Shown: piece by piece, positions 1 through 64,000 of the stretch | Position numbering within the stretch: the first letter of the stretch is position 1 | How the letters are laid out: every line of letters starts with the position of its first letter | Origin: Oscillospiraceae bacterium | GTDB lineage: Bacteria > Bacillota > Clostridia > Oscillospirales > Oscillospiraceae | Length of the DNA stretch: 64,000 nt | Direction: 5' to 3' | NCBI GenBank assembly: GCA_021768185.1 | Contig: JAETNP010000027.1 | Coordinates: 6,511-70,510 of the forward strand | Program-made: the position numbers and the translations under genes | Notes under the pieces: model-generated | Told to the model about the DNA's origin: nothing | The model's input: only the letters and a program-made list of their open reading frames with translations | Database searches by the model: none

Positions 1-1
1 G

Positions 2-1222
2 AACCGCCGGGCGCAGGAGACCTTCCGGTTCATCTTCGACCGCTTGCAGATGGAAAACGGCTGGGTCTGCGCCATGTACGCCAACGGTGTTTACTACGGG
101 GACACCTTTGACATGGCAAAGCCCTCGGACGTGCTGCTGATCCGGAAGAACGCGGATATGCTGTATTTCCTGTTGAAGGAGTATACTGTCTGCCGGGAGG
201 AGCTTTCCGGCTATGAAGAAAATTTGCGCCGTCTCTGCGGCGCCTTTGTCCGCCTGTACCGGAAGTACGGGCAGATCGGCCAGTTTATCCACACGAAGAC
301 GGATACCATCGCCATCGGCAACTCCGCCTGCGGCGCCATTGCCTGCGGCGCGCTGGCTCTTGCCTATGATGTGCTTGGCGAGAAAGCGTATCTGGAGACG
401 GCGGAGGGCCTGGGCGAGGTGTACGAACGGGACTGCCTGGACCGGGGAATTCTGAACGGCTGCCCAGGGGAGATCTGCCAGGCGTCGGACAGCGAGGCCG
501 CCTTCGGTATGCTGGAGGGGTATGTCCAGCTCTATGAGACCACCGGAAAGGCCCGCTGGCTGGACTGCGCCCGCCGGGCGGCGAACATTGCCATGACCTG
601 GGTCATGAGCTATGATTTTGATTTCCCCCGGGAATCCACCGCCGCCAAGCGGGGGACCCATACGCTGGGGACCGTGTTTGCCAATGCCCAGAACAAGCAC
701 TCCGCTCCCGGCATCTGCACCTTGTCCGGAAACAGCCTGCTGAAGCTCTACCGGTTTACCGGAGAGGAAACCTATTTAAAGCAGCTCCAGAACATTGCCC
801 GGGCGCTGACGCAGTTCGTCTCCCTGAAGGAGCGGCCGGTGTATACCCTGGCCGGAAAATATCTGCCCTCGGGCTATATGAACGAGCGGGTGCAGACCAG
901 CGACTGGGAAGGGAAGACCACCATAGGAGAATTCCTCTGCGGTTCCAACTGGCCGGAGGTCTGTGTGCTGCTGACCTATGTGGAGGTGCCCGGCGTTTAT
1001 GTCAATAAGAAAACGGGTTTGGCCGCCGCCCTGGACAGCCTGGACTGCGGTATTGCGGAGGAAAACGGTGAGCAGAAGCTATGGGTGAAAAACCCCACCG
1101 CCTATGATACCACGGTGACGGTGCTCATAGACGACGGAGAAGAGCTGGGCGCCGTGTACTTTGACAAAATGAAAAAACTGCCCTTAAAGGCAGGCGAAAC
1201 GGCCTTCATTTCATTGCAATAA
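2..1222 (+). CDS. six-hairpin (alpha/alpha)6 glycosidase-like protein, N-terminus outside the window
   Basis: The frame is open from nt 2, with no stop before the TTG listed at 44. GC3-rich codon usage. Helical-hairpin pattern, e.g. SDSEAAFGMLEGYVQLYETTGKARWLD. This is a fold-level call only. Confidence 0.4.
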   Translation, partial: NRRAQETFRFIFDRLQMENGWVCAMYANGVYYGDTFDMAKPSDVLLIRKNADMLYFLLKEYTVCREELSGYEENLRRLCGAFVRLYRKYGQIGQFIHTKTDTIAIGNSACGAIACGALALAYDVLGEKAYLETAEGLGEVYERDCLDRGILNGCPGEICQASDSEAAFGMLEGYVQLYETTGKARWLDCARRAANIAMTWVMSYDFDFPRESTAAKRGTHTLGTVFANAQNKHSAPGICTLSGNSLLKLYRFTGEETYLKQLQNIARALTQFVSLKERPVYTLAGKYLPSGYMNERVQTSDWEGKTTIGEFLCGSNWPEVCVLLTYVEVPGVYVNKKTGLAAALDSLDCGIAEENGEQKLWVKNPTAYDTTVTVLIDDGEELGAVYFDKMKKLPLKAGETAFISLQ

Positions 1223-1237
1223 CGAGAGGTATCATTT

Positions 1238-3073
1238 ATGGAAACAGCTGCTCCCCGCCGCCGGGTGGAAGCCGCCGCCTTTGGGATCCTGCCGGACACA
1301 GGCGAGGATCTTACGGCGAAGCTGCAGGCGCTTCTTGACGCGAACCGGGAGGATGCGGAGCTGATCCTCGCCCCAGGGCGGTACGATTTCTACCCGGGAT
1401 CCGCGCGGAAACGGCCCTTTTCCATGTCCAACAGTGACGAAGATGGAGAGAGGCGGATATCCCTCCTGCTGGAGGACATGCACCGGTTGACGATAGACGG
1501 GAGGGGCGCAGAGCTTGTCTTTCACGGACAGCTCATGCCGCTGGCGCTGTATCGCTGCCGGGAGGTCCTCATTCGGGGCGTTTCCGTGGACTTTGCCATT
1601 CCCCTTTCGGCGGAGGGGACGGTGATCCGCGCCTGTGAGACCTTTGCCGACCTTGCTATAGATGCAGAGTTGTTTCCCCACAGCGTGTCTCAGGGAAAGC
1701 TCCTGTTTCAGGGAGAAGACTGGGAGGAACCGGTATGGCAGTCCGGGCATATGGAATTTGACCCGGAACATGATACGGTGGCCTATGGCCGGGGGGACCG
1801 GTTCCCGGCGACATGGCAGGAGCAGCTTCCCGGCGGCGCGGTCCGGTTTTGGGGGGATTTTTCCGCCGGTATGCCCAAGGTTGGAAACGTGGTGGTGCTT
1901 CGCCACAGCAGGCGGATCCACTGCGGCATTTTCATAAACGAGTGCGAAGACGTGGCCATGGAGGACGTTTCCCTCCATGCCGCCGGCGGGCTGGGGATCC
2001 TGTGCCAGTTTTCCGAAAACCTGCGCTTTACCCGGGCGGCCATTGTCCCCAACCGGAAAAAGGGGCGAAGGTTCGTCTGCGGCCATGACGACGGCATCCA
2101 CTTGTCCAACAATCGCGGAGAGGTCATCATTGAGGACTGCCGCTTTTTAGGGCTCATGGACGATCCGGTGAACCTCCACGGGACCTCGGCAAGGATCGAG
2201 ACCGTGGAAGAGCCCCGCACCATCATCGGGCGGTTCGTCCATCCCCAATCCAAGGGCTTTCCCCGCTGGGCGGAACCGGGGCAGAAGATCTCCTTCGTCC
2301 GAAGCACTTCCCTGGAATGCGTGGGACAAGGGACGGTGAAGGACTACCGCCTCCTCACCGAGGAGACCTTTGTCCTTACCTTGGAGGAGCCTGTCCCTTC
2401 GGACGTGGAGCCCGGGGACGCCATGGAAAACCACAGCAATACCGCTTCCCTGATCTGCCGGAGGAACCACTTCGGCGGATGCCGGGCCCGGGGGCTGCTG
2501 GTGTGCACGCCCAGGCCGGTGCTGGTGGAGGAAAACCGGTTCGATTCCTCCGGGGCCGCCATCCTCATTGCCGGAGACGCAGAGGACTGGTACGAATGCG
2601 GCGGGTGCCGGGACGTGACCATTCGGGGCAATACCTTTTCGGAGGCCTGTCTGACCTCGGAATATGAGGGTGGGGACGCCGTGATCTCCGTCCATCCGAA
2701 TCTGGCCCGGCCCCTCCGGGAAGCGCCCTACCACAGGGGGATCCGTGTGGAGGATAATGTGTTCTATACGGCGGGAGACCCGGTGCTCTACGCCAAGGCC
2801 GCATCGGGGATTGCCTTCCGTAGCAACCGGATTCTTCCCAGCCGCGGGCGCCCTCCCCGGAAGTCGGGGGAAACCCTCTTTTCCTTTGACCACTGCACGG
2901 ACGTGACACTGGAAGGAAACGAAATCAGTCTTGCGGGAGGGGGCATATCCCTGACCGGCATGACGGAGCAGGACATTCACCAGGAGGATGCCCTGCCTCT
3001 GGAAATGGATAAAAGGAGAAGGAAACATGACATTTCAGCCCAATTATCAGAACATTGTGGACGCCGCCTATAA
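1238..3073 (+). CDS. right-handed parallel beta-helix (pectin-lyase fold) protein, probable glycan-active enzyme
   Basis: 611-aa ORF. The N-terminus AAFGILPDTGEDLTAKLQALLDA is typical of beta-helix glycosidases. Repeated short G/N-containing turns (IEDCRF.G, VEENRF, IRGNTF, VEDNVF, LEGNEI). Confidence 0.5.
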   Translation: METAAPRRRVEAAAFGILPDTGEDLTAKLQALLDANREDAELILAPGRYDFYPGSARKRPFSMSNSDEDGERRISLLLEDMHRLTIDGRGAELVFHGQLMPLALYRCREVLIRGVSVDFAIPLSAEGTVIRACETFADLAIDAELFPHSVSQGKLLFQGEDWEEPVWQSGHMEFDPEHDTVAYGRGDRFPATWQEQLPGGAVRFWGDFSAGMPKVGNVVVLRHSRRIHCGIFINECEDVAMEDVSLHAAGGLGILCQFSENLRFTRAAIVPNRKKGRRFVCGHDDGIHLSNNRGEVIIEDCRFLGLMDDPVNLHGTSARIETVEEPRTIIGRFVHPQSKGFPRWAEPGQKISFVRSTSLECVGQGTVKDYRLLTEETFVLTLEEPVPSDVEPGDAMENHSNTASLICRRNHFGGCRARGLLVCTPRPVLVEENRFDSSGAAILIAGDAEDWYECGGCRDVTIRGNTFSEACLTSEYEGGDAVISVHPNLARPLREAPYHRGIRVEDNVFYTAGDPVLYAKAASGIAFRSNRILPSRGRPPRKSGETLFSFDHCTDVTLEGNEISLAGGGISLTGMTEQDIHQEDALPLEMDKRRRKHDISAQLSEHCGRRL

Positions 3074-4076
3074 CCGGGTCCCTGCGCGCCTGCCCCTGTA
3101 TGAGCACCTGATCAGCACGGAGATCATGGAAAAGGTCCTGGGGGTGTCCTTCGCCCACCTGTACAGCGGAGAAGGGCAGGATCTGGACGGCTTTTTCGCG
3201 CAGTACTGCCGCTTTTTCCGTGAAATGGGCTACGATACCGTTTCCTACGAAGGGTGCATCACGGACGTCCTGCCCGGAGGCGGAGCGCTGGGCGGCCACA
3301 AAAAGGGCGCCATCGGCTCCTGGGAGGACTTCAACAACTACCCTTGGGAGCAGGTGAAGGAGCGGTATTTTGCCCTCCATGGGCCCCATTTTGAGGCCCT
3401 GCGCCGGAATATGCCGGAGGGCATGAAGGCCGTCGGCGGCGTAGGCAACGGCATTTTTGAGTGCGTCCAGGATCTGGTGGGGTACATGGATCTGTGCTAC
3501 CTCCGGGAGGACGAGCCGGAATTGTACGCGGCCCTGTTCCGCAAAGTGGGAGAAACGAACATGGGCATCTGGGAGCAGTTCCTCAGAGAATACGGTGACA
3601 TTTACTGCGTGTGCCGCTTCGGAGACGATCTGGGCTTCAAGTCCGCCACGCTGCTGGCTCCGGAGGATATCCGCCGGCATGTGATCCCCCAGTACCGGAA
3701 GGTCATTGAGGCCGTCCATCAGGCGGGGAAGCCCTTCCTGCTCCACTCCTGCGGCTGCATCTTTGACGTCATGGAGGATCTGATCGCCGCCGGCATCGAC
3801 GCCAAGCACTCTAACGAAGATCAGATCGCCCGCTTCCCGGAATGGGTGGAGCGGTACGGCGACCGGATCGGCAATTTCGGCGGAATTGACACGGACGCGG
3901 TCTGCCGTCTGCCCGGAGAGGAAATGGACGCCTACATAAAAGATGTGGTAGACCGGTGCCAGGGCCACGGAGGCTTTGCCTTCGGCTCCGGCAACTCCAT
4001 CCCCGACTATGTGCCGGTGGATCAGTATCTGCATATGGTCGCCTGCGTTCGCAGGATCCGTGGAGAGGAGATCTGA
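3027..4076 (+). CDS. uroporphyrinogen-decarboxylase (URO-D)/MtaA-family methyltransferase-like protein
   Basis: ATG at 3027 is preceded by AAGGAGAAGGA. Motif LLHSCGCIFDVMEDLIAAGIDAKH shows the H-x-C pattern of URO-D/MtaA TIM barrels. Confidence 0.6.
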   Translation: MTFQPNYQNIVDAAYNRVPARLPLYEHLISTEIMEKVLGVSFAHLYSGEGQDLDGFFAQYCRFFREMGYDTVSYEGCITDVLPGGGALGGHKKGAIGSWEDFNNYPWEQVKERYFALHGPHFEALRRNMPEGMKAVGGVGNGIFECVQDLVGYMDLCYLREDEPELYAALFRKVGETNMGIWEQFLREYGDIYCVCRFGDDLGFKSATLLAPEDIRRHVIPQYRKVIEAVHQAGKPFLLHSCGCIFDVMEDLIAAGIDAKHSNEDQIARFPEWVERYGDRIGNFGGIDTDAVCRLPGEEMDAYIKDVVDRCQGHGGFAFGSGNSIPDYVPVDQYLHMVACVRRIRGEEI

Positions 4077-4077
4077 A

Positions 4078-5160
4078 ATGACCGGAAAAGAACGCATCAC
4101 CAGGATCCTGCGCCATGAAAGCGCAGACAGGATAGGCCTTTTTGAGCATTTCTGGAACGATACCCAGCGGGAGTGGACGGCGCAGGGACACATAAAGCCC
4201 GGGGAGAGCATGGCGGATCACTTTGGGTTCGACATGGATATGCACTGGGCATTTAACATGGTGGCGGACCTGGACTTTGAGAGCAAAGTCGTAGATGAGA
4301 CAGAGGATACCATTACCTACCTGGACGGCAACGGCGCGGTGCTCAGGCGGCACAAGCACCATGACACCACCCCGGAGCATGTGGACTTTCACGTAAAGGA
4401 GCGGGAGGACTGGGAAGAGGTCAGGCATCTGCTGCTTCAGCCTGATCGGAGGCGCATCGACTTCGAGAATTACCGCCGGATCAAGGAGGAGTGCCGGAAG
4501 GCGGGACGCTTCTTCGTGTGGAGCGGCGTGAACGTATTCGAGTGCATTCATCCTCTGTGCGGCCACGAAAACATGCTCATTGGCATGGCTTTGGACCCGG
4601 AATGGGTACAGGATATGGCCATGACATACGCCCGTCTGATTGTAGAACTGCAAAAGATCCTCTTTGAAGAAGAAGGCTATCCCGACGGCATCTGGTACTA
4701 TGAAGACATGGGTTATAAAGGAAGTCCCTTCATGTCCCCTCAAATGTACTGCGGCATTTTGCAGCCTGCCCATAAGTACACCATTGATTTCGCCAAGAGC
4801 AAGGGCCTGCCGGTGATCATGCACTCCTGCGGCTTTGTAGAGCCTCTTCTGCCCCATATGATCGAGTCCGGCATTGACTGCCTGCAGGCCATGGAGGTAA
4901 AGGCGGGTATGGATCTTGTAAAGCTGCACCGGCTGTACGGCGATAAGATCAGCTTCATGGGCGGCATCGACGTTCGCGCTCTGTGCTCCAACGATCGCGC
5001 GGAGATTGACGCGGAGCTGGAAAAGAAAATTCCTCTGGTCAAGGAAGGCTTCAACTATATTCTGCACACTGACCACTCCGTTCCATGCACCGTGGAATAC
5101 GATAACTATTGTTACTTCATTGAGAAAGGTCTGGAGCTGGGCCGCTATGAAGGCGATTGA
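4078..5160 (+). CDS. URO-D/MtaA-family methyltransferase-like protein (paralogue)
   Basis: ATG at 4078 lies 1 nt after the upstream stop. Motif VIMHSCGFVEPLLPHMIESGIDCLQAMEVKAGMD. The N-terminus MTGKERITRILRHESADRIG is typical of the family. Confidence 0.6.
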   Translation: MTGKERITRILRHESADRIGLFEHFWNDTQREWTAQGHIKPGESMADHFGFDMDMHWAFNMVADLDFESKVVDETEDTITYLDGNGAVLRRHKHHDTTPEHVDFHVKEREDWEEVRHLLLQPDRRRIDFENYRRIKEECRKAGRFFVWSGVNVFECIHPLCGHENMLIGMALDPEWVQDMAMTYARLIVELQKILFEEEGYPDGIWYYEDMGYKGSPFMSPQMYCGILQPAHKYTIDFAKSKGLPVIMHSCGFVEPLLPHMIESGIDCLQAMEVKAGMDLVKLHRLYGDKISFMGGIDVRALCSNDRAEIDAELEKKIPLVKEGFNYILHTDHSVPCTVEYDNYCYFIEKGLELGRYEGD

Positions 5161-5250
5161 TCGAATGCCTGGTGGGCATTACCGATCTGCTGCATCTATG
5201 CCGGCCTTGATGCGATCATCGCGCCGCATCAGGCCGGCAGCACCAACTGG

Positions 5251-5526
5251 ATGGGGATCTGGCATCCGGAAAAGCGGTGGTATGCAGTGAGCTGCGACTT
5301 CTCCTGTATGGTCAGCGGCGAACACTTTGATGCTTTCGCTGCCCACGGGATCGGGATGGAAGTGGAGTTTCTGGAAGCCTCCATGTACCATTTGGATGGC
5401 CCTGGCGCGCTGCGGCTTGAGGGCGTGCATCTGATCGTCCACGGCTGCCCCGACGCGGACACGGGCAGGAAATTACTGCGGGCGACGGAGCAAGCCGTCC
5501 GGGAAGGAGTCAAATGTGATGGATGA
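5251..5526 (+). CDS. small hypothetical ORF (possible gene remnant)
   Basis: The frame is open from 5161 (right after the upstream stop), but the first ATG is at 5251. GC3-rich. The 3' end overlaps the next start. No recognisable motif. Confidence 0.2.
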   Translation: MGIWHPEKRWYAVSCDFSCMVSGEHFDAFAAHGIGMEVEFLEASMYHLDGPGALRLEGVHLIVHGCPDADTGRKLLRATEQAVREGVKCDG

Positions 5527-6721
5527 GAAGCAATATCTGCGGGATCTGGCCCTCCGCCAGGCGGAACTGGCGGCCAGTCCGGAAAACCAGCGCCTCAAGG
5601 AGGCCTGGTACAAACATAACAGCCTCCAGGGTGAGCACCCAATGGTGGTCTTTGAAGAGGACACCTGCGTGAAGGAATTCGTGAAGCCCCTCTGTGAGAC
5701 GCCGGCGGCGCGCGCGCTCGAAGCCCGCCTTCTGCAGAACATCCGCTCTCACGAGATCCTTGGCGACGACAAGGTCGTGCCGGACTTTATCGAGGTGCCG
5801 GTGAATATTGAGAGCCGGTTTTTTGGCGTTGCGCCCAAGCGCGTCGTGGCGAAGGAGGGACTGGGCTATCACGACGAACCAGTACTCTCCGACCTGACGG
5901 AGGATCTGGAAAAGCTCTCCGCCTCGCAGTTCCGCTGCAACCGTGAGGAAACGGAGCGGAGGGAGAGCTATGTCCACGACATGGTCGGGGACATCCTTCC
6001 CACCAGGCGCGTCAACGCCCTCAACCGCTGGCACTTTGCACTCACGCAGCACGCCGTGAACCTCATGGGCATGGAGAATCTGTTTTTAGCGATGTACGAC
6101 ACGCCGGATGAGCTGCACGCGCTCATGCGCTTCTTGACGGACGACTGCAAGCGGCTCCTCCGCTGGGAGGAAGAAAACGGCCTCCTGTTTGCCAACGCCG
6201 GAAACGACTACATGGGAAGCGGCAGCTACTGCTTCAACCGCGAGCTTGCCCAGAGCGGCCCTGTGACCTCGCGGCAGACGTGGGGGCACACAAACTCCCA
6301 GGAGAGCGTCGGCATCAGCCCGGAGATGTACGAGGAGTTTATCTTCCCGTACCTCTGCGAGATCGCGGACGAGTTCGGGCTCATGTACTACGGCTGCTGT
6401 GAGCCGGTGCATCCCATCTGGGACCGCTGTGTCAGCAAGCTCCCGCATCTGCGCAAGGTGTCGATCTCCGCGTGGTGCGATGAGGCGTTTATGGCCGAGC
6501 GCCTGACCGGCGCGAATGTAATCTACTCCCGCAAGCCCAGCCCAAATTTTTTGGGTGTCGATCCCATTCTGGACGAGGACGCCTTCCGGGCGTACATGAA
6601 AAATACGCTCGACCTTACGCGCGGCTGCCATGTGGAGATCATTTTCCGGGACGTCTACACCCTGCACGGCGATCCCAGCAAAGCCCGCCGGGCTGTAGAA
6701 ATCGTTCGGAGCTTGATGTAA
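5516..6721 (+). CDS. hypothetical protein, possibly a distant URO-D-like TIM-barrel
   Basis: 401-aa GC3-rich ORF that co-operonic by position with the two URO-D-like genes. It carries a YYGCCEPVHPIWDRC Cys cluster. The family assignment is weak. Confidence 0.4.
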   Translation: MMDEKQYLRDLALRQAELAASPENQRLKEAWYKHNSLQGEHPMVVFEEDTCVKEFVKPLCETPAARALEARLLQNIRSHEILGDDKVVPDFIEVPVNIESRFFGVAPKRVVAKEGLGYHDEPVLSDLTEDLEKLSASQFRCNREETERRESYVHDMVGDILPTRRVNALNRWHFALTQHAVNLMGMENLFLAMYDTPDELHALMRFLTDDCKRLLRWEEENGLLFANAGNDYMGSGSYCFNRELAQSGPVTSRQTWGHTNSQESVGISPEMYEEFIFPYLCEIADEFGLMYYGCCEPVHPIWDRCVSKLPHLRKVSISAWCDEAFMAERLTGANVIYSRKPSPNFLGVDPILDEDAFRAYMKNTLDLTRGCHVEIIFRDVYTLHGDPSKARRAVEIVRSLM

Positions 6722-6993
6722 TACTATTGTGATAATTTCTTTTTAATCTAATATCCTCCTAATAGTCTGTAAAACCTAAACCTTAGGGAAGCTGCGGAAG
6801 ACAGCAATATCGGAATTAACAAAACGGACAGTATGCTGCATATGCCTAACTGTCCGTTTGTCCTTTTTGCTGGTTCAAAAAAGCTTGTAAAACGCAAGGA
6901 ATTTGAGGATTATATTGAACAGAAACATATAATATGACCCATCAAAAAGAGCGGCAAAATAACGCTTGAGAAAGAGGGCGGTATCTGCTATAC

Positions 6994-7555
6994 TTGTGGC
7001 GTAGTAGTGCGCTCTCTTTCTTTGCAAGAAAGGATGGGTTATACTTAGCGCGATTTGTTGACAAGGCAGGGAAAAGGCATGATAAATGTTTCCGAAAGCT
7101 TCCAGAAGCCAGAAACTGGCTGGAGGAAGCACGGGATCTCGACAGGCAGGGAGGACAGCGTGCTGAGCCGCATGAAGAAAGCTTTGCGTTACCTGATATG
7201 ACGGTAGACGCATGGTTTGACTTGGGACTGCACCGACTGAGAAAAGAGGACATTCATAGTAAACAAGACTTTGGAGTTCCGGCACAAACAGACAGAATGG
7301 AGAGCAGGACCGCCCAAAACAGTTACCAGCTACCGCACAATCCCACTCACGAACAGAGCATATGACACCCATCTTTACAAGATTTGCGATGAGAACGGAA
7401 TCAAACGCTTCTGTATGCACGCGCTGAGACATACCTACGCCACCCGAGCAATAGTCAATGGCAAAATGGTGAAGAAATGGTACAGTAATGGTGAAGCTCT
7501 AAAGGAGCAAAACCTGGAAACCATTGATAAATCAGGACTTTCTAAGGAGATGTAA
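6994..7555 (+). pseudogene. decayed tyrosine recombinase / phage-type integrase
   Basis: Two out-of-frame fragments. The first is an integrase N-terminus-like segment (GLYLARFVDKAGKRH..KLPEARNWLEEA). The second is a catalytic C-terminus-like segment (GPPKTVTSYRTIPLT ... MHALRHTYATRAI). The central part is missing and the context is AT-rich. Confidence 0.65.
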
Positions 7556-7561
7556 AGCAAT

Positions 7562-8653
7562 ATGAAACTTGGCATTGTGGGACTGCCCAACGTAGGCAAA
7601 TCGACCCTTTTCAACGCCATCACCAACGCCGGCGCGGAGAGCGCCAACTATCCCTTCTGCACCATCGACCCCAACGTAGGCATGGCAGCCGTTCCCGACC
7701 CCCGTCTGGACAAGCTCAGCGAGATGTACCATCCCAAGAAGACCACCCCCGCCGTGATCGAGTTCGTAGACATCGCGGGCCTGGTAAAGGGAGCCAGCAA
7801 GGGCGAGGGCCTGGGCAACAAGTTTCTCTCCAACATCCGCATGACGGACGCCATTGTCCATGTGGTGCGCTGCTTTGACGACGAGAACGTGATCCACGTA
7901 GAGGGCGGGGCGGACCCCATCCGTGACATCGACATCATCGACCTGGAGCTGGTGATGGCCGACGTGGAAATGGTGGAGCGGCGCATCGACAAGGCCCAGA
8001 AGGCCGCCAAGGGCGACAAGAAGTTCCTCAAGGAGGTGGAGGTCTTCCAGGGCCTGCTGGCCTGGCTCAACGACGGCAATGCCGCCCGCAGCTACGACTG
8101 CGACGAGGACACAAAAGCCGTCATCGCCACCAGCGACCTGCTGACCCTCAAGCCGGTGATTTACGCCGCCAACCTGGACGAGGACGGCTTCGCCAACCCG
8201 GAAGGGACCGCTTACTATCAGCAGGTCGCCCAGCGGGCTCAGGCTGAGGGGGCCCAGGTGATCCCCGTATGCGCCAAGCTGGAGGCGGAGATCGCCGAAC
8301 TGGAGGGCGAGGAGAAGGCCATGTTCCTGGAGGATCTGGGGGTCAGCGAGAGTGGTCTGGACCGTCTGGTAAAGGCCAGTTATACCCTGCTGGGGCTGAT
8401 TTCCTACCTGACCAGCGGCGAGGACGAGTGCCGGGCCTGGACGATCACCAGAGGCACCAAGGCTCCCCAGGCGGCGGGGAAGATCCACTCTGATTTTGAG
8501 CGGGGCTTCATCCGTGCGGAGGTCATTGCCTACGACGACCTGATGACCGTGGGCACCATGGCGGCGGCCCGTGAGAAGGGTATGATCCGCTCCGAGGGCA
8601 AGGAGTACGTGGTGAAGGATGGGGATATCATCCTGTTCCGCTTCAACGTCTGA
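7562..8653 (+). CDS. ychF: redox-regulated ribosome-binding ATPase YchF
   Basis: G1 motif GLPNVGKSTLFNAIT, a central coiled region, and the C-terminal TGS end KEYVVKDGDIILFRFNV. Confidence 0.95.
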   Translation: MKLGIVGLPNVGKSTLFNAITNAGAESANYPFCTIDPNVGMAAVPDPRLDKLSEMYHPKKTTPAVIEFVDIAGLVKGASKGEGLGNKFLSNIRMTDAIVHVVRCFDDENVIHVEGGADPIRDIDIIDLELVMADVEMVERRIDKAQKAAKGDKKFLKEVEVFQGLLAWLNDGNAARSYDCDEDTKAVIATSDLLTLKPVIYAANLDEDGFANPEGTAYYQQVAQRAQAEGAQVIPVCAKLEAEIAELEGEEKAMFLEDLGVSESGLDRLVKASYTLLGLISYLTSGEDECRAWTITRGTKAPQAAGKIHSDFERGFIRAEVIAYDDLMTVGTMAAAREKGMIRSEGKEYVVKDGDIILFRFNV

Positions 8654-9339
8654 TGCGTCGCCGTTTTGCTATCCTGGATGCCTGGCGCACTTTGTCCATC
8701 GTGCTGATGATTGCCTACCATTTTCTATACGATCTGTATATTTTCGGCATAATATCCGCTGATCAGCTGTTCTCCACGCCTCTGAACATCCTGGAGCGGT
8801 TCATCTGCTGCAGCTTCATTCTCCTGGCCGGGGCCAGTGCCCGGTTCTCCCGAAACAACCTGCGCCACGGACTCATCGTCCTGGCGGCGGGGGCAGTGGT
8901 GGAGATTGGTGCTGCCGTAGCCGGGCAGACCATCCGCTGGGGCGTGCTGATGCTGCTGGGGACGTCCATGGTGCTGTACCATTTTTCGGGAAAATTCCTG
9001 CAAAAGCTGCAGCCGGACAGTCTGACCGCGCTGTGCATCGGCCTCTATGTTTTTACAAACTGGTGGACCAAGGTCATGCCGGTATCTGTCGGCTGGCTGT
9101 ATCCTCTGGGGCTTACCGCCCCGGGATTCTACAGCGCGGATTATTTTCCCCTGCTGCCCTGGTTTTTCCTGTTTCTGATAGGGACCGTGCTGGGCGGATG
9201 GTGCCTGGAGCACCGGGAGAACAAAGTCCTGACCGCCGCCCTGCCCAGGGCGCTGACCTGGCCGGGGCGGCACAGCCTTATCATCTATGTCCTGCACCAG
9301 CCGGTGCTGTACGGCATCGCTTATCTTATCTGGGGGTGA
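8653..9339 (+). CDS. DUF1624-type (heparan-alpha-glucosaminide N-acetyltransferase-like) membrane protein
   Basis: Multi-TM protein. The N-terminus RFAILDAWRTLSIVLMIAYHFLYDL is typical of the family. TGATG overlap with ychF. Confidence 0.6.
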   Translation: MRRRFAILDAWRTLSIVLMIAYHFLYDLYIFGIISADQLFSTPLNILERFICCSFILLAGASARFSRNNLRHGLIVLAAGAVVEIGAAVAGQTIRWGVLMLLGTSMVLYHFSGKFLQKLQPDSLTALCIGLYVFTNWWTKVMPVSVGWLYPLGLTAPGFYSADYFPLLPWFFLFLIGTVLGGWCLEHRENKVLTAALPRALTWPGRHSLIIYVLHQPVLYGIAYLIWG

Positions 9340-9833
9340 GTACGACGCATATCCATATCAACAGCACTCTGATCTATCTGGAGAACGAGGCCGGGGAGTA
9401 CCTGATGCTCCACCGGGTCAAAAAGAAGAACGACATCAACCACGACAAATGGATCGGCGTAGGCGGCGGCTTCGAGTACGGCGAGAGTCCGGAGGAGTGC
9501 GCCATCCGGGAGACCTTTGAGGAGACCGGCCTGACCCTGACGGACTACCGCTTCCGGGGCATCGTCACCTTTGACTGCGAGGGACAGAAGTGTACCCAGT
9601 ACATGCACCTGTTCACCGCCTCCGCCTGGACGGGGGAGCTGACCGAGTGCAATGAGGGCGATTTGGAGTGGGTGCCCAAGGCGAAGGTCTGCGATCTTCC
9701 CATTTGGGAGGGGGACAAGATCTTCTTCCGCCTGCTGGAGGAGGACCGTCCCTTTTTCTCCCTGAAGCTGAGCTATGACGCAAAAGACGTCCTTCTCCGG
9801 GCGGTCCTGGATGGAAAGGAACTGCCGCTGTGA
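9336..9833 (+). CDS. NUDIX hydrolase (MutT/8-oxo-dGTPase-like)
   Basis: Nudix box GVGGGFEYGESPEECAIRETFEETGL. The likely GTG start at 9336 overlaps the upstream TGA (GTGA). Confidence 0.8.
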   Translation: MSTTHIHINSTLIYLENEAGEYLMLHRVKKKNDINHDKWIGVGGGFEYGESPEECAIRETFEETGLTLTDYRFRGIVTFDCEGQKCTQYMHLFTASAWTGELTECNEGDLEWVPKAKVCDLPIWEGDKIFFRLLEEDRPFFSLKLSYDAKDVLLRAVLDGKELPL

Positions 9834-10282
9834 AGGAGAAGCTGCTGGTCTCCGCCTGCCTGCTGGGAGAAAACTGCAAATATAACGGCGGGAACAACTA
9901 CACTCCCGCAGTAGAGGCGCTGCGGGAGCGCTTCGAGGTCATCCCCGTCTGTCCGGAGCAGCTGGGCGGCCTGCCCACGCCCCGGACCCCGTCGGAACGA
10001 GTAGGCGACAAGGTCCTGACCCGGGACGGTCGGGATGTAACGGAGGCCTTCCGGCGTGGAGCGGCGAAAACCCTGGCCATCGCCCAAGCGGAAGGCGTCA
10101 CCAGGGCCGTCTTCCAGGTCCGCAGTCCCTCCTGCGGCTGCGGTACGATCTACGACGGCACGTTCTCCGGCAAACTGGTTCCCGGAAAAGGCGTAACGGC
10201 CCAGCTTCTGGAGCAAAACGGCATTGAAATCTGCGACAGCACCCGGATCAACGAGCTTTTGGACATGGAAGGAGCGCTGTAA
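9830..10282 (+). CDS. DUF523 (TudS-like) protein
   Basis: VSACLLGENCKYNGG ... CPEQLGGLPTPR ... SPSCG pattern. The GTG start overlaps the Nudix stop. Confidence 0.7.
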   Translation: MKEKLLVSACLLGENCKYNGGNNYTPAVEALRERFEVIPVCPEQLGGLPTPRTPSERVGDKVLTRDGRDVTEAFRRGAAKTLAIAQAEGVTRAVFQVRSPSCGCGTIYDGTFSGKLVPGKGVTAQLLEQNGIEICDSTRINELLDMEGAL

Positions 10283-10283
10283 T

Positions 10284-10643
10284 ATGCCAACCATTTTCTT
10301 TGGGATGTTTTTCCTGATATTTTTCCTGATACTCGGAATGATTATCTTCACCATCATCAAGGGCATCGGCCAGTGGAACAAGAACAACCACTCCCCCCGC
10401 CTGACGGTTCCGGCCACGGTAGTCGCCAAGCGAGGGGATGTCAGCCATCACCACCACCAGGACGCGGGCGGCGTCGGCCATACCTCGTCCACCACCACCT
10501 ACTATGTGACCTTCCAGGTTGCCAGCGGCGACCGGATGGAGCTGTGCGTCGGCGGCACGGAGTACGGGATGCTGGCAGAGGGGGACTGCGGTGACCTCAC
10601 CTTCCAGGGCACCCGCTACCTGGGGTTTGAGCGGAGGTCCTGA
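10284..10643 (+). CDS. DUF2500-like single-TM protein
   Basis: ATG lies 1 nt after the upstream TAA. N-terminal TM helix, then TVPATVVAKR ... YYVTFQ ... GDRMEL ... GDLTFQGTRYLGF. Confidence 0.55.
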   Translation: MPTIFFGMFFLIFFLILGMIIFTIIKGIGQWNKNNHSPRLTVPATVVAKRGDVSHHHHQDAGGVGHTSSTTTYYVTFQVASGDRMELCVGGTEYGMLAEGDCGDLTFQGTRYLGFERRS

Positions 10644-10678
10644 GCAGGGCGTCAGGCAGAAAAAGCAGGAGGAATATC

Positions 10679-11212
10679 GTGGCAAACAAGCTGATTCTTT
10701 ATATTGCAATGTCCTTGGATGGATATATCGCTGAAAAAGACGGCAATATCCGTTTTTTGGAGGAAACGCCGGGTCCTGATCCGGACCTCGGCTATGAACG
10801 ATTCTACCAGTCCCTCCAAGCAGTTGTTATGGGCGGAAAGACATACCGGCAGATCAAAAACGAGCTTTCGCCGGAGAAGTGGCCCTATGAGGGGATGCCC
10901 TGCTATGTCTGCACGCGGCAGGAGCCCCCGGACGACTCCAACGTTCAGTTTACATCCCTGCCGCCGGGACGGCAGGTGCTGGAGCTTATCGCGCGGGAGC
11001 ACGCCGGAGATATCTGGCTCATGGGCGGCGGAGAGATCGTCCATGGGTTTATGCGGGACGGCCTTGTTGACCAATATTATATTTACGTTATGCCGGTCAT
11101 TCTCGGGGACGGTATCCCGCTGTTTCCGGCGGGATTTCCGAAGGTGGAGCTTGCGTTGGAGAGCTGTAAAAGCTTCGGGGAGATCGTTGAGCTGGTTTAC
11201 CGGAGGAGATAG
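10679..11212 (+). CDS. dihydrofolate-reductase-family (RibD C-terminal domain) protein
   Basis: KLILYIAMSLDGYIAEKDG ... VMGGKTY ... IWLMGGGEIV pattern. GTG start. Confidence 0.7.
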   Translation: MANKLILYIAMSLDGYIAEKDGNIRFLEETPGPDPDLGYERFYQSLQAVVMGGKTYRQIKNELSPEKWPYEGMPCYVCTRQEPPDDSNVQFTSLPPGRQVLELIAREHAGDIWLMGGGEIVHGFMRDGLVDQYYIYVMPVILGDGIPLFPAGFPKVELALESCKSFGEIVELVYRRR

Positions 11213-11217
11213 GGATA

Positions 11218-11259
11218 AATGCGCAGGGCGCGGAGCAAAAGCTCCGCGCCCTGCGCATT
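11218..11259. terminator. bidirectional hairpin terminator between convergent genes
   Basis: Perfect palindrome AATGCGCAGGGCGCGGAGC-AAAA-GCTCCGCGCCCTGCGCATT, followed by a T-rich run. Confidence 0.65.
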
Positions 11260-11289
11260 ATAAAACTCTTTTTCTTCCCGAAACAAGGG

Positions 11290-12402
11290 TCACTTGTATT
11301 TCTTCACGATCTCCGCCAGCTCGTCCCAGTGCTCTTCCATATCGCTCACCAGCTTGAACTGGGTACGGCAGCGGTCCAGGTTCTGACCGGCCCGAGTGGT
11401 GTGGAAATAGACATCTCCCTCCAGATAATCCGTCAAAAACCGGATGCCGCACTCCAACGTCATGAGCTTCGCGCCCCAGGGCAGGTAGTCGATCTCCGCC
11501 TCTGTCAGCGTACCGCCCGCGCCCTCCAGGAAAGCCCGGGTGTAGGTCTCAAAGAGGGAGACGTCCAGATTGACCTTACTCAGATCCGTCTCATCCTCCG
11601 CGCTGTGATTCGCCCCGAAGCGGATGGAATCTCCAAAATCGTTGATGGCCAGCCCCGGCATAACAGTGTCCAGATCAATGACGCACAGTCCCACGCCGGT
11701 CTTTTTGTCCATCAGGACGTTGTTCAGCTTGGTGTCGTTGTGGGTCACCCGCAGGGGCAGAACGCCGTCCCGGAGGGCCTTCAAGGCCACGGAGCAGTCG
11801 TTCTCACGGGCCAGAACGAAATCCAGCTCTTTCCGGCACTCCGCCGCCCGTCCCAGCTTGTCCGCGGCCATAGCGGCCTTCAGCTTTGCCAGCCGGTCCT
11901 CGGTGTCATGGAACCGGGGGATGGTCTCGTGGAGGGTCTGGGCGGGATATCCCTGCAAAAGCCGCTGGAAATGTCCGAAGGCCCGTCCGGAGGCCGCGAA
12001 CAGCTCCGGCGTCTCCGCCGTCTGATAGCAAATGGTATCCTCCACGAAGGGATATACCCGCCATGCGCCGTTCGCGCTGTCGGTGTAGTAGGGCTCCCCG
12101 TTCCGGGGCCGGATGACCCGCAGGGCCTCCCGCTCCCGGTCGCCGCCCCGGCTTTCGATCTCCCGGCCCAGGTACTCCGTGACGCCCAGAATATTCTCCA
12201 TAAGCTGGTCGGGCTGCTTGAAGGCGGCGGCGCTCATCCGCTGGAGGATGAACCTCCGGCAGCAGACATCCTCCGGCTGGGTGTGGACCACAAAGGTGTC
12301 GTTGATATGTCCCTGTCCGAACCGAATAGCGCCCACCACCGGCGCGCCGAAATCAAAGGCCGCCAGCACTTCCTGCAAATATGTCTCCGCCTGTGCCATC
12401 AT
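11290..12402 (-). CDS. aminoglycoside-phosphotransferase-fold sugar anomeric kinase (NahK/AmgK-like)
   Basis: GHINDTF nucleotide-binding region, catalytic HNDTKLNNVL, and IDLDT metal site. The likely start MMAQAE at 12402 overlaps the upstream stop (ATGATGA). Confidence 0.65.
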   Translation of the reverse strand: MMAQAETYLQEVLAAFDFGAPVVGAIRFGQGHINDTFVVHTQPEDVCCRRFILQRMSAAAFKQPDQLMENILGVTEYLGREIESRGGDREREALRVIRPRNGEPYYTDSANGAWRVYPFVEDTICYQTAETPELFAASGRAFGHFQRLLQGYPAQTLHETIPRFHDTEDRLAKLKAAMAADKLGRAAECRKELDFVLARENDCSVALKALRDGVLPLRVTHNDTKLNNVLMDKKTGVGLCVIDLDTVMPGLAINDFGDSIRFGANHSAEDETDLSKVNLDVSLFETYTRAFLEGAGGTLTEAEIDYLPWGAKLMTLECGIRFLTDYLEGDVYFHTTRAGQNLDRCRTQFKLVSDMEEHWDELAEIVKKYK

Positions 12403-13325
12403 TCCGCCTCCCACAGCCGGTCGGGATAGAGCCCCGACGCGGTCTTTTCCCGAATTGCGGCCTCCACCGCAGGCTTGTCCTCCCGGTAGGTGACGCCATA
12501 CCACTTATCGGTGCTGCGCAGCACCTTCACCCGGGCCTTGCCCTCCTCAATGAGCCAGCTCACCACGGTAGGGAGAAAATACTCCGCCTTGAGGGGATTC
12601 TCCGCCAGCGCCTTGTCCAGAAATGCGGGGAACCTGACCCATGTCTCGTCCAGAAAGCTGCGGTTGAAGCCCCACATGTTCATGGAGACAATGGTGTCCC
12701 CGGAGAGCTCCGTCCAGGTCTTCCCGTCGTCCTCGGTGTAGCGGGGGGGATCGCCCTTTTCGATCTTGGTGCGCTCGGTGACCCGGGCGAGGAAGTGGTC
12801 CTCCGTCTCCTCGCAGACCCCCCGCGCCACGGTGCCGTTTTCCGTCACGGTATTTTTCAGCAGGTAGCCCACCATGGCGTACTCGTACACATCCCCGTCC
12901 GGATGGACGCTGAGGTAGTCGTAGATCTCCTTAAAGGCCTCCGGTCCATAGTAGTCGTCGGCGTTGATAATGGCGAAGGGCCCGTCCACCGCATTCCGTG
13001 CCGCCAGAGCCGCCTGGGCGGTGCCCCAGGGCTTGGTCCGATCCGCCGGGGCGGCGTAGCCCTCCGGCAGGTCCTCCCGCAGCTGGTAAACATACCGCAC
13101 GTCCATGCACTTTTCCAGCCGGCGGCCCACCCGCTCCTTGAAGTCCGCCTCGATTTCCGGTTTGATGACGAATACCACCGTCTCAAACCCCGCCCGGCGG
13201 GCGTCATAAATGGAGTAGTCCAGGATCACCTGGTCATGGTTTCCCACGGGGTCCAGCTGCTTGAGTCCGCCGTAGCGGCTGCCCATACCTGCGGCCATAA
13301 TGACCAGTACCGGTTTCTTGTTCAT
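12399..13325 (-). CDS. sugar-1-phosphate nucleotidyltransferase
   Basis: N-terminal VIMAAGMGSRYGGLKQLDPVG signature. Translationally coupled to the kinase gene. Confidence 0.7.
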   Translation of the reverse strand: MNKKPVLVIMAAGMGSRYGGLKQLDPVGNHDQVILDYSIYDARRAGFETVVFVIKPEIEADFKERVGRRLEKCMDVRYVYQLREDLPEGYAAPADRTKPWGTAQAALAARNAVDGPFAIINADDYYGPEAFKEIYDYLSVHPDGDVYEYAMVGYLLKNTVTENGTVARGVCEETEDHFLARVTERTKIEKGDPPRYTEDDGKTWTELSGDTIVSMNMWGFNRSFLDETWVRFPAFLDKALAENPLKAEYFLPTVVSWLIEEGKARVKVLRSTDKWYGVTYREDKPAVEAAIREKTASGLYPDRLWEAE

Positions 13326-13418
13326 TTTCCTCTCTCCTTCTCAATATGCTCCCCTCCTGGGGGGAATCCATCTGTTTCCTATTCTATACGCGGGGACAGA
13401 AAATGGAAATAGACGATT

Positions 13419-14327
13419 CTACACATTACTTGCACGATCGTCCGGATATACGCCGCTGAGCTCCGAGAGCATTTTCACGCTGCGCTCATACTCGCTGGGG
13501 GACATGCCGGTAGCCTGCCGGAAGCGGCGGGAGAAGTAGTGCAGGGACTGGAACCCCAGCTGTCCGGCGATCTGGGTGAAGTTCAGCGTCCCCTCCCGGA
13601 TCATCCGCCGGGCGGCCTGGATCTTCAGTCCGGAGAAGTACTCCATGACGCCCCCGCCGGTATGGGCGTGGAAGAGCTTTTGCAGCTGGCTGCGGCCGAT
13701 CAGGTTGTCCTGGCAAATTTGCTCCAAAGTAAGCTGCCGGTCCAGGCGGGCGGCCAGATACTCCATCACCTGCCCCATGACGTCCCCGCCGTCCCTGGAG
13801 GACGCCTCCAGCCGGTCCGGGACGGACCTGCGGCGGACAAGTCGGATGAGCAGCTCCTCCAGCGCCGCGCACAGCAGCTGCTCTCCGCCGAAGGGGACCT
13901 GCTGCCGCCGTTCCAGCACAGCGGCGTAGGGGTCGTTCAGCGGCGTGGCAAAAGCTGCGGCACTCTCCGCCACGATCCGGGCCAGCAGGGCGCGCTCCGC
14001 CTCGCCCGCCTCCGCCGTCAGGCCCCGGAAATACGCCATCTCCGGGCCGTCACACTGGAAGCTCACCACCACCAGGTCCGGAGCTGTTCCCACAGCGGAG
14101 AAGGCGTGGAACTCCCCGGGGGCATGGAAGATGATCTCTCCCCGCCGCAGACGGCATGTCCTCTCCCCGGCGGTGACCCGGATGTCCCCCTTGTCCACGT
14201 ACAGCAGCTCCCAGAAGTCGTGGCGTTCTCCGGAGAAGGAGCAGCCTGCACCATATTCAAAATAGTGTACCGAATAGATTTCCCGCACCAGCAGCGGCCG
14301 GCGGGGGACCAGGGGCTGGTATTGCAT
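13419..14327 (-). CDS. AraC-family transcriptional regulator (cupin + HTH)
   Basis: N-terminal cupin-like sensor. C-terminal AraC HTH ... IAGQLGFQSLHYFSRRFRQATGMSPSEY. Confidence 0.85.
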   Translation of the reverse strand: MQYQPLVPRRPLLVREIYSVHYFEYGAGCSFSGERHDFWELLYVDKGDIRVTAGERTCRLRRGEIIFHAPGEFHAFSAVGTAPDLVVVSFQCDGPEMAYFRGLTAEAGEAERALLARIVAESAAAFATPLNDPYAAVLERRQQVPFGGEQLLCAALEELLIRLVRRRSVPDRLEASSRDGGDVMGQVMEYLAARLDRQLTLEQICQDNLIGRSQLQKLFHAHTGGGVMEYFSGLKIQAARRMIREGTLNFTQIAGQLGFQSLHYFSRRFRQATGMSPSEYERSVKMLSELSGVYPDDRASNV

Positions 14328-14370
14328 GGCGGCGCCTCCCTGCGGGAACCTTCGGCTCCCGCGTACCGGA

Positions 14371-14703
14371 CTAAAGTCTGTTGTTGTCTCCCCACTCGCA
14401 CATCCCGTCCAGAATGGGGATAAGGGATTTCCCCCGCTCTGTCAGGCTGTACTCCACCTTCGGCGGGATCTGCGGATATTCTTCTCTGTGAACCAGCCGG
14501 TCCGTCTCCAGCTCCTTCAAGGCGGAACTGAGGGTTTTATAAGAAATATCGCCGATGTATCGCTTCATTTCATTGAACCGCACGACGCCGAACTCCATCA
14601 GCGTATAGAGAATGGTCATTTTATATTTCCCGTTGATCAGAGACAGCGTATAACTGAATCCGGTCGTTTGCAGGCACTCCTGCGAGATACAGCGCTCCCG
14701 CAT
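14371..14703 (-). CDS. HxlR-family winged-helix transcriptional regulator
   Basis: INGKYKMTILYTL ... RFNEMKRYI.DISYKTLSSALKELE.DRLVHRE.YPQIPPKVEYSLTE.G. Start chosen at the internal M (MRERC). Confidence 0.85.
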   Translation of the reverse strand: MRERCISQECLQTTGFSYTLSLINGKYKMTILYTLMEFGVVRFNEMKRYIGDISYKTLSSALKELETDRLVHREEYPQIPPKVEYSLTERGKSLIPILDGMCEWGDNNRL

Positions 14704-14837
14704 TTTACACTCTCCTTCAGGTAAGTATCGCACTTCAAGGTGCGTACTTGCCTTTTTTTCTCTTTATGGTACCATCATAATACAACCCGCCGGCACAGTC
14801 AAGCCGGCTGACAATAAAGCAAGGAGAGGATATCATC

Positions 14838-15383
14838 ATGAGTAAGAAAATCGTAGTCATTACCGGCAGTCCCCGGAAGAACGGCAACAGTTTTGCCATG
14901 ACGGACGCGTTCATCCGGGCTGCCCAGGCCAAGGGCCACCAGATCACCCGCTTTGACGCGGCCATGAAAAATGTGGGCGGCTGCCGCGTCTGCGAGACCT
15001 GCTTCAAGACCGGGAAAGCCTGCTCCTTTGACGATGACTTCAACGCCATTGCCCCCGCCATTCTGGAGGCGGACGCGGTCGTCTTCACCATGCCGGTCTA
15101 CTGGTACGCCATCCCCGCCCAGATCAAAGCCGTGATCGACAAGCTGTTCTCCTTCGTTGTGGGCGGCAGGGACATCGCGGGCAAGGAGTGCGCCGTCATT
15201 GCCTGCTGCGAGGAGGAGGACCTGTCCGTCCTGGACGGCGTCCGCATCCCCATAGAGCGCTCCGCCGCGCTGCTGAAGTGGAAGATGGCGGGCGAGGTCA
15301 TGGTTCCCGGCGTATTGCACGCGGGCGATATCGCAAAGACTGACGGCTGCAAGCAGGCCGCGGCCCTGGCGGACAAGCTCTGA
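14838..15383 (+). CDS. flavodoxin-like fold NAD(P)H-dependent FMN reductase / iron-sulfur flavoprotein-like protein
   Basis: KIVVITGSPRKNGNSFAM motif. Divergent from the HxlR gene, which is a classical pairing. Confidence 0.75.
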   Translation: MSKKIVVITGSPRKNGNSFAMTDAFIRAAQAKGHQITRFDAAMKNVGGCRVCETCFKTGKACSFDDDFNAIAPAILEADAVVFTMPVYWYAIPAQIKAVIDKLFSFVVGGRDIAGKECAVIACCEEEDLSVLDGVRIPIERSAALLKWKMAGEVMVPGVLHAGDIAKTDGCKQAAALADKL

Positions 15384-15406
15384 TACTTTTTCCCGGCCAA
15401 ATCACA

Positions 15407-15445
15407 CGGCGGGATGCGCCCCTCTTTCCGGGGCACATCCCGCCG
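15407..15445. terminator. hairpin between convergent flavodoxin-like and HD genes
   Basis: ACGGCGGGATGCGCCCC-TCTTTCC-GGGGCACATCCCGCCGT, an imperfect long stem. Confidence 0.5.
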
Positions 15446-15457
15446 TACAATTTGCGC

Positions 15458-17713
15458 TTATGATGACCAGCCGGAAAGGTGCCGCTCAACAAAAAACTCC
15501 CGAATTGCGCCTCTCAACGCAGAGGCTTCCTTTTCCTTCTGGCGGACGTCCGTCGAAACCGTTCTGTAGTATAGATAAAAGTAGTAGCTGGTATCTGTGG
15601 AAATAGCCGTCCAGTCGGCCAGCAGCGGAATTTCGTCCAGCAGGGCCACCGTCCCGTCGCTGGCGACGATGAAGGTTTCATTCGCCTTGAGCCGCTTGGA
15701 TTTGTAACAGGCGTCCACGTAGACCAGATCCGCGATGCCGTCCAGCTCGCCGTTCGCACGGTGCTTCAGTTCGTCCAGCAGCTCGCTGCTCAGATAGCCC
15801 GCCTCCGCTCCGCGGTCATCCAGCCAGGGAAGGCTGGGGTGGCGCTGGGTGAGAAGGTACTGCTTGATCTTATGCCGCTTGTCAAGGGGGATCGCCTCAA
15901 AGAGCAGATCAAATTCTGCCAGGGATTTGTACAGGGACAACCGGTATTTTCTGCTCAGCAAATCCTCGCACAGCCGTCCCCACTCCGAATCGGCAAAGTT
16001 TCCGGCCGCGTAAGCGACTTTAATGGCCGTCCAGACATAGGAATCATCCAGCCGCTCCAGATTTTCAAAGTCCAGCCGCCAGGGCGGGAAGACTCCGGAC
16101 GCCTTGGACAGCACCTCCCGGGAGATCAGCGGAATCAAGAAATTCGCGTAATAGGTGACCTTGTGATGGGCGTAAATCCACAGGTATAAATAGTCCCGGG
16201 CTTCCAGCACGTTGGCGATCACATTGATCGCCTGCTTTTTAAAGCCGACGGAGAACTCGTTATAGGCGTTTTTATCGGGAATCCTTTTTTCGATCATCTC
16301 CCCCAGCAGGACCAGCTCATGGGTCTGCCCCGTGAGCTGTACGTCAAAGATCTTCATAGAGGATTTTGTGCGGAATTTCCCTTTGATCTCAATGTCGCAT
16401 AATCCGTTTACCTGCAATTCCGCCGCGTTTCCCATGGAGCTGTCCGTATGGACCACGAAATGGAAATCTTCGGATTCCACCTTTGCGTTTTCAATGCGGT
16501 AATCAAATGGAACCCTGTTCTTGAAATCAAGGGATTTATAGGGGGGATTTCCGGAGGTCTGGTCGATAATCCGCCCATCCTGCATAAGGAACGCGGCCTG
16601 GAATCTTGCGGGCTCCGCGTCCTCCGCGTAGGAAATCTTTCCGTGATCCACAGACTGCAGGGAGAGGAAGGTGCTGCCCTGTCGTATCCTGACGTCCGCG
16701 TCCTTTTTCAGCAGGAGGGTGCCGCGAAAGCGCCCGGATATCCGGAAGCAGTTCTCCTGATTATTGTTCATCAGGAGAAAGATCCCCCGGTTTTTCAGGT
16801 GAACATCCTCATAGAGCCGGTCCACATACCGGGTTTTAGGCACAATGCAGACCGCGCTCAGGAGGCGTTCAATATCAATTTTAATATTGCATATTCCGGA
16901 CATTTCCGTATCGCGGATCACATAATCCAGCTTGTCAACGTCAAAATTGCCCCCGTTGAGCAGTTCAATAAAGCAATTGCGGATTTGCTTTTCCGGTTGG
17001 AATCCCGTGTATCTCAGGCCCAGGATCATCCGCGCGATGAACGCCATATCGCTGTCAAGATCGGACTTGTCGATCCTGGGGGTGTTGCTGTAGTGTTCCG
17101 CGTACAAAATATTCCCTGTCAGCGGGTGCTGCTTCTCGAGCAGATCCGCCAGATCGTCAAACACCTTTTCGATAGCCGGCCGCATGTGGGTAAGAATATA
17201 CAGCGCGCCGATGATCTCATGGGGAGCGGCGTCGAGCCGCTCGATGTCTTCGCTCCCGGCCTCAAGCCGGCGCAGCTCCTCCGCCAGCCGCTCGTTCAGG
17301 TTGGTCGGCTCGCCGTTGGCGCCGCGGCTGTTCACCAGCACAATGCTCTCCAGCGCGTGGGAAAACGGAGCGTGTCCGATATCGTGCAGGAGGCAGGCGA
17401 TCAGAAAGAGCACCTTGTTTTTCGCCCAGAAGGTCAGCGAGCTGTTGTCGCTGCTGATTTTCCAGTAGTCCTCATGGAAGAAATTCTCCAGCAGCATATC
17501 CGCCGCTTTGCAGCCCAGGTGATAGACGCCCAGGGAATGGCTGAAGCGGTCATGCTTGGCGTTGGGATAGAGAATCCGCATACCCGTCTGATCAATATTC
17601 CGCAGCCGCTGAAACATTTCGGTGTCGATCAGATGGTTGACAAAGCACTTGGGAACCTTGATATATCCGTGTACCGCGTCCATAAAAAGCTTCACTTCTG
17701 GAAAATCAAACAT
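15458..17713 (-). CDS. SAMHD1-like HD-domain (d)NTP triphosphohydrolase-type protein with a ~450-aa unassigned C-terminal region
   Basis: Motifs DAVHGYIKV ... FQRLRNIDQTG ... HDRFSHSLGV ... LLHDIGHAPFSHALE ... DVDKLDYVIRDTEMSG. GGGGGAG RBS before the ATG at 17713. Confidence 0.75.
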   Translation of the reverse strand: MFDFPEVKLFMDAVHGYIKVPKCFVNHLIDTEMFQRLRNIDQTGMRILYPNAKHDRFSHSLGVYHLGCKAADMLLENFFHEDYWKISSDNSSLTFWAKNKVLFLIACLLHDIGHAPFSHALESIVLVNSRGANGEPTNLNERLAEELRRLEAGSEDIERLDAAPHEIIGALYILTHMRPAIEKVFDDLADLLEKQHPLTGNILYAEHYSNTPRIDKSDLDSDMAFIARMILGLRYTGFQPEKQIRNCFIELLNGGNFDVDKLDYVIRDTEMSGICNIKIDIERLLSAVCIVPKTRYVDRLYEDVHLKNRGIFLLMNNNQENCFRISGRFRGTLLLKKDADVRIRQGSTFLSLQSVDHGKISYAEDAEPARFQAAFLMQDGRIIDQTSGNPPYKSLDFKNRVPFDYRIENAKVESEDFHFVVHTDSSMGNAAELQVNGLCDIEIKGKFRTKSSMKIFDVQLTGQTHELVLLGEMIEKRIPDKNAYNEFSVGFKKQAINVIANVLEARDYLYLWIYAHHKVTYYANFLIPLISREVLSKASGVFPPWRLDFENLERLDDSYVWTAIKVAYAAGNFADSEWGRLCEDLLSRKYRLSLYKSLAEFDLLFEAIPLDKRHKIKQYLLTQRHPSLPWLDDRGAEAGYLSSELLDELKHRANGELDGIADLVYVDACYKSKRLKANETFIVASDGTVALLDEIPLLADWTAISTDTSYYFYLYYRTVSTDVRQKEKEASALRGAIREFFVERHLSGWSS

Positions 17714-17834
17714 AGGACTCCCCCTCTATGGCGGTGCATCCTCCCTTTTGCTTGGATGCGGAATCCGCCATGATGTTCAGCGGCGAGTGAAGCGGAGCGC
17801 ATGGGGCGGCCGCGCTTCAGCGCACAATCCCACT

Positions 17835-18179
17835 TTACGCGGCGTTCACAAATTTATGTACGATACCTGCCAGAGTTTGATCCAGCTCGTAATCGGAGAA
17901 GGCCATGTCCGTTCTGCCGGTATGCCGCAGATAGATCGTCTCGCCATCGACGTCCAGCGCGAAAATATCCCGATTATAGACCACGGTCCTTTCCAGCGCC
18001 TCAAAGTTTACATCAAAAGATATCTGATAATCCTTGAGCTTGCCCAGCTGCCAAAGCTCTTTGTAAATATAATTGAGCAGCTGCTGCAGCCGGTCCAGGG
18101 GGAGGTACTCCCTTCGATCCTCGCGCAAAAGGTTTACGATGATGGTTTTCGTGTCAACGAACTTTGGCATACTGTTCAT
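17835..18179 (-). CDS. 114-aa hypothetical protein, translationally coupled to the upstream ATPase gene
   Basis: The ATG overlaps the ATPase TGA (ATGA at 18176-18179). No recognisable motif. Confidence 0.55.
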   Translation of the reverse strand: MNSMPKFVDTKTIIVNLLREDRREYLPLDRLQQLLNYIYKELWQLGKLKDYQISFDVNFEALERTVVYNRDIFALDVDGETIYLRHTGRTDMAFSDYELDQTLAGIVHKFVNAA

Positions 18180-19921
18180 TTTTTGTCTCCTTCACTTGTT
18201 GCCTGTGGGATGTTTTCTTCCTCAGGTATGGATGATCCCGTCAGTTCTTGATAGCTCAAAGAAGAATTGGCGTACTGATTGAGGTAGAACGCCAATCGGA
18301 TTCCATTTTTGAACCGCTCCATGTCGCTGTCCGCCGTTGTCCGCTTGATCTTCCGAATTTCGGCCAGGGCGTCGTAATGGATGGTTTTGACGCCGTCCGG
18401 AACGGTTTTGAGGGAATTTGCCAACCCCTCCCGGCGGATCATATGGCTTACGATCTGGGGCTTTTCCGGGTGGGGCCTGTAAACGCAGTTTTCGCCGCCA
18501 AAGAGCGCCCGGGCTCCGTTGGGGGTCATCACCAGAAAGCCGTTGGCATAAGGCGCTTCCCCCACCGTCAGCTCCTCGCGTTCTACAATAATCAGCCAGC
18601 CGTTCTCCTTCAGGAGCTTTTCCACATAGGCCAGCTCCTCCGCCCATGTCGTCGGGTCGATCTCATGGAATACGTTGACCATCAGCACATAATCCGCCTG
18701 TCCGCGGATCTGTTCAAGGAGCGCATCCTTGTCGTTGAAGTAGCGCTTGGACGACGAGCCGTATGTATCCATGGAGCGTTTTGCCTCGGCGGCGTAGGTG
18801 TCATATTTATCGTAGGCGTAATACTGCGCCTGCTCCACGGCGCTTTTGCCGATCTGCTGGGAGAGCTCTTCCAGCAGCCTGCACTTTCCCACGCCGAAAT
18901 CCACGATGGTCTTTCCCTGCGCGAAGAACCGCTCCAGCAGATCGTTTTGCGGATTTCTCGGCAGAGCGGAAAAAACCTCCGGATCGGTCATGCACTGCGC
19001 CGCGAAAAAATTGCACGCGTACTCGTCCGGGGCCGCCATAAGCTGCCGGATGGCGAACCGGTTGTCCTCCGAGCCGATCAGGCCGGCCAGCAAATCACTG
19101 GAATTGCTTCTGGGCAGCCGGATTTCCCCTTTAGACAGATAGAGGATCGTCGTGCTGTGGTCGAAGACAGTCAAAAAGGAGATCAGCGCCAGGGAATGGG
19201 TGGAGATCCAGAACTGGGCGTCGGGGAACTTCTTCCGCAGGGTTTGGATCAGCTCGATCTGCGCCTCGGGATGCAGATGCAGTTCAGGCTCGTCCAACAG
19301 AAAGACGACGTTTTCATTCCGTTCGTTGCGGTAACAGGCCACCGCCATCCGGAGAAGATACTGCTGTCCCGGGGACAGGCCCGATTTCCACGTATCCATG
19401 CCGAACAGCTTGGGGCATCCGTTCTCGTCCTTAGTCAGCTCCAGCCGAAACGGCGCGGCGTACTCCGTGACAAATTTTTCCCATTCCGCGCCGTCCCGGT
19501 ACGCCTCGGAGTAGCCGTTTGCCATATCCTCCAGCAGGAGCAGCGCGTTCAGCGCGGTTTCCGCATAGTCGTATTTCTGCAGGAGAGCCGTCGCCTTGCT
19601 GATGACATACGGCGTATAGCCCGCCGGGGACTGGAGCTGTGCGTCGTAGTGGGAATAATTCACAAGCTTTATTTTGGAAACCGTTTCAGCCGTGAGCCGT
19701 TCTTCCTCCGTCCCCTCTCCCGTTCCGGGGATATACAGCTCCAGATCGCCGGAGTCCGTCCCCTTCCGCAGGTCGCCGACGGTTTGTTCCAGCAGCTTGA
19801 GGAGCCTTGTCTTGCCGGAACCGTTGCTCCCGGCAAGAACGACAATGTTTCCCAAGGGGATCTTCCCGGCTTTTTGCAGTCCGTTCAGCTCTTTTCTGAT
19901 CGCTATAGACGATATTTTCAA
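18176..19921 (-). CDS. ABC/OLD-type (AAA_15/21-like) ATPase fused to a class-I SAM-methyltransferase-fold domain
   Basis: Walker A GSNGSGKT, signature-like LSPGQQ, Walker B/D-loop VFLLDEPELHLHPE, H-loop ISTHS. The C-terminal half has MTase motif I IVDFGVGKC, plus YYAYDKYD, VLMVNVFHEI and LLKENGWLIIVE. Confidence 0.7.
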   Translation of the reverse strand: MKISSIAIRKELNGLQKAGKIPLGNIVVLAGSNGSGKTRLLKLLEQTVGDLRKGTDSGDLELYIPGTGEGTEEERLTAETVSKIKLVNYSHYDAQLQSPAGYTPYVISKATALLQKYDYAETALNALLLLEDMANGYSEAYRDGAEWEKFVTEYAAPFRLELTKDENGCPKLFGMDTWKSGLSPGQQYLLRMAVACYRNERNENVVFLLDEPELHLHPEAQIELIQTLRKKFPDAQFWISTHSLALISFLTVFDHSTTILYLSKGEIRLPRSNSSDLLAGLIGSEDNRFAIRQLMAAPDEYACNFFAAQCMTDPEVFSALPRNPQNDLLERFFAQGKTIVDFGVGKCRLLEELSQQIGKSAVEQAQYYAYDKYDTYAAEAKRSMDTYGSSSKRYFNDKDALLEQIRGQADYVLMVNVFHEIDPTTWAEELAYVEKLLKENGWLIIVEREELTVGEAPYANGFLVMTPNGARALFGGENCVYRPHPEKPQIVSHMIRREGLANSLKTVPDGVKTIHYDALAEIRKIKRTTADSDMERFKNGIRLAFYLNQYANSSLSYQELTGSSIPEEENIPQATSEGDKK

Positions 19922-20182
19922 TTCCTATCTCCCGCCCTTGCTGCCGTATTTGATCCGTTCTGCCCGCCGCCGCGGACGGCGGCAGCCGCGAAACATGGCA
20001 CATATGACTCCCGCCAATGGAGGAAAGGGGGAAACGCGAACCGGCCTATCCGTCGATCTTTGCTTGACATACTAGATATAGTAGCAAAAGATTACCTGAA
20101 ACGCAAGAGGGAAATGGGACAATCCCGTAAAAATCCTCTTGGGGCATAAGCCGCGATCAGGCGCATTCCCTGGGGCCGCGCG

Positions 20183-20905
20183 TCAATCCATCCGCATGAA
20201 CCCCGTCCGTGCCGTCCGCCGCTCGAATTCCGCCAGCCCCTCCCGGAAGAGATCCACCGCCGCCTCGCCCTCGCCCCGGCGGATATGGTCGGTAAACCCC
20301 CGCAGCCGCTCCAGGCAGGACGCCGCGCCGAAGACCTCGATGTATTCCCGCCAGAACTCCAGGCTCACCGGTGAAAAGGCGTTGAGGATCAGGGGCGTAA
20401 TGGAGTTTCCGCTGAGGAAGGCGACGGTGCGGTGGTAGCGGAACAGCGCGTTGGCGAAGGGATATACCCCCTCCTTCGACGCCTCTTCCGCCTGCCGGTA
20501 CAGATCCTCCAGCTTCTCCAGGTCCTCCCCGGTATGGCAGGCGGCCAGATCCAGGAAGGCGGGACCCTCCAGATAGTAGCGGACCTTCAGGATACTGCGG
20601 CAGGTCTTGGCGTCCAGCTGTCCGCCGTGGTAGTGCATGATGGCCAGGAGGGTGTCCAGCGTTCCCGTCTGGGCGTAGTCCGCCACGGACACGCCCCGGC
20701 GGCTGGTTACATCCAGAAACCCCAGCCGGTGCAGCTCCCGGACGCCCTCATGGACGGCGGTTTTGCTGATTTTCATCTCATCCGCCAGCTCCCGCTCCGT
20801 AGGCAGCCGGTCCCCCGGGCGCAGCTGGCCGGAGAGGATCATGCCCACGATCTGCTGCACGAACAGCTCCCGGATGGAAGGCGCAACGATTTCCTTGAAT
20901 TCCAT
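20183..20905 (-). CDS. GntR-family (FadR/FCD-type) transcriptional regulator
   Basis: HTH LPTERELADEMKISKTAVHEGVRELHRLGFL plus a helical FCD domain. Start at MEFKE with AAAGGAGGG RBS. Confidence 0.85.
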   Translation of the reverse strand: MEFKEIVAPSIRELFVQQIVGMILSGQLRPGDRLPTERELADEMKISKTAVHEGVRELHRLGFLDVTSRRGVSVADYAQTGTLDTLLAIMHYHGGQLDAKTCRSILKVRYYLEGPAFLDLAACHTGEDLEKLEDLYRQAEEASKEGVYPFANALFRYHRTVAFLSGNSITPLILNAFSPVSLEFWREYIEVFGAASCLERLRGFTDHIRRGEGEAAVDLFREGLAEFERRTARTGFMRMD

Positions 20906-21105
20906 GGGACCCTCCTTTTGGTCCGACCACGACCTTAAATTTTGTCGGTCCATCTTTATGAAGAATCGCCAAAGGATGGGCCTTTACTTCCCTTATAAAA
21001 TAGCATAAAATATAGGATATGGCAAGAGCCGTCCCCGCTCCCGCCGGCTGCGGCGGACTGTGGTCCGCCCAGCCGCACGAAAGGAAAAGAGGAGGAAAAA
21101 CGAGA

Positions 21106-23898
21106 ATGGGAAAACAGACCAAATCCAACATGCCTCTGGATGAGAGCAAGCTGTCCTTCCGGATCCCCCGCACGGACCAGCCCCGGGAGAAGATCGTCAA
21201 GCTGGGCAGAATGATCACCGACCGGGTGCCCGCCAAGCTGGGCGGCGTCACCGGGGACGACCCGGAGTACTGGGGCCTGGCCGGCCTGGTCACCGACGAG
21301 ATGGCGGACGTGGCCCTGAAAATGGGGGTCCGCAAGCCCAAGACCTTCGCCCAGCTCCAGAAGCTCACCGGCCTGGAGCCGTCCAAGCTGGAGAAGCTGC
21401 TGGCGGACATGAGCCTCATTGGCCTGCTGGAGTACAACTGGGAGAACCTGGACGGGAAGAACCCCGACCACGAGAAGCGCTGGATTCTGCCCCAGTTCGT
21501 CCCCGGCAGCGCGGAGTTCTTCAACATGCGCATGGCCCAGATCGAGGAGCACCCGGAGGTTGCCGCCTTCTTTGAGCGGATGACCTTCCTGCCCCTGGAA
21601 AAGATCACCCCCATGGTGCCCCCCGGAGGGGCGGGCATCGGGATGCACGTCATCCCCGTAGAGAAGGCCATTGAGACCGAGAATAAGACTGCCAGCGTGG
21701 AGCACATCTCCCACTGGCTGAAAAAGTACGAGGGCAAGTACGCCGCCTCCCCCTGCTCCTGCCGGGCCAGCCGGGCCAAGCTGGGCGAGGGCTGCGGCGA
21801 CGACCCCGAGGGCTGGTGCATCGCGGTAGGCGACATGGCGGACTACGTGGTGGAGACCGATAAGGGCGGACGTTACATCACCTACGACGAGGTCATGGAA
21901 ATTCTCCAAAAGGCGGAGGACAACGGCTTCGTCCACCAGATCACCAACATCGACGGCGAGCAGAAGATTTTCGCCATCTGCAACTGCAACGTGAACGTGT
22001 GCAACGCCCTGCGGACCTCCCAGCTGTACAACACCCCCAACATGAGCCGTTCGGCCTACGTGGCCAAGGTGGAGCCGGAAAACTGCGTGGCCTGCGGCCG
22101 GTGCGTGGAGGTGTGTCCCGCCGGCGCGGTGAAGCTGGGCCAGAAGCTTTGTACCAAGGACGGTCCCGTGGCGTATCCCCGGCAGGAGCTGCCCGATGAG
22201 ACAAAGTGGGGTCCGGAGAAGTGGACCATCGACTACCGGGACAAGAACCGGATCAACTGCTACGACACCGGCACCTCTCCCTGCAAGACCGCCTGTCCGG
22301 CCCATATCGCCGTCCAGGGCTACCTGAAGCTGGCCGCCCAGGGCAAGTACCGGGAGGCCCTCCAACTCATCAAGCGGGAGAATCCCTTCCCCGCCGTCTG
22401 CGGCCGCATCTGCAACCGCCGGTGTGAGGACGCCTGCACCCGCGGCACCGTGGACCAGGCGGTTGCCATCGACGAGGTAAAGCGGTTCATCGCCCAGCAG
22501 GACCTGAATGCGGAGCACCGCTTCGTCCCCGAGCCCGTAGTTCCCAAGCTGCTGGGAGGCTTTGAGGAGAAGATTGCCATCATCGGCGCGGGCCCGGCGG
22601 GCCTGAGCTGCGCCTACTACTTAGCGGAGAAGGGCTACAAGCCCACCGTTTTCGAGAAGAATGAGAAACCCGGCGGCATGCTCCGCTACGGCGTTCCCTC
22701 CTTCAAGCTGGAGAAGGACGTCATCGACGCGGAGATCGACATCATCCGCCAGCTGGGCGTGGAGATCAGGTGCGGCGTCGAAGTGGGAAAGGATGTCACT
22801 CTGGACGATCTGCGCGCCCAAGGCTATAAAGCTTTTTACATTGCCATCGGCTGCCAGGGCGGCCGGAAGGCCAACATCCCCGGCGAGGATGCCGCGGGCG
22901 TCATGACCGCCGTGGACTTCCTGCGGACCGTGGGCGGCGACGAGAGTTATCCCGTCCGGGGCAAAGCTGTGGTGGTAGGCGGCGGCAACGTGGCCATCGA
23001 CGTGGCCCGCACCGCCGTGCGCTGCGGTGCTGAGAGCGTCAAAATGTTCTGCCTGGAGCCCCGGGACAGGATGCCCGCCTCCGAGGAGGAGATCGAGGAC
23101 GCGGTGTCGGACGGCGTCGCCCTGGACTGCGGCTGGGGTCCCAAGGAGATCCGTACGGAGAATGGGAAGGTCACCGGCGTAGTCTTCAAGAAGTGCGTCT
23201 CCGTCTGGGACGCCGAGGGCCGCTTCAACCCCGCCTATGACGAGGACGACACCATGACCGTGGATTGCGACCGGGTGTTCCTGAGCATCGGCCAGTCCAT
23301 CGTCTGGGGCGATTTGCTCAAGGGCAGCAAGGTGGAGCTGGGCCGGGGCCAGGGCGCCGTGGCCGACAAGCTGACCTACCAGACCGCCCAGCCCGACATT
23401 TTCGTAGGCGGCGACGTCTACACCGGCCCCAAGTTCGCCATTGACGCCATTGCCGCCGGCAAGGAGGCCGCCGTATCCCTCCACCGGTTCGTCCAGCCCA
23501 ACACCAGCCTGACCATTGGCCGCAACCGCCGGGAGTTCATCGAGCTGGACAAGAAAAACGCCCTCATCGACATCAATTACGACACCGCGCCCCGCCAGAA
23601 GCCGGGGTACAACGAGGCCCTGCGCCGCACCTTCCGGGACGGCAGCGAGACCTTCACCGAGGAGCAGGTGCGTGCGGAGACCGCCCGGTGCCTGAGCTGC
23701 GGCGCGTCGGTGGTGGACCCCAACAAGTGCATCGGCTGCGGCCTGTGTACCACCAAATGCGGCTTTGACGCCATCCATCTCCACCGGGAGCGTCCGGAGT
23801 GCAGCACCATGATCAAGGCGGAGGACAAGATGAAGGCCATCCTGCCCTACATGGTGAAGCGGGAATTCAAAATCAAGCGGGCCGGGAAGGGCAAGTAA
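21106..23898 (+). CDS. multidomain FeS flavoprotein: Cys-rich N-terminal domain + 4Fe-4S + GltD-like NAD(P)H/FAD oxidoreductase + C-terminal 2x[4Fe-4S]
   Basis: CVACGRCVEVCP; the GltD N-terminal pattern CKTACP...CGRICNRRCEDACTRG; dinucleotide motif IAIIGAGPAGLSCAYYL; VVVGGGNVAID; C-terminal CLSCG...CIGCGLCTTKC. Start at MGKQTK behind GAGGAGGA. Confidence 0.7.
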   Translation: MGKQTKSNMPLDESKLSFRIPRTDQPREKIVKLGRMITDRVPAKLGGVTGDDPEYWGLAGLVTDEMADVALKMGVRKPKTFAQLQKLTGLEPSKLEKLLADMSLIGLLEYNWENLDGKNPDHEKRWILPQFVPGSAEFFNMRMAQIEEHPEVAAFFERMTFLPLEKITPMVPPGGAGIGMHVIPVEKAIETENKTASVEHISHWLKKYEGKYAASPCSCRASRAKLGEGCGDDPEGWCIAVGDMADYVVETDKGGRYITYDEVMEILQKAEDNGFVHQITNIDGEQKIFAICNCNVNVCNALRTSQLYNTPNMSRSAYVAKVEPENCVACGRCVEVCPAGAVKLGQKLCTKDGPVAYPRQELPDETKWGPEKWTIDYRDKNRINCYDTGTSPCKTACPAHIAVQGYLKLAAQGKYREALQLIKRENPFPAVCGRICNRRCEDACTRGTVDQAVAIDEVKRFIAQQDLNAEHRFVPEPVVPKLLGGFEEKIAIIGAGPAGLSCAYYLAEKGYKPTVFEKNEKPGGMLRYGVPSFKLEKDVIDAEIDIIRQLGVEIRCGVEVGKDVTLDDLRAQGYKAFYIAIGCQGGRKANIPGEDAAGVMTAVDFLRTVGGDESYPVRGKAVVVGGGNVAIDVARTAVRCGAESVKMFCLEPRDRMPASEEEIEDAVSDGVALDCGWGPKEIRTENGKVTGVVFKKCVSVWDAEGRFNPAYDEDDTMTVDCDRVFLSIGQSIVWGDLLKGSKVELGRGQGAVADKLTYQTAQPDIFVGGDVYTGPKFAIDAIAAGKEAAVSLHRFVQPNTSLTIGRNRREFIELDKKNALIDINYDTAPRQKPGYNEALRRTFRDGSETFTEEQVRAETARCLSCGASVVDPNKCIGCGLCTTKCGFDAIHLHRERPECSTMIKAEDKMKAILPYMVKREFKIKRAGKGK

Positions 23899-23901
23899 GC
23901 C

Positions 23902-24267
23902 ATGCACGAGCTTGGGATCGTATTTCACGTCATCGACATGGTGGAAAAAGCGGCGGCGGAGAACAACGCGGAGGCGGTAGCCTCCGTCACCCTGGAGCTG
24001 GGGGAGGTGTCCGGTGTAATTCCCCACGAGCTGACCGGCTGCTGGAACTGGGCGGTGAAGAAGACGGAGCGGATGCGGGAGGCGGCGCTGGTCATCGAGA
24101 CCATCCCCGCGGTCACCTTCTGCGAGGGCTGCGGCCAGACCTACCCCACCGTGCCCCAGGGAAAGATCTGCCCCCACTGCGGCAGCGAACACACCTGGCT
24201 GCGCCAGGGCAATGAGATCCAGGTGAAGGAGATCGCCATCAAGGAGGGCCCCTATGGAAGCGTATAA
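23902..24267 (+). CDS. hypA: nickel metallochaperone HypA
   Basis: MHELGI N-terminus and the CEGCG ... CPHCG zinc site. Confidence 0.85.
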   Translation: MHELGIVFHVIDMVEKAAAENNAEAVASVTLELGEVSGVIPHELTGCWNWAVKKTERMREAALVIETIPAVTFCEGCGQTYPTVPQGKICPHCGSEHTWLRQGNEIQVKEIAIKEGPYGSV

Positions 24268-24922
24268 GGTTATCGAGATCAAGGAGAGCGTCTTTGCCGA
24301 CAACGACCGGGAGGCGGACCGCATCCGGGCGGGACTGAAGGGGGAGAAGACCTTTCTGCTGAACCTCATGTCCTCCCCCGGGGCGGGGAAGACCACCACC
24401 CTGCTGCGCACCATCGAGGCGCTGCGGGACGATCTCCGCATCGGCGTGATGGAGGCGGACATCGACTCCGACGTGGACGCGGCGGCCATCGCCAAGGCCG
24501 GCGTGCGGAGCATCCAGCTCCACACCGGCGGCATGTGCCACCTGGACGCGGGAATGACGGAGCAGGGCCTCCGGGAACTGGGCACGTCGGACCTGGACCT
24601 GGTGGTGCTGGAGAACGTGGGCAATCTGGTGTGTCCCGCGGAGTTTGACACCGGCGCGGTAAAAAACGCGATGATCCTGTCGGTGCCGGAGGGCCACGAC
24701 AAGCCTCTCAAATACCCGCTGATTTTTACCGTCTGCGACGTGCTGCTGATCAACAAGACCGACGTGCTGCCCTATTTTGACTTCGATCTGGAGAAGGTCC
24801 GGGAGTACGCCCACATGCGCAACCCCCGCCTGCAAATTTTTCCCATCTCCGCCAAAACCGGGGAGGGCGTGTCCGCCTGGACGGACTGGCTGCGGACCCA
24901 GGTCCGGGAGTGGACAAAATAA
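24254..24922 (+). CDS. hypB: nickel-incorporation GTPase HypB
   Basis: P-loop SSPGAGKTTTLL and ENVGNLVCPAEFD motifs. Overlaps hypA. Confidence 0.85.
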   Translation: MEAYKVIEIKESVFADNDREADRIRAGLKGEKTFLLNLMSSPGAGKTTTLLRTIEALRDDLRIGVMEADIDSDVDAAAIAKAGVRSIQLHTGGMCHLDAGMTEQGLRELGTSDLDLVVLENVGNLVCPAEFDTGAVKNAMILSVPEGHDKPLKYPLIFTVCDVLLINKTDVLPYFDFDLEKVREYAHMRNPRLQIFPISAKTGEGVSAWTDWLRTQVREWTK

Positions 24923-24998
24923 AAACGTGTGTTAAAAGCATTCCCGCCGGGGTTGCCCGCCGGGAGTGTGAAAAAGAGAACGAGGAGGAAATTTTCGT

Positions 24999-26042
24999 AT
25001 GTTGTTTCAGGTTTACGGCGACGGAGCCGGATGGCAGCTGCTGGGATGGCTGCTGGTATTTACAGGACTGGTGCTGGCCAACGAGGTAGCCCGGCGGAGC
25101 AAGAAGGGCGGCATTTTCTGCTTTCTGGTTCTGCCCGCCGTCCTGACGGTGTATTTCATTGCCATCTACGTCTGCGCGGCCATGGGTATGGAGTGGGCGC
25201 TGAACAACCAGACCTATACCCACATGAACAGCTGGTTCCACTACGCCAAGCTCTACGCCGCCACGGCGGGGTGCATCGGCTTTATGATGCTCAAGTACAA
25301 ATGGAGCATCGGCAAGACGGAGTGGTTCAAGGTGTTCCCCTTTGTCATTGTGGCCATCAACATCATGATCGCCGTAGTCAGCGACTTCGAGTCCGGCGTC
25401 CGGGGCTTCATGGCTCTCCGGCAGTACGGCGACCGGTGGTGGCTGTCCAGCGAGAACGTGTGGCTGTACGGCGGCTGGTGGAACTGGGTCAACGGCATTG
25501 CGGGCATCATCAACATCCTGTGCATGACCGGCTGGTGGGGGATCTACTCCTCCAAGGACCACAAGGACATGCTCTGGCCGGACATGACCTTCTACTACAT
25601 CCTGGCCTACGACCTGTGGAACTTTGAGTATACCTACAACAACCTGCCCACCCACGCCTGGTACTGCGGACTGGCTCTGCTGCTGGCCCCCACCTTCGCC
25701 AACGCTCTGTGGAACAAGGGCGGCTGGATTCAAAACCGCGCCAATACCCTGGCGCTGTGGTGCATGTTCGCCCAGGTTTTCCCCCTGTTCCAGGACGAGG
25801 GCCGTTTCGCCGTGCTGCCCACCCTGTACGCCGAGGGCGTAATGAACCCGGCAGTGCGTCCCGCGGCTGCGGCCCCCACCATGCAGGGCGTGGTGGCGGT
25901 GATTGCGCTGATGGTCAACGTGGTAGTGCTGGGCATCATCATCAAGCGCGCTGTGGAGCAGAAGCGGAACCCCTACAAGCAGGAGATTTTCCGGGACCAG
26001 AAGGACTTCCAGCTTGCCATGGCCCGGGCGGAGAAGCAGTAA
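24999..26042 (+). CDS. polytopic membrane protein of unknown function
   Basis: 347-aa, Trp/aromatic-rich, multi-TM ORF behind GAGGAGGA RBS. No family recognised with confidence. Confidence 0.6.
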   Translation: MLFQVYGDGAGWQLLGWLLVFTGLVLANEVARRSKKGGIFCFLVLPAVLTVYFIAIYVCAAMGMEWALNNQTYTHMNSWFHYAKLYAATAGCIGFMMLKYKWSIGKTEWFKVFPFVIVAINIMIAVVSDFESGVRGFMALRQYGDRWWLSSENVWLYGGWWNWVNGIAGIINILCMTGWWGIYSSKDHKDMLWPDMTFYYILAYDLWNFEYTYNNLPTHAWYCGLALLLAPTFANALWNKGGWIQNRANTLALWCMFAQVFPLFQDEGRFAVLPTLYAEGVMNPAVRPAAAAPTMQGVVAVIALMVNVVVLGIIIKRAVEQKRNPYKQEIFRDQKDFQLAMARAEKQ

Positions 26043-26217
26043 TCCCCTGGGGGCGCGGTCCGAGCCGCCGCCCCCGCATTGTGAAAGGGGTGGACAACGA
26101 TGTCCATCCCTTTCGGCTGTCAACGCCCCCCTGAATTCCCCCGCCGCGCGCCGGATCGCAGCGCCGTTTTTTCTAACCGATTTGCGGCAGATTCCCCAAA
26201 AACGACAAAACCGTGAC

Positions 26218-26246
26218 TTGACAAGAGCGGGCGATACCTATATTAT
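26218..26246 (+). promoter_or_regulatory. sigma-A-type promoter candidate for the TrmH-family gene
   Basis: TTGACA (26218-26223), a 17-nt spacer, then TATTAT (26241-26246). Confidence 0.45.
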
Positions 26247-26322
26247 AAATATCATCGGCTGACGGCGAGGTTTTCCCTGCCGGCCGATGGTAAGAATCTG
26301 CGGGAAAGGGAGGGGTGCCGCC

Positions 26323-27081
26323 ATGGCTGAACGGATCACCAGCCGGACCAACCCTCTCATGACCCATATCCGCAAGCTGGCCTCCTCCCGCTCCCACCGG
26401 TATGAGGCGGGGGAATTCCTGGGCGACGGGACAAAGCTGCTGGAGGAGGCGGTGCGCTGGGGCGCGGCGCTGACGGCGGTGGTGTATACGCCGGGGACGG
26501 CGCTGCCCGCGCTGCCGGAGGGCGTGCGGCTGGCAGAGGTCCCGGCGGACGTAATGCGGTCCATCAGTCCCATGGAGGCTCCGCAGGGGGCACTGTTCCT
26601 GGCGCGCATCCCCGTCCGAACGCTTCCGGAGACGCTTCCCGGCGGGCGGTATCTGGCGTTGGAGGGCGTCCAGGACCCGGGAAACGTGGGGACCATCCTC
26701 CGGACGGCGGACGCCTTCGGTGCAGACGGTTTGATTCTTCTTCCGGGATGTGCGGATCTTTATAACCATAAGACGGTGCGCAGCTCCATGGGAGCCGTGT
26801 TCCGGCTGCCGGTGTGGAGCTGTGACCTGAATCAATTGCAGTCCCTGGCCGCCCGGTCAGGGCTGCCCCTGCTGGGCACGGCGCTCAGAGAGGATACAAT
26901 AGATATCCGCAAGGCGGAGCTGCACCAAAGCATTGTGCTGCTGGGCAGCGAGGGGCGGGGATTGAGCGCCGGGGCGCTGGCCGCCTGCCGGCAGACGATT
27001 CGTATCCCAATGGAGGCAAGGTGTGAATCTCTCAATGTCGCCGCTGCCGCGGCGGCGGTTTTGTGGGAGGGTTATCGGTAG
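26323..27081 (+). CDS. TrmH/SpoU-family RNA 2'-O-methyltransferase
   Basis: LEGVQDPGNVGTILRTADAFG, LLGSEGRGLS, IPM..RCESLNVAAA motifs. Start at MAERIT. Confidence 0.85.
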   Translation: MAERITSRTNPLMTHIRKLASSRSHRYEAGEFLGDGTKLLEEAVRWGAALTAVVYTPGTALPALPEGVRLAEVPADVMRSISPMEAPQGALFLARIPVRTLPETLPGGRYLALEGVQDPGNVGTILRTADAFGADGLILLPGCADLYNHKTVRSSMGAVFRLPVWSCDLNQLQSLAARSGLPLLGTALREDTIDIRKAELHQSIVLLGSEGRGLSAGALAACRQTIRIPMEARCESLNVAAAAAAVLWEGYR

Positions 27082-27087
27082 CACTTG

Positions 27088-27698
27088 CCGGCGGCCCTGC
27101 GGGCCGCGTCCGCTTCCCTTCTATCAGATAGATTCGCCCTGCCGGGCGGGGGCTTACTTTTCCCGCGCGGGAAAAGTAACAAAAGAGCGCTCAAGCGTGT
27201 AGCGCCCGCTAGCGGGCGCTAGCAGCCTAAGCCGCGCTATGCGCGGCCCACGGGAACTACGTTCCTTGAGAATCCTCCTTCATTACGGGGGAATTGATTT
27301 GCACAACCTGGTTCTCCATTCTCCCGTCAGCTCGCATCAGAACCTGCCGGCCTTCTGCGTCTACCCACGGATTCTTACGGTAGATTTCGCTGCGGCGCCG
27401 CTTCTATAACAAGTGCTCGTCCATCGCCGGAACTTCCGGCAAAACGGAGCAGACCAGTATCACGCACCCCGGGGAGTTCGCCCCGCTATACGGTAGGGGC
27501 TGCCGATGACCACGCTGAAATAGACGCTGGAGAGGAACGAAGCGGACGGCAGTAAGTTTAGACCAAACCGACTGTGCCTTGGGCGCAAAACTAATCAAAA
27601 CATGAGGGATTCTTAAACCGCCAGGTTTAAGTGACTTTTTGGGTACTTTTTGTTCACACAAAAAGTACCCGAGGAGTCCGGGGGCGAGAAGCCCCCCC
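27088..27698 (+). repeat. copy A of a hairpin-rich ~0.6-kb interspersed repeat with ~100-nt imperfect terminal inverted repeats
   Basis: Near-identical blocks recur at 46205-46779, 51850-52405 (reverse complement), 55205-55658 (reverse complement) and 33600-33806 (partial). Perfect hairpins include TTACTTTTCCCGCG/CGGGAAAAGTAA, CAAGGAAC-TAC-GTTCCTTG, CTTAAACC-GCCA-GGTTTAAG, TACTTTTTGT-TCAC-ACAAAAAGTA and CCGGGGG-CGAGAAG-CCCCC. Confidence 0.85.
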
Positions 27699-27722
27699 CA
27701 TAGAGAAAGAAAGGAGCACCCC

Positions 27723-28746
27723 ATGGCAGCAATCAAGTATTGGCTCTGGCTGGCAAACCTCCCCAAACTGGGCAGTCAGATGAAACTGACCCTGCTGGAA
27801 CATTTTGGGGAGCCGGACAAAATCTATTACAGCGATAAAGAGGAATACTTCCATGTGGAGGGCATGACCCGCTCCGCGGCGGAGGCGCTGGAAAATAAAA
27901 ACCTTGAGAGCGCGGACCGTATTCTTGGAGACTGCGACCGTCTGGGCCTGCGGATCATTACCAAACAGGATGCCGAATATCCGGACCGCCTGCGGAATAT
28001 CTATGACCCGCCGCTGCTGCTCTACGTCCAGGGGCGGATGCCCCGGTTTGACGAGGAGGTGGCCATCGCCATGGTGGGCACCCGGCGGGCCTCCTCCTAC
28101 GCCCTGGAAATGGGCGAAAAGCTTGCCTTCCAGATGGCGGGCATGGGAGCTGTCATCGTCTCCGGTCTGGCCTCTGGCGGGGATGCCTCGGCCCACCGGG
28201 GCGCGCTGCGCGCCGGCGGCTTCACCGCCGCGGTCATCGGCGGCGGACACGACATCATCTACCCCCGGGAGAACCAGTACCTCTATGAGGACATCGCCGC
28301 CCGGGGCGTCATCCTCTCTGAGTACCCGCCGGGAACCGAGCATATCGGCGGGCATTTCCCTGTGCGCAACCGCATCATCAGCGGGCTCAGCCTGGGCGTG
28401 GTGGTCCTTGAGGCCCCGGCGAAAAGCGGTACCCTCATCACCGCCGGGCGGGCCCTGGACCAGGGCAGGGACGTGTTCGCCATTCCCGGACAGGTAAAAA
28501 CCTGTGAAAAAGCCCGTCCAGCCGGAAAAGCCGCTGCTGGACCTCTCGGGAGACCACGGTCTCACCGACGATCAGCTGCGTATCGTTCGGGCTCTGGACG
28601 GACGCACGGTGCAGGTGGACGATCTGGTGGAGGAAACGCAAATTCCCACCCGCCGGGTCCTCTCCGCCCTGACTGTGCTGGAACTGGACAGGATCGTGAC
28701 CCAGGAGAGCGGAAAGCGCTTCTCCCTGGCTGTCGCGCTCAAATAA
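27723..28746 (+). pseudogene. dprA: DNA-processing protein DprA, apparently frameshifted (C-terminal winged-helix domain lies in the +1 frame)
   Basis: SAM-like N-terminus and Rossmann core (MVGTRRAS.YA ... VSGLASGGDA ... VLEAPAKSGTLITAGRALDQGRDVFAIPGQ) read in frame 0 up to ~28493. Beyond that, frame 0 gives an R/G-rich nonsense tail. A DprA_WH-like sequence (LTDDQLRIVRAL...VDDLVEETQIP.RRVLSALTVLELDRIV) is in the frame of ORF 28504-28746. Confidence 0.7.
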
Positions 28747-28834
28747 AAGAAGGAAAAGTAAGGGACCGTCATCGGGACGCAAGGCGTTCGGATGGCCGGT
28801 CCCGGCGGCCGTAAGGCCGCCCAGGAGGAAATCA

Positions 28835-31177
28835 ATGGCAAAATCGAGTCTCGTGATCGTGGAGTCTCCCGCCAAAGCGAAGACCATCGGAAAGTATCTG
28901 GGTCCCGGCTATCAGGTGAAGGCCTGCATGGGCCATCTGCGGGACCTGCCCAAGAGCACCCTGGGGGTGGACATCGAAAACAACTTCGAGCCCAAGTACT
29001 GCCCCATCAAGGGAAAGGAAGATATCATCAGCGACCTGAAAAAGTCCGCCAAGGCCAGCGACACCGTGTTTCTGGCAACCGACCCGGACCGTGAAGGGGA
29101 GGCCATCAGCTGGCACCTCAAGGAGCTGCTGGGTCTGGCGGACGAAAAAGCCCGCCGGGTGACCTTTAACGAGATCACCAAACGGGTGGTCAGCGAATCC
29201 ATCGCCCGGCCCCGGGAGATCGACCAGAGTCTGGTGGACGCCCAGCAGGCCCGGCGCATCCTGGACCGGATCGTGGGCTATCAGCTCTCGCCCCTGCTGT
29301 GGAAGAAGATCCGCAGCGGACTGTCCGCCGGACGGGTCCAGTCCGTAGCCACCCGGATGGTCTGTGACCGGGAGCATGAGATCGCGGCGTTCAAGCCCCA
29401 GGAGTACTGGTCCCTGGACGCCAGGCTGACTCCCGACGGCACTGAGCGCAGCGCTTTCCTGGCCCACTACCATGGGGAAAACGGGAAGAAAAAAGAGCTG
29501 AATTCCATAGAAGAAGTGGAAGCGGTGACGGCGGCTCTGAAGGACGCCGCCTTTGCCGTCAAGAGCGTCAAGCGGCAGGAAAAGCAGCGCTCCCCAGCCG
29601 CCCCCTTTACCACCTCTACCCTCCAGCAGGAGTCCAGCCGGAAGCTGAACATGACCCCCCGGCGCACTATGGCTATCGCCCAGCAGCTCTACGAGGGCGT
29701 GGAGATCTCCGGCGAGGGCGCGGTGGGTCTGATTACCTATATGCGTACCGACTCCCTGCGGCTCAGCGACGAGGCGCTGGCTTCCGCCAGGAGCTTTATC
29801 CGGGGCCGCTATGGCGAGGCGTACTGCCCACAGGCGCCCAGAGTTTATAAGACCAAGGCCGGGGCGCAGGACGCCCACGAGGCCATCCGGCCCAGCAATG
29901 TGGAGCTGACACCGGAGATGGTGAAAAAGGATCTGACCGGGGACCAGTACCGGCTGTATGGGCTGATCTGGAACCGGTTCGTGGCCTGCCAGATGTCCAA
30001 CGCCGTCTATGATGCGGTCTCCGTGGAGATCCAGGCGGACGTTCACACCTTCCGGGCCAGCAGCAGCAGCTTGAAATTCTCCGGATACACCGCCGTCTAC
30101 GAGGAGGGCAAGGACGAGGAGAAGGAGGAAAAAGAGGGACGGCTGCCGCCTCTTACCGAGGGGCAGAGCCTCAAAAGTCTGGATTTCCAGCCGGGTCAGC
30201 ACTTTACACAGCCACCGCCCCGGTACACCGACGCTTCCCTTATCCGTGCGCTGGAGGAGAACGGCATCGGACGGCCTTCCACTTATGCGCCGACGGTCAG
30301 TACCATTCTGGACCGGGAGTATGTGGTCAAGGACGGAAAGTACCTCCACACTACGCCCCTGGGCGAGGTGGTCAACGGGCTCATGGAGGACAAATTCTCC
30401 GACATTGTGGACACCGGATTCACCGCCAGCATGGAGAAGGAACTGGATGACGTGGAGGCCGGAAACAAGCAGTGGAAGGAACTGCTGCGGGAATTCTATA
30501 CGCCTTTCCGGGCGGAGCTGGACCAGGCGGAGAAAGATCTGGAGGGCGTGCGGCTGAAAGTGCCGGACGAGGTCTCTGAAGAGGTTTGCGACCTGTGTGG
30601 ACGGCAGATGGTCATCAAGAGCGGACGGTTCGGGCGGTTCCTGGCCTGCCCGGGATATCCGGAGTGTACCTTTACCAAGCCGCTGGTGGTGGCTATGCCG
30701 GGACGGTGCCCCAAATGCGGGGGACGGCTCATGAAGCGTACCGGCAACAGCAAGAAAACCGGCAAGCAGTATACTTACTACTGCTGTGAGCGGATGACCA
30801 GCAAGGACGAAAATAACCGGTGCGATTTCATGACCTGGGATGTGCCGGTGGCGGACGACTGCCCCGTCTGCGGCGAAACCATGTTCAAAAAGGCGGGGAA
30901 GGGATTCAAAAAGCCCTTCTGCATCAACGAAAAGTGCGAGAATTTTACGCCGGAGGAAAAACGGGGCGGCTGGAAGAAGAAAGAAACCTCCGCAGATGGG
31001 GACGAGCCCGCGGCGGAAAAGGCCCCCGCTAAAAAATCCGCCGCCGCCCAAAAGACAACTACTGTCAAGAAAACTGCGGCGGCAAAGAAAACCACCACGG
31101 CAAAAAAGACGGCGGCATCCAAGAAAACAACTGCCACCAAGAAGACTACTGCAAAGAAAACGGCGGAGAAGAAATAA
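28835..31177 (+). CDS. topA: DNA topoisomerase I
   Basis: Toprim start LVIVESPAKAKTIGKYLG, catalytic-region YMRTDS, several C4 zinc ribbons, and a Lys/Thr/Ala-rich tail. Confidence 0.95.
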   Translation: MAKSSLVIVESPAKAKTIGKYLGPGYQVKACMGHLRDLPKSTLGVDIENNFEPKYCPIKGKEDIISDLKKSAKASDTVFLATDPDREGEAISWHLKELLGLADEKARRVTFNEITKRVVSESIARPREIDQSLVDAQQARRILDRIVGYQLSPLLWKKIRSGLSAGRVQSVATRMVCDREHEIAAFKPQEYWSLDARLTPDGTERSAFLAHYHGENGKKKELNSIEEVEAVTAALKDAAFAVKSVKRQEKQRSPAAPFTTSTLQQESSRKLNMTPRRTMAIAQQLYEGVEISGEGAVGLITYMRTDSLRLSDEALASARSFIRGRYGEAYCPQAPRVYKTKAGAQDAHEAIRPSNVELTPEMVKKDLTGDQYRLYGLIWNRFVACQMSNAVYDAVSVEIQADVHTFRASSSSLKFSGYTAVYEEGKDEEKEEKEGRLPPLTEGQSLKSLDFQPGQHFTQPPPRYTDASLIRALEENGIGRPSTYAPTVSTILDREYVVKDGKYLHTTPLGEVVNGLMEDKFSDIVDTGFTASMEKELDDVEAGNKQWKELLREFYTPFRAELDQAEKDLEGVRLKVPDEVSEEVCDLCGRQMVIKSGRFGRFLACPGYPECTFTKPLVVAMPGRCPKCGGRLMKRTGNSKKTGKQYTYYCCERMTSKDENNRCDFMTWDVPVADDCPVCGETMFKKAGKGFKKPFCINEKCENFTPEEKRGGWKKKETSADGDEPAAEKAPAKKSAAAQKTTTVKKTAAAKKTTTAKKTAASKKTTATKKTTAKKTAEKK

Positions 31178-31182
31178 ACTCT

Positions 31183-31437
31183 TTACACCCGTGACAGCTC
31201 TTGACCAATAGACAGCCCGGCTTGAAAGGCGGCTTTCAGCTCAAGGAAAGAGCTGTTGTTCCTGCTTTGGCGCAGTTCCGTCAGAAGTTCCGCCCGGTCT
31301 GGAGGAAGAAGAGCTTGAATACTTTTCTCTATGCCTTCTTCCTCATGGGCATAGTGCTTATGTTCTAATGTATCTAAATGCGGGTGAAAGTTCTTTTCCA
31401 TTGCGTAATTAAACAACTGTTCTACAGTGTCAGTCAT
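31183..31437 (-). CDS. 84-aa helical hypothetical protein, of a type often paired with XRE regulators in Firmicutes mobile DNA
   Basis: Low-GC ORF divergent from an XRE gene. C-terminal pattern ...FLELKAAFQAGLSIGQEL. Confidence 0.5.
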   Translation of the reverse strand: MTDTVEQLFNYAMEKNFHPHLDTLEHKHYAHEEEGIEKSIQALLPPDRAELLTELRQSRNNSSFLELKAAFQAGLSIGQELSRV

Positions 31438-31475
31438 ATTGCTTCACTCCTTGAATATTATTGTTACGGCCCAAT

Positions 31476-31502
31476 CGGACCGGTTATAGTATAACCGGTC
31501 CG
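31476..31502. promoter_or_regulatory. operator-like perfect palindrome in a divergent promoter region
   Basis: CGGACCGGTTATA-G-TATAACCGGTCCG, 13-bp arms, between the divergent 84-aa gene and the XRE gene. Confidence 0.5.
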
Positions 31503-31534
31503 GACGGGCCTGTCAACCCTTTTGGAGAAATAAA

Positions 31535-31744
31535 ATGTCAAATTTTGCGGAAAGATTGCTTTTGCTGAGAAAAGAGAGAAAATTGAATCAAGAAGATGTG
31601 CTGGAACCGTTTGACCTTTCTGTTCGCACGTATCGCCGCTATGAAACCGGGGAACGCGAAGCGACAATATCCACTCTGTGGAAAATCGCGGATTTTTACG
31701 GGGTCTCTGTAGATTATTTGATTGGACGGTCTGAGGAACGATGA
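31535..31744 (+). CDS. XRE-family helix-turn-helix regulator (69 aa)
   Basis: [19 protein letters not shown] ... [36 protein letters not shown]. Stop overlaps the trmFO start (ATGA). Confidence 0.85.
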
Positions 31745-33051
31745 ATGTAACCGTTATCGGCGCGGGATTGGCGGGAAGCGAGGCCGCGTGGCAGCTGGCG
31801 AAACGGGGCGTCCATGTCACCCTGCGGGAAATGAAGCCCCACAAAATGACACCCGCCCACCATACGCCCGACTTCGCGGAGCTGGTCTGCTCCAACTCCC
31901 TGCGGGGCGCGGGTCTGGAAAACGCCGTGGGGCTTCTCAAGGAGGAGCTGCGCCGGCTGGGAAGCCTCATCCTGGAGGCGGCGGACGCCACCCGGGTGGA
32001 AGCCGGAGGCGCGCTGGCGGTGGACAGGTACGGGTTCGCCGCCTATGTGACCCGTGCCCTCCGGGAACATCCAAACGTCACCGTGGAGGAGGGGGAAGTC
32101 ACCGCGCTCCCGGAGGGGGAGGTGCTGGTGGCTACCGGGCCTCTGACCAGCGACGCGCTGGCGGAACATCTGGCGGCCCTGACCGGCGGCGAGGAGGCGG
32201 CTTTGCACTTCTTTGACGCCGCCGCGCCGCTGGTGAGCTTTGACAGCATCGACATGTCCCGGGCGTGGTTCGCCAGCCGGTACGACAAGGGCACGGCGGA
32301 TTATGTCAACTGCGCCATGGAGAAGGAAGAATATCTCGCCTTCTGGAAGGAACTGTGCGAGGCCCAGGAGGCGGAGGTCCACGGATTTGAGGACAAGAAC
32401 GTCTTTGAAGGATGTATGCCCGTGGAGGTCATGGCCCGGCGGGGTGAGGACACCCTGCGGTACGGGCCGCTGAAACCAAGAGGTTTGAAGGACCCGGCCA
32501 CGGGGCGGGAGCCTTACGCGGTGGTACAGCTGAGAAAGGACAACGCCGAGGGGTCCATCTATAATCTGGTGGGCTTTCAGACCCACTTGAAGTTCGGGGA
32601 GCAGAAGCGGGTGTTCTCTATGATTCCGGCGCTGAAGAATGCGGAATATGTGCGGTATGGGGTCATGCACCGGAATACGTATCTGGATTCCCCAAGGCTG
32701 CTGGACCGGTATTACCGGCTGAAAAGTCAGCCGCGTATTACCTTCGCCGGGCAGATGACCGGGGTGGAGGGCTACGTGGAGTCCGCCGGGTCCGGGTTTC
32801 TGGCGGCGGTGGAACTGGCGAGAAGGTTAAGGGGGGACGCCCCTATTGACTTCCCCAGGGAGACGGCGCTGGGAGCGCTGAGTTTGTATGTCTCCGACGA
32901 AACGGTGAAGGATTTTCAGCCGATGAATATCAATTTCGGGATCATTTCGCCCCTGGGGTACAAGGTCCGGGGGAAGCGGAACAAGAATCAGGAGATCTCT
33001 CAGCGGTCGCTGGAAATCATTGAACGGATGAAACCGGACATTCTGATTTGA
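31741..33051 (+). CDS. trmFO: methylenetetrahydrofolate--tRNA-(uracil54-C5)-methyltransferase TrmFO
   Basis: [19 protein letters not shown] motif, [18 protein letters not shown], and conserved position after topA. Confidence 0.95.
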
Positions 33052-33263
33052 TTGTCAAGGTGCGCTTTGCACGACCTTTTGGTTAGCCCGGTGTGCTGGT
33101 CGGTACCTGACCGGGGTTCGACTTGCTTTAGTGCCTTCAAACTTGGAGGTTTGTCTTCCCTCAATTTGTTTTTGGAGAATAGGGGAAGTTGCTGAATAAA
33201 GGGCAACCTTTGGGAAAATTTTCTTGAAATGCAGGTGTTCAGTGGTATGCAGCAGCTCTGTTG

Positions 33264-33302
33264 CGAACAATATATTCGTATTATATACGCATATATTGTT
33301 CG
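33264..33302. promoter_or_regulatory. 39-bp near-perfect palindrome upstream of the second XRE gene (operator candidate)
   Basis: CGAACAATATAT-TCGTATTATATACGC-ATATATTGTTCG. 12-bp perfect arms, and the centre is also quasi-palindromic. Confidence 0.5.
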
Positions 33303-33326
33303 TGTCAATGGGAAGGAGAAAATTTC

Positions 33327-33545
33327 TTGATTATTTTATCAGAGCGGTTAAAGCAATTGAGAAGTGAAAACCGATTGACACAGCAGAATGTAGCGGACCG
33401 CTTAGGGGTCAGGCTGCGGACTTATCAGTATTATGAGAGCGAAAATGATAAGGCGCACCGCCCGGATTTGGAGACGCTGGTTGTTCTGGCGGATATGTAT
33501 GGGGTTTCTGTAGACTATTTGATTGGTAGGACCGATACGCCGTGA
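33327..33545 (+). CDS. XRE-family helix-turn-helix regulator (paralogue of 31535-31744)
   Basis: TTG at 33327 lies 8 nt after GGAAGGAG. LSERLKQLRSENRLTQQNVA ... RTYQYYESEN ... [19 protein letters not shown]. Confidence 0.75.
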   Translation: MIILSERLKQLRSENRLTQQNVADRLGVRLRTYQYYESENDKAHRPDLETLVVLADMYGVSVDYLIGRTDTP

Positions 33546-33599
33546 ACGGGGCATCTTTCAAATTTGCACCCCCGCCAGACCTCCGTGCCGAGTGCCGCG

Positions 33600-33806
33600 A
33601 GGCAACCAGCAGTATCGTTAGGACCGTGCGCAGAAGTAAGCAGCGGCATCGGCATAATGCACTGGAGGTAGACCGGGAATCTAAAGGTCGTAGCGAAAAT
33701 AATAACCCCCGTAGTGAAGGAGGATTCTCAAGGAACGTAGTTCCTTGAGCGAGCTTTTGGTTCTTTTCCCTCGCGGGAAAAGAACGTCCCCGCCCCGTGG
33801 GCGGAA
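33600..33806 (-). repeat. partial copy E of the interspersed repeat (one terminal arm plus part of the core)
   Basis: CCCCCGTAGTGAAGGAGGATTCTCAAGGAACGTAGTTCCTTGAGCGAGCTTTTGGTTCTTTTCCCTCGCGGGAAAAGAAC matches the reverse complement of the left arm of copy A. The left boundary is approximate. Confidence 0.7.
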
Positions 33807-33819
33807 GAAGGGAGCAGAA

Positions 33820-34836
33820 ATGAAAATTATCGTGGACGCCATGGGCGGCGACAATGCCCCCGGTGAGATCGTCAAAGGGGCCCTACAGGCCGTCAGGGCC
33901 AGGACGGATCTGGAGATCGTCCTGGTGGGGAAGGAAGCGGAAGTGAAAGCCGCCGCCGCGGCCTGCGGCGGCCTGCCGGAGCGGGCGTCTATCGTCAACG
34001 CCACGGAAGTCATCGAGATGCACGACGACCCGGCGACTGCCTTTAAGGTGAAGAAAGATTCCTCTATGACGGTGGGACTGACTATGCTGAAAAACGGGGA
34101 GGGCGACGCGTTTGTCTCCGCCGGGAGCACCGGCGCGCTCCTGAGCGCGGGCACCTTGATCGTCAAGCGCATCCGGGGTATCCGCCGGGCCGCCATGGCC
34201 CCGCTGGTGCCCACGGCGGGCAAAGGCGTGGTGCTGGTGGACTGCGGGGCAAACGCGGAGTGTACCGTGGAGTACCTGGTCCAGTTCGCTTACCTGGGCA
34301 GCATCTACGCCGCCAAGGCGTTGGGGGTGGACAAACCCAGGGTGGGCCTGCTGAACATCGGCACGGAGGACACCAAGGGGGACCAGCTGCGCCGGGACAC
34401 CTATCAGGCCCTGAAAGAGGCCGGTGAGGCGGGACATCTGAACTTTATCGGCAACATTGAAGCCAAGGAGGCCGTCAAGGGCGGCTGCGACGTGGTGGTG
34501 GCCGACGGCTTCTCCGGGAACGTGATGCTGAAGACCATCGAGGGCGTAGGTTCCTTTTTGGGCAAGGAATTAAAGGGCATGTTCCTGCGCAGCCTGAAAA
34601 CCAAGATCGCGGCCCTGATGGTGAAAAACGGGCTGGACGCCTTCAAGGAGCGGCTGGACCCGGACACCGTGGGCGGCACGCCCTTCCTGGGACTCCAGAA
34701 GCCGGTGATCAAGGCCCACGGGTCCAGCAGGGCCCGGGCGATTGAGAACGCCGTCTATCAGGCGGCCGCCGGGGTGGAGGCCAATCTCGCCGGGGAGATC
34801 GAGGCGAAAATCGGCCTTATGAAGACGGAGCGCTGA
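33820..34836 (+). CDS. plsX: phosphate acyltransferase PlsX
   Basis: MKIIVDAMGGDNAP start, ADGFSGNVMLKT, and KAHGSS motifs. Confidence 0.95.
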   Translation: MKIIVDAMGGDNAPGEIVKGALQAVRARTDLEIVLVGKEAEVKAAAAACGGLPERASIVNATEVIEMHDDPATAFKVKKDSSMTVGLTMLKNGEGDAFVSAGSTGALLSAGTLIVKRIRGIRRAAMAPLVPTAGKGVVLVDCGANAECTVEYLVQFAYLGSIYAAKALGVDKPRVGLLNIGTEDTKGDQLRRDTYQALKEAGEAGHLNFIGNIEAKEAVKGGCDVVVADGFSGNVMLKTIEGVGSFLGKELKGMFLRSLKTKIAALMVKNGLDAFKERLDPDTVGGTPFLGLQKPVIKAHGSSRARAIENAVYQAAAGVEANLAGEIEAKIGLMKTER

Positions 34837-34894
34837 TTGGTACAAAAATAGAAATATTGGGCAAGTCTGCAATGGTTTGCCGGAAAGGTTCTAA

Positions 34895-36157
34895 ATGGAC
34901 AAAAAGAACATTATCAAGGTGCTGGAACCGGTCGTCCGGCTTGAAAATGTGCATTCTGTGGGCGTAATCGGCGATCCCGGGTGCGAAGGCCTGGGGACCT
35001 ACAACATGAAAGTGTACGCAGGCGCTCTGGAGGAGAGCAATAAGGACGATATCACGCTGATCGTGGGCGATTTGGTGCCCGCGGGAACCGGACATCACTA
35101 CCGGGTGATCCAGGAGCTGACGGAAGCGCTGGCTGGAAACGATGTCTATTCCCTGCGGGGGAATCATGATACGGGCGCTTATACCGAATACTTCGGATTG
35201 AAGAATTATGCGCTGCTGGCGGATGATTTCGCGGTGATCGTTCTGGATAACGCGGTGCGGGCCTTTGAGGAAGAGGGACTTTTGCTGCTGAAACAGGTTC
35301 TCGCCATGGAAGAGGTGCGGCAGGCGGTCATTGCTTTCCACATTCCGGTGCCAAACCACTTTATTCAGAACTGTGTGTCGGAGGAGGAGTTTGCCCGGCT
35401 GAAAAACGCATATGAGCCGTGGCGGGAGAAAGTAAAATATCTGCTCTGCGGTCACGTGCATTCCCGGTTTGAAGACCGGGTGGACGGAATCCCGCTGATC
35501 TGCACAGGCGGGGGCGGCGCGATGATCGAAGATGTGTCAAAGGATATCCGGGCCTGCGATGTGGAACACCATGTCGTCCATTTTTATGTGGAAGATGGGA
35601 CGCTGAAGTACCGAATCGCAGACCTTTCGGAGGACTGCTATGGCCGGGAACGGGAGGATGCCGTCCTGCGCCAGAAACTGGAGGAAACCGTACAGGGAGA
35701 ACTGCTGGCCCATTTCCGCTATTTGATGTTCGCAGACCGTGCGGAACGCAGAGGGCTGGATCAGATTGCGGCGCTCTTCCGCGCCCTCGCCGCTTCCGAA
35801 TATCACCATGCCCGGAATTTTTATTCGGTTCTGGAACATCCCGCGCCGTTTATGGAATCGGTTGGGGCGTTTATACCGGGAGAGGACTTTGAATACAAAT
35901 ACCTCTACCAGATGCTGGCGGATTATGCGAAAAACCACGGCAGCCCGCTGGCCGAACAGGCCTACGCCGGCGCAGCCATGGCGGAAAAAGTTCATGCGGC
36001 GCTCCTGCAGCAGGCGTCCGATGTGGAAAACTTCCCGGGAGAGACCGTTTATGTCTGCCCAATCTGCGGCTATGTCATGGTGGGGGATGCTGCTCCGGAG
36101 AGGTGCCCCGTCTGCGGCGGGCCAAAGAAACAGTATGAAGTGTTCGGCGGAAAGTAA
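34895..36157 (+). CDS. calcineurin-like metallophosphoesterase fused to a rubrerythrin (ferritin-like + rubredoxin-like) module
   Basis: MPE motifs GVIGDPG, VGDLV, LRGNHD, CGHVH. Then ELLAHFRYLMFADRAE...ASEYHHARNF...AMAEKVHAAL and C-terminal CPICGY...CPVCG. Confidence 0.7.
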   Translation: MDKKNIIKVLEPVVRLENVHSVGVIGDPGCEGLGTYNMKVYAGALEESNKDDITLIVGDLVPAGTGHHYRVIQELTEALAGNDVYSLRGNHDTGAYTEYFGLKNYALLADDFAVIVLDNAVRAFEEEGLLLLKQVLAMEEVRQAVIAFHIPVPNHFIQNCVSEEEFARLKNAYEPWREKVKYLLCGHVHSRFEDRVDGIPLICTGGGGAMIEDVSKDIRACDVEHHVVHFYVEDGTLKYRIADLSEDCYGREREDAVLRQKLEETVQGELLAHFRYLMFADRAERRGLDQIAALFRALAASEYHHARNFYSVLEHPAPFMESVGAFIPGEDFEYKYLYQMLADYAKNHGSPLAEQAYAGAAMAEKVHAALLQQASDVENFPGETVYVCPICGYVMVGDAAPERCPVCGGPKKQYEVFGGK

Positions 36158-36186
36158 TCAAAAATCGTGCGGTTTTCCGCAAATGC

Positions 36187-36223
36187 AATCCCCTGGAGAG
36201 CTTTGAGTGCCTCCAGGGGATTG
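36187..36223 (+). terminator. rho-independent terminator candidate
   Basis: CAATCCCCTGGAG-loop-CTCCAGGGGATTG followed by TTTGT. Confidence 0.5.
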
Positions 36224-36436
36224 TTTGTACATTGTTCTATAGTCGATGCGCTTGCGGAACCGTAAAAAAGAGGCGGGGAAAAACAGGGGCGTTTTTTTCT
36301 CTCCCATTGCTATTCATGGACTTTTGCCCGGCGTTGGGAGGCCATGGCCGCCCCATTTTCCGCTGCCCTTAAAAACATTGATTTTACTGGGCTTCCGCAT
36401 ATTTTCTTACGGCAAAGCGCCGAAGGGGACGGACCG

Positions 36437-38188
36437 TTAGTCTCCCTCCAAGCGTTTGACCAGCTCCTCAGACGGCGTTACATACGCCGTCTGGTAGGGA
36501 TCATATACCACCATTCCCGGCCGCGCGCCGTTGGGTTTCTTTACATTCCGGACCTGGGTATAATCCACCGCTACCTGGCCGCCCTCCCGGCCCTGGGAGA
36601 AATAAGCCGCCAGCGTGGCCGCCTCGGTCATGCTGGCCTCGTCCGGCTCCTGCCCCTGGGCGCATAAAATCACATGGGAACCGTGGATGCGCTGGGTGTG
36701 AAACCAATAATCCGTTTTAAAGGCCTCCCGGACCAGTTGGTCGTTCTGGGTGTTGCTGCGCCCTACCAGAATGCGGAAGCCTCCGCTGGAGCGGAAGGCT
36801 CGCGGACGGCCAGGGGCCCGGCGGGGCTCCTTTCTCCCGGGGGCAGGGCCCTTTAAATGGCCTGCCTCCCGCAGCTCCCGGCGGATGTCGTTGAAATCCT
36901 GCTCCGTCTCCGCCCTGGAAAGCTCGTCCAGGACGCTCTCCAGCCAGTCCCGCTCCCGGCGGGCCAGCTCCATCTGCTGGCTGAGATATTTCTCCGCCGT
37001 CTTGGCCTTATTGTAGCGCTTGAAATACTTGGCGGCGTTCTGCTGGGGGGTCAGCAGGGGGTCCAGAGGGATATCCACCTCCGGACAGCCCTCCTCATAG
37101 TAGTTCTGGGCCCGCAGGACGCTCTGGCCACGCTCCATCCGGTAGAGATTGGCGGTAATGAGCTCCCCGGAGATCCGCAGGCGATCCCGGTCCTGGGTCT
37201 GGGCGTACTCCTTCTCTTGGAGGGCCAGCTTCCGGCGGGCCCGATCCCGGGCGCTGGAGGCCGCCCGCTGGAGGTCTGCGCCCCGTTGGCGGACCCGCTC
37301 CAGCTGCTCCCTGGTTTCATAGAAGGCGTCCAGCATGGGAGAAAAAGCGTCCCAGGGGGTGCCCTCCATGGCCTTGCCGTACTGCTCAATGGGCATATAG
37401 GAGAAGTCGGCGGGCTTGCCGTCCTTGGTCAGCATCCAAGGGGTGAACTGTTTCCCATCCTCTCCCCGTACCATCTCCTGCCATACGGTGAAGGTCCCCG
37501 TCAGGTTTTCCCGGTCCTCGCTGCTCAGCAGATGTTCTCCGTCCTGACAGTCCGTATGGGCCAGCTCCCGGCATACCAGGGGTGAGAGGGCGGTGAAGCG
37601 GTCCAGCAGCCACTGCGCAGCGTCCGTCCCGTCAGGGACGGCGTTCAGCATGGCCCGGAAGTCCGACCGGCTGATTGCCAGCGGATCCGCCTTCTCCTGG
37701 ACAGGAGGGAGGCGGTAGAAGAGCCCCGGCAGGACCTGCCGCTTTTCACTCATCTCCATGTCCACCCGGCGCAGACAGTCGATGATCCGCTCCTGACCGT
37801 CCAGAAGAATCAGGTTGGAGTACCGGCCCATGCACTCGAACACCAGCCGCCGCCGGCCCGGCTCCCCCAACTCGTCCACGATATCAAAGGTCAAAATTAC
37901 CACACGCTCCAGGGCGGGCTGGTCAATGGCGGCCAGACGGCCGCCGGACAGATGCTTGCGCAGAAGCATACAGAACATGGGCGGCGCGGCGGGGTTCTCC
38001 CGGGTCAGACCGGTGAGATGGATGCGGGACTGGCTGGCTCCCGCGCACAGCAGCAGCTTCTTATTGCCCCGCAGGGTGAGGATGACCTGGTCCCGGGCAG
38101 GCTGCTGGATCTTCTCCACCCGCAATCCCAGGATCGTTTCCCGCAGCTCCCGGACCACGCCGGACAGACATACCGCATCAAGAGGCAT
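36437..38188 (-). CDS. rqcH: ribosome quality-control NFACT protein RqcH (FbpA-like)
   Basis: NFACT-N start MPLDAVCLSGVVRELRE.ILG.RVEKIQQP, a coiled-coil middle, and the NFACT-R region ILVGRSNTQNDQL...WFHTQRIHGSHVIL. Confidence 0.9.
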   Translation of the reverse strand: MPLDAVCLSGVVRELRETILGLRVEKIQQPARDQVILTLRGNKKLLLCAGASQSRIHLTGLTRENPAAPPMFCMLLRKHLSGGRLAAIDQPALERVVILTFDIVDELGEPGRRRLVFECMGRYSNLILLDGQERIIDCLRRVDMEMSEKRQVLPGLFYRLPPVQEKADPLAISRSDFRAMLNAVPDGTDAAQWLLDRFTALSPLVCRELAHTDCQDGEHLLSSEDRENLTGTFTVWQEMVRGEDGKQFTPWMLTKDGKPADFSYMPIEQYGKAMEGTPWDAFSPMLDAFYETREQLERVRQRGADLQRAASSARDRARRKLALQEKEYAQTQDRDRLRISGELITANLYRMERGQSVLRAQNYYEEGCPEVDIPLDPLLTPQQNAAKYFKRYNKAKTAEKYLSQQMELARRERDWLESVLDELSRAETEQDFNDIRRELREAGHLKGPAPGRKEPRRAPGRPRAFRSSGGFRILVGRSNTQNDQLVREAFKTDYWFHTQRIHGSHVILCAQGQEPDEASMTEAATLAAYFSQGREGGQVAVDYTQVRNVKKPNGARPGMVVYDPYQTAYVTPSEELVKRLEGD

Positions 38189-38594
38189 CTTGCTCCTCCT
38201 CCATCATCACCGCAAACAATTCGTTGATCCGCTCCCGCCGGCCCCGGAGATACAGATCCCCCAGCAGGCACTCCAGGGCGGTGGCCTTCAGATAGTCCGA
38301 CCGGCTGGCGCTGTGAGGAATGGTGTGGACGTGAGCGTTGCGCCCCCGCTTGTATACCGCCAGCTCCTCCTCCGTCAGCAGAGGCAGGATGCGCTCCGCC
38401 CGCTCCGCCTGAGCGGGGGCCTTCACCAGCTCCACCGCCGCCCGGTGGAGTCCCCTGCCGGTGGCCCGGCCGTGGGCGCAGAGCCAGGTGCGCACCAGCA
38501 GCTCGTATACTCCGTCCCCCAGATGGGCCAGACCGATGCTGCTGATGGCCCGGATCTGGTCCTCCGGCAGATGGACGTTGAAATAATCGTTCAT
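38178..38594 (-). CDS. mrnC: mini-ribonuclease III
   Basis: LAHLGDGVYELLVRTWL signature, ~138 aa, overlaps rqcH. Confidence 0.85.
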   Translation of the reverse strand: MNDYFNVHLPEDQIRAISSIGLAHLGDGVYELLVRTWLCAHGRATGRGLHRAAVELVKAPAQAERAERILPLLTEEELAVYKRGRNAHVHTIPHSASRSDYLKATALECLLGDLYLRGRRERINELFAVMMEEEQDAS

Positions 38595-38803
38595 AGCGTT
38601 TCCCCGTTTCTTTTTCGCTTATCTTGTATCATATAGGGGAACGGGCCGTCTGTCAATCATTTCTTGCGGGAAGTCCGGGAGTAAGAAATTTGCCGGATGT
38701 CCCCGTTTTCTTTTGTACAGGTTTATGCTTGCGGTTTTTGGGGGAAAGTGCTATATTACAGTCTGTTCATTTCTGCAATTGGAAGAAAAGACGAGGTGTT
38801 ACC

Positions 38804-40093
38804 ATGCAGGTCCTGATTTCTCTATCCTTTTCCCTGGTGGGCGGGCTCCTGATGTCCCGTCTGGCGAAAAAACTGAATCTTCCCGCCGTGACCGCCTACC
38901 TGGTGGCCGGGCTTCTGCTGGGCCCCTACTGCATCGGCGCGCTGAACCTTCTGGATATCGGCTTCAATACGCCGGAGGAGGTGGCGAATCTTGACATCAT
39001 CTCCCAGGTGGCCTTGGGCTTCATCGCCTTCACCATCGGCAACGAGTTCCGGCTGGAGCAGCTCAAGCACATGGGCCGGCAGGCCATCACCGTGGGCATC
39101 GTCCAGGCGGTCTTCACCACGGTGATGGTGGATATCGCCCTGGTGGCGCTGCATTTTGTGAATCCCGCGCTGATCTCCGTGTCCTCCGCTATCACCCTGG
39201 GCTCCATCGCCGCGGCCACCGCCCCGGCGGCCACGCTGATGGTGGTGCGCCAGTACAAGGCCGACGGCCCTCTTACCAAGCTGCTGCTGCTGGTGGTGGC
39301 CATCGACGACGCGGTGGGCCTGGTGCTGTTCTCCGCCTCCTTCGGGGTGGCAGCCGCCCTGGAGAGCGGGAAGGTCAGCCTGATGACCGTGCTGGTGGAG
39401 CCCCTGGTGGAGATCGTGCTGTCCCTGGTGCTGGGCGGCGCGGCAGGCTGGGTGCTGTACCGGGTGGAGCGGTTCTTCCACTCGCGCAGCAAGCGCCTGT
39501 CCATCTCCATCGGCTTCGTGCTGCTGACAGCGGGACTGTCCATGGCGGAGTTCGAGGTGGGCGGCGTCCGCTGCGGATTCAGCCTGCTGCTGGTGTGCAT
39601 GATGACCGGCACCGTGTTCTGCAACATCTGCGATTTCTCCGAGGAGCTCATGGGGCGCGTGGACAGCTGGACGGCGCCGCTGTTCGTGCTGTTCTTCGTG
39701 CTGTCCGGGGCGGAGCTCAACCTGCGGGTGCTCTCCAATCCCCTGGTGCTGCTCATCGGATTGGTCTATATCGTGGCCCGCTCCCTGGGCAAGTACTTGG
39801 GCGCTTACAGCAGCTGCAGGCTCACCGGGTGCAGCGAGAGCATCACCAAGCATCTGGGCATCACCCTGCTGCCCCAGGCCGGTGTGGCCCTGGGCATGGC
39901 GCTGACCGCCCAGCAGCTCAGCGACGGCGAAGTGGTGCGCAACGTGGTCCTCTTCTCCGTGCTGGTCTATGAGCTGGTGGGCCCGGCCTTGACAAAACGT
40001 GCTCTTATTGCCGCCGGAGAGATCCGGACGGAGGGCCGGACCAGTGCCAGAACCAAGAATGGGCCTGCAAAGCCCGTTCATTTAGGAGAATAG
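38804..40093 (+). CDS. cation:proton antiporter (CPA/Kef-type Na+/H+ exchanger family)
   Basis: Polytopic protein. The start MQVLISLSFSLVGGLLMSRLAKKLNLPAVTAYLVAGLLLGPY is typical of the Na_H_Exchanger family. Confidence 0.8.
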   Translation: MQVLISLSFSLVGGLLMSRLAKKLNLPAVTAYLVAGLLLGPYCIGALNLLDIGFNTPEEVANLDIISQVALGFIAFTIGNEFRLEQLKHMGRQAITVGIVQAVFTTVMVDIALVALHFVNPALISVSSAITLGSIAAATAPAATLMVVRQYKADGPLTKLLLLVVAIDDAVGLVLFSASFGVAAALESGKVSLMTVLVEPLVEIVLSLVLGGAAGWVLYRVERFFHSRSKRLSISIGFVLLTAGLSMAEFEVGGVRCGFSLLLVCMMTGTVFCNICDFSEELMGRVDSWTAPLFVLFFVLSGAELNLRVLSNPLVLLIGLVYIVARSLGKYLGAYSSCRLTGCSESITKHLGITLLPQAGVALGMALTAQQLSDGEVVRNVVLFSVLVYELVGPALTKRALIAAGEIRTEGRTSARTKNGPAKPVHLGE

Positions 40094-40262
40094 GGGAAAT
40101 TTGCCAGAATCTTTACTTGACATTTTCTCCGGCGAATGGTATGCTAACAGTGTGCTCGAAAATGTACAAATTAGTCACCGCCTGGCGAAACCCAGTTCGT
40201 CTTCCGGCTTTGCCGCAGTGAGCTTCTTTTGCATTTATTTCAATTCTTAGGAGGCAGTCACC

Positions 40263-40475
40263 ATGAACAACGGAACCGTAAAATGGTTCAACGCGGAGAA
40301 GGGCTACGGCTTTATCTCCAATGACGACGGGAGCGGCGATGTGTTTGTCCATTTCTCCGCCATCCAGGGAACCGGCTACCGCACCCTCACCGAGGGACAG
40401 AAGGTCACCTATGAGGTGGAGCCGGACCCCAAGAACAGCAGCAAGCTGCGGGCGGTAAACGTCACGGCAGTCTGA
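40263..40475 (+). CDS. cold-shock protein (CspA family)
   Basis: [15 protein letters not shown] (RNP1) and VFVHFSAI (RNP2). Long 5' leader. Confidence 0.95.
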
Positions 40476-40498
40476 TTTCCCGCTTTTCAAAAAGTGTT

Positions 40499-40526
40499 GG
40501 GCGGCCCTCCTGCCGGAGGGCCGCCC
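40499..40526. terminator. bidirectional terminator hairpin between csp and the DtxR-family gene
   Basis: GGGCGGCCCTCC-TGCC-GGAGGGCCGCCC, a 12-bp perfect stem. Confidence 0.65.
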
Positions 40527-40584
40527 GCTTTGCAAAACAGGATAATTCCGGCAGACGCCGGCTGATCGGAAAAGAAGGGAAGAT

Positions 40585-40980
40585 TCACTTTTCTGCCTGA
40601 CCCGGGGCTTCCCCCATGGTCCGGCGGATGTGGTCCTTGAGCTTCTCGAAGGTGCCGGCGCTGAGGTCGTGCTCCACCAGGCAGGCGTCGGCGGAGGCCG
40701 ATGTCTCGTCCACGCCCAGGTAGATGAAAAAGTCCGTCAGGGTCCGGTGCCGCTCATAGATCCGCTCCGCAATGGCCCGCCCGGAGGGCAGCAGGCGGAT
40801 CAGGCCGTCCGGGTCCATCTCGATGTGGCCGCTCTCCCGCAGTTTCTTCATGGCTACGCTGACGCTGGGCTTGGAGAAGCCAAGCTCGTTGGCGATGTCG
40901 ATGGAGCGGACTGCGCCCCGCCGCTGGCCGATGACCAGGATCGCCTCCAGGTAGTCCTCCGCTGATTCGTAGACGTGCAT
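40585..40980 (-). CDS. DtxR/MntR-family metal-dependent transcriptional regulator
   Basis: ESAEDYLEAILVI......SIDIANELGFSKPSVSVAMKKL.ESGHI ... ERHRTLTDFF. Confidence 0.85.
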   Translation of the reverse strand: MHVYESAEDYLEAILVIGQRRGAVRSIDIANELGFSKPSVSVAMKKLRESGHIEMDPDGLIRLLPSGRAIAERIYERHRTLTDFFIYLGVDETSASADACLVEHDLSAGTFEKLKDHIRRTMGEAPGQAEK

Positions 40981-41158
40981 ATGTGCCTCCGTATTTTTCC
41001 AGCCGCCGCTCCGGCGGCGCGGTCTTCATTGATAACAGGATATCACAAATGCGCCCATTGTGCAAGGCCCCGCCCCATCCTTTGCCTGCTGCGGAGCTTG
41101 GGCGGCGCGTGCGCCGCCGGGTGACAGTATGCTTTTCATCGAAGAATCGTATAATTTT

Positions 41159-41190
41159 AGAGTGGCGCAGCGAAAGCTGCGCCACTCCGG
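41159..41190 (-). terminator. hairpin just downstream of the purL stop (end of the pur operon)
   Basis: GAGTGGCGCAGC-GAAA-GCTGCGCCACTC with flanking A/T runs on both sides. Confidence 0.5.
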
Positions 41191-41199
41191 TTTTTTGTC

Positions 41200-44100
41200 T
41201 TATCGGAAGTATTTTGCCGCGCTGCGGAACAGGCCCATGTCGTAATTGCCGGGCACGTTCCGGTAGAGGGAAGGACCGATGCGCTCGCTGTGGCCCATCT
41301 TGCCCAGCACCCGGCCATCCGGGGAGGTGACGCCTTCAATGGCCCACAGGGAGCCGTTGGGGTTGAAGGCCGTGTCCATGGTGGGCGCGCCCGTGAGGTC
41401 CACGTACTGGGTGGCGATCTGGCCGTTCTCCGCCAGCTGCTTCAGGACGTTCTCCGGGGCGATGAAGCGGCCCTCGCCGTGGGAAATGGGGACGCTGCAG
41501 ATCTCGCCGGGGTCCGTCTCCAGCAGCCAGGGGGAGAGGTTGGAGCAGACCCGGGTGCGCACGATGGAGGACTGGTGCCGCCCGATGGCGTTGTAGGTCA
41601 GGGTGGGACAATTTTCGTCCGTGTCCCGGATCTCGCCGAAGGGGACCAGTCCCAGCTTCACCAGGGCCTGGAAGCCGTTGCAGATGCCCAGCATCAGGCC
41701 ATCACGGTTCTTGAGCAGGTCGTGGATGGCGTCCGTCAGGCGGGGGCTGCGGAGGAAGGAGACGATGAACTTGGCGGAGCCGTCCGGCTCGTCGCCGCCG
41801 GAGAAGCCGCCGGGGAGAAAGACGATCTGAGCATTCCGGATGGAGTGCTCCAGCTCCAGGGCAGACTGGGCCAGGGTATCGGGGGTCAGGTTGCGGATCA
41901 CGTCCTCTACTACGGTCATCCCCGCCCGGAGGCAGGCGCGGGTGCTGTCATACTCGCAGTTGGTGCCCGGAAAGACAGGTATGGCAACCCGGGGCTGGGC
42001 GATGCCGTGGGGCATGACGGCGGGGGCCGCTCCATTCCAGGTGACAGGCTCCACTTTGCCGGTTCCGGCGGTGCGGGTGGGGTAGACGTCCTCCAGGATG
42101 GATTCGTTAAGAGAGAGGAGTTCATCAATGGAGGCAGAATCATCCCCGATCGTAATGACGGGGTCCGCCGTGGTGACGCCCAGCTTCATCACGCCGGGAA
42201 GGACGGCATCCTCCGTCAGCTCGGCCACAATGGCACCATAGAAGGGCAGATACCAATTTTCTTCCAATTCGGCGGACGCGCAAAAGCCCACACGGTTGCC
42301 GAAGGACATTTTCATTACGGCTTCCGCCGTACCGTTTTCCACAGCCCAGGCGGCCTTGACCTTTCCGGCTCGCTGAAGGGCGTGGAGAGCGTCCCAAGCG
42401 GCTGTTTGGCTTTCCGCCGTTTCATCCGTTGGAGCAAAGAGATACACCGGATGCCCCGGTTCCTTGAACTCCGGTGTGATGACCTCGCCGGCCTTAATGG
42501 GCGCGATGGCGAAGGAAATGACCGTGGGGGGCACGTCCAGGTCCATGAAGGACCCAGACATGGAGTCCTTGCCGCCGATGGCGGCGCAGCCGTAGTCCAG
42601 CTGGGCCTCCAGAGCCCCCAGCAGGGCCGCGAAGGGCTTGCCCCAGCGCTCTGGGTCGCTGCGCAGCTTCTCGAAAAACTCTTGTAACGTGAGATACGCT
42701 TTCTTATAGTCCGCTCCCGCCGCCACCAGCTTGGCGAGGGAGGACACCACGGAGGCATATGCGCCCTCGTAAGGACTGTTGCTGAGGAGTTCCGGGTCGC
42801 AGCCGTAGGCCATGACGCTGGCCTGGTCTGTCTCCTGCCCCGGCAGGACCGGCAGCAGGGCGGTCATGGACTGGGCAGGGGTCCGCTGGGTCTTCCCGCC
42901 GAAGGGCATGGTCACGCTGCCCGCGCCGATGGTGGAGTCGAACCGCTCCACCAGTCCACGGCGGGAGGCACAGGACAGGCTCGCCGCCATCTCCCGCAGG
43001 GTGCGGAATCTGGGCTGGCCCATGGCGGCGAGGTCCTTCTCCTCCACGGAGACTGCCGCGTGTTTCACCGCGCCGTTGGTGTCCAGGAAAGCCCGGCTCA
43101 GGTCCGCGATGGTCTCGCCACGCCATTTCATCACCATCCGGGGACTCTCCGTGACAACGGCGGCACGGTAGGCCTCCAGATTCTCGGTTTCCGCCAGGAA
43201 GATAAACTGCTGCTCATCCTCGGGGGACACCACCACCGCCATGCGCTCCTGGCTCTCGGAGATGGCAAGCTCCGTGCCGTCCAGGCCGTCGTACTTCTTG
43301 CGGACTGCGTCCAGGTCGATCTCCAGGCCGTCCGCCAGTTCGCCGATGGCAACCGACACGCCGCCCGCGCCGAAGTCGTTGCACCGCTTGATCATCTTTG
43401 TCACAACGGGATTCCGGAACAGCCTTTGCAGCTTCCGCTCCTCGGGGGCGTTGCCCTTCTGGACCTCGGAGGCCATCGTTGTCAAAGATTTCAAATTGTG
43501 GCTCTTGGAGGAGCCGGTGGCCCCGCCGATGCCGTCCCGGCCCGTGCGGCCCCCCAGGAGGATGACCACGTCACCGGGGGCGGGACGCTCCCGGCGGACG
43601 TTGGCGGCGGGGGCCGCCGCCACTACCGCGCCGCATTCCAGATGCTTGGCGATGTAGCCCGGGTGGTACAGCTCCGCCACATGGCCGGTGGCGAGACCGA
43701 TTTGGTTGCCATAAGAAGAGTAGCCTGCCGCCGCAGTCGTCGCCAGCTTCCGCTGGGGCAGCTTGCCGGGGAGGGTATCCTCAAAACTGGCACGGGGGTC
43801 GCCGCAGCCGGTGACCCGCATGGCCTGATGGACGTAGGCACGGCCCGACAGGGGGTCACGGATGCACCCGCCGATACAGGTGGCCGCGCCGCCGAAGGGC
43901 TCGATCTCCGTGGGGTGGTTGTGGGTTTCGTTCTTGAACATGAGGAGCCAGTCCTGCTCCTTGCCGTCTACCACGGCGGGGACGTGGATGGAGCAGGCGT
44001 TGATCTCCTCGCTCTCGTCCAGCTCCGGGAGCAGGCCCCGCTTTTTCAGCACCTTCGTGCCGATGGTGGCGATGTCCATCAGGGTCTGGGGCCGCTGGGC

Positions 44101-44913
44101 GGCCTTTTCCTTGCCGTAGACCTCCTCACGGGCGGCCAGATAGCGCTCATAGGCCGCCTTTACGCTGGTGTCGTATTTCCCGGAGGGGGCCTCAATTTGG
44201 ATATCCTCCAGGTGGGTGGAGAAGGTGGTGTGGCGGCAGTGGTCGGACCAGTAGGTGTCCACCACACGGACCTCGGTGATGGTGGGGTCACGATGTTCGG
44301 TATCCCGGAAGTAGGCCTGCAGGAATTTCAGATCGTCCAGGTCCATGGCGAGGCCCAGCTTGTCCAGCAGGGCGGCGAGGCCCTCCCCGTCCAGGGCGGT
44401 GAAGCCGGTGAGGGTCTCCACCATGGGGGGCGCGGCGTGGGTGCGGACCAGGGTTTCCGGCTTCTCCATGGAGGCCTCACGGCTCTCCACGGGGTTGATG
44501 AGGTAGCTCTTTATTTTGTCCAGGTCCTCCTGGGTCAGCCGGCCCTCCAGCAGGTATACCTTGGCGTGGCGGACCAGGGGGCGTTCTACTCCAGCCATCA
44601 GCTGCACGCACTGGGCGCAGGAGTCGGCGCGCTGGTCAAACTGCCCCGGCAGGGCCTCCACCGCCAGCAGACTGTGGAGATTCCTGGGCTCGGGGAAGGC
44701 CTCGTCCCAGACGACGTCCACCTGGGGCTCGGAGAATACGATATGCTTGGCCTTCTCGTAGACGGCGGGGTCGATGCCCTCCACGTCGTAGCGGTTCAGG
44801 ATGCGGACGTCCTCCAGGTTTTCAACGCCCAGGAAGCCCCGCAGGTCGCTCAGCAGATTTCCCGCCTCCGGGCTGAGACCCTCCCGCTTTTCCACAAAAA
44901 TTCTATAGACCAT
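41200..44913 (-). CDS. purL: phosphoribosylformylglycinamidine synthase, single-chain large type
   Basis: 1237 aa. Contains the FGAM synthase core plus a C-terminal glutaminase with LGICNGFQAL. Confidence 0.95.
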   Translation of the reverse strand: MVYRIFVEKREGLSPEAGNLLSDLRGFLGVENLEDVRILNRYDVEGIDPAVYEKAKHIVFSEPQVDVVWDEAFPEPRNLHSLLAVEALPGQFDQRADSCAQCVQLMAGVERPLVRHAKVYLLEGRLTQEDLDKIKSYLINPVESREASMEKPETLVRTHAAPPMVETLTGFTALDGEGLAALLDKLGLAMDLDDLKFLQAYFRDTEHRDPTITEVRVVDTYWSDHCRHTTFSTHLEDIQIEAPSGKYDTSVKAAYERYLAAREEVYGKEKAAQRPQTLMDIATIGTKVLKKRGLLPELDESEEINACSIHVPAVVDGKEQDWLLMFKNETHNHPTEIEPFGGAATCIGGCIRDPLSGRAYVHQAMRVTGCGDPRASFEDTLPGKLPQRKLATTAAAGYSSYGNQIGLATGHVAELYHPGYIAKHLECGAVVAAAPAANVRRERPAPGDVVILLGGRTGRDGIGGATGSSKSHNLKSLTTMASEVQKGNAPEERKLQRLFRNPVVTKMIKRCNDFGAGGVSVAIGELADGLEIDLDAVRKKYDGLDGTELAISESQERMAVVVSPEDEQQFIFLAETENLEAYRAAVVTESPRMVMKWRGETIADLSRAFLDTNGAVKHAAVSVEEKDLAAMGQPRFRTLREMAASLSCASRRGLVERFDSTIGAGSVTMPFGGKTQRTPAQSMTALLPVLPGQETDQASVMAYGCDPELLSNSPYEGAYASVVSSLAKLVAAGADYKKAYLTLQEFFEKLRSDPERWGKPFAALLGALEAQLDYGCAAIGGKDSMSGSFMDLDVPPTVISFAIAPIKAGEVITPEFKEPGHPVYLFAPTDETAESQTAAWDALHALQRAGKVKAAWAVENGTAEAVMKMSFGNRVGFCASAELEENWYLPFYGAIVAELTEDAVLPGVMKLGVTTADPVITIGDDSASIDELLSLNESILEDVYPTRTAGTGKVEPVTWNGAAPAVMPHGIAQPRVAIPVFPGTNCEYDSTRACLRAGMTVVEDVIRNLTPDTLAQSALELEHSIRNAQIVFLPGGFSGGDEPDGSAKFIVSFLRSPRLTDAIHDLLKNRDGLMLGICNGFQALVKLGLVPFGEIRDTDENCPTLTYNAIGRHQSSIVRTRVCSNLSPWLLETDPGEICSVPISHGEGRFIAPENVLKQLAENGQIATQYVDLTGAPTMDTAFNPNGSLWAIEGVTSPDGRVLGKMGHSERIGPSLYRNVPGNYDMGLFRSAAKYFR

Positions 44914-46187
44914 TACTTCTCCTCCAGCGCTTTCAGCGCCCGCTGGCCGATATCCCGGCGGCAGAAGGCGTTCTCGAAGTGAATGCGGTCCGCCAGGGCG
45001 TAGGCTTTCTTAATGGCGGCAGGCAGGTTCTCCGCTGTCGCCGCCGCGCCCAGGACGCGGCCGCCGTTGGTCAGCAGTTCTCCGTCCTTCCGCACCGCTC
45101 CGGCGATGTAGATGCGCTCATCCGGCTGGGCCGCAGGCAGGGTAATGGGGAAGCCCTTGTCATACTTCTGCGGATAGCCTGCGGAGGCCAGGATGACGCA
45201 GCAGGCGGATTTTTCGCTGAATTTGACTTCCGTGTCCGCCAGAGCGCCCTCGGACACCGCCAGCATGATCTCCAGCAGGCTGCTCTCCAGCAGGGGGAGC
45301 ACCACCTGGGTCTCCGGGTCGCCGAAACGGCAGTTGTACTCGATCACCTTGGGGCCGTCGGGGGTCAGCATCAGGCCAAAGTACAGGCAGCCCTTGAAGG
45401 GCCGCCCCTCCGCCTTCATGGCCCGGATGGTGGGCAGGAAGATCTTCTCCATGCACGACGCGGCGATTTCCGGAGTGTAATAGGGATTGGGGGCGATGGT
45501 GCCCATGCCGCCGGTGTTGAGGCCCTGGTCGTTGTCCAGAGCACGCTTGTGGTCCATGGAGGACACCATGGGGACCACCGTCTCCCCGTCGGTGAAGGAC
45601 AGGACGGAAACCTCCGGGCCGGTGAGGAATTCCTCGATGACTACCGTAGCGCCGCTGTCGCCAAACAGGCGGCCCTCCATCATGGAGCGGACGGCGTCAC
45701 GGGCGGCGCCGCGGGTCTCGCAGATGAGCACGCCCTTGCCCAGAGCAAGGCCGTCGGCCTTGACCACCGTGGGCAGGGGGCAAGTTTCCACGTAGGCCAG
45801 GGCCTTGTCCATATCAGTGAAGGTCTCATAGGCGGCGGTGGGGATGCCGTACTTTTTCATCAGGTCCTTGGAGAACGCCTTGCTGCCCTCAATGACGGCG
45901 GCGTTCTTCCGGGGGCCGAAGCAGGGGAAACCCTCTGCTTCCAGGGCGTCCACCATGCCCAGGACCAGGGGGTCGTCGGGGGCGACGACCACAAAGTCCA
46001 CGTTATTTTCCCTCGCCGCGGACACCGCGGCGGGGATGTCCGTGGCGGAGCCGCCCAGGCAGACCGCGTCGGCGGCGATGCCGCCGTTGCCGGGCAGGGC
46101 GTAGATTTTTTCCACCCGGTGGTCTTCTTTCAGCTTTTTGATGATCGCGTGTTCGCGGCCGCCGCCGCCGATGACAAGGATTTTCAT
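44913..46187 (-). CDS. purD: phosphoribosylamine--glycine ligase
   Basis: MKILVIGGGGREHA start and an ATP-grasp core. Confidence 0.95.
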   Translation of the reverse strand: MKILVIGGGGREHAIIKKLKEDHRVEKIYALPGNGGIAADAVCLGGSATDIPAAVSAARENNVDFVVVAPDDPLVLGMVDALEAEGFPCFGPRKNAAVIEGSKAFSKDLMKKYGIPTAAYETFTDMDKALAYVETCPLPTVVKADGLALGKGVLICETRGAARDAVRSMMEGRLFGDSGATVVIEEFLTGPEVSVLSFTDGETVVPMVSSMDHKRALDNDQGLNTGGMGTIAPNPYYTPEIAASCMEKIFLPTIRAMKAEGRPFKGCLYFGLMLTPDGPKVIEYNCRFGDPETQVVLPLLESSLLEIMLAVSEGALADTEVKFSEKSACCVILASAGYPQKYDKGFPITLPAAQPDERIYIAGAVRKDGELLTNGGRVLGAAATAENLPAAIKKAYALADRIHFENAFCRRDIGQRALKALEEK

Positions 46188-46204
46188 TTCAGCAACCTCC
46201 TTCT

Positions 46205-46779
46205 TGCGGCCCGGAGGGCCGCGGGGGCTTTTTTCTAGCGTTCAGATTCGCCCCTCGCCGGGGCGGGGCTTACTTTTCCCGCGAGGGAAAAGTAACAAAA
46301 GGTCGCTCAAGGAACTACGTTCCTTGAGAATTCTCCTTCATTACGGGGGTGATTAGTTTTGCGCCCAAGGCATAGTCGGTTTTGTCTAAACCTTACTGCC
46401 ATCCGCTTCGTTCCTCTTGTGCGTCTATTTCAACATGCTTGTCGGTGCCCCCTACCGTGTAGCGGGGCAAACTCCCCGGGGTGCTTTTTTGCAGATGGTT
46501 CCGTTAGACCAAATCCCCGTAGATGGCTCTACCCCTTTGAAAGGGCGTCAGCCGGAGTTGGTTGACTACCAGAGTCTAGATCAGATGCCCGAAGGACCGC
46601 TGGTTCACGTGGCACCGCAACTCTTCACCTCCACCGAACCCTCGCAAACCCCTCGCCGAGGACCCGCCGGATAGGCGGGGCTGAGAAGGGATTCTTAAAC
46701 CGTAGGTTTAAGTGGCTTTTTGCCTTCTTTTTGTCCACACAAAAAGAAGGCAAGGAGTCCGGGGGCGAGAAGCCCCCGG
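46205..46779 (+). repeat. copy B of the interspersed repeat (divergent core, arm types swapped relative to the conserved ~106-nt module)
   Basis: Both terminal arms match copy A in the same strand sense. The conserved module GCGCCCAAGG...CCCCGGGGTGC abuts the opposite arm type, and the remaining core is unrelated to copies A, C and D. Confidence 0.8.
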
Positions 46780-46797
46780 GCTATCGAATAGAAGGCG

Positions 46798-47982
46798 TTA
46801 GTGGTGGAACAGCCGCATCCCCGTAAACGCCATCACCATGTCATAATCGTTGCACTTTGCAATAACAAGATCATCCCTGATGGAGCCGCCGGGCTCGGCA
46901 ATATACCGCACGCCGGAGCGGCGGGCCCGCTCAATATTATCCGCAAAGGGGAAGAACGCATCGCTGCCCAGGGCGACGCCCTTCCGATTGTCCAGCCACG
47001 CCCGGGCCTCCTGGGCCGTCAGGGGCGAAGGACGGGAAGTAAAATACTTCTGCCAGTTCCCCTCGTCGCAGACATCCTCCTCGTTGCCGTTGATATAGCT
47101 GTCAATCACATTGTCCCGCTCGGGACGGCCCAGCGAGGGCAGGAAGGGCAGAGAAAGCACCTTGGGATGCTGGCGCAGATGCCAGGTATCCGCCTTGGTG
47201 CCCGCCAGACGGGTGCAGTGAATCCGGCTCTGCTGGCCCGCGCCTACGCCGATGGCCTGGCCGTCCACTGCGTAGCATACGGAGTTGGACTGGGTGTACT
47301 TCAGGGTGATGAGCGCAACGATCAGGTCCCGCTTGGCCTCCTCGGGGAGGTCCTTGTTGGCGGTGACCACGTTCTCCAGCAGATGCGCCCCAATCTTGAA
47401 CTCGTTGCGGCCCTGCTGGAAGGTCACGCCGAACACATCCTTGGTCTCCTGGGGGGCCGGAACGTAGGCGGGGTCAATTTTGACAATGTTGTAATTGCCC
47501 TTCCGCTTGGTCTTCAGGATCTCCAGCGCCTCGTCCGTATAGCCGGGGGCGATAACGCCGTCGGAAACCTCCCGCTGGATGAGCTTGGCAGTGGCCGCGT
47601 CGCACACATCGCTGAGGGCCGCCCAGTCACCGAAGGAGCACAGGCGGTCCGTTCCACGGGCGCGGGCATAGGCGCAGGCCAGAGGGCTCTGGTCCAGCTC
47701 GGGCACGTCGTCCACAAAGCAGGCCTGCTTGAGGGCCTTGCTCAGCGGCAGACCCACGGCGGCGGAGGTGGGGGAAACGTGCTTGAAGGAGGTTGCGGCG
47801 GGAAGGCCCAGGGCCTCCTTCAGCTCCTTCACCAGCTGCCAGGCGTTCAGGGCGTCCAGGAAGTTGATATAGCCGGGCTTGCCGTTCAGGACCTCCAGGG
47901 GCAGGCCGCTTCCATCCCGCATGAAAATCCGGGAGGGCTTCTGGTTGGGGTTGCAGCCGTATTTCAGTTCTAATTCATTCAT
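46798..47982 (-). CDS. purH: AICAR formyltransferase (stand-alone AICARFT domain of PurH)
   Basis: 394 aa. LKYGCNPNQ, FKHVSPTSAA and C-terminal ...GMRLFHH. No MGS/IMPCH domain. Confidence 0.8.
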   Translation of the reverse strand: MNELELKYGCNPNQKPSRIFMRDGSGLPLEVLNGKPGYINFLDALNAWQLVKELKEALGLPAATSFKHVSPTSAAVGLPLSKALKQACFVDDVPELDQSPLACAYARARGTDRLCSFGDWAALSDVCDAATAKLIQREVSDGVIAPGYTDEALEILKTKRKGNYNIVKIDPAYVPAPQETKDVFGVTFQQGRNEFKIGAHLLENVVTANKDLPEEAKRDLIVALITLKYTQSNSVCYAVDGQAIGVGAGQQSRIHCTRLAGTKADTWHLRQHPKVLSLPFLPSLGRPERDNVIDSYINGNEEDVCDEGNWQKYFTSRPSPLTAQEARAWLDNRKGVALGSDAFFPFADNIERARRSGVRYIAEPGGSIRDDLVIAKCNDYDMVMAFTGMRLFHH

Positions 47983-47996
47983 GGTGGTACTCCTTT

Positions 47997-49433
47997 TTAC
48001 ACGTTCAGCTCTGCCTGGATGGATTCATCCGGGTATCTTGCCAGCAGCGGGGCAATCTCGTCCCGCAGGAATTCCGTCACTTGGCTGGGGGCCCGGCCCA
48101 CGTACTTCTCCGGGGCCATCTGCTCCGCAATCTCCTCCCGGGTCAGGGGGAACAGCGGGTCTGCCACGACGCGGTCAATGAGGTCGTTGGCCCCGCCCTC
48201 CAGCTTCACCTTGCGGGCGGCGGCGTGGGAGTGCTCCCGCAGGGCCTCGTGGAGCTCCTGGCGGTTGCCGCCCCGCTTCACAGCCTCCATCATGATGTTC
48301 TCCGTGGCCATGAAGGGCAGCTTCTCCATCACCCGGCGGTTCACCACCCGGTCGTAGACCACCAGGCCGGCGGTGATGTTGATATAGATCTCCAGAATGG
48401 CGTCCACCGCCAGGAAAGCCTCCGCTACGGCGATGCGCTTGTTGGCGCTGTCGTCCAGGGTCCGCTCAAACCACTGGGTGGCGGCGGTTATGGCGGGGTT
48501 CACCCCGTCCTGGATGACGTACCGGGCCAGGGCGCAGATGCGCTCGCTCCGCATGGGGTTGCGCTTGTAGGGCATGGCGGAGGACCCGATCTGGTTCTTC
48601 TCGAAAGGCTCCTCCATCTCCTCGAAGGACTGGAGGATGCGCAGGTCATTGGCAAATTTGCAGGCGGACTGGGCCACGCCGGAGAGGGCGGAGAGCACAT
48701 AGGCGTCCGTCTTCCGGGAGTAGGTCTGGCCGGAGACGGCTACGCACTTGTCAAAGCCCATCTGCCGCGCCACCAGCGCTTCCAGCTTTTTGACCTTCTC
48801 CTCGTCCCCCTCGAACAGCTCCATGAAGCTGGCCTGGGTGCCGGTGGTGCCCTTGGCCCCCCGGAGGCGCAGCTGGTTCACCTGGAACTCCAGGTTCTCC
48901 ATGTCCATCACCAGCTCGTTCATCCACAGGGTTGCCCGCTTGCCCACGGTGGTCAGCTGGGCGGGCTGGAGGTGGGTGTAGGCCAGGCAGGGCAGGTCTT
49001 TATATTCCTCCGCGAATTTGGAGAGGTTCCGCAGGACCTGGGCGCACTTGCGCAGGACCAGCCGGGAGGCGTCCCGGAGAATCAGGATGTCCGTGTTGTC
49101 CCCTACGTAGCAGGAGGTGGCCCCCAGGTGGATGATGGCCTCCGCGTCGGGGCACTGCTGCCCGTAGGCGTAGACATGGCTCATAACGTCGTGGCGGACC
49201 AGCTTCTCCCGGGCCTCGGCCACGTCGTAGTTGATATCTTCGGCGTGGGCCTCCAGCTGGTCGATCTGGGCCTGGGTGACGTTCAGGCCCAGCTGGTGCT
49301 CCGCCTTGGCCAGGGCGATCCACAGCCTGCGCCAGGTGCGGAATTTGTTGTTGTCGGAAAAAAGGTACTGCATCTCCCTGCTGGCGTAGCGGGTGGACAG
49401 AGGGGAAGTATAGCCGTCGCGGTTTCGTTCCAT
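47997..49433 (-). CDS. purB: adenylosuccinate lyase
   Basis: Fumarate-lyase signature GSSAMPYKRNP. Start at MERNRDGY behind AAAGGAGAA. Confidence 0.95.
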   Translation of the reverse strand: MERNRDGYTSPLSTRYASREMQYLFSDNNKFRTWRRLWIALAKAEHQLGLNVTQAQIDQLEAHAEDINYDVAEAREKLVRHDVMSHVYAYGQQCPDAEAIIHLGATSCYVGDNTDILILRDASRLVLRKCAQVLRNLSKFAEEYKDLPCLAYTHLQPAQLTTVGKRATLWMNELVMDMENLEFQVNQLRLRGAKGTTGTQASFMELFEGDEEKVKKLEALVARQMGFDKCVAVSGQTYSRKTDAYVLSALSGVAQSACKFANDLRILQSFEEMEEPFEKNQIGSSAMPYKRNPMRSERICALARYVIQDGVNPAITAATQWFERTLDDSANKRIAVAEAFLAVDAILEIYINITAGLVVYDRVVNRRVMEKLPFMATENIMMEAVKRGGNRQELHEALREHSHAAARKVKLEGGANDLIDRVVADPLFPLTREEIAEQMAPEKYVGRAPSQVTEFLRDEIAPLLARYPDESIQAELNV

Positions 49434-49446
49434 GGCGGGTTCTCCT

Positions 49447-50154
49447 TTAACCGTTCTTGTTGATGATAGAGGTTTCACAGCAGCTGCCCGTCAAGCTGCG
49501 GAACTGCACAAACAGCGAGACTTTATTTTCCGCGTTGAGACTTTCCCACAGCTCTCTTGCCAGTGTGGAGGCATTCGTGGCGGAGATATCAACCGGGATG
49601 GGTTCCCCGGCGAAGGAGGGCAGAGGGTTCCCGTCGCCCCGGTAGGTGCTGATGAAATGGCCCGTCCCGGCCACGGGAGCGTCGTACTCGAAGAAGTACC
49701 GGCAGCAGCAGCTCTCATCCCCGTCCAGGCTCTTGAGGATGGACAGGTTGTAGCCGCCGTCGGGCTTCACCACGCCGGAGATGCGGGGCGTCCAGTTGGG
49801 GCCGTCGGGCTCGAAGGTCCGGGTGTTCAGGGCGTGGCGGTAGCAGTGGCCCTGGGCCAGGGCGTCCCGGATGGTGTCGGTCTGGTCGCCGTTGGTGACG
49901 ATGGTCAGGCCGCTCTCCAGCCGCCGGACGGGATGGTAGATGATGAGGGACGGGTCCGTCATTTTGCTCTCGTCAAAGGCTCTGGTGCGGATGCCGTCCT
50001 TCGTCTCCTCAAAAACCCGGTTGCGGCTGTTCTCGCTGCGGCCCATGATGAAGTAGGCAATGACGGCGCTCTTATTATCGGCGCTGCGGCCCAGCATGAT
50101 GCCCCGGCCCGGGTAGCTGTTTCCGCACAGCAGCGCGCAGAGGTCCTGTTTCAT
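49447..50154 (-). CDS. IMP cyclohydrolase, PurO-like (non-PurH type)
   Basis: GNSYPGRGIMLGRS....AVIAYFIMGRSENSRNR pattern. The start overlaps the purN stop (ATGA). Confidence 0.7.
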   Translation of the reverse strand: MKQDLCALLCGNSYPGRGIMLGRSADNKSAVIAYFIMGRSENSRNRVFEETKDGIRTRAFDESKMTDPSLIIYHPVRRLESGLTIVTNGDQTDTIRDALAQGHCYRHALNTRTFEPDGPNWTPRISGVVKPDGGYNLSILKSLDGDESCCCRYFFEYDAPVAGTGHFISTYRGDGNPLPSFAGEPIPVDISATNASTLARELWESLNAENKVSLFVQFRSLTGSCCETSIINKNG

Positions 50155-50759
50155 AACGCATTCTCCTTTTCGTTCACGATCCCGGCGGCGACCAGTTCCG
50201 CCGCCTGGGGCAGCAGGACCCATTCGGCCTGCTCCATCACTCTCCGCTGCAAAATTTCCGGGGTGTCGCCAGGAAGGACGTCCACCGCCTTTTGCAGGAT
50301 GATCTGTCCTCCGTCGGGGATATCGTTGACGTAGTGGACGGTGGCCCCCGTCACCTTCACGCCGTAATCCAGCGCCGCCTGATGGACCCGAAGGCCATAG
50401 AAGCCCTTCCCGCAGAAGGACGGAATGAGGGCGGGGTGGATGTTGATCATGGGGCCGGGGAATTTCTCAACAAAGCCGCCGGAGAGAATCCCCAGGAATC
50501 CCGCCAGGACAACCATGTCAATGTTATGTTCCAGAAGCGCGGACAGAACCTTCTCCTCAAAATTTGGCTCTTTCCGGACAATCAGCGCGCAGTCGATCCC
50601 GGCGGCCTCCGCACGTCCGATGGCTCCAATTCCGGCTTTGTCGGCGATGACCAGGGCGATCTGTCCGCTTTTCAGTTCTCCCCTGGCCTGGGCGTCAATG
50701 AGGGCCTGCAAATTTGTCCCGCCGCCGGAGACCAGGACGGCAATCCGGGCGGTCAGCAC
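50151..50759 (-). CDS. purN: phosphoribosylglycinamide formyltransferase
   Basis: IAVLVSGGGTNLQALID and INIHPALIPSFCG motifs. Confidence 0.95.
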   Translation of the reverse strand: MLTARIAVLVSGGGTNLQALIDAQARGELKSGQIALVIADKAGIGAIGRAEAAGIDCALIVRKEPNFEEKVLSALLEHNIDMVVLAGFLGILSGGFVEKFPGPMINIHPALIPSFCGKGFYGLRVHQAALDYGVKVTGATVHYVNDIPDGGQIILQKAVDVLPGDTPEILQRRVMEQAEWVLLPQAAELVAAGIVNEKENAL

Positions 50760-51793
50760 AGGACCACCTTTTCCTCTCCGGAGACGATCTCACCCATGAT
50801 ATAGGCGTCCTCCCCCTGTTCATGGAGGATGGTCAGGGCCTTATCCGCCTGCTCCTTGGGGACAGTAATACTCATGCCTACGCCCATATTGAAGGTGTTG
50901 TACATATCCCGCTCGGGAATGTTCCCGCTGCGGGCAATAAAATCAAAGATGACCGGCGTACGCAGAGAGGCTTTCTCGATCTTTGCCCCCAGGCCGTCGG
51001 GGATGGAACGGGGGATGTTTTCATAGAACCCGCCGCCGGTGATATGGGAGATGCCGTGGACCTCCACCTGCTCCAGCAGGGCGAGGACGGGCTTGACATA
51101 GATGCGGGTGGGGGTCAGCAGGACCTCGCCCAGGCCCTTGCCGCCCAGAACCTCAATTGGGGTATACAGATGGGCGTGCTCGATATTGAACACCCGGCGG
51201 ACCAGGGAGAAGCCGTTGGAGTGGACGCCGGTGGAGGGCAGGGCGATGACGGCGTCCCCCGCCGCCGTTTTGTTCTTGTCGATGACCTTCTCCCGGTCTA
51301 CCACGCCTACGGTGAAGCCCGCCAGGTCGTAGTCGTCCTCGGCCATCATGCCGGGGTGCTCGGCGGTCTCACCGCCCACCAGGGCGGCCCCGGACTGGAC
51401 GCAGCCTTCGGCCACGCCGGAGACGATGGAGGCAATCTTCTCCGGGATATTTTTGCCGCAGGCGATATAGTCCAGGAAGAAAAGGGGCTTTGCCCCGCAG
51501 CAGATCACGTCGTTGACGCACATGGCTACGCAGTCGATGCCAATGGTGTCGTGCTTGTCCATCAGCTGGGCAATTCGGATTTTTGTACCGACGCCGTCGG
51601 TGCCGGAGACCAGGCAGGGGGCTTTCATTCCGGCGGTGTCCAGCTGGAATAATCCTCCGAAGCCGCCGATGTTCTCCGACATCCCGCGGGTCTGTGTACG
51701 GGCTACGTGCTGCTTCATCAGCTCCACCGCCCGGTAGCCGGCGGTAATATCTACGCCGGCCGCGGCGTAGGAGGCGGAATAGCTCTCGTTCAT
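50753..51793 (-). CDS. purM: phosphoribosylformylglycinamidine cyclo-ligase (AIR synthetase)
   Basis: YAAAGVDI, GGFGGLF, GTDGVGTK motifs. Start at MNESYS. The upstream extension in the ORF track runs into the repeat. Confidence 0.95.
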   Translation of the reverse strand: MNESYSASYAAAGVDITAGYRAVELMKQHVARTQTRGMSENIGGFGGLFQLDTAGMKAPCLVSGTDGVGTKIRIAQLMDKHDTIGIDCVAMCVNDVICCGAKPLFFLDYIACGKNIPEKIASIVSGVAEGCVQSGAALVGGETAEHPGMMAEDDYDLAGFTVGVVDREKVIDKNKTAAGDAVIALPSTGVHSNGFSLVRRVFNIEHAHLYTPIEVLGGKGLGEVLLTPTRIYVKPVLALLEQVEVHGISHITGGGFYENIPRSIPDGLGAKIEKASLRTPVIFDFIARSGNIPERDMYNTFNMGVGMSITVPKEQADKALTILHEQGEDAYIMGEIVSGEEKVVLC

Positions 51794-51849
51794 TACGTCC
51801 TCTCTCTTCTGCGGCCCTGCGGGCCGCTCCAGCTTTTTTCTGTTCGATA

Positions 51850-52405
51850 GCCCGGGAGCTATCCGCCCCCGGACCCCGGACCTACTTTTTGTGTGAACAA
51901 AAAGTAGGCAAAAAGTCACTTAAACCTAGCGGTTTAAGAATCCCTCATTTATTGATTAGTTTTGCGCCCAAGGCACAGTCGGTTTTCTCTAAACTTACTA
52001 CTGTCCGCTTCGTTCCCCTTCTGCGTCTATTTCGGCGTGGTCATCGGTGCCCCCTACCGTATAGCGGGGCCAACTCCCCGGGGTGCGTGACGCTAGTCTT
52101 CCCCGTTTTGCCAGAGGTCCTGGCGATGGACGAACACTGGTTATAGAAGCGGCGCCGCAGCAAGCACTAACGTAAGAACCCGTGGGTAGACGCAGAAGTC
52201 CGGCAGGTTCTGATGCGAATCAAAGGGAGAGTGGAGAACCAGGTTGTGCAAATAAATTCCCCCGTAATTCAGGAGGATTCTCAAGGAACGTAGTTCCTTG
52301 AGCGACCTTTTGTTACTTTTCCCTCGCGGGAAAAGTAAGCCCCGCCCCGGCGAGGGGCGAATCTAATTGATAGATTAGAGGCGGAGGCGGCGCGCAGCGC
52401 CGCAG
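51850..52405 (-). repeat. copy C of the interspersed repeat (full length, reverse complement of copy A)
   Basis: Colinear with the reverse complement of 27088-27698 along its whole length. Fills the purF-purM intercistronic gap. Confidence 0.85.
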
Positions 52406-52406
52406 A

Positions 52407-53828
52407 TTATTCTTTCCCCGTCCAGCAGTACGTGCAGACCTTCTCCTTATCGATCCCGATGGCCTCCAGCAGGCCCTCCAGGGACTGATACCCCAGGGAA
52501 CTGAACCCCATCTCCTCACAGATGGTCTTCAACAAACACTGTCCCCGCTCGCTGGAACAGTCGGCATACTCTTCCAGATGCTCCTGCCCCTCGTCGCCCT
52601 CCAGCTTCTGAACAGTGGCCCGGGCCAGAAGCTCCATATCGGAATTGCTCCGGGAAAAATTCAGATACTTGCACCCGTACATGATGGGCGGACAGGCGGA
52701 ACGCATATGGACCTCCTCCGCTCCGCAGCCATACAAAAACTCAATGGTCTCCCGCAGCTGGGTGCCCCGGACGATGGAATCGTCCACAAACAGCAGCTTC
52801 TTTCCCTCAATCAATTCGGGCACGGGAATCTGCTTCATCTTCGCCACCTGGTTGCGGATGTCCTGATTAGCCGGCATGAAGGACCGGGGCCAGGTGGGCG
52901 TATATTTTACAAAGGGCCGGGCAAAAGCCTTCCCGGACCGGTTGGCAAACCCAATGGCGTGAGGCAGGCCGGAGTCCGGCACCCCCGCCACATAGTCCAC
53001 CTTGGGCAGCTGCCCCCGGGCAATCTCGTCCCGGGCCATGATCTCCCCGTTGCGGTAGCGCATGACCTCTACGTTGACGCCCTCATAATTCGAGTTGGGG
53101 TAGCCGTAGTAGGTCCAGAGAAAGGCGCAGATGCGCATTTTCTCCCCGGCGGGGGACAGCGTGTTCCAGCCCTCCGCCGTCACCTCCACGATCTCCCGGG
53201 GACCCAGCTCATAGGCGTCGTTGTACCCCAGCTTGTGATAGGCGAAGGACTCAAAGGACACGCAGCAGCCATCCTCGTTCTGCCCGATGAGCACCGGCAG
53301 GCGGCCCAGCTTGTCCCGGGCGGCAATAATGCTCTCCTCTGTGAGGATCAGAATAGTAGCAGAGCCGTCGATGACCTCCTGAGCATAGCGGATGCCCTCT
53401 ACCAGGGTGTCCTTCTGATTGATGAGGGCGGCGGTGAGCTCGGTGGCGTTGACCGCGCCGGAACTCATAGCCATGAACTGGCTGCCCTGGCGGCTGAAGT
53501 ACTCCTGAACCAGAGCGTCGGCGTTGTTGATGATGCCTACGGTGGTGATGGCAAAAAGGCCCAGATGGGAGCGGACCAGCAGGGGCTGGGGGTCCGTGTC
53601 GCTGATGCAGCCCACACCGCTGGTGCCGTGGAATTTTGCTACGTCCTTTTCAAATTTTGTGCGGAAAGGCGTATTCTCGATATTGTGGATCTGACGCTGA
53701 AAGCCGTCCTTCTCGTCGTAAACCACCATACCGCCCCGGCGGGTGCCCAGGTGGGAGTGGTAGTCCACACCAAAAAAGATGTCGAGAACACAGTCCCGCT
53801 TTGAAATCGCTCCAAAAAAACCGCCCAA
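52407..53828 (-). CDS. purF: amidophosphoribosyltransferase homologue lacking the N-terminal nucleophile Cys
   Basis: PRTase motif LLFVDDSIVRGTQ and an Ntn-fold N-terminal half. It begins (TTG) M-GGFFG where canonical PurF has CG[IV]FG. Confidence 0.85.
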   Translation of the reverse strand: MGGFFGAISKRDCVLDIFFGVDYHSHLGTRRGGMVVYDEKDGFQRQIHNIENTPFRTKFEKDVAKFHGTSGVGCISDTDPQPLLVRSHLGLFAITTVGIINNADALVQEYFSRQGSQFMAMSSGAVNATELTAALINQKDTLVEGIRYAQEVIDGSATILILTEESIIAARDKLGRLPVLIGQNEDGCCVSFESFAYHKLGYNDAYELGPREIVEVTAEGWNTLSPAGEKMRICAFLWTYYGYPNSNYEGVNVEVMRYRNGEIMARDEIARGQLPKVDYVAGVPDSGLPHAIGFANRSGKAFARPFVKYTPTWPRSFMPANQDIRNQVAKMKQIPVPELIEGKKLLFVDDSIVRGTQLRETIEFLYGCGAEEVHMRSACPPIMYGCKYLNFSRSNSDMELLARATVQKLEGDEGQEHLEEYADCSSERGQCLLKTICEEMGFSSLGYQSLEGLLEAIGIDKEKVCTYCWTGKE

Positions 53829-53880
53829 TGGATGCTCCTTTCCTGCGTTTGGTCAGCAGTGGGTTTATCGTCGTACCCTC

Positions 53881-54591
53881 TTAAGCGCCGAAGACACGGC
53901 GCATCATTTCCTCGTAGGCCTCCTCCACGTTGCCCAGGTCACGGCGGAAGCGGTCCTTGTCCAGCTTCTCGTTGGTCTTGGCGTCCCAGAAGCGGCAGGT
54001 GTCGGGGGAGATCTCGTCCGCCAGGACGATGGTGCCGTCCGGCAGACGGCCGAACTCCAGCTTGAAGTCGATGAGCCGCACGCCGCACTCCGCGAAGAAC
54101 GCCTTCAATACCTCGTTGACCTTCAGGGCCATGGCGCGGATGGTGTCGATCTCCTCCCGGGTGGCCAGCTTCAGGGCCAGGGCGTGGGAGGTGTTCAGCA
54201 GGGGATCATGGAGGTCGTCGTTCTTGTAGGAGAACTCAAAGGTGGGCTCGTCGAAGGGGATGCCCTCCTCCACGCCGTAGCGCTTGGCGAAGCTCCCGGC
54301 GGACACGTTGCGGACGATGACCTCCAGGGGGACGATCTGGACCTTCTTCACCACGGTCTCCCGGTCGTTCAATTCCTCCACAAAGTGGGTGGGGATGCCG
54401 GCGGCGGAGAGCTTTCCCATGAGGAAGTTGCTCATGCGGTTGTTCACCGCGCCCTTGCCGCGGATGGTGCCTTTTTTCGTGCCGTCAAAGGCGGTGGCGT
54501 CGTCCTTGTAGGAGACGATGACCAGATTGGGATCTTCGGTGGCATAGACCTTCTTTGCCTTGCCCTCGTAGAGCTGTTCTTTCTTTTCCAT
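53881..54591 (-). CDS. purC: SAICAR synthetase
   Basis: [10 protein letters not shown] start and [12 protein letters not shown] motif. Confidence 0.95.
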
Positions 54592-54619
54592 AACCGTACA
54601 TCCTCCTGATAATTCAATT

Positions 54620-55150
54620 TTATTTTACAAAACTCACAAAGTCATCAGGGACCAGTTCATAGTCCACAGACGACTGTAATTGACCAAGCTGGTCCTTCCA
54701 CGCGTTTTCCCGCACGCGAACCTTTCGGAACCCCAGCCGCTCATAGACATGCTGCGCCCGCTTGTTGGCGGTATTGGTATCAAGAATGATCTTCTGAAAA
54801 CCGAGATCGTGAAACAGAGAGGAAATCAACATACTCAGGATGATCTTGCCGAAGCCCTTGTCCTGTTTTGAAGCGTCGCATATTTTGATTCCGATTTCCG
54901 CCGTGCCGCCGCCTGAATTTTCGTACATCATTTCCCCGGCAGGGAGGCCGTCTATTTCAATCATCAGTCTCCGGTGCGTTTCATCCGCGTCCTTTGCGAT
55001 GTCTGCGGCGATCCCCGCCGCCGTCTGGCCGGTGCCATTTGGAAAACCTGCATGGGCCATGATTTTTCCGTCATTCCACCAGGCGGACAGCTGAGCCGCA
55101 TCGGCCGGCCCGGCGGTCCGGATGGTAATATGCTCGTATTGTAAAAACAT
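54620..55150 (-). CDS. GNAT-family N-acetyltransferase
   Basis: Acetyl-CoA motif region [18 protein letters not shown]...[13 protein letters not shown]. Confidence 0.8.
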
Positions 55151-55204
55151 GCTTTTATCTTTCTTTGCCGCGCTCCGCGCGGCACGGTAAATTCTTCTTC
55201 AATC

Positions 55205-55658
55205 GGCCCGGGGGCTTCTCGCCCCCGGACTCCTCGCCTACTTTTGCCGCGCGGCAAAAGTAGGCAAAAACGCGCTTAAACCTAGCGGTTTAAGAATCCC
55301 TCATTTATTGATTAGTTTTGCTAACTCCCCGGGGTGGGTAACAGAAGCATCCCCGTTTTACCAGAGGTACTGGCGATGGTGGCAGACTGGTTATAGAAGC
55401 GGCGCCGCAGCAAGCACTCCCGTAAGGACCCGTGGGTAGCCGCAGAAGACCGGCGCACCAACGAAGGATTGTGGGTAGAACCAAACCTAGTACGTCGGAG
55501 GGAAAATAATCACCCCCGTAATGAAGGAGGATTCTCAAGGAACGTAGTTCCTTGAGCGACCTTTTGCTTCTTTTCGTTCGCACGAAAAGAAGGCCCCCGC
55601 CCGGCAGGGCGAATCTATCTGATAGATAGGCGGCGGAGGCGGCGCTGCGCGCCGCAGA
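55205..55658 (-). repeat. copy D of the interspersed repeat (internal ~106-nt module deleted)
   Basis: Same arms and core as copy C, but ATTAGTTTTG is joined directly to CTAACTCCCCGGGGTG at 55320/55321. Confidence 0.85.
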
Positions 55659-56153
55659 TTATTGATTGAACTCCGCGGCTGCCGCCGCGTCGGCGGCAAG
55701 CGCCTTCGCCGCCCCGGCGGCGCGGTGCTCGTCCAGCTTTCCCGCCAGAGCCTCATCCTCTACGGATAAAATCTGCACGGCGAGCAAAGCGGCGTTGACG
55801 GCTCCGTCAATGGCAACAGTGGCGACCGGAATCCCGGAGGGCATTTGTACCGTGGACAGAAGGGCGTCAACGCCGTCGAGTGCGTTGGATTTCAAGGGAA
55901 TACCAATAACAGGCAGCGTGGTCTGGGCCGCCAGCGCGCCGGCCAGATGTGCCGCCATCCCGGCGGCGGCAATCAGCACGCCAAAACCCTTGGCGCGGGC
56001 CTCCCTGGCGAAGGCGGCAGCCTCGCCGGGCGTGCGGTGGGCGGAATATACATGGACCTCATGGGGTACACCAAAGGACGCGAGAGTCTCCGCGGCCTTG
56101 CGGACCACGGGCAGATCGCTGGCGCTGCCCATGACGATACCGACTTTCTTCAT
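55659..56153 (-). CDS. purE: 5-(carboxyamino)imidazole ribonucleotide mutase
   Basis: [14 protein letters not shown] and [14 protein letters not shown] motifs. Start at MKKVG behind GGAGGAACAG. Confidence 0.95.
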
Positions 56154-56169
56154 TGGCTGTTCCTCCACA

Positions 56170-56280
56170 AAAATGAATATGAGCAGTCCTTTCCTCATAG
56201 AAACGACTGCCCAGACGGACGGCGAAACCTCTCTAACCTGTTTCCCTGTGGTATCCCACAATCCCGTCAGTCGCAGGCAG
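56170..56280 (-). promoter_or_regulatory. ZTP (pfl-motif) riboswitch with terminator-type expression platform, leader of the pur operon
   Basis: The minus-strand RNA reads CCUGCGACUGACGGGAUUGUGGGAUACCACAGGGAAACAGG ... CGCCGUCCGUCUGGGCAG. This matches the remembered ZTP consensus GACUGGCG..GUGGGA.ACCAC.GGG ... CCGCCUGGGCA. The 3' pseudoknot strand overlaps the stem GCAGUC/GACUGC, which is followed by AUAUUCAUUUUU. Confidence 0.65.
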
Positions 56281-56639
56281 ATCTGTTTAATTAAAAACTT
56301 ATCTTAAGGCTAACATTTTCTTTGGGAAAAGACAAGAGATAAACATACAGATTATTTCCTCCTTTCACCCGCCGCCACTGGGTAACTTCAATAAATCGCC
56401 GGGATTTTCCCGGTTGGTCTTGACTTCTTCCGGAAATTATGTAATAGTTTCAATGATAAACTGTTATCAGAGGAAGGAGGCCCCGGCAATGAGGAAAAAC
56501 GCGCTTTCGTCCAACATCGCGCCCGGCGGAAGGGGCTTCCTGTTTCCGTTTGCCCGATATAATTTCCCGGCGTCACGGACCGCTTTGCCGCCCGTGGCCG
56601 CCGGGCTTTTCTTTAATGCAATGCAAAGGAGGAACGCAG

Positions 56640-57737
56640 ATGATCCGACAATTTGACGGCAAGATCGTGCTGGCCGACGGCAGCGAGTATCCCGGCTGCC
56701 GCTTCGGGGCCAGAGGGGACCGGGTGTGCGAGCTGGTGTTCAACACCTCCATGGTGGGCTACCAGGAAATCGTCTCCGACCCGTCCTACACCGGACAGCT
56801 GGTGGTGATGACCTACCCCATCATCGGCAACTACGGCGTGACGGACGAGGATTACGAGACCAAGATCCCCACCATCGGCGGACTGGTGGTCCGGGAGTAC
56901 AACGACATCCCCAGCAACTTCCGCTACACCAAGACCCTCTCGGAAATCCTGGAGGACTATGATATCCCCGCCATCGAGGGCGTGGACACCCGGAAGCTGA
57001 CCCGGGCCATCCGGGACGAGGGCAGCCAGAAGGCCCTGCTGACAGACGCGGACACCCCCCTGGAGGAGGCCCTGGAACGGCTGAACGCTGCCGAACTACG
57101 CTATGACCAGGTCAGCCAGGTCAGCTGCCGCAAGCGCTGGTACGCCCGCACCTCCAACCACCGCTTCACCGTGGTGGCGGTGGACTGCGGCATCAAGCTG
57201 AACATCGTCCGCTCCCTGAACGCCAGGGGGTGCAACGTTACCGTGGTGCCCTACGACACCCCCTACCAGACCATCCTGGACATGGAGCCCGACGGGGTGT
57301 TCCTCTCCAACGGCCCCGGCGACCCGGAGGATGTGAAGCCCGTCATCGAGCTGGTCCGGCAGCTGCGGGGGAAATTCCCCATCTTCGGCATCTGCCTGGG
57401 CCACCAGATGATCGCCCTGGCCTACGGTGGGAAGACCTACAAGCTGAAATTCGGCCACCGGGGCGGCAACCACCCGGTGAAGGATCTCGCCACCGGCAAG
57501 CTGGAAATCACCAGCCAGAACCACTCCTACGCCGTGGACGCGGAGTCCCTCACCAGCACGGGGCTGGAGGTCACCCATATCAACGTGCTGGACAACACGG
57601 TGGAGGGGCTGGCCTGCCCGGCGGATCGCGTATTCTCCGTCCAGTACCACCCCGAGAGCGCCCCCGGCCCCCAGGACAGCGGGTACCTGTTCGACCGGTT
57701 CATTCAGATGATGGAGGAGGAGAAGCGCCATGCCTAA
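56640..57737 (+). CDS. carA: carbamoyl-phosphate synthase small (glutaminase) subunit
   Basis: [15 protein letters not shown] and GICLGHQ catalytic Cys motif. ATG at 56640 behind AGGAGGAA. Confidence 0.95.
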
Positions 57738-60700
57738 GAGAACGGACTTGAAGAAGATCCTGGTCATCGGCTCCGGCCCCATCGTCATCGGGCAGGCCGC
57801 CGAGTTCGACTACGCCGGCACCCAGGCCTGCCTGGCCCTCCGGGAGGAGGGGTACCAGGTCATCCTCGCCAACTCCAACCCCGCCACCATCATGACCGAC
57901 ACCACCATCGCGGACAAGGTCTACATGGAGCCCCTGACGGTGGAGTATCTGGCGAAGATCCTCCGCTTCGAGCGGCCCGACGCCATCGTCCCCGGCATCG
58001 GGGGGCAGACGGGGCTCAATCTGGCCATGGAGCTGCAAAAGCAGGGCATCCTCGACGAGTGCGGCGTGGAGCTGCTGGGCACCAGCTATGAGAGCATCCG
58101 GCGGGCCGAGGACCGGGAGCTGTTCAAGGAGCTGTGCCTGGAGCTGGGAGAGCCGGTGGTCCCCTCGGAGATCGCCAACAATCTTGAGGAGGCCGTACAG
58201 GCCGCGGCGGATATCGGCTACCCGGTGATCCTCCGGCCCGCCTTCACCCTGGGCGGCACCGGCGGCGGCTTCGCCGGGAACGAGGACGAGCTGCGGGAGA
58301 TGATGAAGCACGCCCTGGAGCTGTCCCCCGTCCATCAAGTGCTCATCGAGAAGAGCATCAAGGGTTATAAAGAGATCGAGTACGAGGTCATGCGGGACGC
58401 CAACGATACCGCCATCACCGTCTGCAACATGGAGAACATTGACCCCGTGGGCATCCACACCGGCGACTCTATCGTGGTGGCCCCCAGCCAGACCCTCACC
58501 AACAAAGAGTACCACCTTCTCCGGGACAGCGCCCTGAAGCTCATCCGGGCATTGAAGATCGAGGGCGGGTGCAACGTCCAGTTCGCCCTGGACCCCCAGT
58601 CCTTCCAGTATTACGTCATCGAGGTCAACCCCCGGGTATCCCGGTCCTCCGCCCTGGCCAGTAAGGCCAGCGGGTATCCCATCGCCCGGGTGTCCGCCAA
58701 GATCTCCGTGGGGATGCGCCTGGAGGAGATAAGGCTTGCCAACACCCCCGCCTGCTTCGAGCCCGCCCTGGACTACGTGGTGACGAAGATGCCCCGGTTC
58801 CCCTTCGACAAGTTCGGCTCCGCCAGCAACCGGCTGTCCACCCAGATGAAGGCCACCGGCGAGGTCATGGCCGTGGGCCGGACCCTGCAGGAGAGCATCC
58901 TCAAGGCCGTCCGCTCCCTGGAGGGCGGGGTGAGCCACATCTACATGGAGAAGTTCAACGACTACACCGACAAGGCGCTGCTGGACTACATCCAGCTGGG
59001 CACCGACGACCGGATCTTCGCCATCGCCGAGCTCATGAGCCGGGGCGCCGACCTGGGGCAGATCTGCACCGCCACCCAGATCGACATGCTGTTTCTGGAC
59101 AAGATCTGCAACATCGTCCACTACGAGGAGGAGATCAAGGCCAGGCCCTGGGATACGGACATGCTCCGCCGGGCCAAGCGCCGGGGCTTCTCCGACAAGG
59201 CCATCGCCTGGCTGTGGAAATGCACCGAGCGGGAGGTCTACGACAAGCGCTGCGAGCTGGGCATTTTCCCGGTGTACAAGATGATCGACACCTGCGCCAG
59301 CGAGTTCGACAGCTACGTGCCCTACTTCTACTCCACCTACGAGGACGAGAACGAGTCGGTGGTGTCGCCCCACAAGAAAATCATCGTCCTGGGCTCCGGC
59401 CCCATCCGCATCGGGCAGGGGGTGGAGTTCGACTACTCTACCGTCCACGCCGTCCAGACCATCAAGAAGAGCGGCTATGACGCCATCATCATCAACAACA
59501 ACCCGGAGACCGTCTCCACCGACTACACCTGCTCCGACAAGCTGTACTTTGAGCCCCTGACGGTGGAGGACGTGATGAACGTCATCCACCTGGAGAAGCC
59601 CGTGGGCGTCATCGCCTCCCTGGGCGGCCAGACGGCCATCAACCTGGCCCAGCCCCTCCGGGACCACGGGGTGACCATCATCGGCACGGACTGCGAGGCC
59701 ATCGAGCGGGCGGAGGACCGGAAGATTTTCGAGCAGGTCCTCCACGAGCTGGACATCCCCCAGCCCCGGGGCGAGGCCGTCACCAACCTGGAGGACGGCG
59801 TAAGGGCCGCCAGGGAGATCGGCTACCCGGTGCTGGTGCGGCCCTCCTTCGTGCTGGGCGGCCGGGCCATGGAGATCGTGGCCAACGAGGAGATGCTGCG
59901 CCGCTACCTGAAGACCGCCGTGGAGGTGGACGAGTCCAAGCCGGTGCTGGTGGACAAGTACATCATCGGCAAGGAGGTGGAGGTGGACGCCATCTGCGAC
60001 GGAACGGACGTGTTCGTCCCCGGCGTCATGGAGCTGGTGGAGCGCACCGGCGTCCACTCCGGCGACTCCGTCAGCGTATACCCCACCTTCTCCATCTCTC
60101 CGGAGGTGAAGGAGGTCATCCTGGACTACACCAAAAAACTGGGACTGGGCATCGGCATCGTGGGGCTGTACAACATCCAGTTCATTGTGGACCGGGAGGA
60201 GAAGGTCTACATCATCGAAGTCAATCCCCGGTCCTCCCGGACGGTGCCCTTCCTCTCCAAGGCCACCGGATACTCCCTGGCGGACATCGCCACCAAGGTC
60301 ATCCTGGGGGAGAGCCTCCGGGACCAGGGCATCACCGAGCTGTACCCGCCCGAGAAGAAGCGGTGGTACTGCAAGGTGCCCGTGTTCTCCTTCAGCAAGC
60401 TCAGCGGCCTGGACGCCTACCTGTCCCCGGAGATGAAATCCACCGGCGAGGCCATCGGCTACGACGACCGCCTGCCCTACGCCCTCTACAAGGCCATGCA
60501 GGCCGCCGGGATGAACCTCCAGGACCACGGGACGGTGCTGCTGAGCATCTGCCGGGAGGACCTGGAGGAGGCCCTGCCCCTGGTGGAGCGGTTCTACCGC
60601 CTGGGCTTCAACATCGAGGCCACCACGGGCACGGCCAATTACCTGAAAGAACACGGCATCCGCACCCGGCGCAAGCGGGACTACACCGAGGACCCCAGGG

Positions 60701-60912
60701 ACATCACCGAGGCCATGCGCAGCGGCAAGGTGGCCTATCTGGTCAACACCCGGGACCCCAGCTCGGCGGAGCATGTGAATGCCGGGTTCGAGATGCGCAG
60801 GCTGGCTATCGAGAACAGCGTCACCACCTTCACCTCCCTGGACACGGTCAGCGCCCTGCTGGACGTGCTGGAGGCAATTTCCAGCCGGATCTCCACCATC
60901 GACGCGCAGTGA
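57730..60912 (+). CDS. carB: carbamoyl-phosphate synthase large subunit
   Basis: 1060 aa with duplicated ATP-grasp halves ([21 protein letters not shown] and [19 protein letters not shown]) and a C-terminal MGS-like domain. Confidence 0.95.
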
Positions 60913-61030
60913 CAAAAGTTTTTTCAGATTTTAGACTTTTGTAACAAACTGTGCTGGTTTTGTTAACAACCTTCGGGTATCCTTAATCTTGCAAGTGACA
61001 AGACTTCTTTTTCATCTGATCCTCCAAACC

Positions 61031-61073
61031 ATAGATAAAACCCGGAAGCGAACAGCTTCCGGGTTTTATCTAT
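61031..61073. terminator. bidirectional terminator between carB and rubrerythrin
   Basis: ATAGATAAAACCCGGAAGC-GAACA-GCTTCCGGGTTTTATCTAT, a hairpin flanked by A-run and T-run. Confidence 0.7.
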
Positions 61074-61085
61074 GCCGCGGCGTTT

Positions 61086-61622
61086 TTAATAGTTTTCCGC
61101 GCAGATCTCAAAGTAGGACTGGGGATGGGCGCAGGTGGGGCAGATCGCCGGGGCCTTCTCGCCCACGATGATGTGGCCGCAGTTCCGGCACTCCCAGACC
61201 TTGACCTCGCTCTTTTTGAAGACCTCCTGGGCCTCCACGTTCCGCAGCAGGGCGCGGTAGCGCTCCTCATGGTGCTTCTCGATGGCCGCCACCAGGCGGA
61301 ACTTCGCCGCCAGCTCGGGGAAGCCCTCCTTCTCCGCGGTCTCGGCGAAACCGGCGTACATGTCGGTCCACTCGTAGTTCTCCCCGGCGGCGGCTGCGGC
61401 CAGATTCTCGGCGGTGGAGCCGATGCCTCCCAGCTCCTTGAACCACATCTCGGCGTGCTCCTTCTCGTTGTCCGCCGTCTTCAGGAACAGGGCCGCGATC
61501 TGCTCGAAGCCCTCCTTCTTGGCCTTGGATGCGAAGTATGTATACTTGTTCCGCGCCTGGGACTCGCCGGCGAAGGCGGCCTCCAGGTTCTTTTCCGTCT
61601 GGGTCCCTGCGTATTTGTTCAT
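61086..61622 (-). CDS. rbr: rubrerythrin
   Basis: [30 protein letters not shown], and C-terminal CRNCGH...CPTC. Start at MNKYAG. Confidence 0.9.
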
Positions 61623-61654
61623 AGCATTGATCGTCCTTTCTGTATTTTTATATT

Positions 61655-61694
61655 CCAACATACTGCGGGGCTCCAGGAGCCCCGCAGTATGTTT
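61655..61694. terminator. long perfect hairpin between the SDR gene and rubrerythrin (terminator or operator)
   Basis: CATACTGCGGGGCTCC-A-GGAGCCCCGCAGTATG, 16-bp arms. Confidence 0.4.
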
Positions 61695-61842
61695 GGAACC
61701 ACTGAGATGCACCGGTCTGCACGCCCTCACCAAGCTGCCATTTATCGTTACCGGGCAGTGATCTGAGAGGCGCTGCAAGCCCAGGCCCTAAGGACCGTCA
61801 TTGGGCTTCGCCCAACGACCGGTCCGGCGGCGCACGCGCCGC

Positions 61843-62580
61843 CTAGGTCATTGCCGCGCCGTCCACCCGGAGGGTGACGCCGGTGACGTAGGAGGCCATG
61901 TCGCTGGCCAGGAACAGGTAGGCGTTGGCGATGTCCACCGGCTCGCCCACCCGGCCCAGGGGGATGCCGGCGGAAATGCGCTCCACCATCTCCTTGGGCA
62001 GGGCCTCCACCATGTCGGTCTTGGTGACGCCGGGCGCTACGGCGTTGACGCGGATTTGGTCCTTCGCCAGCTCCCGGGCCAGGGAACGGGTCAGGCCGTT
62101 CACGGCGAATTTGGTGGCGGGGTAGCCGCACCCGGCGGGCTGGCCGTACTCGGCCACCATGGAGCTGGTGTTGATGATCACGCCGCCCCCCTGGGGCTTC
62201 ATGATCCGGGCCGCCGCCTGGGAGCAGACGAAGACCCCTTTCAGGTTGACGTCCAGGATCTTGGAAAACTCCTCAATGGTGTAGTCGTAGAGGCTGGTGC
62301 GGGAGGAAATGCCGGCGTTATTGGCCAGGATGTCCAGGCTGCCGTAGCGCTCCTTCACGGAGGCAAAAGCGGCCGCCACCGCCTCCGGGTCGCAGAGGTC
62401 GGGCCAGATGCCCATGACGCGGTCCCCGTATTCCGCGAGCTCCGCCAGGGCCTTGTCCACCGTCTCCTTCCGGGAGCCCGCCACGGCTACATTGGCCCCG
62501 TTCTCCAGGTATTTCTTCGCAATGGCCAGGCCGATGCCCCGGGTGCCGCCGGTCACGACGGCTGTCTTGTTCTTTAACAT
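61843..62580 (-). CDS. short-chain dehydrogenase/reductase (FabG-like)
   Basis: TGGTRGIG cofactor motif and YPATK (YxxxK) catalytic motif. Confidence 0.85.
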   Translation of the reverse strand: MLKNKTAVVTGGTRGIGLAIAKKYLENGANVAVAGSRKETVDKALAELAEYGDRVMGIWPDLCDPEAVAAAFASVKERYGSLDILANNAGISSRTSLYDYTIEEFSKILDVNLKGVFVCSQAAARIMKPQGGGVIINTSSMVAEYGQPAGCGYPATKFAVNGLTRSLARELAKDQIRVNAVAPGVTKTDMVEALPKEMVERISAGIPLGRVGEPVDIANAYLFLASDMASYVTGVTLRVDGAAMT

Positions 62581-62664
62581 ATGCGCACCCCTTCTTCATT
62601 TTAATATGATTTAATTGTTCCCCGCAGAGCAAAGAATCTGCGGACAGCAGTTAAATGCCAAACT

Positions 62665-64000
62665 TTACTGCTTCAGCTCCACCACCGTAACGCCGTCCTC
62701 TCCCTCGCCGTACCGGCCCAGGCGGAAGGACTTCACCGACGGGTGGCGCTTGAGCTGCTGGTGGACCGCCTTGCGCAGGGCCCCGGTGCCCTTGCCGTGG
62801 ATGATGGTGACGATGTTCAGCTTGCCCATGACGGCGTTGTCCAGAAAACGCTCCACCTGGAGGTCCGCCTCGTCGGTCATGAGGCCCCGGATGTCCAGCT
62901 CGTTCACCGCCGCCCTGGCCCCCGCCAGGCGGACGGTGGCCGCGGCACGTTTCTTGGCCTCCCGCTTGGCCAGAGTCTCCGCGTCCTCGATGAGCCGCAC
63001 CTCCCCCGCCTTCACCGTCAGCTTCATGTTCCCCGCCAGCAGCTGGAGCTTGTCGCCGTTCACGGCGGTGACCACCGCCTGCTTCTTCGTGCCGCCCAGC
63101 TCCACCAGGTCCCCCTCCCGGATGGGACGGCTGGGAGCGGGGATGGGCTCCTTCTCCTCCTCGAAGTGGAGCTCCTCCTCCATCTGGTTCAGCTTTCCCC
63201 GGATGGCGGCCCGGGCGTCGTTGACATTCTGCCAGGAGGCGTTTTTCTCCTGCTGCCTGCGCAGCTCCGCCAGCTCCTCAAAGATGGCGTCCGCCTGGGC
63301 CCGCGCCTCCCGGACGATGCGCCGGGCCTCGGCCTCGCCCCGGGTGCGGGCGTTCTCCTTGGCCCGCTCCATCTGCTCCCGGAACTCGTGGGCCCGCTTT
63401 GCGTCCGCCTCCCGCTGGGAGCGGAGGCGCTCGGCCTCGGTCTGGTCCTTCTCCAGCCGCTGGCGCTTCTCCTCCAACTGGGTCAGCACGTCCTCGAAGC
63501 GGATGGATTCGCTGTCCATCTGGGCCTTGGCGGTCTCGATCACCGCCGGGTCCAGGCCCAGCCGCTGGGAGATGGCGAAGGCGTTGGACTTGCCGGGGAT
63601 GCCGATGAGCAATTTATAGGTGGGCCGCAGGGTCTCCACATCGAATTCGCAGCTGGCGTTCTCAACACCCGGAGTAGTCATGGCGAAGGTTTTCAACTCC
63701 GCGTAATGGGTGGTGGCGGCAATCTTGCCGCCCTTCTCCCGGACGTGCTGGATGATGGCGATGGCCAGGGCCGCGCCCTCCACGGGGTCCGTACCCGCCC
63801 CCAGCTCGTCAAAGAGGATGAGGCTGTGGCTGTCCGCCTCCTCCAGAATTTTGACGATGTTCACCATGTGGGCGGAGAAGGTGGACAGGCTCTGCTCGAT
63901 GCTCTGCTCGTCGCCGATGTCCGCCAGCACCCGGTCGAACACGCTCACCGCGCTTTGATCGTCCGCCGGGATGTGCAGGCCGCACTGGGCCATGAGGGTC
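62665..64000 (-). CDS. mutS2: endonuclease MutS2 (C-terminal part; N-terminus outside the window)
   Basis: MutS ATPase end (LILFDELGAGTDPVEGAALA), a coiled-coil, and a C-terminal Smr domain (LDIRGLMTDEA ... IIHGKGTGALRKAV). The ORF is open at the window edge. Confidence 0.9.
   Translation of the reverse strand, partial: TLMAQCGLHIPADDQSAVSVFDRVLADIGDEQSIEQSLSTFSAHMVNIVKILEEADSHSLILFDELGAGTDPVEGAALAIAIIQHVREKGGKIAATTHYAELKTFAMTTPGVENASCEFDVETLRPTYKLLIGIPGKSNAFAISQRLGLDPAVIETAKAQMDSESIRFEDVLTQLEEKRQRLEKDQTEAERLRSQREADAKRAHEFREQMERAKENARTRGEAEARRIVREARAQADAIFEELAELRRQQEKNASWQNVNDARAAIRGKLNQMEEELHFEEEKEPIPAPSRPIREGDLVELGGTKKQAVVTAVNGDKLQLLAGNMKLTVKAGEVRLIEDAETLAKREAKKRAAATVRLAGARAAVNELDIRGLMTDEADLQVERFLDNAVMGKLNIVTIIHGKGTGALRKAVHQQLKRHPSVKSFRLGRYGEGEDGVTVVELKQ

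Follow-up and report, generated by a model that had tools for sequence, protein, structure and literature searches.

A three-gene operon encoding an ABC ATPase-methyltransferase fusion, a small coupled protein and a SAMHD1-like HD protein: a candidate nucleotide-depletion defence cassette

Organization and composition of the locus

The window, by which we mean the whole stretch of 64,000 nucleotides that was analysed, carries three co-directional genes on the minus strand, with coordinates exactly as given in a preliminary description of this DNA. The gene g1 (18176-19921) encodes a 581-aa fusion of an ABC ATPase and a SAM methyltransferase, g2 (17835-18179) a protein of 114 aa, and g3 (15458-17713) an HD protein of 751 aa. 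Sequence inspection bore out the reported ATGA, in which the stop of g1 overlaps the start of g2, and GGAG-type Shine-Dalgarno sequences lie upstream of all three starts. The three genes form an operon, in favour of which we count the overlap and the Shine-Dalgarno sites. The g1 start codon is TTG, with a GGGAG Shine-Dalgarno sequence 7 nt ahead of it, and yields the N-terminus MKISSI that is common to homologues.

Upstream of g1, the non-coding region that had been estimated at about 260 nt (19922-20182) measures 261 nt, contains no confident ORF and separates g1 from a GntR/FCD gene; it is the putative promoter region of the operon, read on the minus strand. A simple scan of this region returned no sigma-70 site at its threshold. 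A weaker TTGCGT-17 nt-TACTAT match (approximately 20068-20096) was picked out by eye, and any promoter role for it would be conjectural. At the opposite end, the hairpin previously placed at 15407-15445 proved to be real and somewhat longer: it is an inverted repeat (I1, 15398-15454) with arms at 15398-15422 and 15430-15454, situated between g3 and a convergent flavodoxin-like gene. Its folding energy is -49 kcal/mol (z = -7.6), and none of 200 shuffled sequences folded equally well. The hairpin is probably a bidirectional terminator; a terminator scan did not call it.

The cassette had been described, by eye, as richer in A/T than its neighbours, and composition agrees: its G+C content of 0.548 (whole window, 0.604) falls within the lowest 0.3% of equal-sized windows. 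GC3 is 0.64-0.73 in the cassette; of eight flanking genes measured, seven lie at 0.81-0.89, and only the HxlR gene at 14371-14733 (0.71) departs from this range. One flank comprises NTP-transferase, AraC, HxlR and FMN-reductase-like flavodoxin genes, and the other the GntR/FCD gene followed by a large ORF of 959 aa. Within the window the neighbours are ordinary metabolic genes, in keeping with the unrelated housekeeping-type flanks first proposed.

Predicted activities of the three proteins

The N-terminal ABC-ATPase domain of g1 (aa 1 to ~265; 19127-19921, minus strand, as are all domains below) matches the Pfam families AAA_21 (2e-15) and AAA_15 (2e-14). Its Walker A (G31-x-N-G-x-G-K37), signature (L182-S-P-G-Q186), Walker B (D210-E-P-E213) and H-loop (T241-H242) motifs are invariant across 23 homologues. 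The closest solved relatives are PtuA, AriA and GajA, all of them defence proteins. The ABC/OLD-type ATPase fused to a SAM methyltransferase fold that had been claimed for g1 therefore stands in its full ATPase motif set and in a methyltransferase domain above cut-off, while "OLD-type" is valid for the ATPase class only, AAA_15/21 without a Toprim domain. Walker A and the signature motif are only ~145 aa apart, probably a shorter spacing than in PtuA and AriA, and g1 may lack a coiled-coil arm.

The class-I SAM methyltransferase domain (aa ~326-470; 18512-18946) exceeds the Pfam cut-offs for both Methyltransf_12 (33.6 bits) and Methyltransf_23 (28 bits). Its motif I (D341-x-G343-x-G345-K-x-R348) and motif IV (N416-V-x-H419-E420) do not vary across the homologue alignment, and fusions as distant as 23-30% identity still carry the motifs of both domains. 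Neither DPPY/NPPY nor PCQ was found in the methyltransferase domain, and a search of g1 up to E 0.1 returned no DNA-methylase family; a target-recognition domain is likewise missing. The sole ENV match in g1 is at residue 203, inside the ATPase half. By its sequence the domain is predicted to bind SAM and to belong to the small-molecule type (Methyltransf_11/12/23); DNA methylation is not predicted. The C-terminal region (aa ~471-581; 18176-18511) gave no family match in the Pfam search, and its conserved positions include F474, I522, G540, F545 and Q549.

The protein g2, translationally coupled to g1 through the ATGA overlap, is a putative adaptor or inhibitor. It had zero matches in Pfam, PADLOC and NCBIfam, and its family comprises 130 representatives among 1.84 billion. 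An AlphaFold2 model (pLDDT 83.5) gave only weak, winged-helix-like fold matches, none of them significant (best E 0.28 against PDB and 0.023 against viral models), so that g2 may be described as an orphan protein with a weak winged-helix-like resemblance.

The HD protein g3 consists of two lobes and an insertion. The catalytic lobe of SAMHD1/EF1143 type (aa 1-287; 16853-17713) matches Pfam HD (PF01966, 1.5e-7) and contains the H..HD..D set originally noted, namely H59, H110-D111 and D260, which is invariant in 20 homologues, as are the positions corresponding to the SAMHD1 catalytic motifs. The segments RFSHSLGV, HDIGHAPFSH and DVDKLDYxxRD align onto these motifs; the family profile matches 2q14, EF1143 and SAMHD1 at 1e-28 to 1e-15, and sequence and profile matches are exclusively to SAMHD1-family dNTPases. 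Foldseek searches with the AlphaFold2 model (pLDDT 82.7) likewise recovered SAMHD1-type relatives across both lobes, with E 2e-9 to 1e-7 against 2hek, EF1143 and SAMHD1, and the whole model superposes on 2hek, 3irh and SAMHD1 with target-normalised TM-scores of 0.59-0.72. The C-terminal lobe (aa 493-751; 15458-16237) has a SAMHD1-type fold by Foldseek and profile alignment, residues 493-586 aligning to 2q14. Between the lobes lies an all-beta insertion of about 205 aa (aa 288-492; 16238-16852), which the model shows as an unbroken series of beta strands, most of it at pLDDT above 90. Profile-to-PDB alignments skip from ~290 to ~493, the insertion being absent from the matching solved SAMHD1-type relatives, and its invariant residues, nearly all of them Gly, Phe, Val or Cys, are of a structural kind.

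Sequence and predicted fold together suggest that g3 is a dNTP triphosphohydrolase of the SAMHD1/EF1143 type. It shares with SAMHD1, EF1143 and TT1383 the two-lobed fold and the motifs RF-x-HSLGV, HD-x-GH-x-PFSH and DVDK-x-DY-xx-RD; unlike them, it carries the beta domain between the lobes, has no detectable sequence similarity beyond ~180 residues, shows no recognisable allosteric sites and shares its operon with genes for an ATPase-methyltransferase and for a small protein. CYTH proteins are a family of triphosphate-acting enzymes. A stand-alone g3 homologue overlaps a CYTH-domain gene at two loci in different phyla, which, because CYTH enzymes act on triphosphates, would fit a PPPi-releasing reaction of the g3 homologue.

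Linkage, genomic context and relation to named systems

Co-occurrence of homologues, a question raised by the preliminary description, is evident from their arrangement: a g3 homologue adjoins the g1 homologue at 17 of 17 distinct loci, counted over g1 homologues of at least 35% identity with inspectable distinct loci only. Adjacency is retained even where the gene order is inverted (L091). Sequence identity between pairs of g1 homologues tracks that between the corresponding g3 homologues with r = 0.92, a value reached in none of 2000 Mantel permutations, g2 and the HD protein co-diverge with r = 0.83, and the trio-type HD proteins form a single clade. The small gene is restricted to one clade of the cassette family and is absent from four loci that retain g1 and the HD gene (L002, L005, L008, L091). 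HD-family genes are also found where g1 is absent (L010, L011, L013, L016), and therefore neither partner is required for the HD protein to exist. An ATPase-methyltransferase is found alone in a prophage (L166) and at two other loci (L092, L095).

The distribution of the cassette is patchy, and its flanking genes vary between lineages, with no single conserved housekeeping neighbourhood and with several contexts that are defence islands. At two loci (L193, L194) the cassette adjoins Gabija, another AAA_15/21 ATPase and DarT-NADAR (DarTG); at four (L189-L192) its neighbour is a Cap4_nuclease gene pair, and the right flank varies. L197 has an HTH_3 plus Peptidase_M78 regulator immediately upstream of the cassette, and Bro-N, RHH and IS66 genes are close by in L083. 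At a single locus, in a prophage remnant, 70 bp separate a distant ATPase-methyltransferase fusion from a genuine anti-phage dCTP deaminase. In L196, L198 and the window itself ordinary metabolic genes flank the cassette, with no defence island; those of L198 include purine-biosynthesis genes. Most likely the cassette was acquired horizontally and moves between gut bacteria as one unit; no empty-site allele or flanking repeats proving insertion were found.

The combination had at first not been recognised as a named system, and no model in PADLOC v2, NCBIfam or Pfam names the trio, nor was a description of it found in the literature searched. The PADLOC v2 matches of g1 (AriA, PtuA and similar) are generic to the ABC-ATPase region and mostly cover the signature/Walker-B segment, the widest spanning residues 19-243, and g1 scores 52 bits against the 500-bit cut-off of the NCBIfam PtuA equivalog. 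The protein g3 has a weak PADLOC dGTPase match (1e-7, residues 29-123) and reaches 18.8 bits against the 400-bit cut-off of the NCBIfam anti-phage dGTPase NF041026. The trio is best read as a variant of nucleotide-depletion defence without a name in the libraries searched.

Several named systems offer partial parallels. The ATPases of PARIS (AriA/AriB), Septu and retron Ec78 (PtuA/PtuB) and Gabija (GajA/GajB) belong to the same AAA_15/AAA_21 ABC class as g1, are its nearest solved relatives and best PADLOC matches, and share the proposed logic of an ATPase scaffold that would control an effector. The differences are that g1 matches them over only part of the ATPase domain, misses the NCBIfam equivalog cut-offs tenfold and is fused to a methyltransferase, and that the effector is an HD phosphohydrolase rather than a Toprim or HNH nuclease. 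A stand-alone anti-phage dGTPase and dCTP deaminase (NCBIfam NF041026, NF041025) were reportedly described by Tal and colleagues in 2022. They resemble the cassette in the proposed depletion of DNA precursors that would block phage replication, but are single genes, and g3 belongs to the SAMHD1 branch and not to the Dgt branch. In Clover, the dNTPase CloA is encoded with the nucleotidyltransferase CloB, showing that a defence dNTPase can carry a dedicated regulatory partner (PMC12265719), as would be the case here. CloA, however, resembles Dgt-type defence dGTPases (~33% to SpdGTPase), and its partner is a Pol-beta nucleotidyltransferase making an inhibitory nucleotide, whereas here the partners are an ABC ATPase-methyltransferase and a 114-aa protein.

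Proposed mechanism and competing explanations

On balance we consider it probable that the cassette is an anti-phage defence operon of the nucleotide-depletion kind, in which g1 and g2 control the SAMHD1-type effector g3. In the uninfected cell, g1 and g2 would hold g3 inactive; upon a phage cue they would release or activate it, a sensor-effector logic as in PARIS and Septu. Activated g3 would then carry out the reaction of SAMHD1 and EF1143, hydrolysis of dNTPs to deoxynucleosides and inorganic triphosphate, and the loss of dNTPs would starve phage DNA replication. We infer that the cassette proteins form a physical complex and that the trigger comes from phage. The 205-aa beta insertion may be a docking or oligomerisation surface for partner proteins, a regulatory role proposed because SAMHD1-type enzymes carry regulatory elements at that place. 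It is pure conjecture that the methyltransferase domain might be a ligand sensor, or might modify a small molecule or protein, not DNA.

An unlikely alternative is toxin-antitoxin-like wiring, in which the HD protein would be a growth-arresting, dNTP-depleting toxin, g2 its direct inhibitor, and g1 the factor that, with ATP, strips or reloads g2 when triggered. The effector is the same as in the defence reading, the inhibitory role passing to g2 rather than g1. The small size, translational coupling and co-divergence of g2 with the HD protein would suit such an arrangement, as would the SocA/Panacea antitoxin domain (3.7e-10) fused to one g2-family member; this fusion is, however, one protein, matching the g2 profile at E = 2e-6. 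The four loci without g2, and stand-alone HD genes without any g2-resembling neighbour, argue that the HD protein is tolerated without g2. A restriction-like system is improbable: the methyltransferase would mark self nucleic acid, the ATPase would scan, and the HD protein would act as a Cas3-like nuclease on unmarked invader DNA or RNA. Its combination of activities recalls BREX or MADS, whose logic depends on modification, g1 weakly matches the MAD3 ATPase models (3.5e-15 in PADLOC, 2.4e-10 in NCBIfam), and SAMHD1 binds nucleic acids (PDB 8d9j, 6u6z, 8tdv). Against this stand the small-molecule type of the methyltransferase, free of DNA-methylase motifs and of a target-recognition domain, conservation at the positions that correspond to SAMHD1 active-site motifs, and the match of g3 to dNTPases over both lobes, with Cas3 HD found only at E 0.015.

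EF1143 and other bacterial enzymes of the SAMHD1 type are housekeeping dNTPases. The cassette could be a module of nucleotide-pool homeostasis outside defence, in which a regulated dNTPase (like EF1143 and TT1383) and an ATP/SAM-responsive regulator tune dNTPs to metabolic state. SAMHD1-type enzymes of ordinary bacterial genomes are among the closest solved relatives, and the metabolic neighbours at L196, at L198 with its purine-biosynthesis genes, and in the window itself point in the same direction. We judge this reading slightly less likely than the toxin-antitoxin one, given the patchy distribution and foreign composition, flanks that differ in every lineage, defence-island neighbours at some loci, an ATPase of the PtuA/AriA/GajA class and the M78-HTH regulator immediately upstream in L197; housekeeping dNTPases are, moreover, normally single conserved genes. 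Finally, the locus might bring together two independent genes or systems, an HD defence gene and an ATPase-methyltransferase gene that each stand alone, since both are found singly elsewhere. This is very improbable in view of the unbroken adjacency, which survives order inversion, the tight or overlapping gene boundaries, the close co-divergence of g1 and g3, and the one clade that holds the trio-type HD proteins.

The Three Genes and Their Predicted Products

Of the three minus-strand genes, g3 (15458-17713) offers the clearest lead, as an open reading frame of 751 amino acids in which Pfam recognizes an HD domain only. Against solved structures, both the single sequence (E ~1e-17 to 1e-11) and a profile of 20 sequences (lowest E 8e-28) return SAMHD1-family matches only, namely BT4208 (2q14), AQ_1910 (2hek), EF1143 (2o6i, 3irh) and the SAMHD1 proteins of C. 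elegans and mammals. The H...HD...D metal-binding tetrad of SAMHD1/dGTPase-type enzymes, which the preliminary description had read from the sequence, is borne out by alignment: H59, H110-D111 and D260 fall on the SAMHD1 motifs and are invariant in 20 homologues, as are the further catalytic or substrate residues H114, H119, K261, Y264, R267, and D268. These residues lie in the stretches R56-F-S-H59-S-L-G, H110-D-I-G-H114-A-P-F-S-H119 and D258-V-D260-K-L-D-Y264-x-x-R267-D268, all of which match SAMHD1 counterparts and are invariant in the family. By SAMHD1 numbering, H165-E166 is presumably the “HE dyad,” and R506, Y514, H516, and K518 are taken to belong to the substrate-binding helix.

An AlphaFold2 model of g3 (pLDDT 82.7, pTM 0.82) displays the two-lobed helical fold. 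Foldseek matches it over both lobes to 2hek (1.9e-9), to EF1143 (3irh, 4e-9) and to SAMHD1 (~1e-8), with E-values spanning 2e-9 to 1e-7 overall and target-normalized TM-scores of 0.59-0.72. Between the lobes lies a confidently modeled all-beta domain (residues 288-492), which the matching solved relatives do not have. With few exceptions the residues invariant in this insertion are Gly, Phe, Val, or Cys, which suggests a role in binding or assembly rather than a second enzyme. By motifs and fold, g3 appears to be a SAMHD1/EF1143-type dNTP triphosphohydrolase, with dNTP hydrolysis itself a prediction.

The first gene, g1 (18176-19921), encodes 581 amino acids from a TTG start, which is supported by the N-terminus MKISSI kept among its homologues. 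The preliminary description had proposed a complete ABC-ATPase motif set joined to a SAM-methyltransferase fold, and both halves are recovered. The N-terminal 265 residues carry the full ATPase set, with Walker A, LSPGQ, DEPE, and the H-loop invariant in 23 homologues of 39-68% identity, and among solved structures g1 comes closest to PtuA, known from Septu and retron effectors, to AriA of PARIS and to GajA of Gabija. Walker A and the signature are only ~145 residues apart, and judged from this spacing g1 seems compact, probably lacking a long coiled-coil arm. A class-I SAM methyltransferase domain (Methyltransf_11/12/23 type) occupies residues ~326-470, with Methyltransf_12 and Methyltransf_23 above cut-off. 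Its motif I (D341, G343, G345) and motif IV (N416-V-x-H-E420) are invariant across 23 sequences, and the residue after strand 2 (D371) is acidic in 22 of them. Motifs I and IV are kept even in fusions from other phyla with only 23-30% identity.

The small protein g2 (17835-18179, 114 amino acids) matches no family in Pfam, PADLOC, or NCBIfam. Its model (pLDDT 83.5) bears a weak resemblance to winged-helix folds, with no significant fold match (best PDB E 0.28, best viral model E 0.023). Searched exhaustively with a g2 profile, 1.84 billion representative proteins yield 130 relatives, mostly of 105-120 amino acids.

Linkage, Distribution, and Genomic Neighbors

In order to assess linkage, we considered g1 homologues of at least 35% identity that could be inspected in genome, metagenome and assembly collections, which amount to 17 distinct loci. 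A g3 homologue adjoins g1 in all 17; the co-occurrence that the preliminary description asked about is found. Thirteen loci hold g2 between the two, three (L002, L005, L008) have g1-g3 without g2, and one (L091) shows the inverted order g3-g1. Pairwise identities of g1 and g3 are correlated across loci (r = 0.92, a value reached in 0 of 2000 Mantel permutations), as are those of g2 and g3 (r = 0.83). A neighbor-joining tree built on the HD proteins unites the trio type in a single clade and places the g2-less pairs on two deeper branches.

Full-length HD homologues also occur without g1, in Muribaculaceae (L010), Anaeroplasma (L011), Prevotella (L013), and at locus L016, where it shares an element with genes for a putative recombinase and an FtsK-like protein, both assigned by eye only. 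A CYTH-domain gene overlaps the HD gene in L011 and L013. The substrates of CYTH enzymes are triphosphates, among them inorganic triphosphate, which is the expected by-product of a dNTP triphosphohydrolase; the overlap therefore gives independent, modest support to the chemistry predicted for g3. The block common to both loci (L011, 4774-8862; L013, 9989-14113) consists of the HD gene, the overlapping CYTH gene and an F420-ligase-like gene, and suggests a different, transferable HD-based module. At L015 (9989-12083) the HD homologue is broken into two open reading frames of 137 and 535 amino acids, and is therefore probably a pseudogene.

The genes flanking the cassette vary from lineage to lineage. 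At L193/L194 (1-7671) the trio follows a defense island with Gabija (a GajA-like OLD-Toprim protein and a UvrD helicase), an AAA_15/21 ATPase, and DarT with a NADAR partner, and at L189-L192 it lies directly beside a Cap4_nuclease gene pair, with a right flank that differs among samples. An HTH_3 and Peptidase_M78 regulator ends 5 nt upstream of g1 at L197, an M78/CapP-like protein gene follows the stand-alone HD gene of L010, and Bro-N, RHH, and IS66 genes lie near the cassette at L083. In the window, L196, and L198 the neighbors are ordinary metabolic or regulatory genes. The expectation that the cassette would sit in defense islands thus holds at some loci and fails at others: the association is recurrent, not universal. 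The cassette has so far been seen mainly in uncultured gut Clostridia. Its family is absent from the viral contigs, GenBank phages and PLSDB plasmids searched; in the viral contigs the HD profile picked up nothing beyond SAMHD1-like fragments from giant viruses, and the tblastn matches in the phages and plasmids were limited to the N-terminal HD motif, with 16-38% coverage.

More distant fusions of an ABC ATPase and a methyltransferase, with 23-30% identity to g1, exist without an HD gene. At L096 (3546-6993) the gene for a fusion of 614 amino acids is transcribed divergently from that of a genuine anti-phage dCTP deaminase, with 70 bp between them; the deaminase scores 439 bits for NF041025, whose cut-off is 400 bits, and 3e-152 in PADLOC. 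Both genes belong to a prophage remnant, in which a RelB/ParE pair is found between the terminase (TerL) and portal genes. Scanning viral contigs with an alignment of the distant fusions for more fusion-deaminase pairs gave one extra fusion, standing alone, so that the pairing is known from a single case. This lone protein of 617 amino acids (L166, 7329-9182) is encoded in a prophage accessory region, where its gene follows an HTH_3 gene and has O-acyltransferase genes on one side and YqaJ/Gp3-like recombination genes on the other; another fusion (L092) has a WYL regulator upstream. These contexts suggest that the ATPase-methyltransferase fusion is a mobile immune module that can be combined with different nucleotide-depleting effectors, the deaminase pairing being n = 1.

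Likeness to Named Systems and a Proposed Mechanism

The trio had been put forward as a candidate uncharacterized anti-phage system, and PADLOC indeed assigns it to no named system, returning partial generic matches only; no description of it was found in PADLOC v2, the NCBIfam release 20 models, or the literature searched. It falls outside the anti-phage dGTPase, Clover, and PARIS/Septu families. g3 scores 18.8 bits against a 400-bit cut-off for the anti-phage dGTPase (NF041026), of which it is not a member, and matches the PADLOC dGTPase (1.1e-7) over residues 29-123 only. g1 shares the ABC motif set of Septu, retron, and PARIS ATPases (Walker A, signature, Walker B, H-loop; all invariant), but its matches to defense ATPase families cover part of the ATPase domain only and miss the cut-offs by an order of magnitude (52.5 against 500 bits for the PtuA equivalog); the PADLOC matches are short, mostly at residues 180-250, the widest being PDC-M01A (19-243). 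Unlike Septu with its HNH protein PtuB and PARIS with its Toprim protein AriB, the cassette has no HNH or Toprim gene, and neither g1 nor g2 matches a nucleotidyltransferase such as the Pol-beta enzyme CloB of Clover. Nucleotide depletion, as proposed here, is shared with the dGTPase and dCTP-deaminase defenses, and the ATPases of PARIS and Septu resemble the presumed controller. Clover likewise sets a dedicated regulator beside a dNTPase and is regulated via an inhibitory nucleotide (PMC12265719).

The structure of the genes, the identity of their domains, the conserved motifs, and the linkage and context are observed; from these we infer, with little better than even confidence, a nucleotide-depletion defense. 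In such a system g3 would be the effector, whose dNTP hydrolysis would stall phage DNA synthesis. Following the logic of PARIS and Septu, g1, together with g2 in the trio clade, would keep g3 inactive until a phage cue triggers its release or activation. The beta insertion of g3 would be the likely docking surface, and the SAM-binding domain of g1 could act as a sensor or as a methylase of small molecules or proteins.

Other readings assign the parts differently. In a toxin-antitoxin-like wiring g2 would be the inhibitor. One relative of g2, the 280-aa protein P0363, carries a SocA/Panacea antitoxin domain (3.7e-10) at its N-terminus in addition to the g2-family domain (E 2e-6), a single case which hints that neutralizing or adaptor modules can be built on the g2 fold; g3 also accompanies g1 where g2 is missing, and we regard this wiring as improbable. 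Slightly more doubtful is a module for dNTP homeostasis outside defense, to be weighed with the ordinary neighbors of some cassettes on one side and the defense islands of others on the other. A restriction-like system would pair the methyltransferase domain of g1 with an HD nuclease. g1 contains neither a (D/N/S)PP(Y/F/W) motif such as DPPY or NPPY nor the PCQ motif of restriction-modification, BREX, and MADS DNA methyltransferases, its single ENV match falls in the ATPase half, and it matches no DNA-methylase Pfam family at E up to 0.1; DNA modification by g1 is therefore unlikely, and the DNA-methylase reading was rejected on these grounds. The restriction-like system itself seems very unlikely. 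Least credible, given g1 and g3 side by side at every locus of the linkage set, is that these two genes are merely co-located.

Known bacterial nucleotide-depletion defenses are Dgt-type dGTPases or dCTP deaminases, mostly single genes, and the means by which cells restrain such toxic enzymes before a phage arrives are just beginning to be understood, Clover being the first example. If nucleotide-depletion defense is the right reading, the cassette would place a SAMHD1-branch enzyme in prokaryotic immunity and strengthen the parallel between animals and bacteria. It would also add a new beta domain inserted in the SAMHD1 fold, and represent a different solution to control, in which an ABC ATPase of the PARIS/Septu class is fused to a SAM-binding domain and served by a small adaptor. 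Its main source, the uncultured gut Clostridia, is poorly charted for defense systems. The cassette is relevant to the phage-defense field, yet no categorical surprise. We further speculate, as a long shot, that the fusion could control nucleotide-depleting immune effectors in general, as a portable unit combined with a SAMHD1-type dNTPase here and with an anti-phage dCTP deaminase in L096, its conserved SAM-binding domain being responsible for sensing. This domain might guard cellular SAM against phage SAM-degrading or anti-restriction enzymes, or might produce a methylated small molecule as the signal gating the effector, the latter by analogy with the inhibitory nucleotide of Clover.

Layout and Composition of the Cassette

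The 4.5-kb cassette retains the layout first read from the sequence: the three minus-strand frames have exactly the coordinates originally assigned, the stop of g1 overlaps the start of g2 in an ATGA, and the proposed non-coding region of ~260 nt is a 261-nt spacer between g1 and the upstream GntR/FCD gene. The hairpin said to bound the g3 side (arms 15398-15422 and 15430-15454) lies between g3 and a convergent flavodoxin-like gene and is strongly predicted (dG -49 kcal/mol, z = -7.6). A GGAG-type ribosome-binding site precedes all three starts, and the 121-nt g2-g3 spacer has no notable structure (z = 0.42). A promoter and terminator scan gave counts at chance level. Neither flanking direct repeats delimiting the cassette nor tRNA genes in the window were found. 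Looking up the exact flavodoxin-like and GntR neighbors for an empty-site allele returned only contigs already carrying the cassette, and the large downstream neighbor gene gave no record.

The A/T-richness noticed by eye is real, the G+C content being 0.548 against 0.604 for the whole window, which ranks the cassette among the lowest 0.3% of stretches of its size. The cassette genes have GC3 values of 0.64-0.73, compared with 0.81-0.89 in seven of the eight neighboring genes measured. The exception is the gene of an HxlR-family regulator (14371-14733, minus strand), whose G+C (0.517) and GC3 (0.71) are both low, unlike those of the genes on either side; the 4.5-kb window of lowest G+C begins at 14401. 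Further low-G+C stretches lie at 6001-8000 (0.533), which includes a gap of ~840 nt (6722-7561) without a confident open reading frame, and at 30001-32000 (0.555). The sole Rfam match in the window is a ZMP/ZTP riboswitch (RF01750) at 56202-56284 on the minus strand, which scores 56 bits (gathering score 39).

Follow-up and report, generated by a model that had tools for sequence, protein, structure and literature searches.

An ABC-type ATPase fused to a predicted class I SAM methyltransferase, encoded in a conserved cassette with a SAMHD1-like HD enzyme

In several phage-defense systems (Septu, PARIS, Gabija, and type I-A retrons), ATPases of a single clan play the central part, and the output is a nuclease. 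An N-terminal ABC ATPase regulating a C-terminal enzymatic domain within one chain is familiar from PrrC, RloC, and OLD. Depletion of dNTPs is cited as an established antiviral mechanism in PMC12265719, and in Clover the partner enzyme that controls an HD dNTPase effector (CloA) produces a nucleotide ligand (PMC12265719). Here, we describe a gene in a 64,000-nt window (the whole stretch of DNA that was analyzed, from contig JAETNP010000027.1 of an Oscillospiraceae bacterium) in which the same kind of ATPase is joined to a conserved and, as judged from its sequence, apparently active SAM methyltransferase (MTase). While the C-terminal domains of PrrC, RloC, and OLD are nucleases (anticodon nuclease, TOPRIM), the one found here is a class I SAM MTase, and our searches returned no sequence match of the fusion to any of these three proteins.

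The ATPase-methyltransferase fusion

The initial annotation had reported an open reading frame here without stating its strand. The frame exists and lies on the minus strand, where the open reading frame list and the translation give a protein of 581 aa with a TTG start. The plus-strand reading of the same interval contains a stop and none of the motifs that had been quoted. A 633-aa plus-strand ORF (18248-20149) was taken as spurious because it runs antisense across the fusion gene, which is supported by homologues. The predicted TTG start is supported, with a GGGAG Shine-Dalgarno sequence 7 nt upstream (19929-19933) and an N terminus, (L)KISSI, that aligns with the MKISSI start of the homologues. 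The gene, its upstream region, and the parts of its product are as follows.

18176..19921, minus strand: fusion gene, 581 aa
19922..20182, minus strand: upstream intergenic region of 261 nt, from a GntR-family gene to the cassette, holding the GGGAG ribosome-binding site
19112..19921, minus strand: ABC-type ATPase domain, residues 1-270 (Pfam AAA_21 and AAA_15, conserved motifs)
18932..19111, minus strand: inter-domain linker, residues 271-330 (AF2, conservation)
18422..18931, minus strand: predicted class I SAM-dependent MTase core, residues 331-500 (Pfam, conservation, Foldseek, PDB profile search)
18227..18421, minus strand: C-terminal helical hairpin, residues 501-565 (AF2 helices 503-527 and 533-561)

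All of the motifs previously quoted are present in the minus-strand product, at these positions.

Residues 31-38: GSNGSGKT
Residues 182-187: LSPGQQ
Residues 207-219: FLLDEPELHLHPE
Residues 240-243: STHS
Residues 339-347: IVDFGVGKC
Residues 366-373: YYAYDKYD
Residues 412-421: VLMVNVFHEI
Residues 436-447: LLKENGWLIIVE

As for the ATPase half, two Pfam families score above their curated cut-offs (AAA_21 at 58.1 bits vs. 27, AAA_15 at 50.0 bits vs. 32.1). The chain carries a Walker A motif (G31-T38), a Q-loop region (S90-Q97), an LSPGQ signature (182-186), a Walker B/D-loop (D210-E213), and an H-loop (H242). Walker A, Q97, LSPGQ, D210-E213, and H242 are all invariant in 26 homologues sharing 39-72% identity. 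When the AF2 model was searched with Foldseek, this half matched PtuA structures with a probability of 1.00 as well as retron ATPases, and its neighbors by structure or profile are PtuA, AriA, and GajA. These comparisons show an ATPase of the AAA_21/AAA_15 kind, predicted to be catalytically intact, that belongs to the PtuA/AriA/GajA/OLD clan, which PADLOC ties overwhelmingly to defense.

The C-terminal half exceeds the cut-offs of Methyltransf_12 (33.6 bits vs. 30) and Methyltransf_23 (28.0 bits vs. 27), with Methyltransf_25 below its own (23 bits vs. 27). The proposed fusion therefore holds up as a single polypeptide in which both halves pass curated Pfam cut-offs and motifs and fold agree; on the Pfam scores of both halves, the predicted two-domain assignment is more than a chance match. 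Motif I reads D341-x-G-x-G-x-x-R348, with the acidic D371 after strand 2, and motif IV reads N416-V-F/L-H-E-I421, to which E447 and an invariant G454-E455 loop are added. The SAM-binding residues, whose conservation had been put forward as the check on this assignment, are conserved: D341, G343, G345, R348, A369, N416, and V417 are invariant in the same 26 homologues (39-72% identity), and so are H419, E420, I421, and E447. Residue 371 is Asp in 22 of the 26, Asn in three, and Glu in one, and most distant relatives have an acidic residue in this position. Both the ATPase and the SAM motifs are also invariant in relatives at 22-36% identity, and the SAM core stays unchanged among those at 22-28%.

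Structural modeling strengthens this picture, the C-terminal half being modeled as the Rossmann-type class I MTase that had been anticipated. The AF2 model of the fusion has a mean pLDDT of 81 (mostly 81-96 over residues 330-450), strands and helices alternate over residues 338-448, and Foldseek retrieves the MTases 4ine, 5f8c, 3mcz, and 2r3s with a probability of 1.00. Whole-chain TM scores to these MTases are low, as the query comprises two domains, whose relative geometry is not fixed by the model (pTM 0.52). A profile search of the PDB finds MTases of small-molecule type (9we4, 3i9f, and 6d6y). Taken at the level of profile, motif, and fold, this half is shown to be an intact class I MTase of the small-molecule (Methyltransf_11/12/23/25) type, which is predicted to bind SAM and is probably catalytic.

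Two of the roles first suggested for the MTase half are disfavored, which leaves modification of RNA or of a nucleotide signal as the candidate role. A degenerate ligand-binding domain is disfavored because this half is conserved to the same extent as the ATPase half (0.49 vs. 0.51). Marking of self DNA is disfavored because motif IV is NV(L/F)HEI rather than (D/N/S)PP(Y/F) and because no DNA-MTase family of Pfam matches the fusion (N6_Mtase, MethyltransfD12, N6_N4_Mtase, and DNA_methylase were all absent). The fusion shows no target-recognition domain or (D/N/S)PP(Y/F/W) motif, and Pfam recognizes no RNA- or DNA-binding domain in it. TOPRIM is likewise absent by Pfam from the fusion and its neighbors, which sets the gene apart from the OLD-family nucleases.

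Outside the two domains, residues 271-300 of the linker are predicted to be disordered (AF2 pLDDT < 50), and F306, C310, and Q325 (DPQ) are invariant and specific to the fusion family. The hairpin is conserved even in distant fusions (G540, F545, Q549, and an ANA motif). Neither linker nor hairpin has a Pfam match at E <= 5.

A three-gene cassette with an HD enzyme

The initial annotation was right about the fusion and did not mention its conserved partners: in the clade found in the window, the fusion opens a three-gene cassette that continues with genes for a 114-aa protein and a SAMHD1-like HD protein.

17835..18179, minus strand: small gene, whose 114-aa product belongs to no known family; a homologue sits at this position in every cassette examined
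17714..17834, minus strand: spacer of 121 nt separating the small gene from the HD gene, particular to this genome
15458-17713, minus strand: HD gene, 751 aa
16853..17713, minus strand: N-terminal catalytic lobe of the HD protein, residues 1-287 (Pfam HD, PDB profile search)
16238..16852, minus strand: all-beta insertion of the HD protein, ~205 residues (288-492; AF2 secondary structure, pLDDT mostly 84-96)
15458..16237, minus strand: C-terminal lobe of the HD protein, residues 493-751 and stop (profile, Foldseek)
15398..15454, no strand assigned: inverted repeat I1 with 25-nt arms, 84% complementary, and a 7-nt loop, between the convergent HD and FMN-reductase genes

The ATG of the small gene overlaps the stop codon of the fusion (ATGA), which argues that the two are translationally coupled. 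The small protein has 28 residues that are invariant in 15 sequences and no significant match in Pfam, PHROG, PADLOC, or the PDB. By comparison, it is related neither to the additional insert seen in larger stand-alone fusions nor to the 113-aa ORF that lies downstream of one Lachnospiraceae relative. In other cassettes, the small gene and the HD gene overlap by up to 8 nt or are separated by up to 28 nt.

As for the HD protein, profile searches of the PDB match it to 2q14, EF1143 (2o6i), and SAMHD1 at E values of 3e-27 to 1e-15, the alignment to 2q14 consisting of three collinear segments (the third covering residues 494-587) and skipping residues 288-492. Its metal ligands (H..HD..D) and HE dyad align with those of 2q14 and SAMHD1, and the conserved set formed by H59, H110-D111, H114, H119, H165-E166, D258/D260/D263, and R267-D268 is invariant in 25 homologues. 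After the insertion, the C-terminal lobe resumes the SAMHD1/EF1143 fold and then continues into a C-terminal alpha/beta extension. By Foldseek, the AF2 model (pTM 0.83) matches EF1143 and SAMHD1 with TM scores of 0.60-0.69 when normalized to the target (3irh, 4lrl, and SAMHD1, at E 1e-10). The insertion and the C-terminal lobe have no Pfam match at E <= 5, and the sole significant PADLOC match is partial, to a dGTPase model (residues 29-123, E 1.1e-7). The HD partner is thus shown to be of SAMHD1/EF1143 type with all catalytic residues kept, and is by prediction a dNTP hydrolase.

All 10 of the 10 distinct contexts, whose flanks are unrelated, carry the fusion, a protein of ~112-122 aa, and an HD protein of ~734-755 aa in an unchanged order. 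Divergence in each of the three genes tracks that in the other two (Mantel r 0.81-0.91, permutation p of about 0.001), and the strict co-divergence of fusion and HD enzyme argues for tight functional coupling in the HD-linked clade. Recognizable defense or mobile-element neighbors occur in only about half of the ten contexts. The cassette follows Gabija (GajA and a UvrD-type GajB) and DarT/NADAR (DarTG) in locus L100, adjoins a Cap4_nuclease gene in L001-L003, lies near IS66 TnpB, Bro-N, and RHH genes in L098, has an HTH_3/Peptidase_M78 gene directly upstream in L102, and lies between smpB and parAB in L103. In this window, its neighbors are ordinary regulatory and redox genes, not defense genes.

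Distribution and composition show, at the level of sequence comparison, that the cassette was horizontally acquired. The gene is present in one of 41 related genomes and absent from the other 40, and GC3 in the cassette is 0.64-0.73 vs. 0.84-0.89 in the flanking genes. The adjacent GntR gene has orthologues in four genomes of the same genus. Downstream DNA is readable in three of them, where similarity ends at the GntR stop codon, beyond which lie a NUDIX gene and a response regulator, an SLH protein, or a LytTR two-component system; an inversion is present as well in one of the three. A clean insertion scar could not be made out at these three GntR loci, and no flanking direct repeats of note surround the cassette. 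Searches of sequenced phages and plasmids gave no tblastn match at 1e-10 (50,697 phage and 72,556 plasmid records), and IMG/VR gave matches to ATPase fragments only. At the 3' end of the cassette, I1 is probably a bidirectional terminator that closes it. A scan found no convincing promoter, or terminator on the cassette strand; by consensus, 19922..20182 showed no sigma-70 promoter. Rfam has no match in 15000-20400.

The wider family and the known systems

The fusion had been called unusual. It is indeed uncatalogued but it is not rare, since a profile search finds 744 protein clusters (at 50% identity) in many phyla at E <= 1e-30, the few source names seen being only "AAA family ATPase" and "predicted ATPase." The best 120 relatives all have the ATPase, most of them have an MTase Pfam record, and they are mostly full length (546-593 aa), with a few truncated. 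When two clades of fusions were compared profile against profile, they aligned with 100% probability (E 5e-86, 543 columns). By this measure the fusions are shown to form a single large, patchily distributed family. Most of it consists of larger relatives of ~600-680 aa that have no HD partner and are often isolated genes. Several relatives in Bacteroidota stand alone amid alaS, clpB, and an M1 peptidase gene; the housekeeping role that these neighbors brought to mind was rejected because a gene of this type is carried by only one of 121 genomes of its class. One distant fusion is packed directly against Gabija-like genes (L009), and genes of Gabija-like or restriction-modification type accompany the fusion in L009 and L020.

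Known defense systems resemble the cassette in part. PtuA, from Septu and type I-A retrons, is the best structural and profile neighbor of the N-terminal domain (9e8z, 9nnb, and 8eea), and in Septu too an AAA_15/21 ATPase is encoded beside an effector. However, the cassette has an HD hydrolase as partner instead of the HNH protein PtuB, the ATPase lacks the long insertion of PtuA and is joined to an MTase, and the NCBIfam PtuA score of the fusion is 52.5 bits vs. a cut-off of 500, which places it outside Septu. With PARIS, it shares the ATPase clan (AriA on PADLOC at E 1e-18 and a PDB match to AriA), but the AriA models match the ATPase half only and the cassette has no AriB DUF4435/TOPRIM, and thus is not PARIS. 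Gabija is again linked by ATPase clan (PDB GajA), with relatives of the fusion directly beside Gabija genes, and Gabija, PARIS, and the cassette are all mobile and occur in defense islands. In contrast to Gabija, the fused domain is an MTase, not a nuclease, and the cassette has no TOPRIM. MADS also combines an ATPase with methylation, and the ATPase half matches MAD3 (PADLOC mad3 at E 3.5e-15, NCBIfam at E 2.4e-10), but the NCBIfam score is 40 bits vs. a cut-off of 420, and MADS relies on a DNA MTase encoded separately and on many further genes, all of them absent from the cassette.

On the HD side, the partner has the fold and the H..HD..D and HE residues of the SAMHD1/EF1143/BT4208-type enzymes. 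However, at 751 aa it exceeds the solved bacterial dNTPases (371-480 aa) by ~270-380 residues and is also larger than human SAMHD1 (626 aa), and it adds the all-beta insertion and the C-terminal extension to the SAMHD1/EF1143 plan. Single-gene dGTPase defense differs in that the HD match here is partial and the gene is always part of a three-gene cassette. Clover is the closest precedent for an MTase that would make or modify a regulatory ligand, but the partner here is an ATPase-MTase instead of the Pol-beta-type NTase CloB, there is a third, small protein, and Pfam finds no NTase domain in the cassette, which is therefore distinct from Clover. In sum, PADLOC, NCBIfam, and PHROGs reach the ATPase half only, or partially, and neither the whole fusion, nor the small protein, nor the cassette is covered by any of their models. 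We found no description of the ATPase-MTase architecture or of the cassette in the full-text literature, although published surveys may still cover it.

Candidate functions and significance

By analogy with these systems, our working hypothesis, in which we have about half confidence, is that the cassette is an anti-phage system not yet catalogued, with the ATPase-MTase as sensor or regulator and the HD enzyme lowering dNTP pools. The parallel is with Septu, PARIS, Gabija, and Clover: the fusion would sense or regulate, and the HD enzyme, as effector, would hydrolyze dNTPs and so starve the replication of invading DNA, be it from phages or from mobile elements. More speculatively, the HD enzyme might be gated by a nucleotide-like ligand that the MTase methylates, or the MTase might be a second effector acting on a macromolecule, and the small protein might be an adaptor or inhibitor within the complex. 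A sensor for an HD enzyme is not a general model for the family because the stand-alone fusions of Bacteroidota work without such a partner. A broader proposal, which we regard as unlikely, would make the fusions a new immune class whose ABC-ATPase sensor acts through methyl transfer and not through cleavage of nucleic acid: among HD-linked members, a methylated nucleotide-like ligand, made or erased by the MTase, would gate the SAMHD1 homologue, and in stand-alone members, methylation would disable a host or phage target.

The frequent lack of an HD partner also speaks for a rather doubtful alternative, in which the MTase is itself the effector, methylating tRNA, rRNA, protein, or invading nucleic acid once infection is sensed, so that the fusion alone would be an abortive-infection or defense unit, as PrrC, RloC, and OLD are, and the HD enzyme an added second effector. 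It would fit with the invariance of N416, H419, E420, W426, E447, and G454-E455 across both clades of fusions, with a weak match to phrog_4752, a PHROG annotated as tRNA methyltransferase (E 3.4e-7), and with the company kept in L009 and L020. However, the fusion has no recognizable RNA- or DNA-binding domain, small molecules are the substrates of its nearest solved MTases, the strictness with which fusion and HD enzyme co-diverge suggests tight functional coupling in the HD-linked clade, and we know of no precedent for a class I MTase as a defense effector. Alternatively, the MTase-like domain could be a SAM sensor, or guard, that transfers no methyl group, a fall in SAM (caused, for example, by phage SAM-degrading enzymes) switching on the ATPase and freeing the HD effector. 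In its favor, conservation within the domain peaks at the SAM-binding motifs, neither a substrate nor a catalytic residue can be assigned, and ATPases of this clan are described, for PARIS, as releasing effectors upon sensing phage anti-defense factors (PMC11464382). Yet NVLHEI, W426, and G454-E455, outside the SAM pocket, are invariant across >70% divergence, which is more than a simple ligand sensor needs, and stand-alone family members would be sensors without an effector. We consider this reading improbable.

We give similarly little credence to a role outside immunity, either as an accessory nucleotide-metabolism or house-cleaning module, the MTase handling methylated or noncanonical nucleotides and the HD hydrolase clearing them, or as an addiction (toxin-antitoxin-like) module that ensures nothing but its own maintenance. 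EF1143-type HD enzymes do have housekeeping roles in dNTP homeostasis (2o6i and 3irh), the neighbors are ordinary here and in several Bacteroidota genomes, and the coupled small protein could be an antitoxin-like inhibitor. Against this stand the extremely patchy distribution (1/41 and 1/121 genomes), the foreign composition of the cassette, its recurrence within defense or mobile-element islands, and the defense association of the ATPase clan. Finally, a restriction-modification-like cassette, the MTase marking self DNA and the HD protein acting as a Cas3-like nuclease on unmarked DNA, is highly improbable. HD domains can be nucleases, PADLOC gives a weak Cas3 match (E 0.015), and the methylation-associated MADS uses a related ATPase, as the MAD3 matches indicate. 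However, the fusion has no DNA-MTase family match, (D/N/S)PP(Y/F) motif, or target-recognition domain, and the HD protein is of SAMHD1/EF1143 type over its whole core, HE dyad included.

The libraries and literature searched hold no function or system name for this family of fusions, which numbers at least ~740 clusters at 50% identity and in one clade is firmly paired with a bacterial relative of SAMHD1, a human antiviral enzyme. Even if the cassette is not immune, the fusion would still mark an undescribed ATP-dependent methylation activity. If it is immune, it would bring methylation as a step into ATPase-governed immunity, offer a tractable bacterial model for how partner proteins switch SAMHD1-type dNTPases on and off, and give a role to a sizeable "AAA family ATPase" gene family found mainly in gut Clostridia.

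Strand, domains and fold of the ATPase-methyltransferase fusion

The fusion gene is a minus-strand open reading frame of 581 codons, with a TTG start, at 18176-19921 of the window. The coordinates in the initial annotation stand, as do all the motifs quoted there, and the strand, which had not been given, can now be assigned. When read on the plus strand, the interval contains a stop codon and its translation has none of these motifs. In the minus-strand product, every one of them is found, as follows.

Residues 31-38: Walker A, GSNGSGKT
Residues 182-187: LSPGQQ
Residues 207-219: Walker B, FLLDEPELHLHPE
Residues 240-243: STHS
Residues 339-347: IVDFGVGKC
Residues 366-373: YYAYDKYD
Residues 412-421: VLMVNVFHEI
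Residues 436-447: LLKENGWLIIVE

The TTG start is sound since homologues begin (MKISSI) at the same point, and a GGGAG ribosome-binding site lies 7 nt 5' of it. A 633-aa open reading frame on the plus strand (18248-20149) spans the whole gene in antisense; it was taken as spurious, homologues supporting the minus-strand gene instead.

Both halves of the protein are recognized by Pfam, the first by AAA_21 (58.1 bits, curated cut-off 27) and AAA_15 (50.0 bits, cut-off 32.1), the second by Methyltransf_12 (33.6 bits, cut-off 30) and Methyltransf_23 (28.0 bits, cut-off 27). Searching 5.8 billion proteins gave 168 relatives. The best 120 share 40-98% identity with the fusion and are mostly full length (546-593 aa), a few being truncated; the ATPase is present in all of these 120, and a methyltransferase (MTase) Pfam match is recorded for most. 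When 26 relatives (39-72% identity) are aligned, the invariant ATPase residues are G31, N33, G34, G36, K37, the Q-loop region S90-Q97, LSPGQ, D210-E211-P212-E213, H215-H217 and H242. The MTase is likewise preserved, including the SAM-binding residues whose conservation the initial annotation had proposed to check: D341, G343, G345, R348, A369, N416, V417, H419, E420, I421, W426, E447, G454, E455 and P457 are invariant in the MTase, while residue 371, at the end of strand 2, is Asp in 22 sequences, Asn in three and Glu in one. The MTase core has a mean pairwise identity of 0.49 and the ATPase domain one of 0.51, showing that the MTase half is not decaying, which speaks against the earlier suggestion that it might be degenerate. 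Judging from these alignments, selection acts on both domains, and both are intact.

In the AlphaFold2 model (mean pLDDT 81, pTM 0.52), a disordered linker (271-300) joins a compact ABC ATPase to a region in which strands and helices alternate in Rossmann fashion (338-448), after which comes a C-terminal hairpin of helices (503-561). When compared with the PDB using Foldseek, the model matches PtuA and retron ATPases as well as the class I MTases 4ine, 5f8c, 3mcz and 2r3s, all with a probability of 1.00; TM scores for the whole chain are low, the query being a two-domain protein whose relative domain orientation is not fixed by the model. The C-terminal half is thus modeled as the Rossmann-type class I MTase that had been proposed.

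Extent and unity of the fusion family

The protein is a conserved ATPase-MTase fusion. When representatives of 1.84 billion clusters (50% identity) were searched with a family profile, 744 proteins were recovered at E <= 1e-30 and just 1118 at E <= 1e-10, most of them 600-650 aa long; among the matches listed, nearly all extend from the second half of the ATPase through to where the MTase ends. Source names seen for the family are limited to "AAA family ATPase" and "predicted ATPase." When one genome per species was scanned, full-length distant relatives (23-31% identity) were found in six groups: Bacteroidota, Lachnospiraceae, Planctomycetota, Patescibacteria, Myxococcales and a rumen alphaproteobacterium. 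Pfam confirmed the two-domain architecture in ten of these distant relatives. Compared profile to profile, the window's clade and the distant fusions match over 543 columns (probability 100%, E 5e-86). The same MTase residues are invariant in the distant fusions too, as are F306, C310 and Q325 of the linker. This match and the residues kept across both clades argue that the architecture is ancient and monophyletic, and no chance local fusion. One Lachnospiraceae relative (locus L014, 3936-6527) reaches 863 aa, and its extra C-terminal extension of ~280 residues has no Pfam match.

The three-gene cassette and its genomic contexts

In the window, the fusion gene is followed by the features below.

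17835-18179, minus strand: gene for a 114-aa protein, its ATG overlapping the fusion stop codon as ATGA
17714-17834: 121-nt spacer between the 114-aa gene and the HD gene
15458-17713, minus strand: HD-domain gene (751 aa), third gene of the cassette
15398-15454: strong inverted-repeat hairpin (25-nt arms, 84% complementary) separating the HD gene from a convergent FMN-reductase gene

The hairpin is probably a bidirectional terminator. The spacer is probably not essential to the system, since it is peculiar to the window's genome, the gap in other cassettes ranging from an 8-nt overlap to 28 nt, and has no Rfam match.

The HD protein is, by sequence and fold, a genuine SAMHD1/EF1143-type enzyme. 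A profile built from 25 homologues matches PDB entries 2q14 (3e-27), EF1143 (2o6i, 2e-23), the Caenorhabditis elegans SAMHD1 orthologue (6pwy) and many SAMHD1 entries, aligning in three collinear segments (residues 6-147, 246-288 and 494-587). The AlphaFold2 model (pLDDT 85, pTM 0.83) superposes on EF1143 and SAMHD1 with target-normalised TM scores of 0.60-0.69 (Foldseek). The metal-ligand/catalytic positions H59, H110-D111, H114, H119, H165-E166, D258/D260/D263 and R267-D268 are all invariant. Between the second and third segments lies an all-β insertion of ~205 residues (288-492), for which no family match was found. Conservation is high in the 114-aa protein, where 28 positions are invariant across 15 sequences; searches of Pfam, PHROGs, PADLOC and the PDB gave it no significant match.

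All three genes are kept in the same order in 10/10 distinct contexts, i.e., in all the clade members examined: the window and nine others with unrelated flanks (loci L001-3, L004, L005/6, L007, L008, L098/99, L100/101, L102 and L103). The pairwise divergences of the three proteins are strongly correlated (Mantel r 0.91 for fusion vs HD protein, 0.81 for fusion vs small protein and 0.82 for small protein vs HD protein, permutation p about 0.001), much of this signal coming from two close pairs. The distribution is patchy: the fusion is found in only one of 41 related genomes, the window's own, in a set that includes 24 other species of the same genus; similarly, a Bacteroidota-type relative occurs in 1/121 genomes of its class. 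The cassette is foreign in composition, its GC3 being 0.64-0.73 versus 0.84-0.89 in flanking genes and its total GC 0.548 versus 0.604 for the window. Synteny is lacking: similarity to same-genus genomes does not continue past the stop codon of the neighboring GntR gene, beyond which each genome has unlike genes. Together, these comparisons of sequence and gene order show that the three genes form a conserved unit that co-diverges and moves horizontally, and that its SAMHD1-type enzyme is intact. Sequenced phages, plasmids and IMG/VR contigs yielded no copies.

In the same-genus loci L094-L096, the genes 3' of the conserved GntR/Fe-S oxidoreductase pair (window 20183) encode a NUDIX protein and a response regulator, an SLH protein, or a LytTR two-component system, depending on the genome. 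The block matching window 7562-14339 is inverted relative to GntR in one of the same-genus genomes.

Some cassettes have defense genes nearby. In L100, the cassette comes after Gabija (GajA with OLD-TOPRIM, UvrD-type GajB) and DarT/NADAR; in L001-3, it adjoins a Cap4_nuclease gene. Distant relatives offer further examples. In L009 (767-6262), from a rumen alphaproteobacterial MAG, a 623-aa fusion is packed end to end with GajA-like (AAA_15 + OLD TOPRIM) and UvrD-type GajB-like genes, with spacings of 1 nt and a 1-nt overlap, and the trio may be a three-gene Gabija variant with the fusion as an extra component. In L020, the relative is followed by a PDDEXK_4 nuclease and an N6_Mtase/HSDR_N gene. 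Contrary to a defense context, the window's own cassette has ordinary genes as neighbors, and several Bacteroidota relatives lie among housekeeping genes. Elsewhere, IS66 TnpB, Bro-N and RHH genes are near the cassette (L098), an HTH_3/Peptidase_M78 (ImmA/IrrE-like) gene ends 6 nt 5' of the fusion gene (L102), or the cassette sits between smpB and parAB (L103).

The L100 defense island upstream of the cassette (1-8671) also encodes a DEAD/ResIII helicase and a 557-aa AAA_15/21 ATPase, and includes an IS21-like fragment; its DarT is accompanied by a NADAR-DarT1 protein. In the three L001-L003 assemblies (5091-7827), the gene for the 356-aa Cap4_nuclease-domain protein is overlapped by one for a 560-aa protein of no known family; the pair is divergent to the cassette and could form an uncharacterized two-gene module. 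Upstream of the L102 cassette (3455-8995) are genes for a stand-alone class I MTase, a TauE-family protein, SAM synthetase (MetK) and a DNA_alkylation protein; the synthetase may be there by chance, or may matter to a SAM-dependent system.

Possible functions and relation to known systems

We give an even chance to the cassette being an anti-phage system, in which the ATPase-MTase would play the sensing or regulatory part that PtuA, AriA and GajA have toward their effectors, and the HD enzyme would be the effector, acting by dNTP depletion. Such depletion is an established mechanism of bacterial dGTPases and of Clover, in which a partner enzyme makes the nucleotide gating the dNTPase (PMC12265719). 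No HD or small-protein partner is detectable beside the distant, larger fusions. These stand-alone relatives show that the HD enzyme is not required for the fusion to work, and the target of the fusion is therefore probably a general one.

What the MTase contributes is a matter of speculation. It might make or modify a nucleotide-like ligand; it might methylate a macromolecule, as an effector, which the many stand-alone family members favor; or it might sense SAM and nothing more. The profile of the C-terminal half matches MTases of small-molecule type, i.e., 9we4 (an N-methyltransferase), 3i9f (a type 11 MTase), AprA MT2 and juvenile-hormone acid MTase. Marking of self DNA, another early proposal, is the least likely role: motif IV is NV(L/F)HEI, in contrast to the (D/N/S)PP(Y/F) of DNA amino-methyltransferases, and no DNA-MTase family in Pfam matches the fusion.

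The ATPase belongs to the AAA_21/AAA_15 ABC clan. The fusion was rejected as an OLD nuclease, Septu PtuA, PARIS AriA or MADS MAD3 because the defining partners or domains are absent; its equivalog scores against these system models are far below cut-off. The HD partner is neither a single-gene dGTPase defense gene nor Clover CloA, from which it is distinct. Searches of PADLOC v2, NCBIfam, Pfam, PHROGs and the full-text literature, the last covering comparative-genomics surveys in part, found neither the fusion nor the cassette described. An ABC-ATPase-governed defense with a dNTPase effector, in which an MTase would replace the usual nuclease, is a reading that we consider evenly balanced between right and wrong; it offers a clear hypothesis for a sizeable uncharacterized family.

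Follow-up and report, generated by a model that had tools for sequence, protein, structure and literature searches.

What are the hairpin-dense repeats that recur between genes in this contig, and by what route did they come to lie there? In the 64,000-nucleotide stretch of DNA analysed here (the window), the initial annotation had marked five copies of such a repeat and suggested that they were either a MITE-like element or a large structured RNA family. All five are present at those places: a repeat finder recovered the shared blocks, and a five-way alignment showed common ends. The core of the first end, AAGGAAC-N3-GTTCCTTGAGAATNCTCC, occurs five times in the window and in none of 100 shuffles, and that of the second end occurs three times and never in shuffles. 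The exact spans did not hold up as well, given that the outer GC hairpins belong inside the copies, and those of A to D have been revised (Table 1).

The basic repeat unit is an "arm" of 250-300 nt, in which an outer GC hairpin (H0), a short palindrome, a GC hairpin, an A/T hairpin of 11-12 bp, a hairpin of 7-10 bp and a core (GAATCCTCCTTCAT...) are followed by a variable tail. The loop of the A/T hairpin covaries with 4 nt located 7 nt downstream. Copies A to D each consist of two arms placed tail-to-tail, while copy E, previously taken to be partial, is one complete arm directly after the stop of an XRE gene, and the window contains nine arms. The ends of the copies are indeed inverted repeats of each other, with every hairpin described earlier, but their length had been put at about 100 nt; they align over about 130 nt or more, from H0 through the core into TGATTAnTTT, and the inverted repeat extends more loosely into the tails.

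Table 1. Positions of the repeat copies, their arms and the associated genes and signals in the window.
Feature	Position	Strand	Description
Copy A	27090-27712		Tail-to-tail dimer of two arms
Copy A, type-1 arm	27090-27300		Arm match 27138-27300 (+)
Copy A, type-2 arm	27588-27712		Arm match 27685-27588 (-)
Arm-less cassette	31183-31744		DUF6809/XRE pair between topA and trmFO
DUF6809-like gene of arm-less cassette	31183-31437	-	
Palindrome of arm-less cassette	31477-31501		12+1+12
XRE gene of arm-less cassette	31535-31744	+	Stop overlaps trmFO start
TTGACA-17-TATAAT promoter	33308..33280	-	Perfect match; divergent from XRE gene 33327-33545
XRE-family helix-turn-helix gene	33327-33545	+	72 aa, TTG start; arm E is its 3' flank
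Arm E	33546-33810	-	Single type-1 arm, class-a tail
Copy B	46200-46797		Dimer within pur operon (minus strand)
Copy C	51808-52406		Dimer between purF stop (52407) and purM start (51793)
Copy D	55160-55658		Dimer between purE stop (55659) and GNAT gene start (55150)

The copies differ in their details. Copy A separates a SpoU-family methyltransferase gene, whose stop is at 27081, from dprA (ATG 27723), and its type-1 arm carries an additional hairpin insertion of about 59 nt (27191-27249). Copy B is flanked by a purH-like gene (46798-47982) and purD (44913-46187), with its outer GC hairpin at 46206-46222 adjoining the purD ribosome-binding site (AAGAAGGAGG). It brings tail classes c and g together and, with its end types as reference, its inner 135-nt block lies on the other side. 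Rather than being a variant of copy C, it joins a different set of arms; a simple inversion as its origin was rejected, as its other half is unrelated to C. The outer hairpins of copy C are found at 52387-52403 and 51811-51827, and after it comes the purine-rich stretch that acts as the purM ribosome-binding site. In copy D, most of the c-type tail is deleted. Arm E spans the interval from the XRE stop codon to the ribosome-binding site of plsX (ATG at 33821) and is orthologous to locus L046 (79% over 791 nt). At the same locus, the divergent promoter reads into conserved non-coding DNA (33055-33270) that is kept in L046 and L045, has no Rfam match and sits where full cassettes hold DUF6809.

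The absence of a credible ORF, as noted initially, is correct for copies A to D but not for the family, in which gene-bearing cassettes exist. Full-length relatives of about 1.15 kb consist of one arm, divergent DUF6809 and XRE genes, and a second arm. A search for a related autonomous element encoding a transposase had been proposed; these longer relatives encode only an XRE helix-turn-helix protein of 70-80 aa and a DUF6809 protein of 83 aa, assigned by Pfam as HTH_3 and DUF6809. Transcription of the two genes starts in a palindromic promoter region at the centre and proceeds in opposite directions, each gene reading outward through its arm. The spacing of arm pairs is bimodal: 403-566 nt separate the arms in 38 pairs, 813 nt in one pair and 980-1084 nt in 6; among the last, tblastn identified XRE together with DUF6809 in five (L101, L132, L135, L136 and L158) but not in the sixth (L100). 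All DUF6809/XRE pairs that were reached by protein search and have enough contig room are flanked by arms, most DUF6809 genes being on contigs of less than 1 kb, and the window holds an arm-less cassette as well. Comparison of DUF6809 with PHROGs and NCBIfam yielded nothing informative, and structure prediction suggests, with low confidence (pLDDT 67.5, pTM 0.37), a four-helix protein.

Gene-less copies retain the last XRE codons: in the window, c-type tails start at ..CACCCCGGGGAG, which is homologous to the XRE stop region, ..AACCCCGGTGAG. Because these codons are kept, the gene-less copies can be recognised as internal-deletion derivatives. Copies A to D have lost both genes and kept both arms together with the last XRE codons, and copy E represents the arm that a half cassette carries on its XRE side. 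For instance, the gene-less locus L035 corresponds to L018 from which 598 nt have been removed and replaced by 60 nt.

It had been considered that the similarity might be confined to this region as a local duplication, but the family is genome-wide in several species. About seven Oscillospiraceae metagenome-assembled genomes (MAGs) contain arms, at 50 loci in total, and metagenomes provided 81 loci with 137 arms. The hosts are a clade of uncultured, Oscillibacter-like Oscillospiraceae, which are gut bacteria. Most arms form convergent pairs between genes, and single arms also stand alone between unrelated genes. Phage and plasmid records gave no match when searched by BLAST with copy C, nor did viral contigs when scanned with both end patterns, and the literature on DUF6809 and on MITEs or REPs in Oscillospiraceae, Oscillibacter and Clostridia contained no description of the arm family that we could find. 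An exact-protein look-up of the GNAT gene of the window returned only a 959-nt contig.

The elements begin 0-11 nt after a stop codon and occupy the gap between it and the ribosome-binding site of the next gene; at the purF-purM site, the element itself supplies a new purine-rich ribosome-binding site for the downstream gene. The genes downstream (dprA, plsX, purD, purM, the GNAT gene, glmM, cobT and trkA) are functionally unrelated. Orientation is also biased, as the XRE gene is co-directional with the host genes at all eight independent gene-bearing sites, in all four dimers of the window the XRE-side remnant lies closer to the downstream gene, and the XRE side is almost always the one turned towards the host gene downstream. 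Over all loci, the bias of arm orientation relative to flanking genes is only mild, the strand of those genes having been called by a codon-usage score, given that naive ORF length failed in this high-GC DNA.

Elements are gained and lost at orthologous sites. The purF-purM site is filled in the window and in L054, L058, L063 and L064, is reduced in L052 to a remnant containing only the outer 60 nt or so, and is empty in L056, where it reads purF-TAA-GCC-ATG-purM. The species with filled and empty pur sites are 10-20% apart in PurM, which blurs the insertion junctions; at the junctions of A to D and of L068 and L074, no direct repeat was seen, with the available empty sites being 10-20% diverged. 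L068 and L074 are 99.4% identical over 975 nt and have different flanks, which points to recent movement, and arms and genes appear to move together as one unit in this block. On the other hand, many sites are stably occupied across species while their interiors are swapped, and such stable occupancy fits long-term vertical inheritance, perhaps with host benefit, as well as it fits mobility.

The MITE-like label stands in most respects: the elements are small and non-coding, have long terminal inverted repeats and many dispersed copies, are polymorphic for presence at orthologous pur sites (filled, remnant or empty), and have a longer relative. It does not stand in one, namely that the longer relative is devoid of a transposase. 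In about 1.2 Mb of loci, there was no transposase or recombinase gene between or beside arms, and no arm pair enclosed more than about 1.1 kb, as would be expected around a larger gene. A tblastn search with an IS200 TnpA query was also negative, but it is a weak test that covered about 0.6 Mb of these loci.

Taken together, we consider it probable that these repeats are dispersed non-autonomous DNA elements of an Oscillospiraceae clade, which have moved at the DNA level and whose gene-less copies arose by deletion from the cassette. The family is MITE/REPIN-like with an unusual gene-bearing partner, and has no match in the collections or literature searched. Both movement and the swapping of interiors would occur at the DNA level: an enzyme encoded elsewhere may recognise the arms in folded form, as single-stranded or cruciform DNA, and recombination between the many conserved arms could exchange what lies between them. 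Gene-less copies within an operon would simply be co-transcribed as hairpin-rich spacers with no dedicated function, which may nevertheless affect read-through and mRNA ends. Several observations sit uneasily with this explanation, including the lack of a transposase, the arm-less cassette, the many stable sites and the mild overall orientation bias. In addition, the arms (76-94% nucleotide identity) are better conserved than the two cassette proteins (down to about 25-60%), which, judging by these comparisons, would be unexpected if the genes drove mobility.

This last observation speaks for another reading, in which the repeats are REP/BIME-like and maintained by the host, with the arm as a REP-like unit and tail-to-tail dimers as the REPIN-like form. 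A single-copy enzyme encoded elsewhere would then copy and homogenise the arms, XRE and DUF6809 would be mere frequent cargo or neighbours, and the intercistronic hairpins would be kept for mRNA stability or insulation. Lone arms between unrelated genes, the extragenic location close to stop codons and the persistence of occupied sites across species with swapped interiors all point in this direction, and the consulted parts of PMC3337134 and 10.1101/2022.05.22.493013 describe REPIN-RAYT systems as vertically inherited and long-lived. We nonetheless think this reading rather unlikely. Inverted doublets dispersed in extragenic space are indeed found, but each arm is 250-300 nt long with four to five different hairpins instead of one palindrome of 20-40 nt, and it is XRE and DUF6809, rather than a single-copy HUH (Y1) transposase, that the repeats flank; no RAYT-like or HUH gene was seen, although this is a weak test. 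Moreover, arms and genes travel as the 99.4%-identical block described above, and, because gene-less dimers retain XRE codons, the dimers are tied to the cassette and are not independent arm insertions.

A bolder proposal, which we hold to be improbable, is that the arm-XRE/DUF6809-arm cassette is an autonomous mobile element of a new kind, lacking a transposase of any known family. The two small proteins that it encodes would bring a recombination or replication enzyme of the host to the arms in their folded-DNA form, with the pairing between the A/T loop and the downstream linker perhaps being part of a recognition or cleavage site. Such an element would enter the gap that separates a stop codon from the start codon after it, bringing a portable ribosome-binding site and an outward XRE-controlled promoter that rewires operon expression, and gene-less dimers would be its non-autonomous riders.

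That the family is a structured RNA, one of the initial suggestions, is not supported. One reason to think of RNA, whether as cis-regulatory leaders or as large non-coding RNAs whose hairpins are selected as 5'/3' stabilisers or processing sites, is the strong covariation in both arm types. In type-1 arms, 98.5% of cells are paired, with 77 double-sided changes (none of 500 shuffles was as high), and in type-2 arms, 97.6% are paired, with 53 double-sided changes. On one strand, the core hairpin includes a conserved U-G pair (39/41) with a U-rich run after it, loops are frequently GNRA-like (GUGA, GCGA), the core read as its reverse complement gives a perfect Shine-Dalgarno sequence that no start codon accompanies, and elements inside operons must be transcribed. 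However, stem changes are exclusively from one Watson-Crick pair to another, with no one-sided (G-U) change in the main stems, and tolerated mismatches show no strand asymmetry (G-T 52 versus A-C 44). Since every dimer also carries the arm in both orientations, sense and antisense, and Rfam gives no match, the selection is best placed at the level of DNA rather than RNA. The initial annotation could not match the sequence to an RNA family, and this agrees with a gathering-score Rfam scan of the whole window, in which the sole match was a ZTP riboswitch (56202-56284), and with E-value searches over copy A and the E locus, which gave only noise. The unrelated functions of the downstream genes, the lack of a promoter in gene-less copies (none was found in A and C), the absence of the element from closely related operons and the noisy consensus folds of the six tail classes, which showed no convincing covariation on either strand, make selection as RNA very unlikely. 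Group II or group I introns, IStrons and self-cleaving ribozymes, considered because of the position after terminator-like hairpins, were rejected for want of ribozyme-family matches.

Finally, an invertible phase-variable switch, in which a recombinase would flip the segment between the inverted repeats and so switch the downstream gene, is suggested by long inverted repeats immediately upstream of genes and by the 135-nt block (Y) being beside end 2 in A and C and beside end 1 in B, but it is highly implausible, given that B is not an inverted C, gene-bearing orthologues hold one orientation across species, the gene-less copies are promoterless, and no invertase or recombinase gene is nearby.

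The arm family is plentiful in a gut lineage that is common yet uncultured, in which it accounts for otherwise unexplained 0.5-kb gaps within pur and pyr operons and breaks metagenome assemblies, leaving DUF6809 on short contigs and purM contigs that end inside arms. It is also an element that looks mobile although no mobility enzyme can be recognised in its full-length form. If the mobilising activity is found, it could represent a new way of moving DNA and provide a function for DUF6809; if not, the family would still be of use as a marker, and as a natural test of the amount of hairpin-rich insertion that operons tolerate.

Among known systems, REPINs and BIMEs with their RAYT transposase in Pseudomonas and enterobacteria, as far as the consulted parts of PMC3116915, PMC3337134 and PMC2817692 present them, share several traits with the arm family. 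In both cases, extragenic palindromic repeats form inverted doublets, occur in many copies per genome, near gene ends and inside operons, persist vertically over long periods, and flank a gene with inverted copies. In contrast to the single hairpin of 20-40 nt in these accounts of REPINs, the arm has five distinct hairpins and a variable tail, and the genes it flanks are XRE and DUF6809, in several copies, instead of one HUH tyrosine transposase. No RAYT was found for the arm family, and its host is a Firmicute, unlike those of REPINs and BIMEs.

Bacterial MITEs such as Correia/CREE of Neisseria, ERIC, RUP and BOX are non-coding, have terminal inverted repeats whose transcripts fold into long hairpins, are intergenic and co-transcribed with their neighbours, are polymorphic between relatives, and are internal-deletion products of longer elements. 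The arm elements are likewise non-coding, intergenic, presumably co-transcribed, polymorphic and deletion-derived, with hairpin-forming inverted ends. Nevertheless, they are much larger (0.45-0.65 kb), their ends comprise several covarying stem-loops rather than a simple inverted repeat of 20-30 bp, no target-site duplication was seen (with empty sites 10-20% diverged), and their longer relative has no transposase.

The ends of IS200/IS605 elements carry subterminal hairpins that matter as single-stranded DNA, with a 4-nt pairing of guide and cleavage site beside the hairpin. Arms also show 4-nt Watson-Crick complementarity next to a hairpin, involving the loop and the 4 nt downstream, whereas in IS200/IS605 the complementary tetranucleotide flanks the foot of the hairpin and not its loop. 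Neither TnpA nor TnpB was found for the arm elements and, compared with the non-autonomous derivatives (PATEs) in the consulted parts of PMC6006769, they have hairpins as well, but their ends are inverted repeats, whereas those of IS200/IS605 are asymmetric.

The gene-bearing form also resembles other cassettes. The mobile insertion cassette MIC231 of Bacillus cereus and the arm cassette both have element ends around passenger genes and no transposase, so that each is presumed to be mobilised by a factor encoded elsewhere in the genome. The parent insertion sequence of MICs is known to be IS231; the arm cassette differs in that no parent element is known and in that the passenger is always the same regulator pair.

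The hairpin-armed elements form a dispersed, lineage-restricted family in which gene-less deletion derivatives outnumber the gene-bearing form (about 1.15 kb); at intergenic sites, elements are gained, lost and exchanged. The five repeats reported in the initial annotation (copies A to E) are confirmed and extended here: a repeat finder recovered their shared blocks, and a five-way alignment gave nearly identical long ends. The end-1 core, AAGGAAC-N3-GTTCCTTGAGAATNCTCC, occurs five times in the window and in none of 100 dinucleotide shuffles, and the end-2 core occurs three times, again against none in shuffles. The hairpins listed previously are all present, but the terminal inverted repeat of about 100 nt needs correcting, as each end consists of one arm of 250-300 nt, which we defined by aligning 58 end-1 occurrences from the window and related genomes and then by profile search. 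Copies A to D are two arms set tail to tail, and copy E, formerly described as a partial copy, is a single arm.

From the outside inward, the arm comprises an outer GC hairpin, H0 (GCGGCCC-TGC-GGGCCGC and covarying variants); a short palindrome resembling TCTAACAGTTAGA; a GC hairpin, H2; an A/T hairpin of 11-12 bp, H3 (CTTCTTTTCGT-GTGA-ACGAAAAGAAG); the invariant linker CAAAA(A)G; a hairpin of 7-10 bp, H4 (CTCAAGGAAC..GTTCCTTGAG in type 1 arms, CTTAAACC..GGTTTAAG in type 2 arms); the core GAATCC(T)C(C)T..(TACGGGGG), then TGATTAnTTT; and a tail of 110-170 nt, for which there are six sequence classes. Optional hairpin insertions occur in the H2-H3 and H3-H4 intervals; copy A, for example, has one of about 59 nt.

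Coordinates of the elements and associated features in the window
Feature	Position	Strand	Remark
Copy A	27090-27712
Copy B	46200-46797
Copy C	51808-52406
Copy D	55160-55658
Copy E	33546-33810
H3 loop pairing, examples	46281-46306; 51893-51919
XRE gene	33327-33545		arm E is its 3' flank; between trmFO and plsX
Sigma-70 promoter	33308..33280	minus	TTGACA-17-TATAAT
Region holding conserved non-coding DNA	33055-33308
Arm-less divergent pair	31183-31744	minus (DUF6809-like), plus (XRE)	between topA and trmFO
Palindrome of arm-less pair	31477-31501		12+1+12
D site with GNAT gene	54620-55658
ZTP/ZMP riboswitch	56202-56284	minus	upstream of purE
dprA	27723-28814
AT-rich non-coding gap	6721-7562		840 nt
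Tyrosine-recombinase fragment	7361-7549	plus	decayed; within the gap

In genomes, the end-1 pattern was found at 50 loci, often at contig ends, in about seven MAGs of uncultured Oscillospiraceae, Oscillibacter or Clostridia; in metagenomes it was found at 81 loci with 137 arms, and searches of phage records, plasmid records and viral contigs gave no match. Given this distribution, the arm family is genome-wide and chromosomal, and a local duplication is ruled out.

There are two size classes of convergent arm pair, with spacings at the metagenome loci of 403-566 nt (38 pairs), 813 nt (one) and 980-1084 nt (six). At the centre of the long class lies a divergent gene pair, one gene coding for a DUF6809 protein of 83 aa (PF20648) and the other for an XRE-family helix-turn-helix protein of 70-80 aa; the intergenic region is palindromic and promoter-like, and each gene is transcribed outward through its own arm. 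By tblastn, both genes are present in five of the six long metagenome pairs, and the pair was not seen in the other (L100). Searching from the protein side, we found DUF6809 homologues nearly always beside such an XRE gene, and the pair is arm-flanked wherever the contig is long enough; most homologues are on contigs of less than 1 kb, which would be expected if the arms cause breaks in assemblies. The DUF6809 subfamily of the cassettes is small (52 representative clusters among 1.84 billion), PHROGs and NCBIfam gave nothing informative for it, and its predicted structure is a low-confidence four-helix bundle.

Two such loci lie in the window itself. On the 5' side of the XRE gene flanked by arm E, there is a perfect sigma-70 promoter, divergent from that gene, which reads into non-coding DNA of about 215 nt, conserved in the related loci L046 and L045 (4491-4641). 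This DNA has no Rfam match and may represent a small RNA not yet annotated or a DUF6809 gene that has decayed. The palindrome between the genes of the arm-less pair is like the central palindrome of the L018 cassette, which lies at the prfC-cobT site, and the XRE stop codon of the pair overlaps the trmFO start (ATGA). At the prfC-cobT site, the DUF6809 sequences of L132, L135 and L158 are 100% identical to that of L018, with XRE identities of 99%, 79% and 78%; the cassette is thus a mosaic, probably through recombination in the central region.

The gene-less copies are deletion derivatives of the gene-bearing cassette. L035 equals the L018 cassette minus 598 nt, with 60 nt substituted; the missing segment holds both genes and the intergenic region, and one breakpoint is about 35 nt ahead of the DUF6809 stop codon, the other about 10 nt ahead of the XRE stop codon. 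Likewise, the c-type tails of copies A, B and C start ..CACCCCGGGGAG, homologous to the XRE stop region of L018 (..AACCCCGGTGAG), and the g-type arm of copy B matches the XRE-side arm of locus L076 at 89% identity for 293 nt, into the last XRE codons.

The arm hairpins are under constraint. Among 41 distinct type 1 sequences, 98.5% of cells are paired, with 77 double-sided changes, and among 18 distinct type 2 sequences the values are 97.6% and 53; none of 500 shuffles was as high for either type, and sliding the partner by 1-3 columns left 41-56% and 32-55% paired, respectively. Unexpectedly, the H3 loop of 4 nt is complementary in every arm to a stretch of 3-5 nt sited 7 nt downstream of the hairpin, past the linker, and the two covary in both arm types (type 1 counts CG 23/UA 14 and AU 33/CG 4/UA 2; type 2 counts CG 12/UA 6, GC 15/AU 2/CG 1 and CG 11/AU 6). 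The proposal of a large structured RNA family is not supported: tolerated mismatches over all arm hairpins are balanced (G-T 52 vs A-C 44), favouring neither strand, the changes in H3 and H4 are all from Watson-Crick to Watson-Crick pairs without G-U intermediates, and the downstream genes are functionally unrelated. At gathering score, the only Rfam match in the window was a ZTP riboswitch and none was to the repeats, and permissive scans of copy A and the E locus gave only noise.

Gain and loss can be followed in the pur operons of relatives, collected via PurM homologues. Between purF and purM (copy C), L056 is empty, only 3 nt separating the two genes (..GGAGTAA-GCC-ATG..) and purF containing the purM ribosome-binding site; L052 and L053 keep an 83-nt remnant, which has a new ribosome-binding site and, of an arm, only the outermost ~60 nt with its hairpin; and the window, L054, L058, L063 and L064 are filled (613-787 nt). 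Downstream of purE (copy D), L052 (17 nt) and L056 are empty, no remnant was seen, and the window and L054 are filled. Between purH and purD (copy B), L056 is empty apart from a plain hairpin, L052 has a remnant of H3-like and H0-like hairpins only, and the window, L054 and L058 are filled. At the D site of L054 (4406-5039), the element is flanked by purE and purC, and the GNAT gene, present in the window and L052, is absent; thus, element-adjacent gene content varies among relatives. The riboswitch (56 bits vs a gathering score of 39) heads the pur operon holding copies D, C and B.

One cassette is found in two contexts, in the pyr operon (L068) and by SIR2/MatE genes (L074), with 99.4% identity over 975 nt. 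Orthologous sites across species often differ in the element interior (L033/L043, L003/L035, copy C/L058), and the DUF6809 sequences of L018 and L083 at the prfC-cobT site are only 61% identical; we read these differences as probable exchange among copies via the conserved arms. About 1.2 Mb of loci showed no transposase or recombinase inside or next to any element, and a rough search of about 0.6 Mb of these gave no match to IS200-TnpA. Elsewhere in the window, the recombinase fragment (..FCMHALRHTYATRAI..) has a weak Pfam Phage_integrase match (E = 0.043, below cut-off).

Arms start 0-4 nt past a stop codon in copies B, C and D and at many other loci (11 nt in A), with the junction TAA-TCT-GCGGCG in C, D and L054, and on the other side they end 0-10 nt ahead of a purine-rich ribosome-binding site. 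As that of the empty purF-purM site is inside purF, the one at filled sites came with, or evolved on, the element. XRE is transcribed in the direction of the flanking host genes at eight independent gene-bearing sites (prfC-cobT, trkH-trkA, the L044 site, the pyr operon, MFS-HAD, glmM, topA-trmFO and trmFO-plsX), and the XRE-side remnant is toward the downstream gene in all four window dimers; over all arms, tail class shows only a mild bias with gene direction. In dprA, the DprA domain covers residues 71-261; the final ~100 residues are of low complexity and the codon-usage score of the gene is low, suggesting a frameshift or sequencing error near the 3' end.

Gain, loss and exchange would happen at the DNA level, with the arms, as folded DNA, possibly being recognised or recombined by an enzyme whose gene lies elsewhere. 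Copies within operons may be co-transcribed spacers, and the core forms a weak terminator-like hairpin toward inward transcription, although the downstream pur genes must still be expressed. The interest lies in a cassette that looks mobile and has no known mobility gene, and whose hairpin arms are conserved and covary. Mobile insertion cassettes, whose ends bracket passenger genes without a transposase, have an architecture similar to that of our cassettes. Against membership of the IS200/IS605 derivatives, the ends of the elements are inverted repeats. The earlier description as MITE-like holds in part: no parent encoding a transposase was found, and no target-site duplication could be demonstrated. 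REPINs are described in the cited reports as inverted REP doublets mobilised by a REP-flanked RAYT, vertically inherited and long-lived (PMC3116915, PMC3337134, PMC2817692, 10.1101/2022.05.22.493013); our elements do not have the short REP unit, and no RAYT was found in the loci searched. Even so, MITEs and REPIN/BIME repeats are the kinds that these elements work most like.
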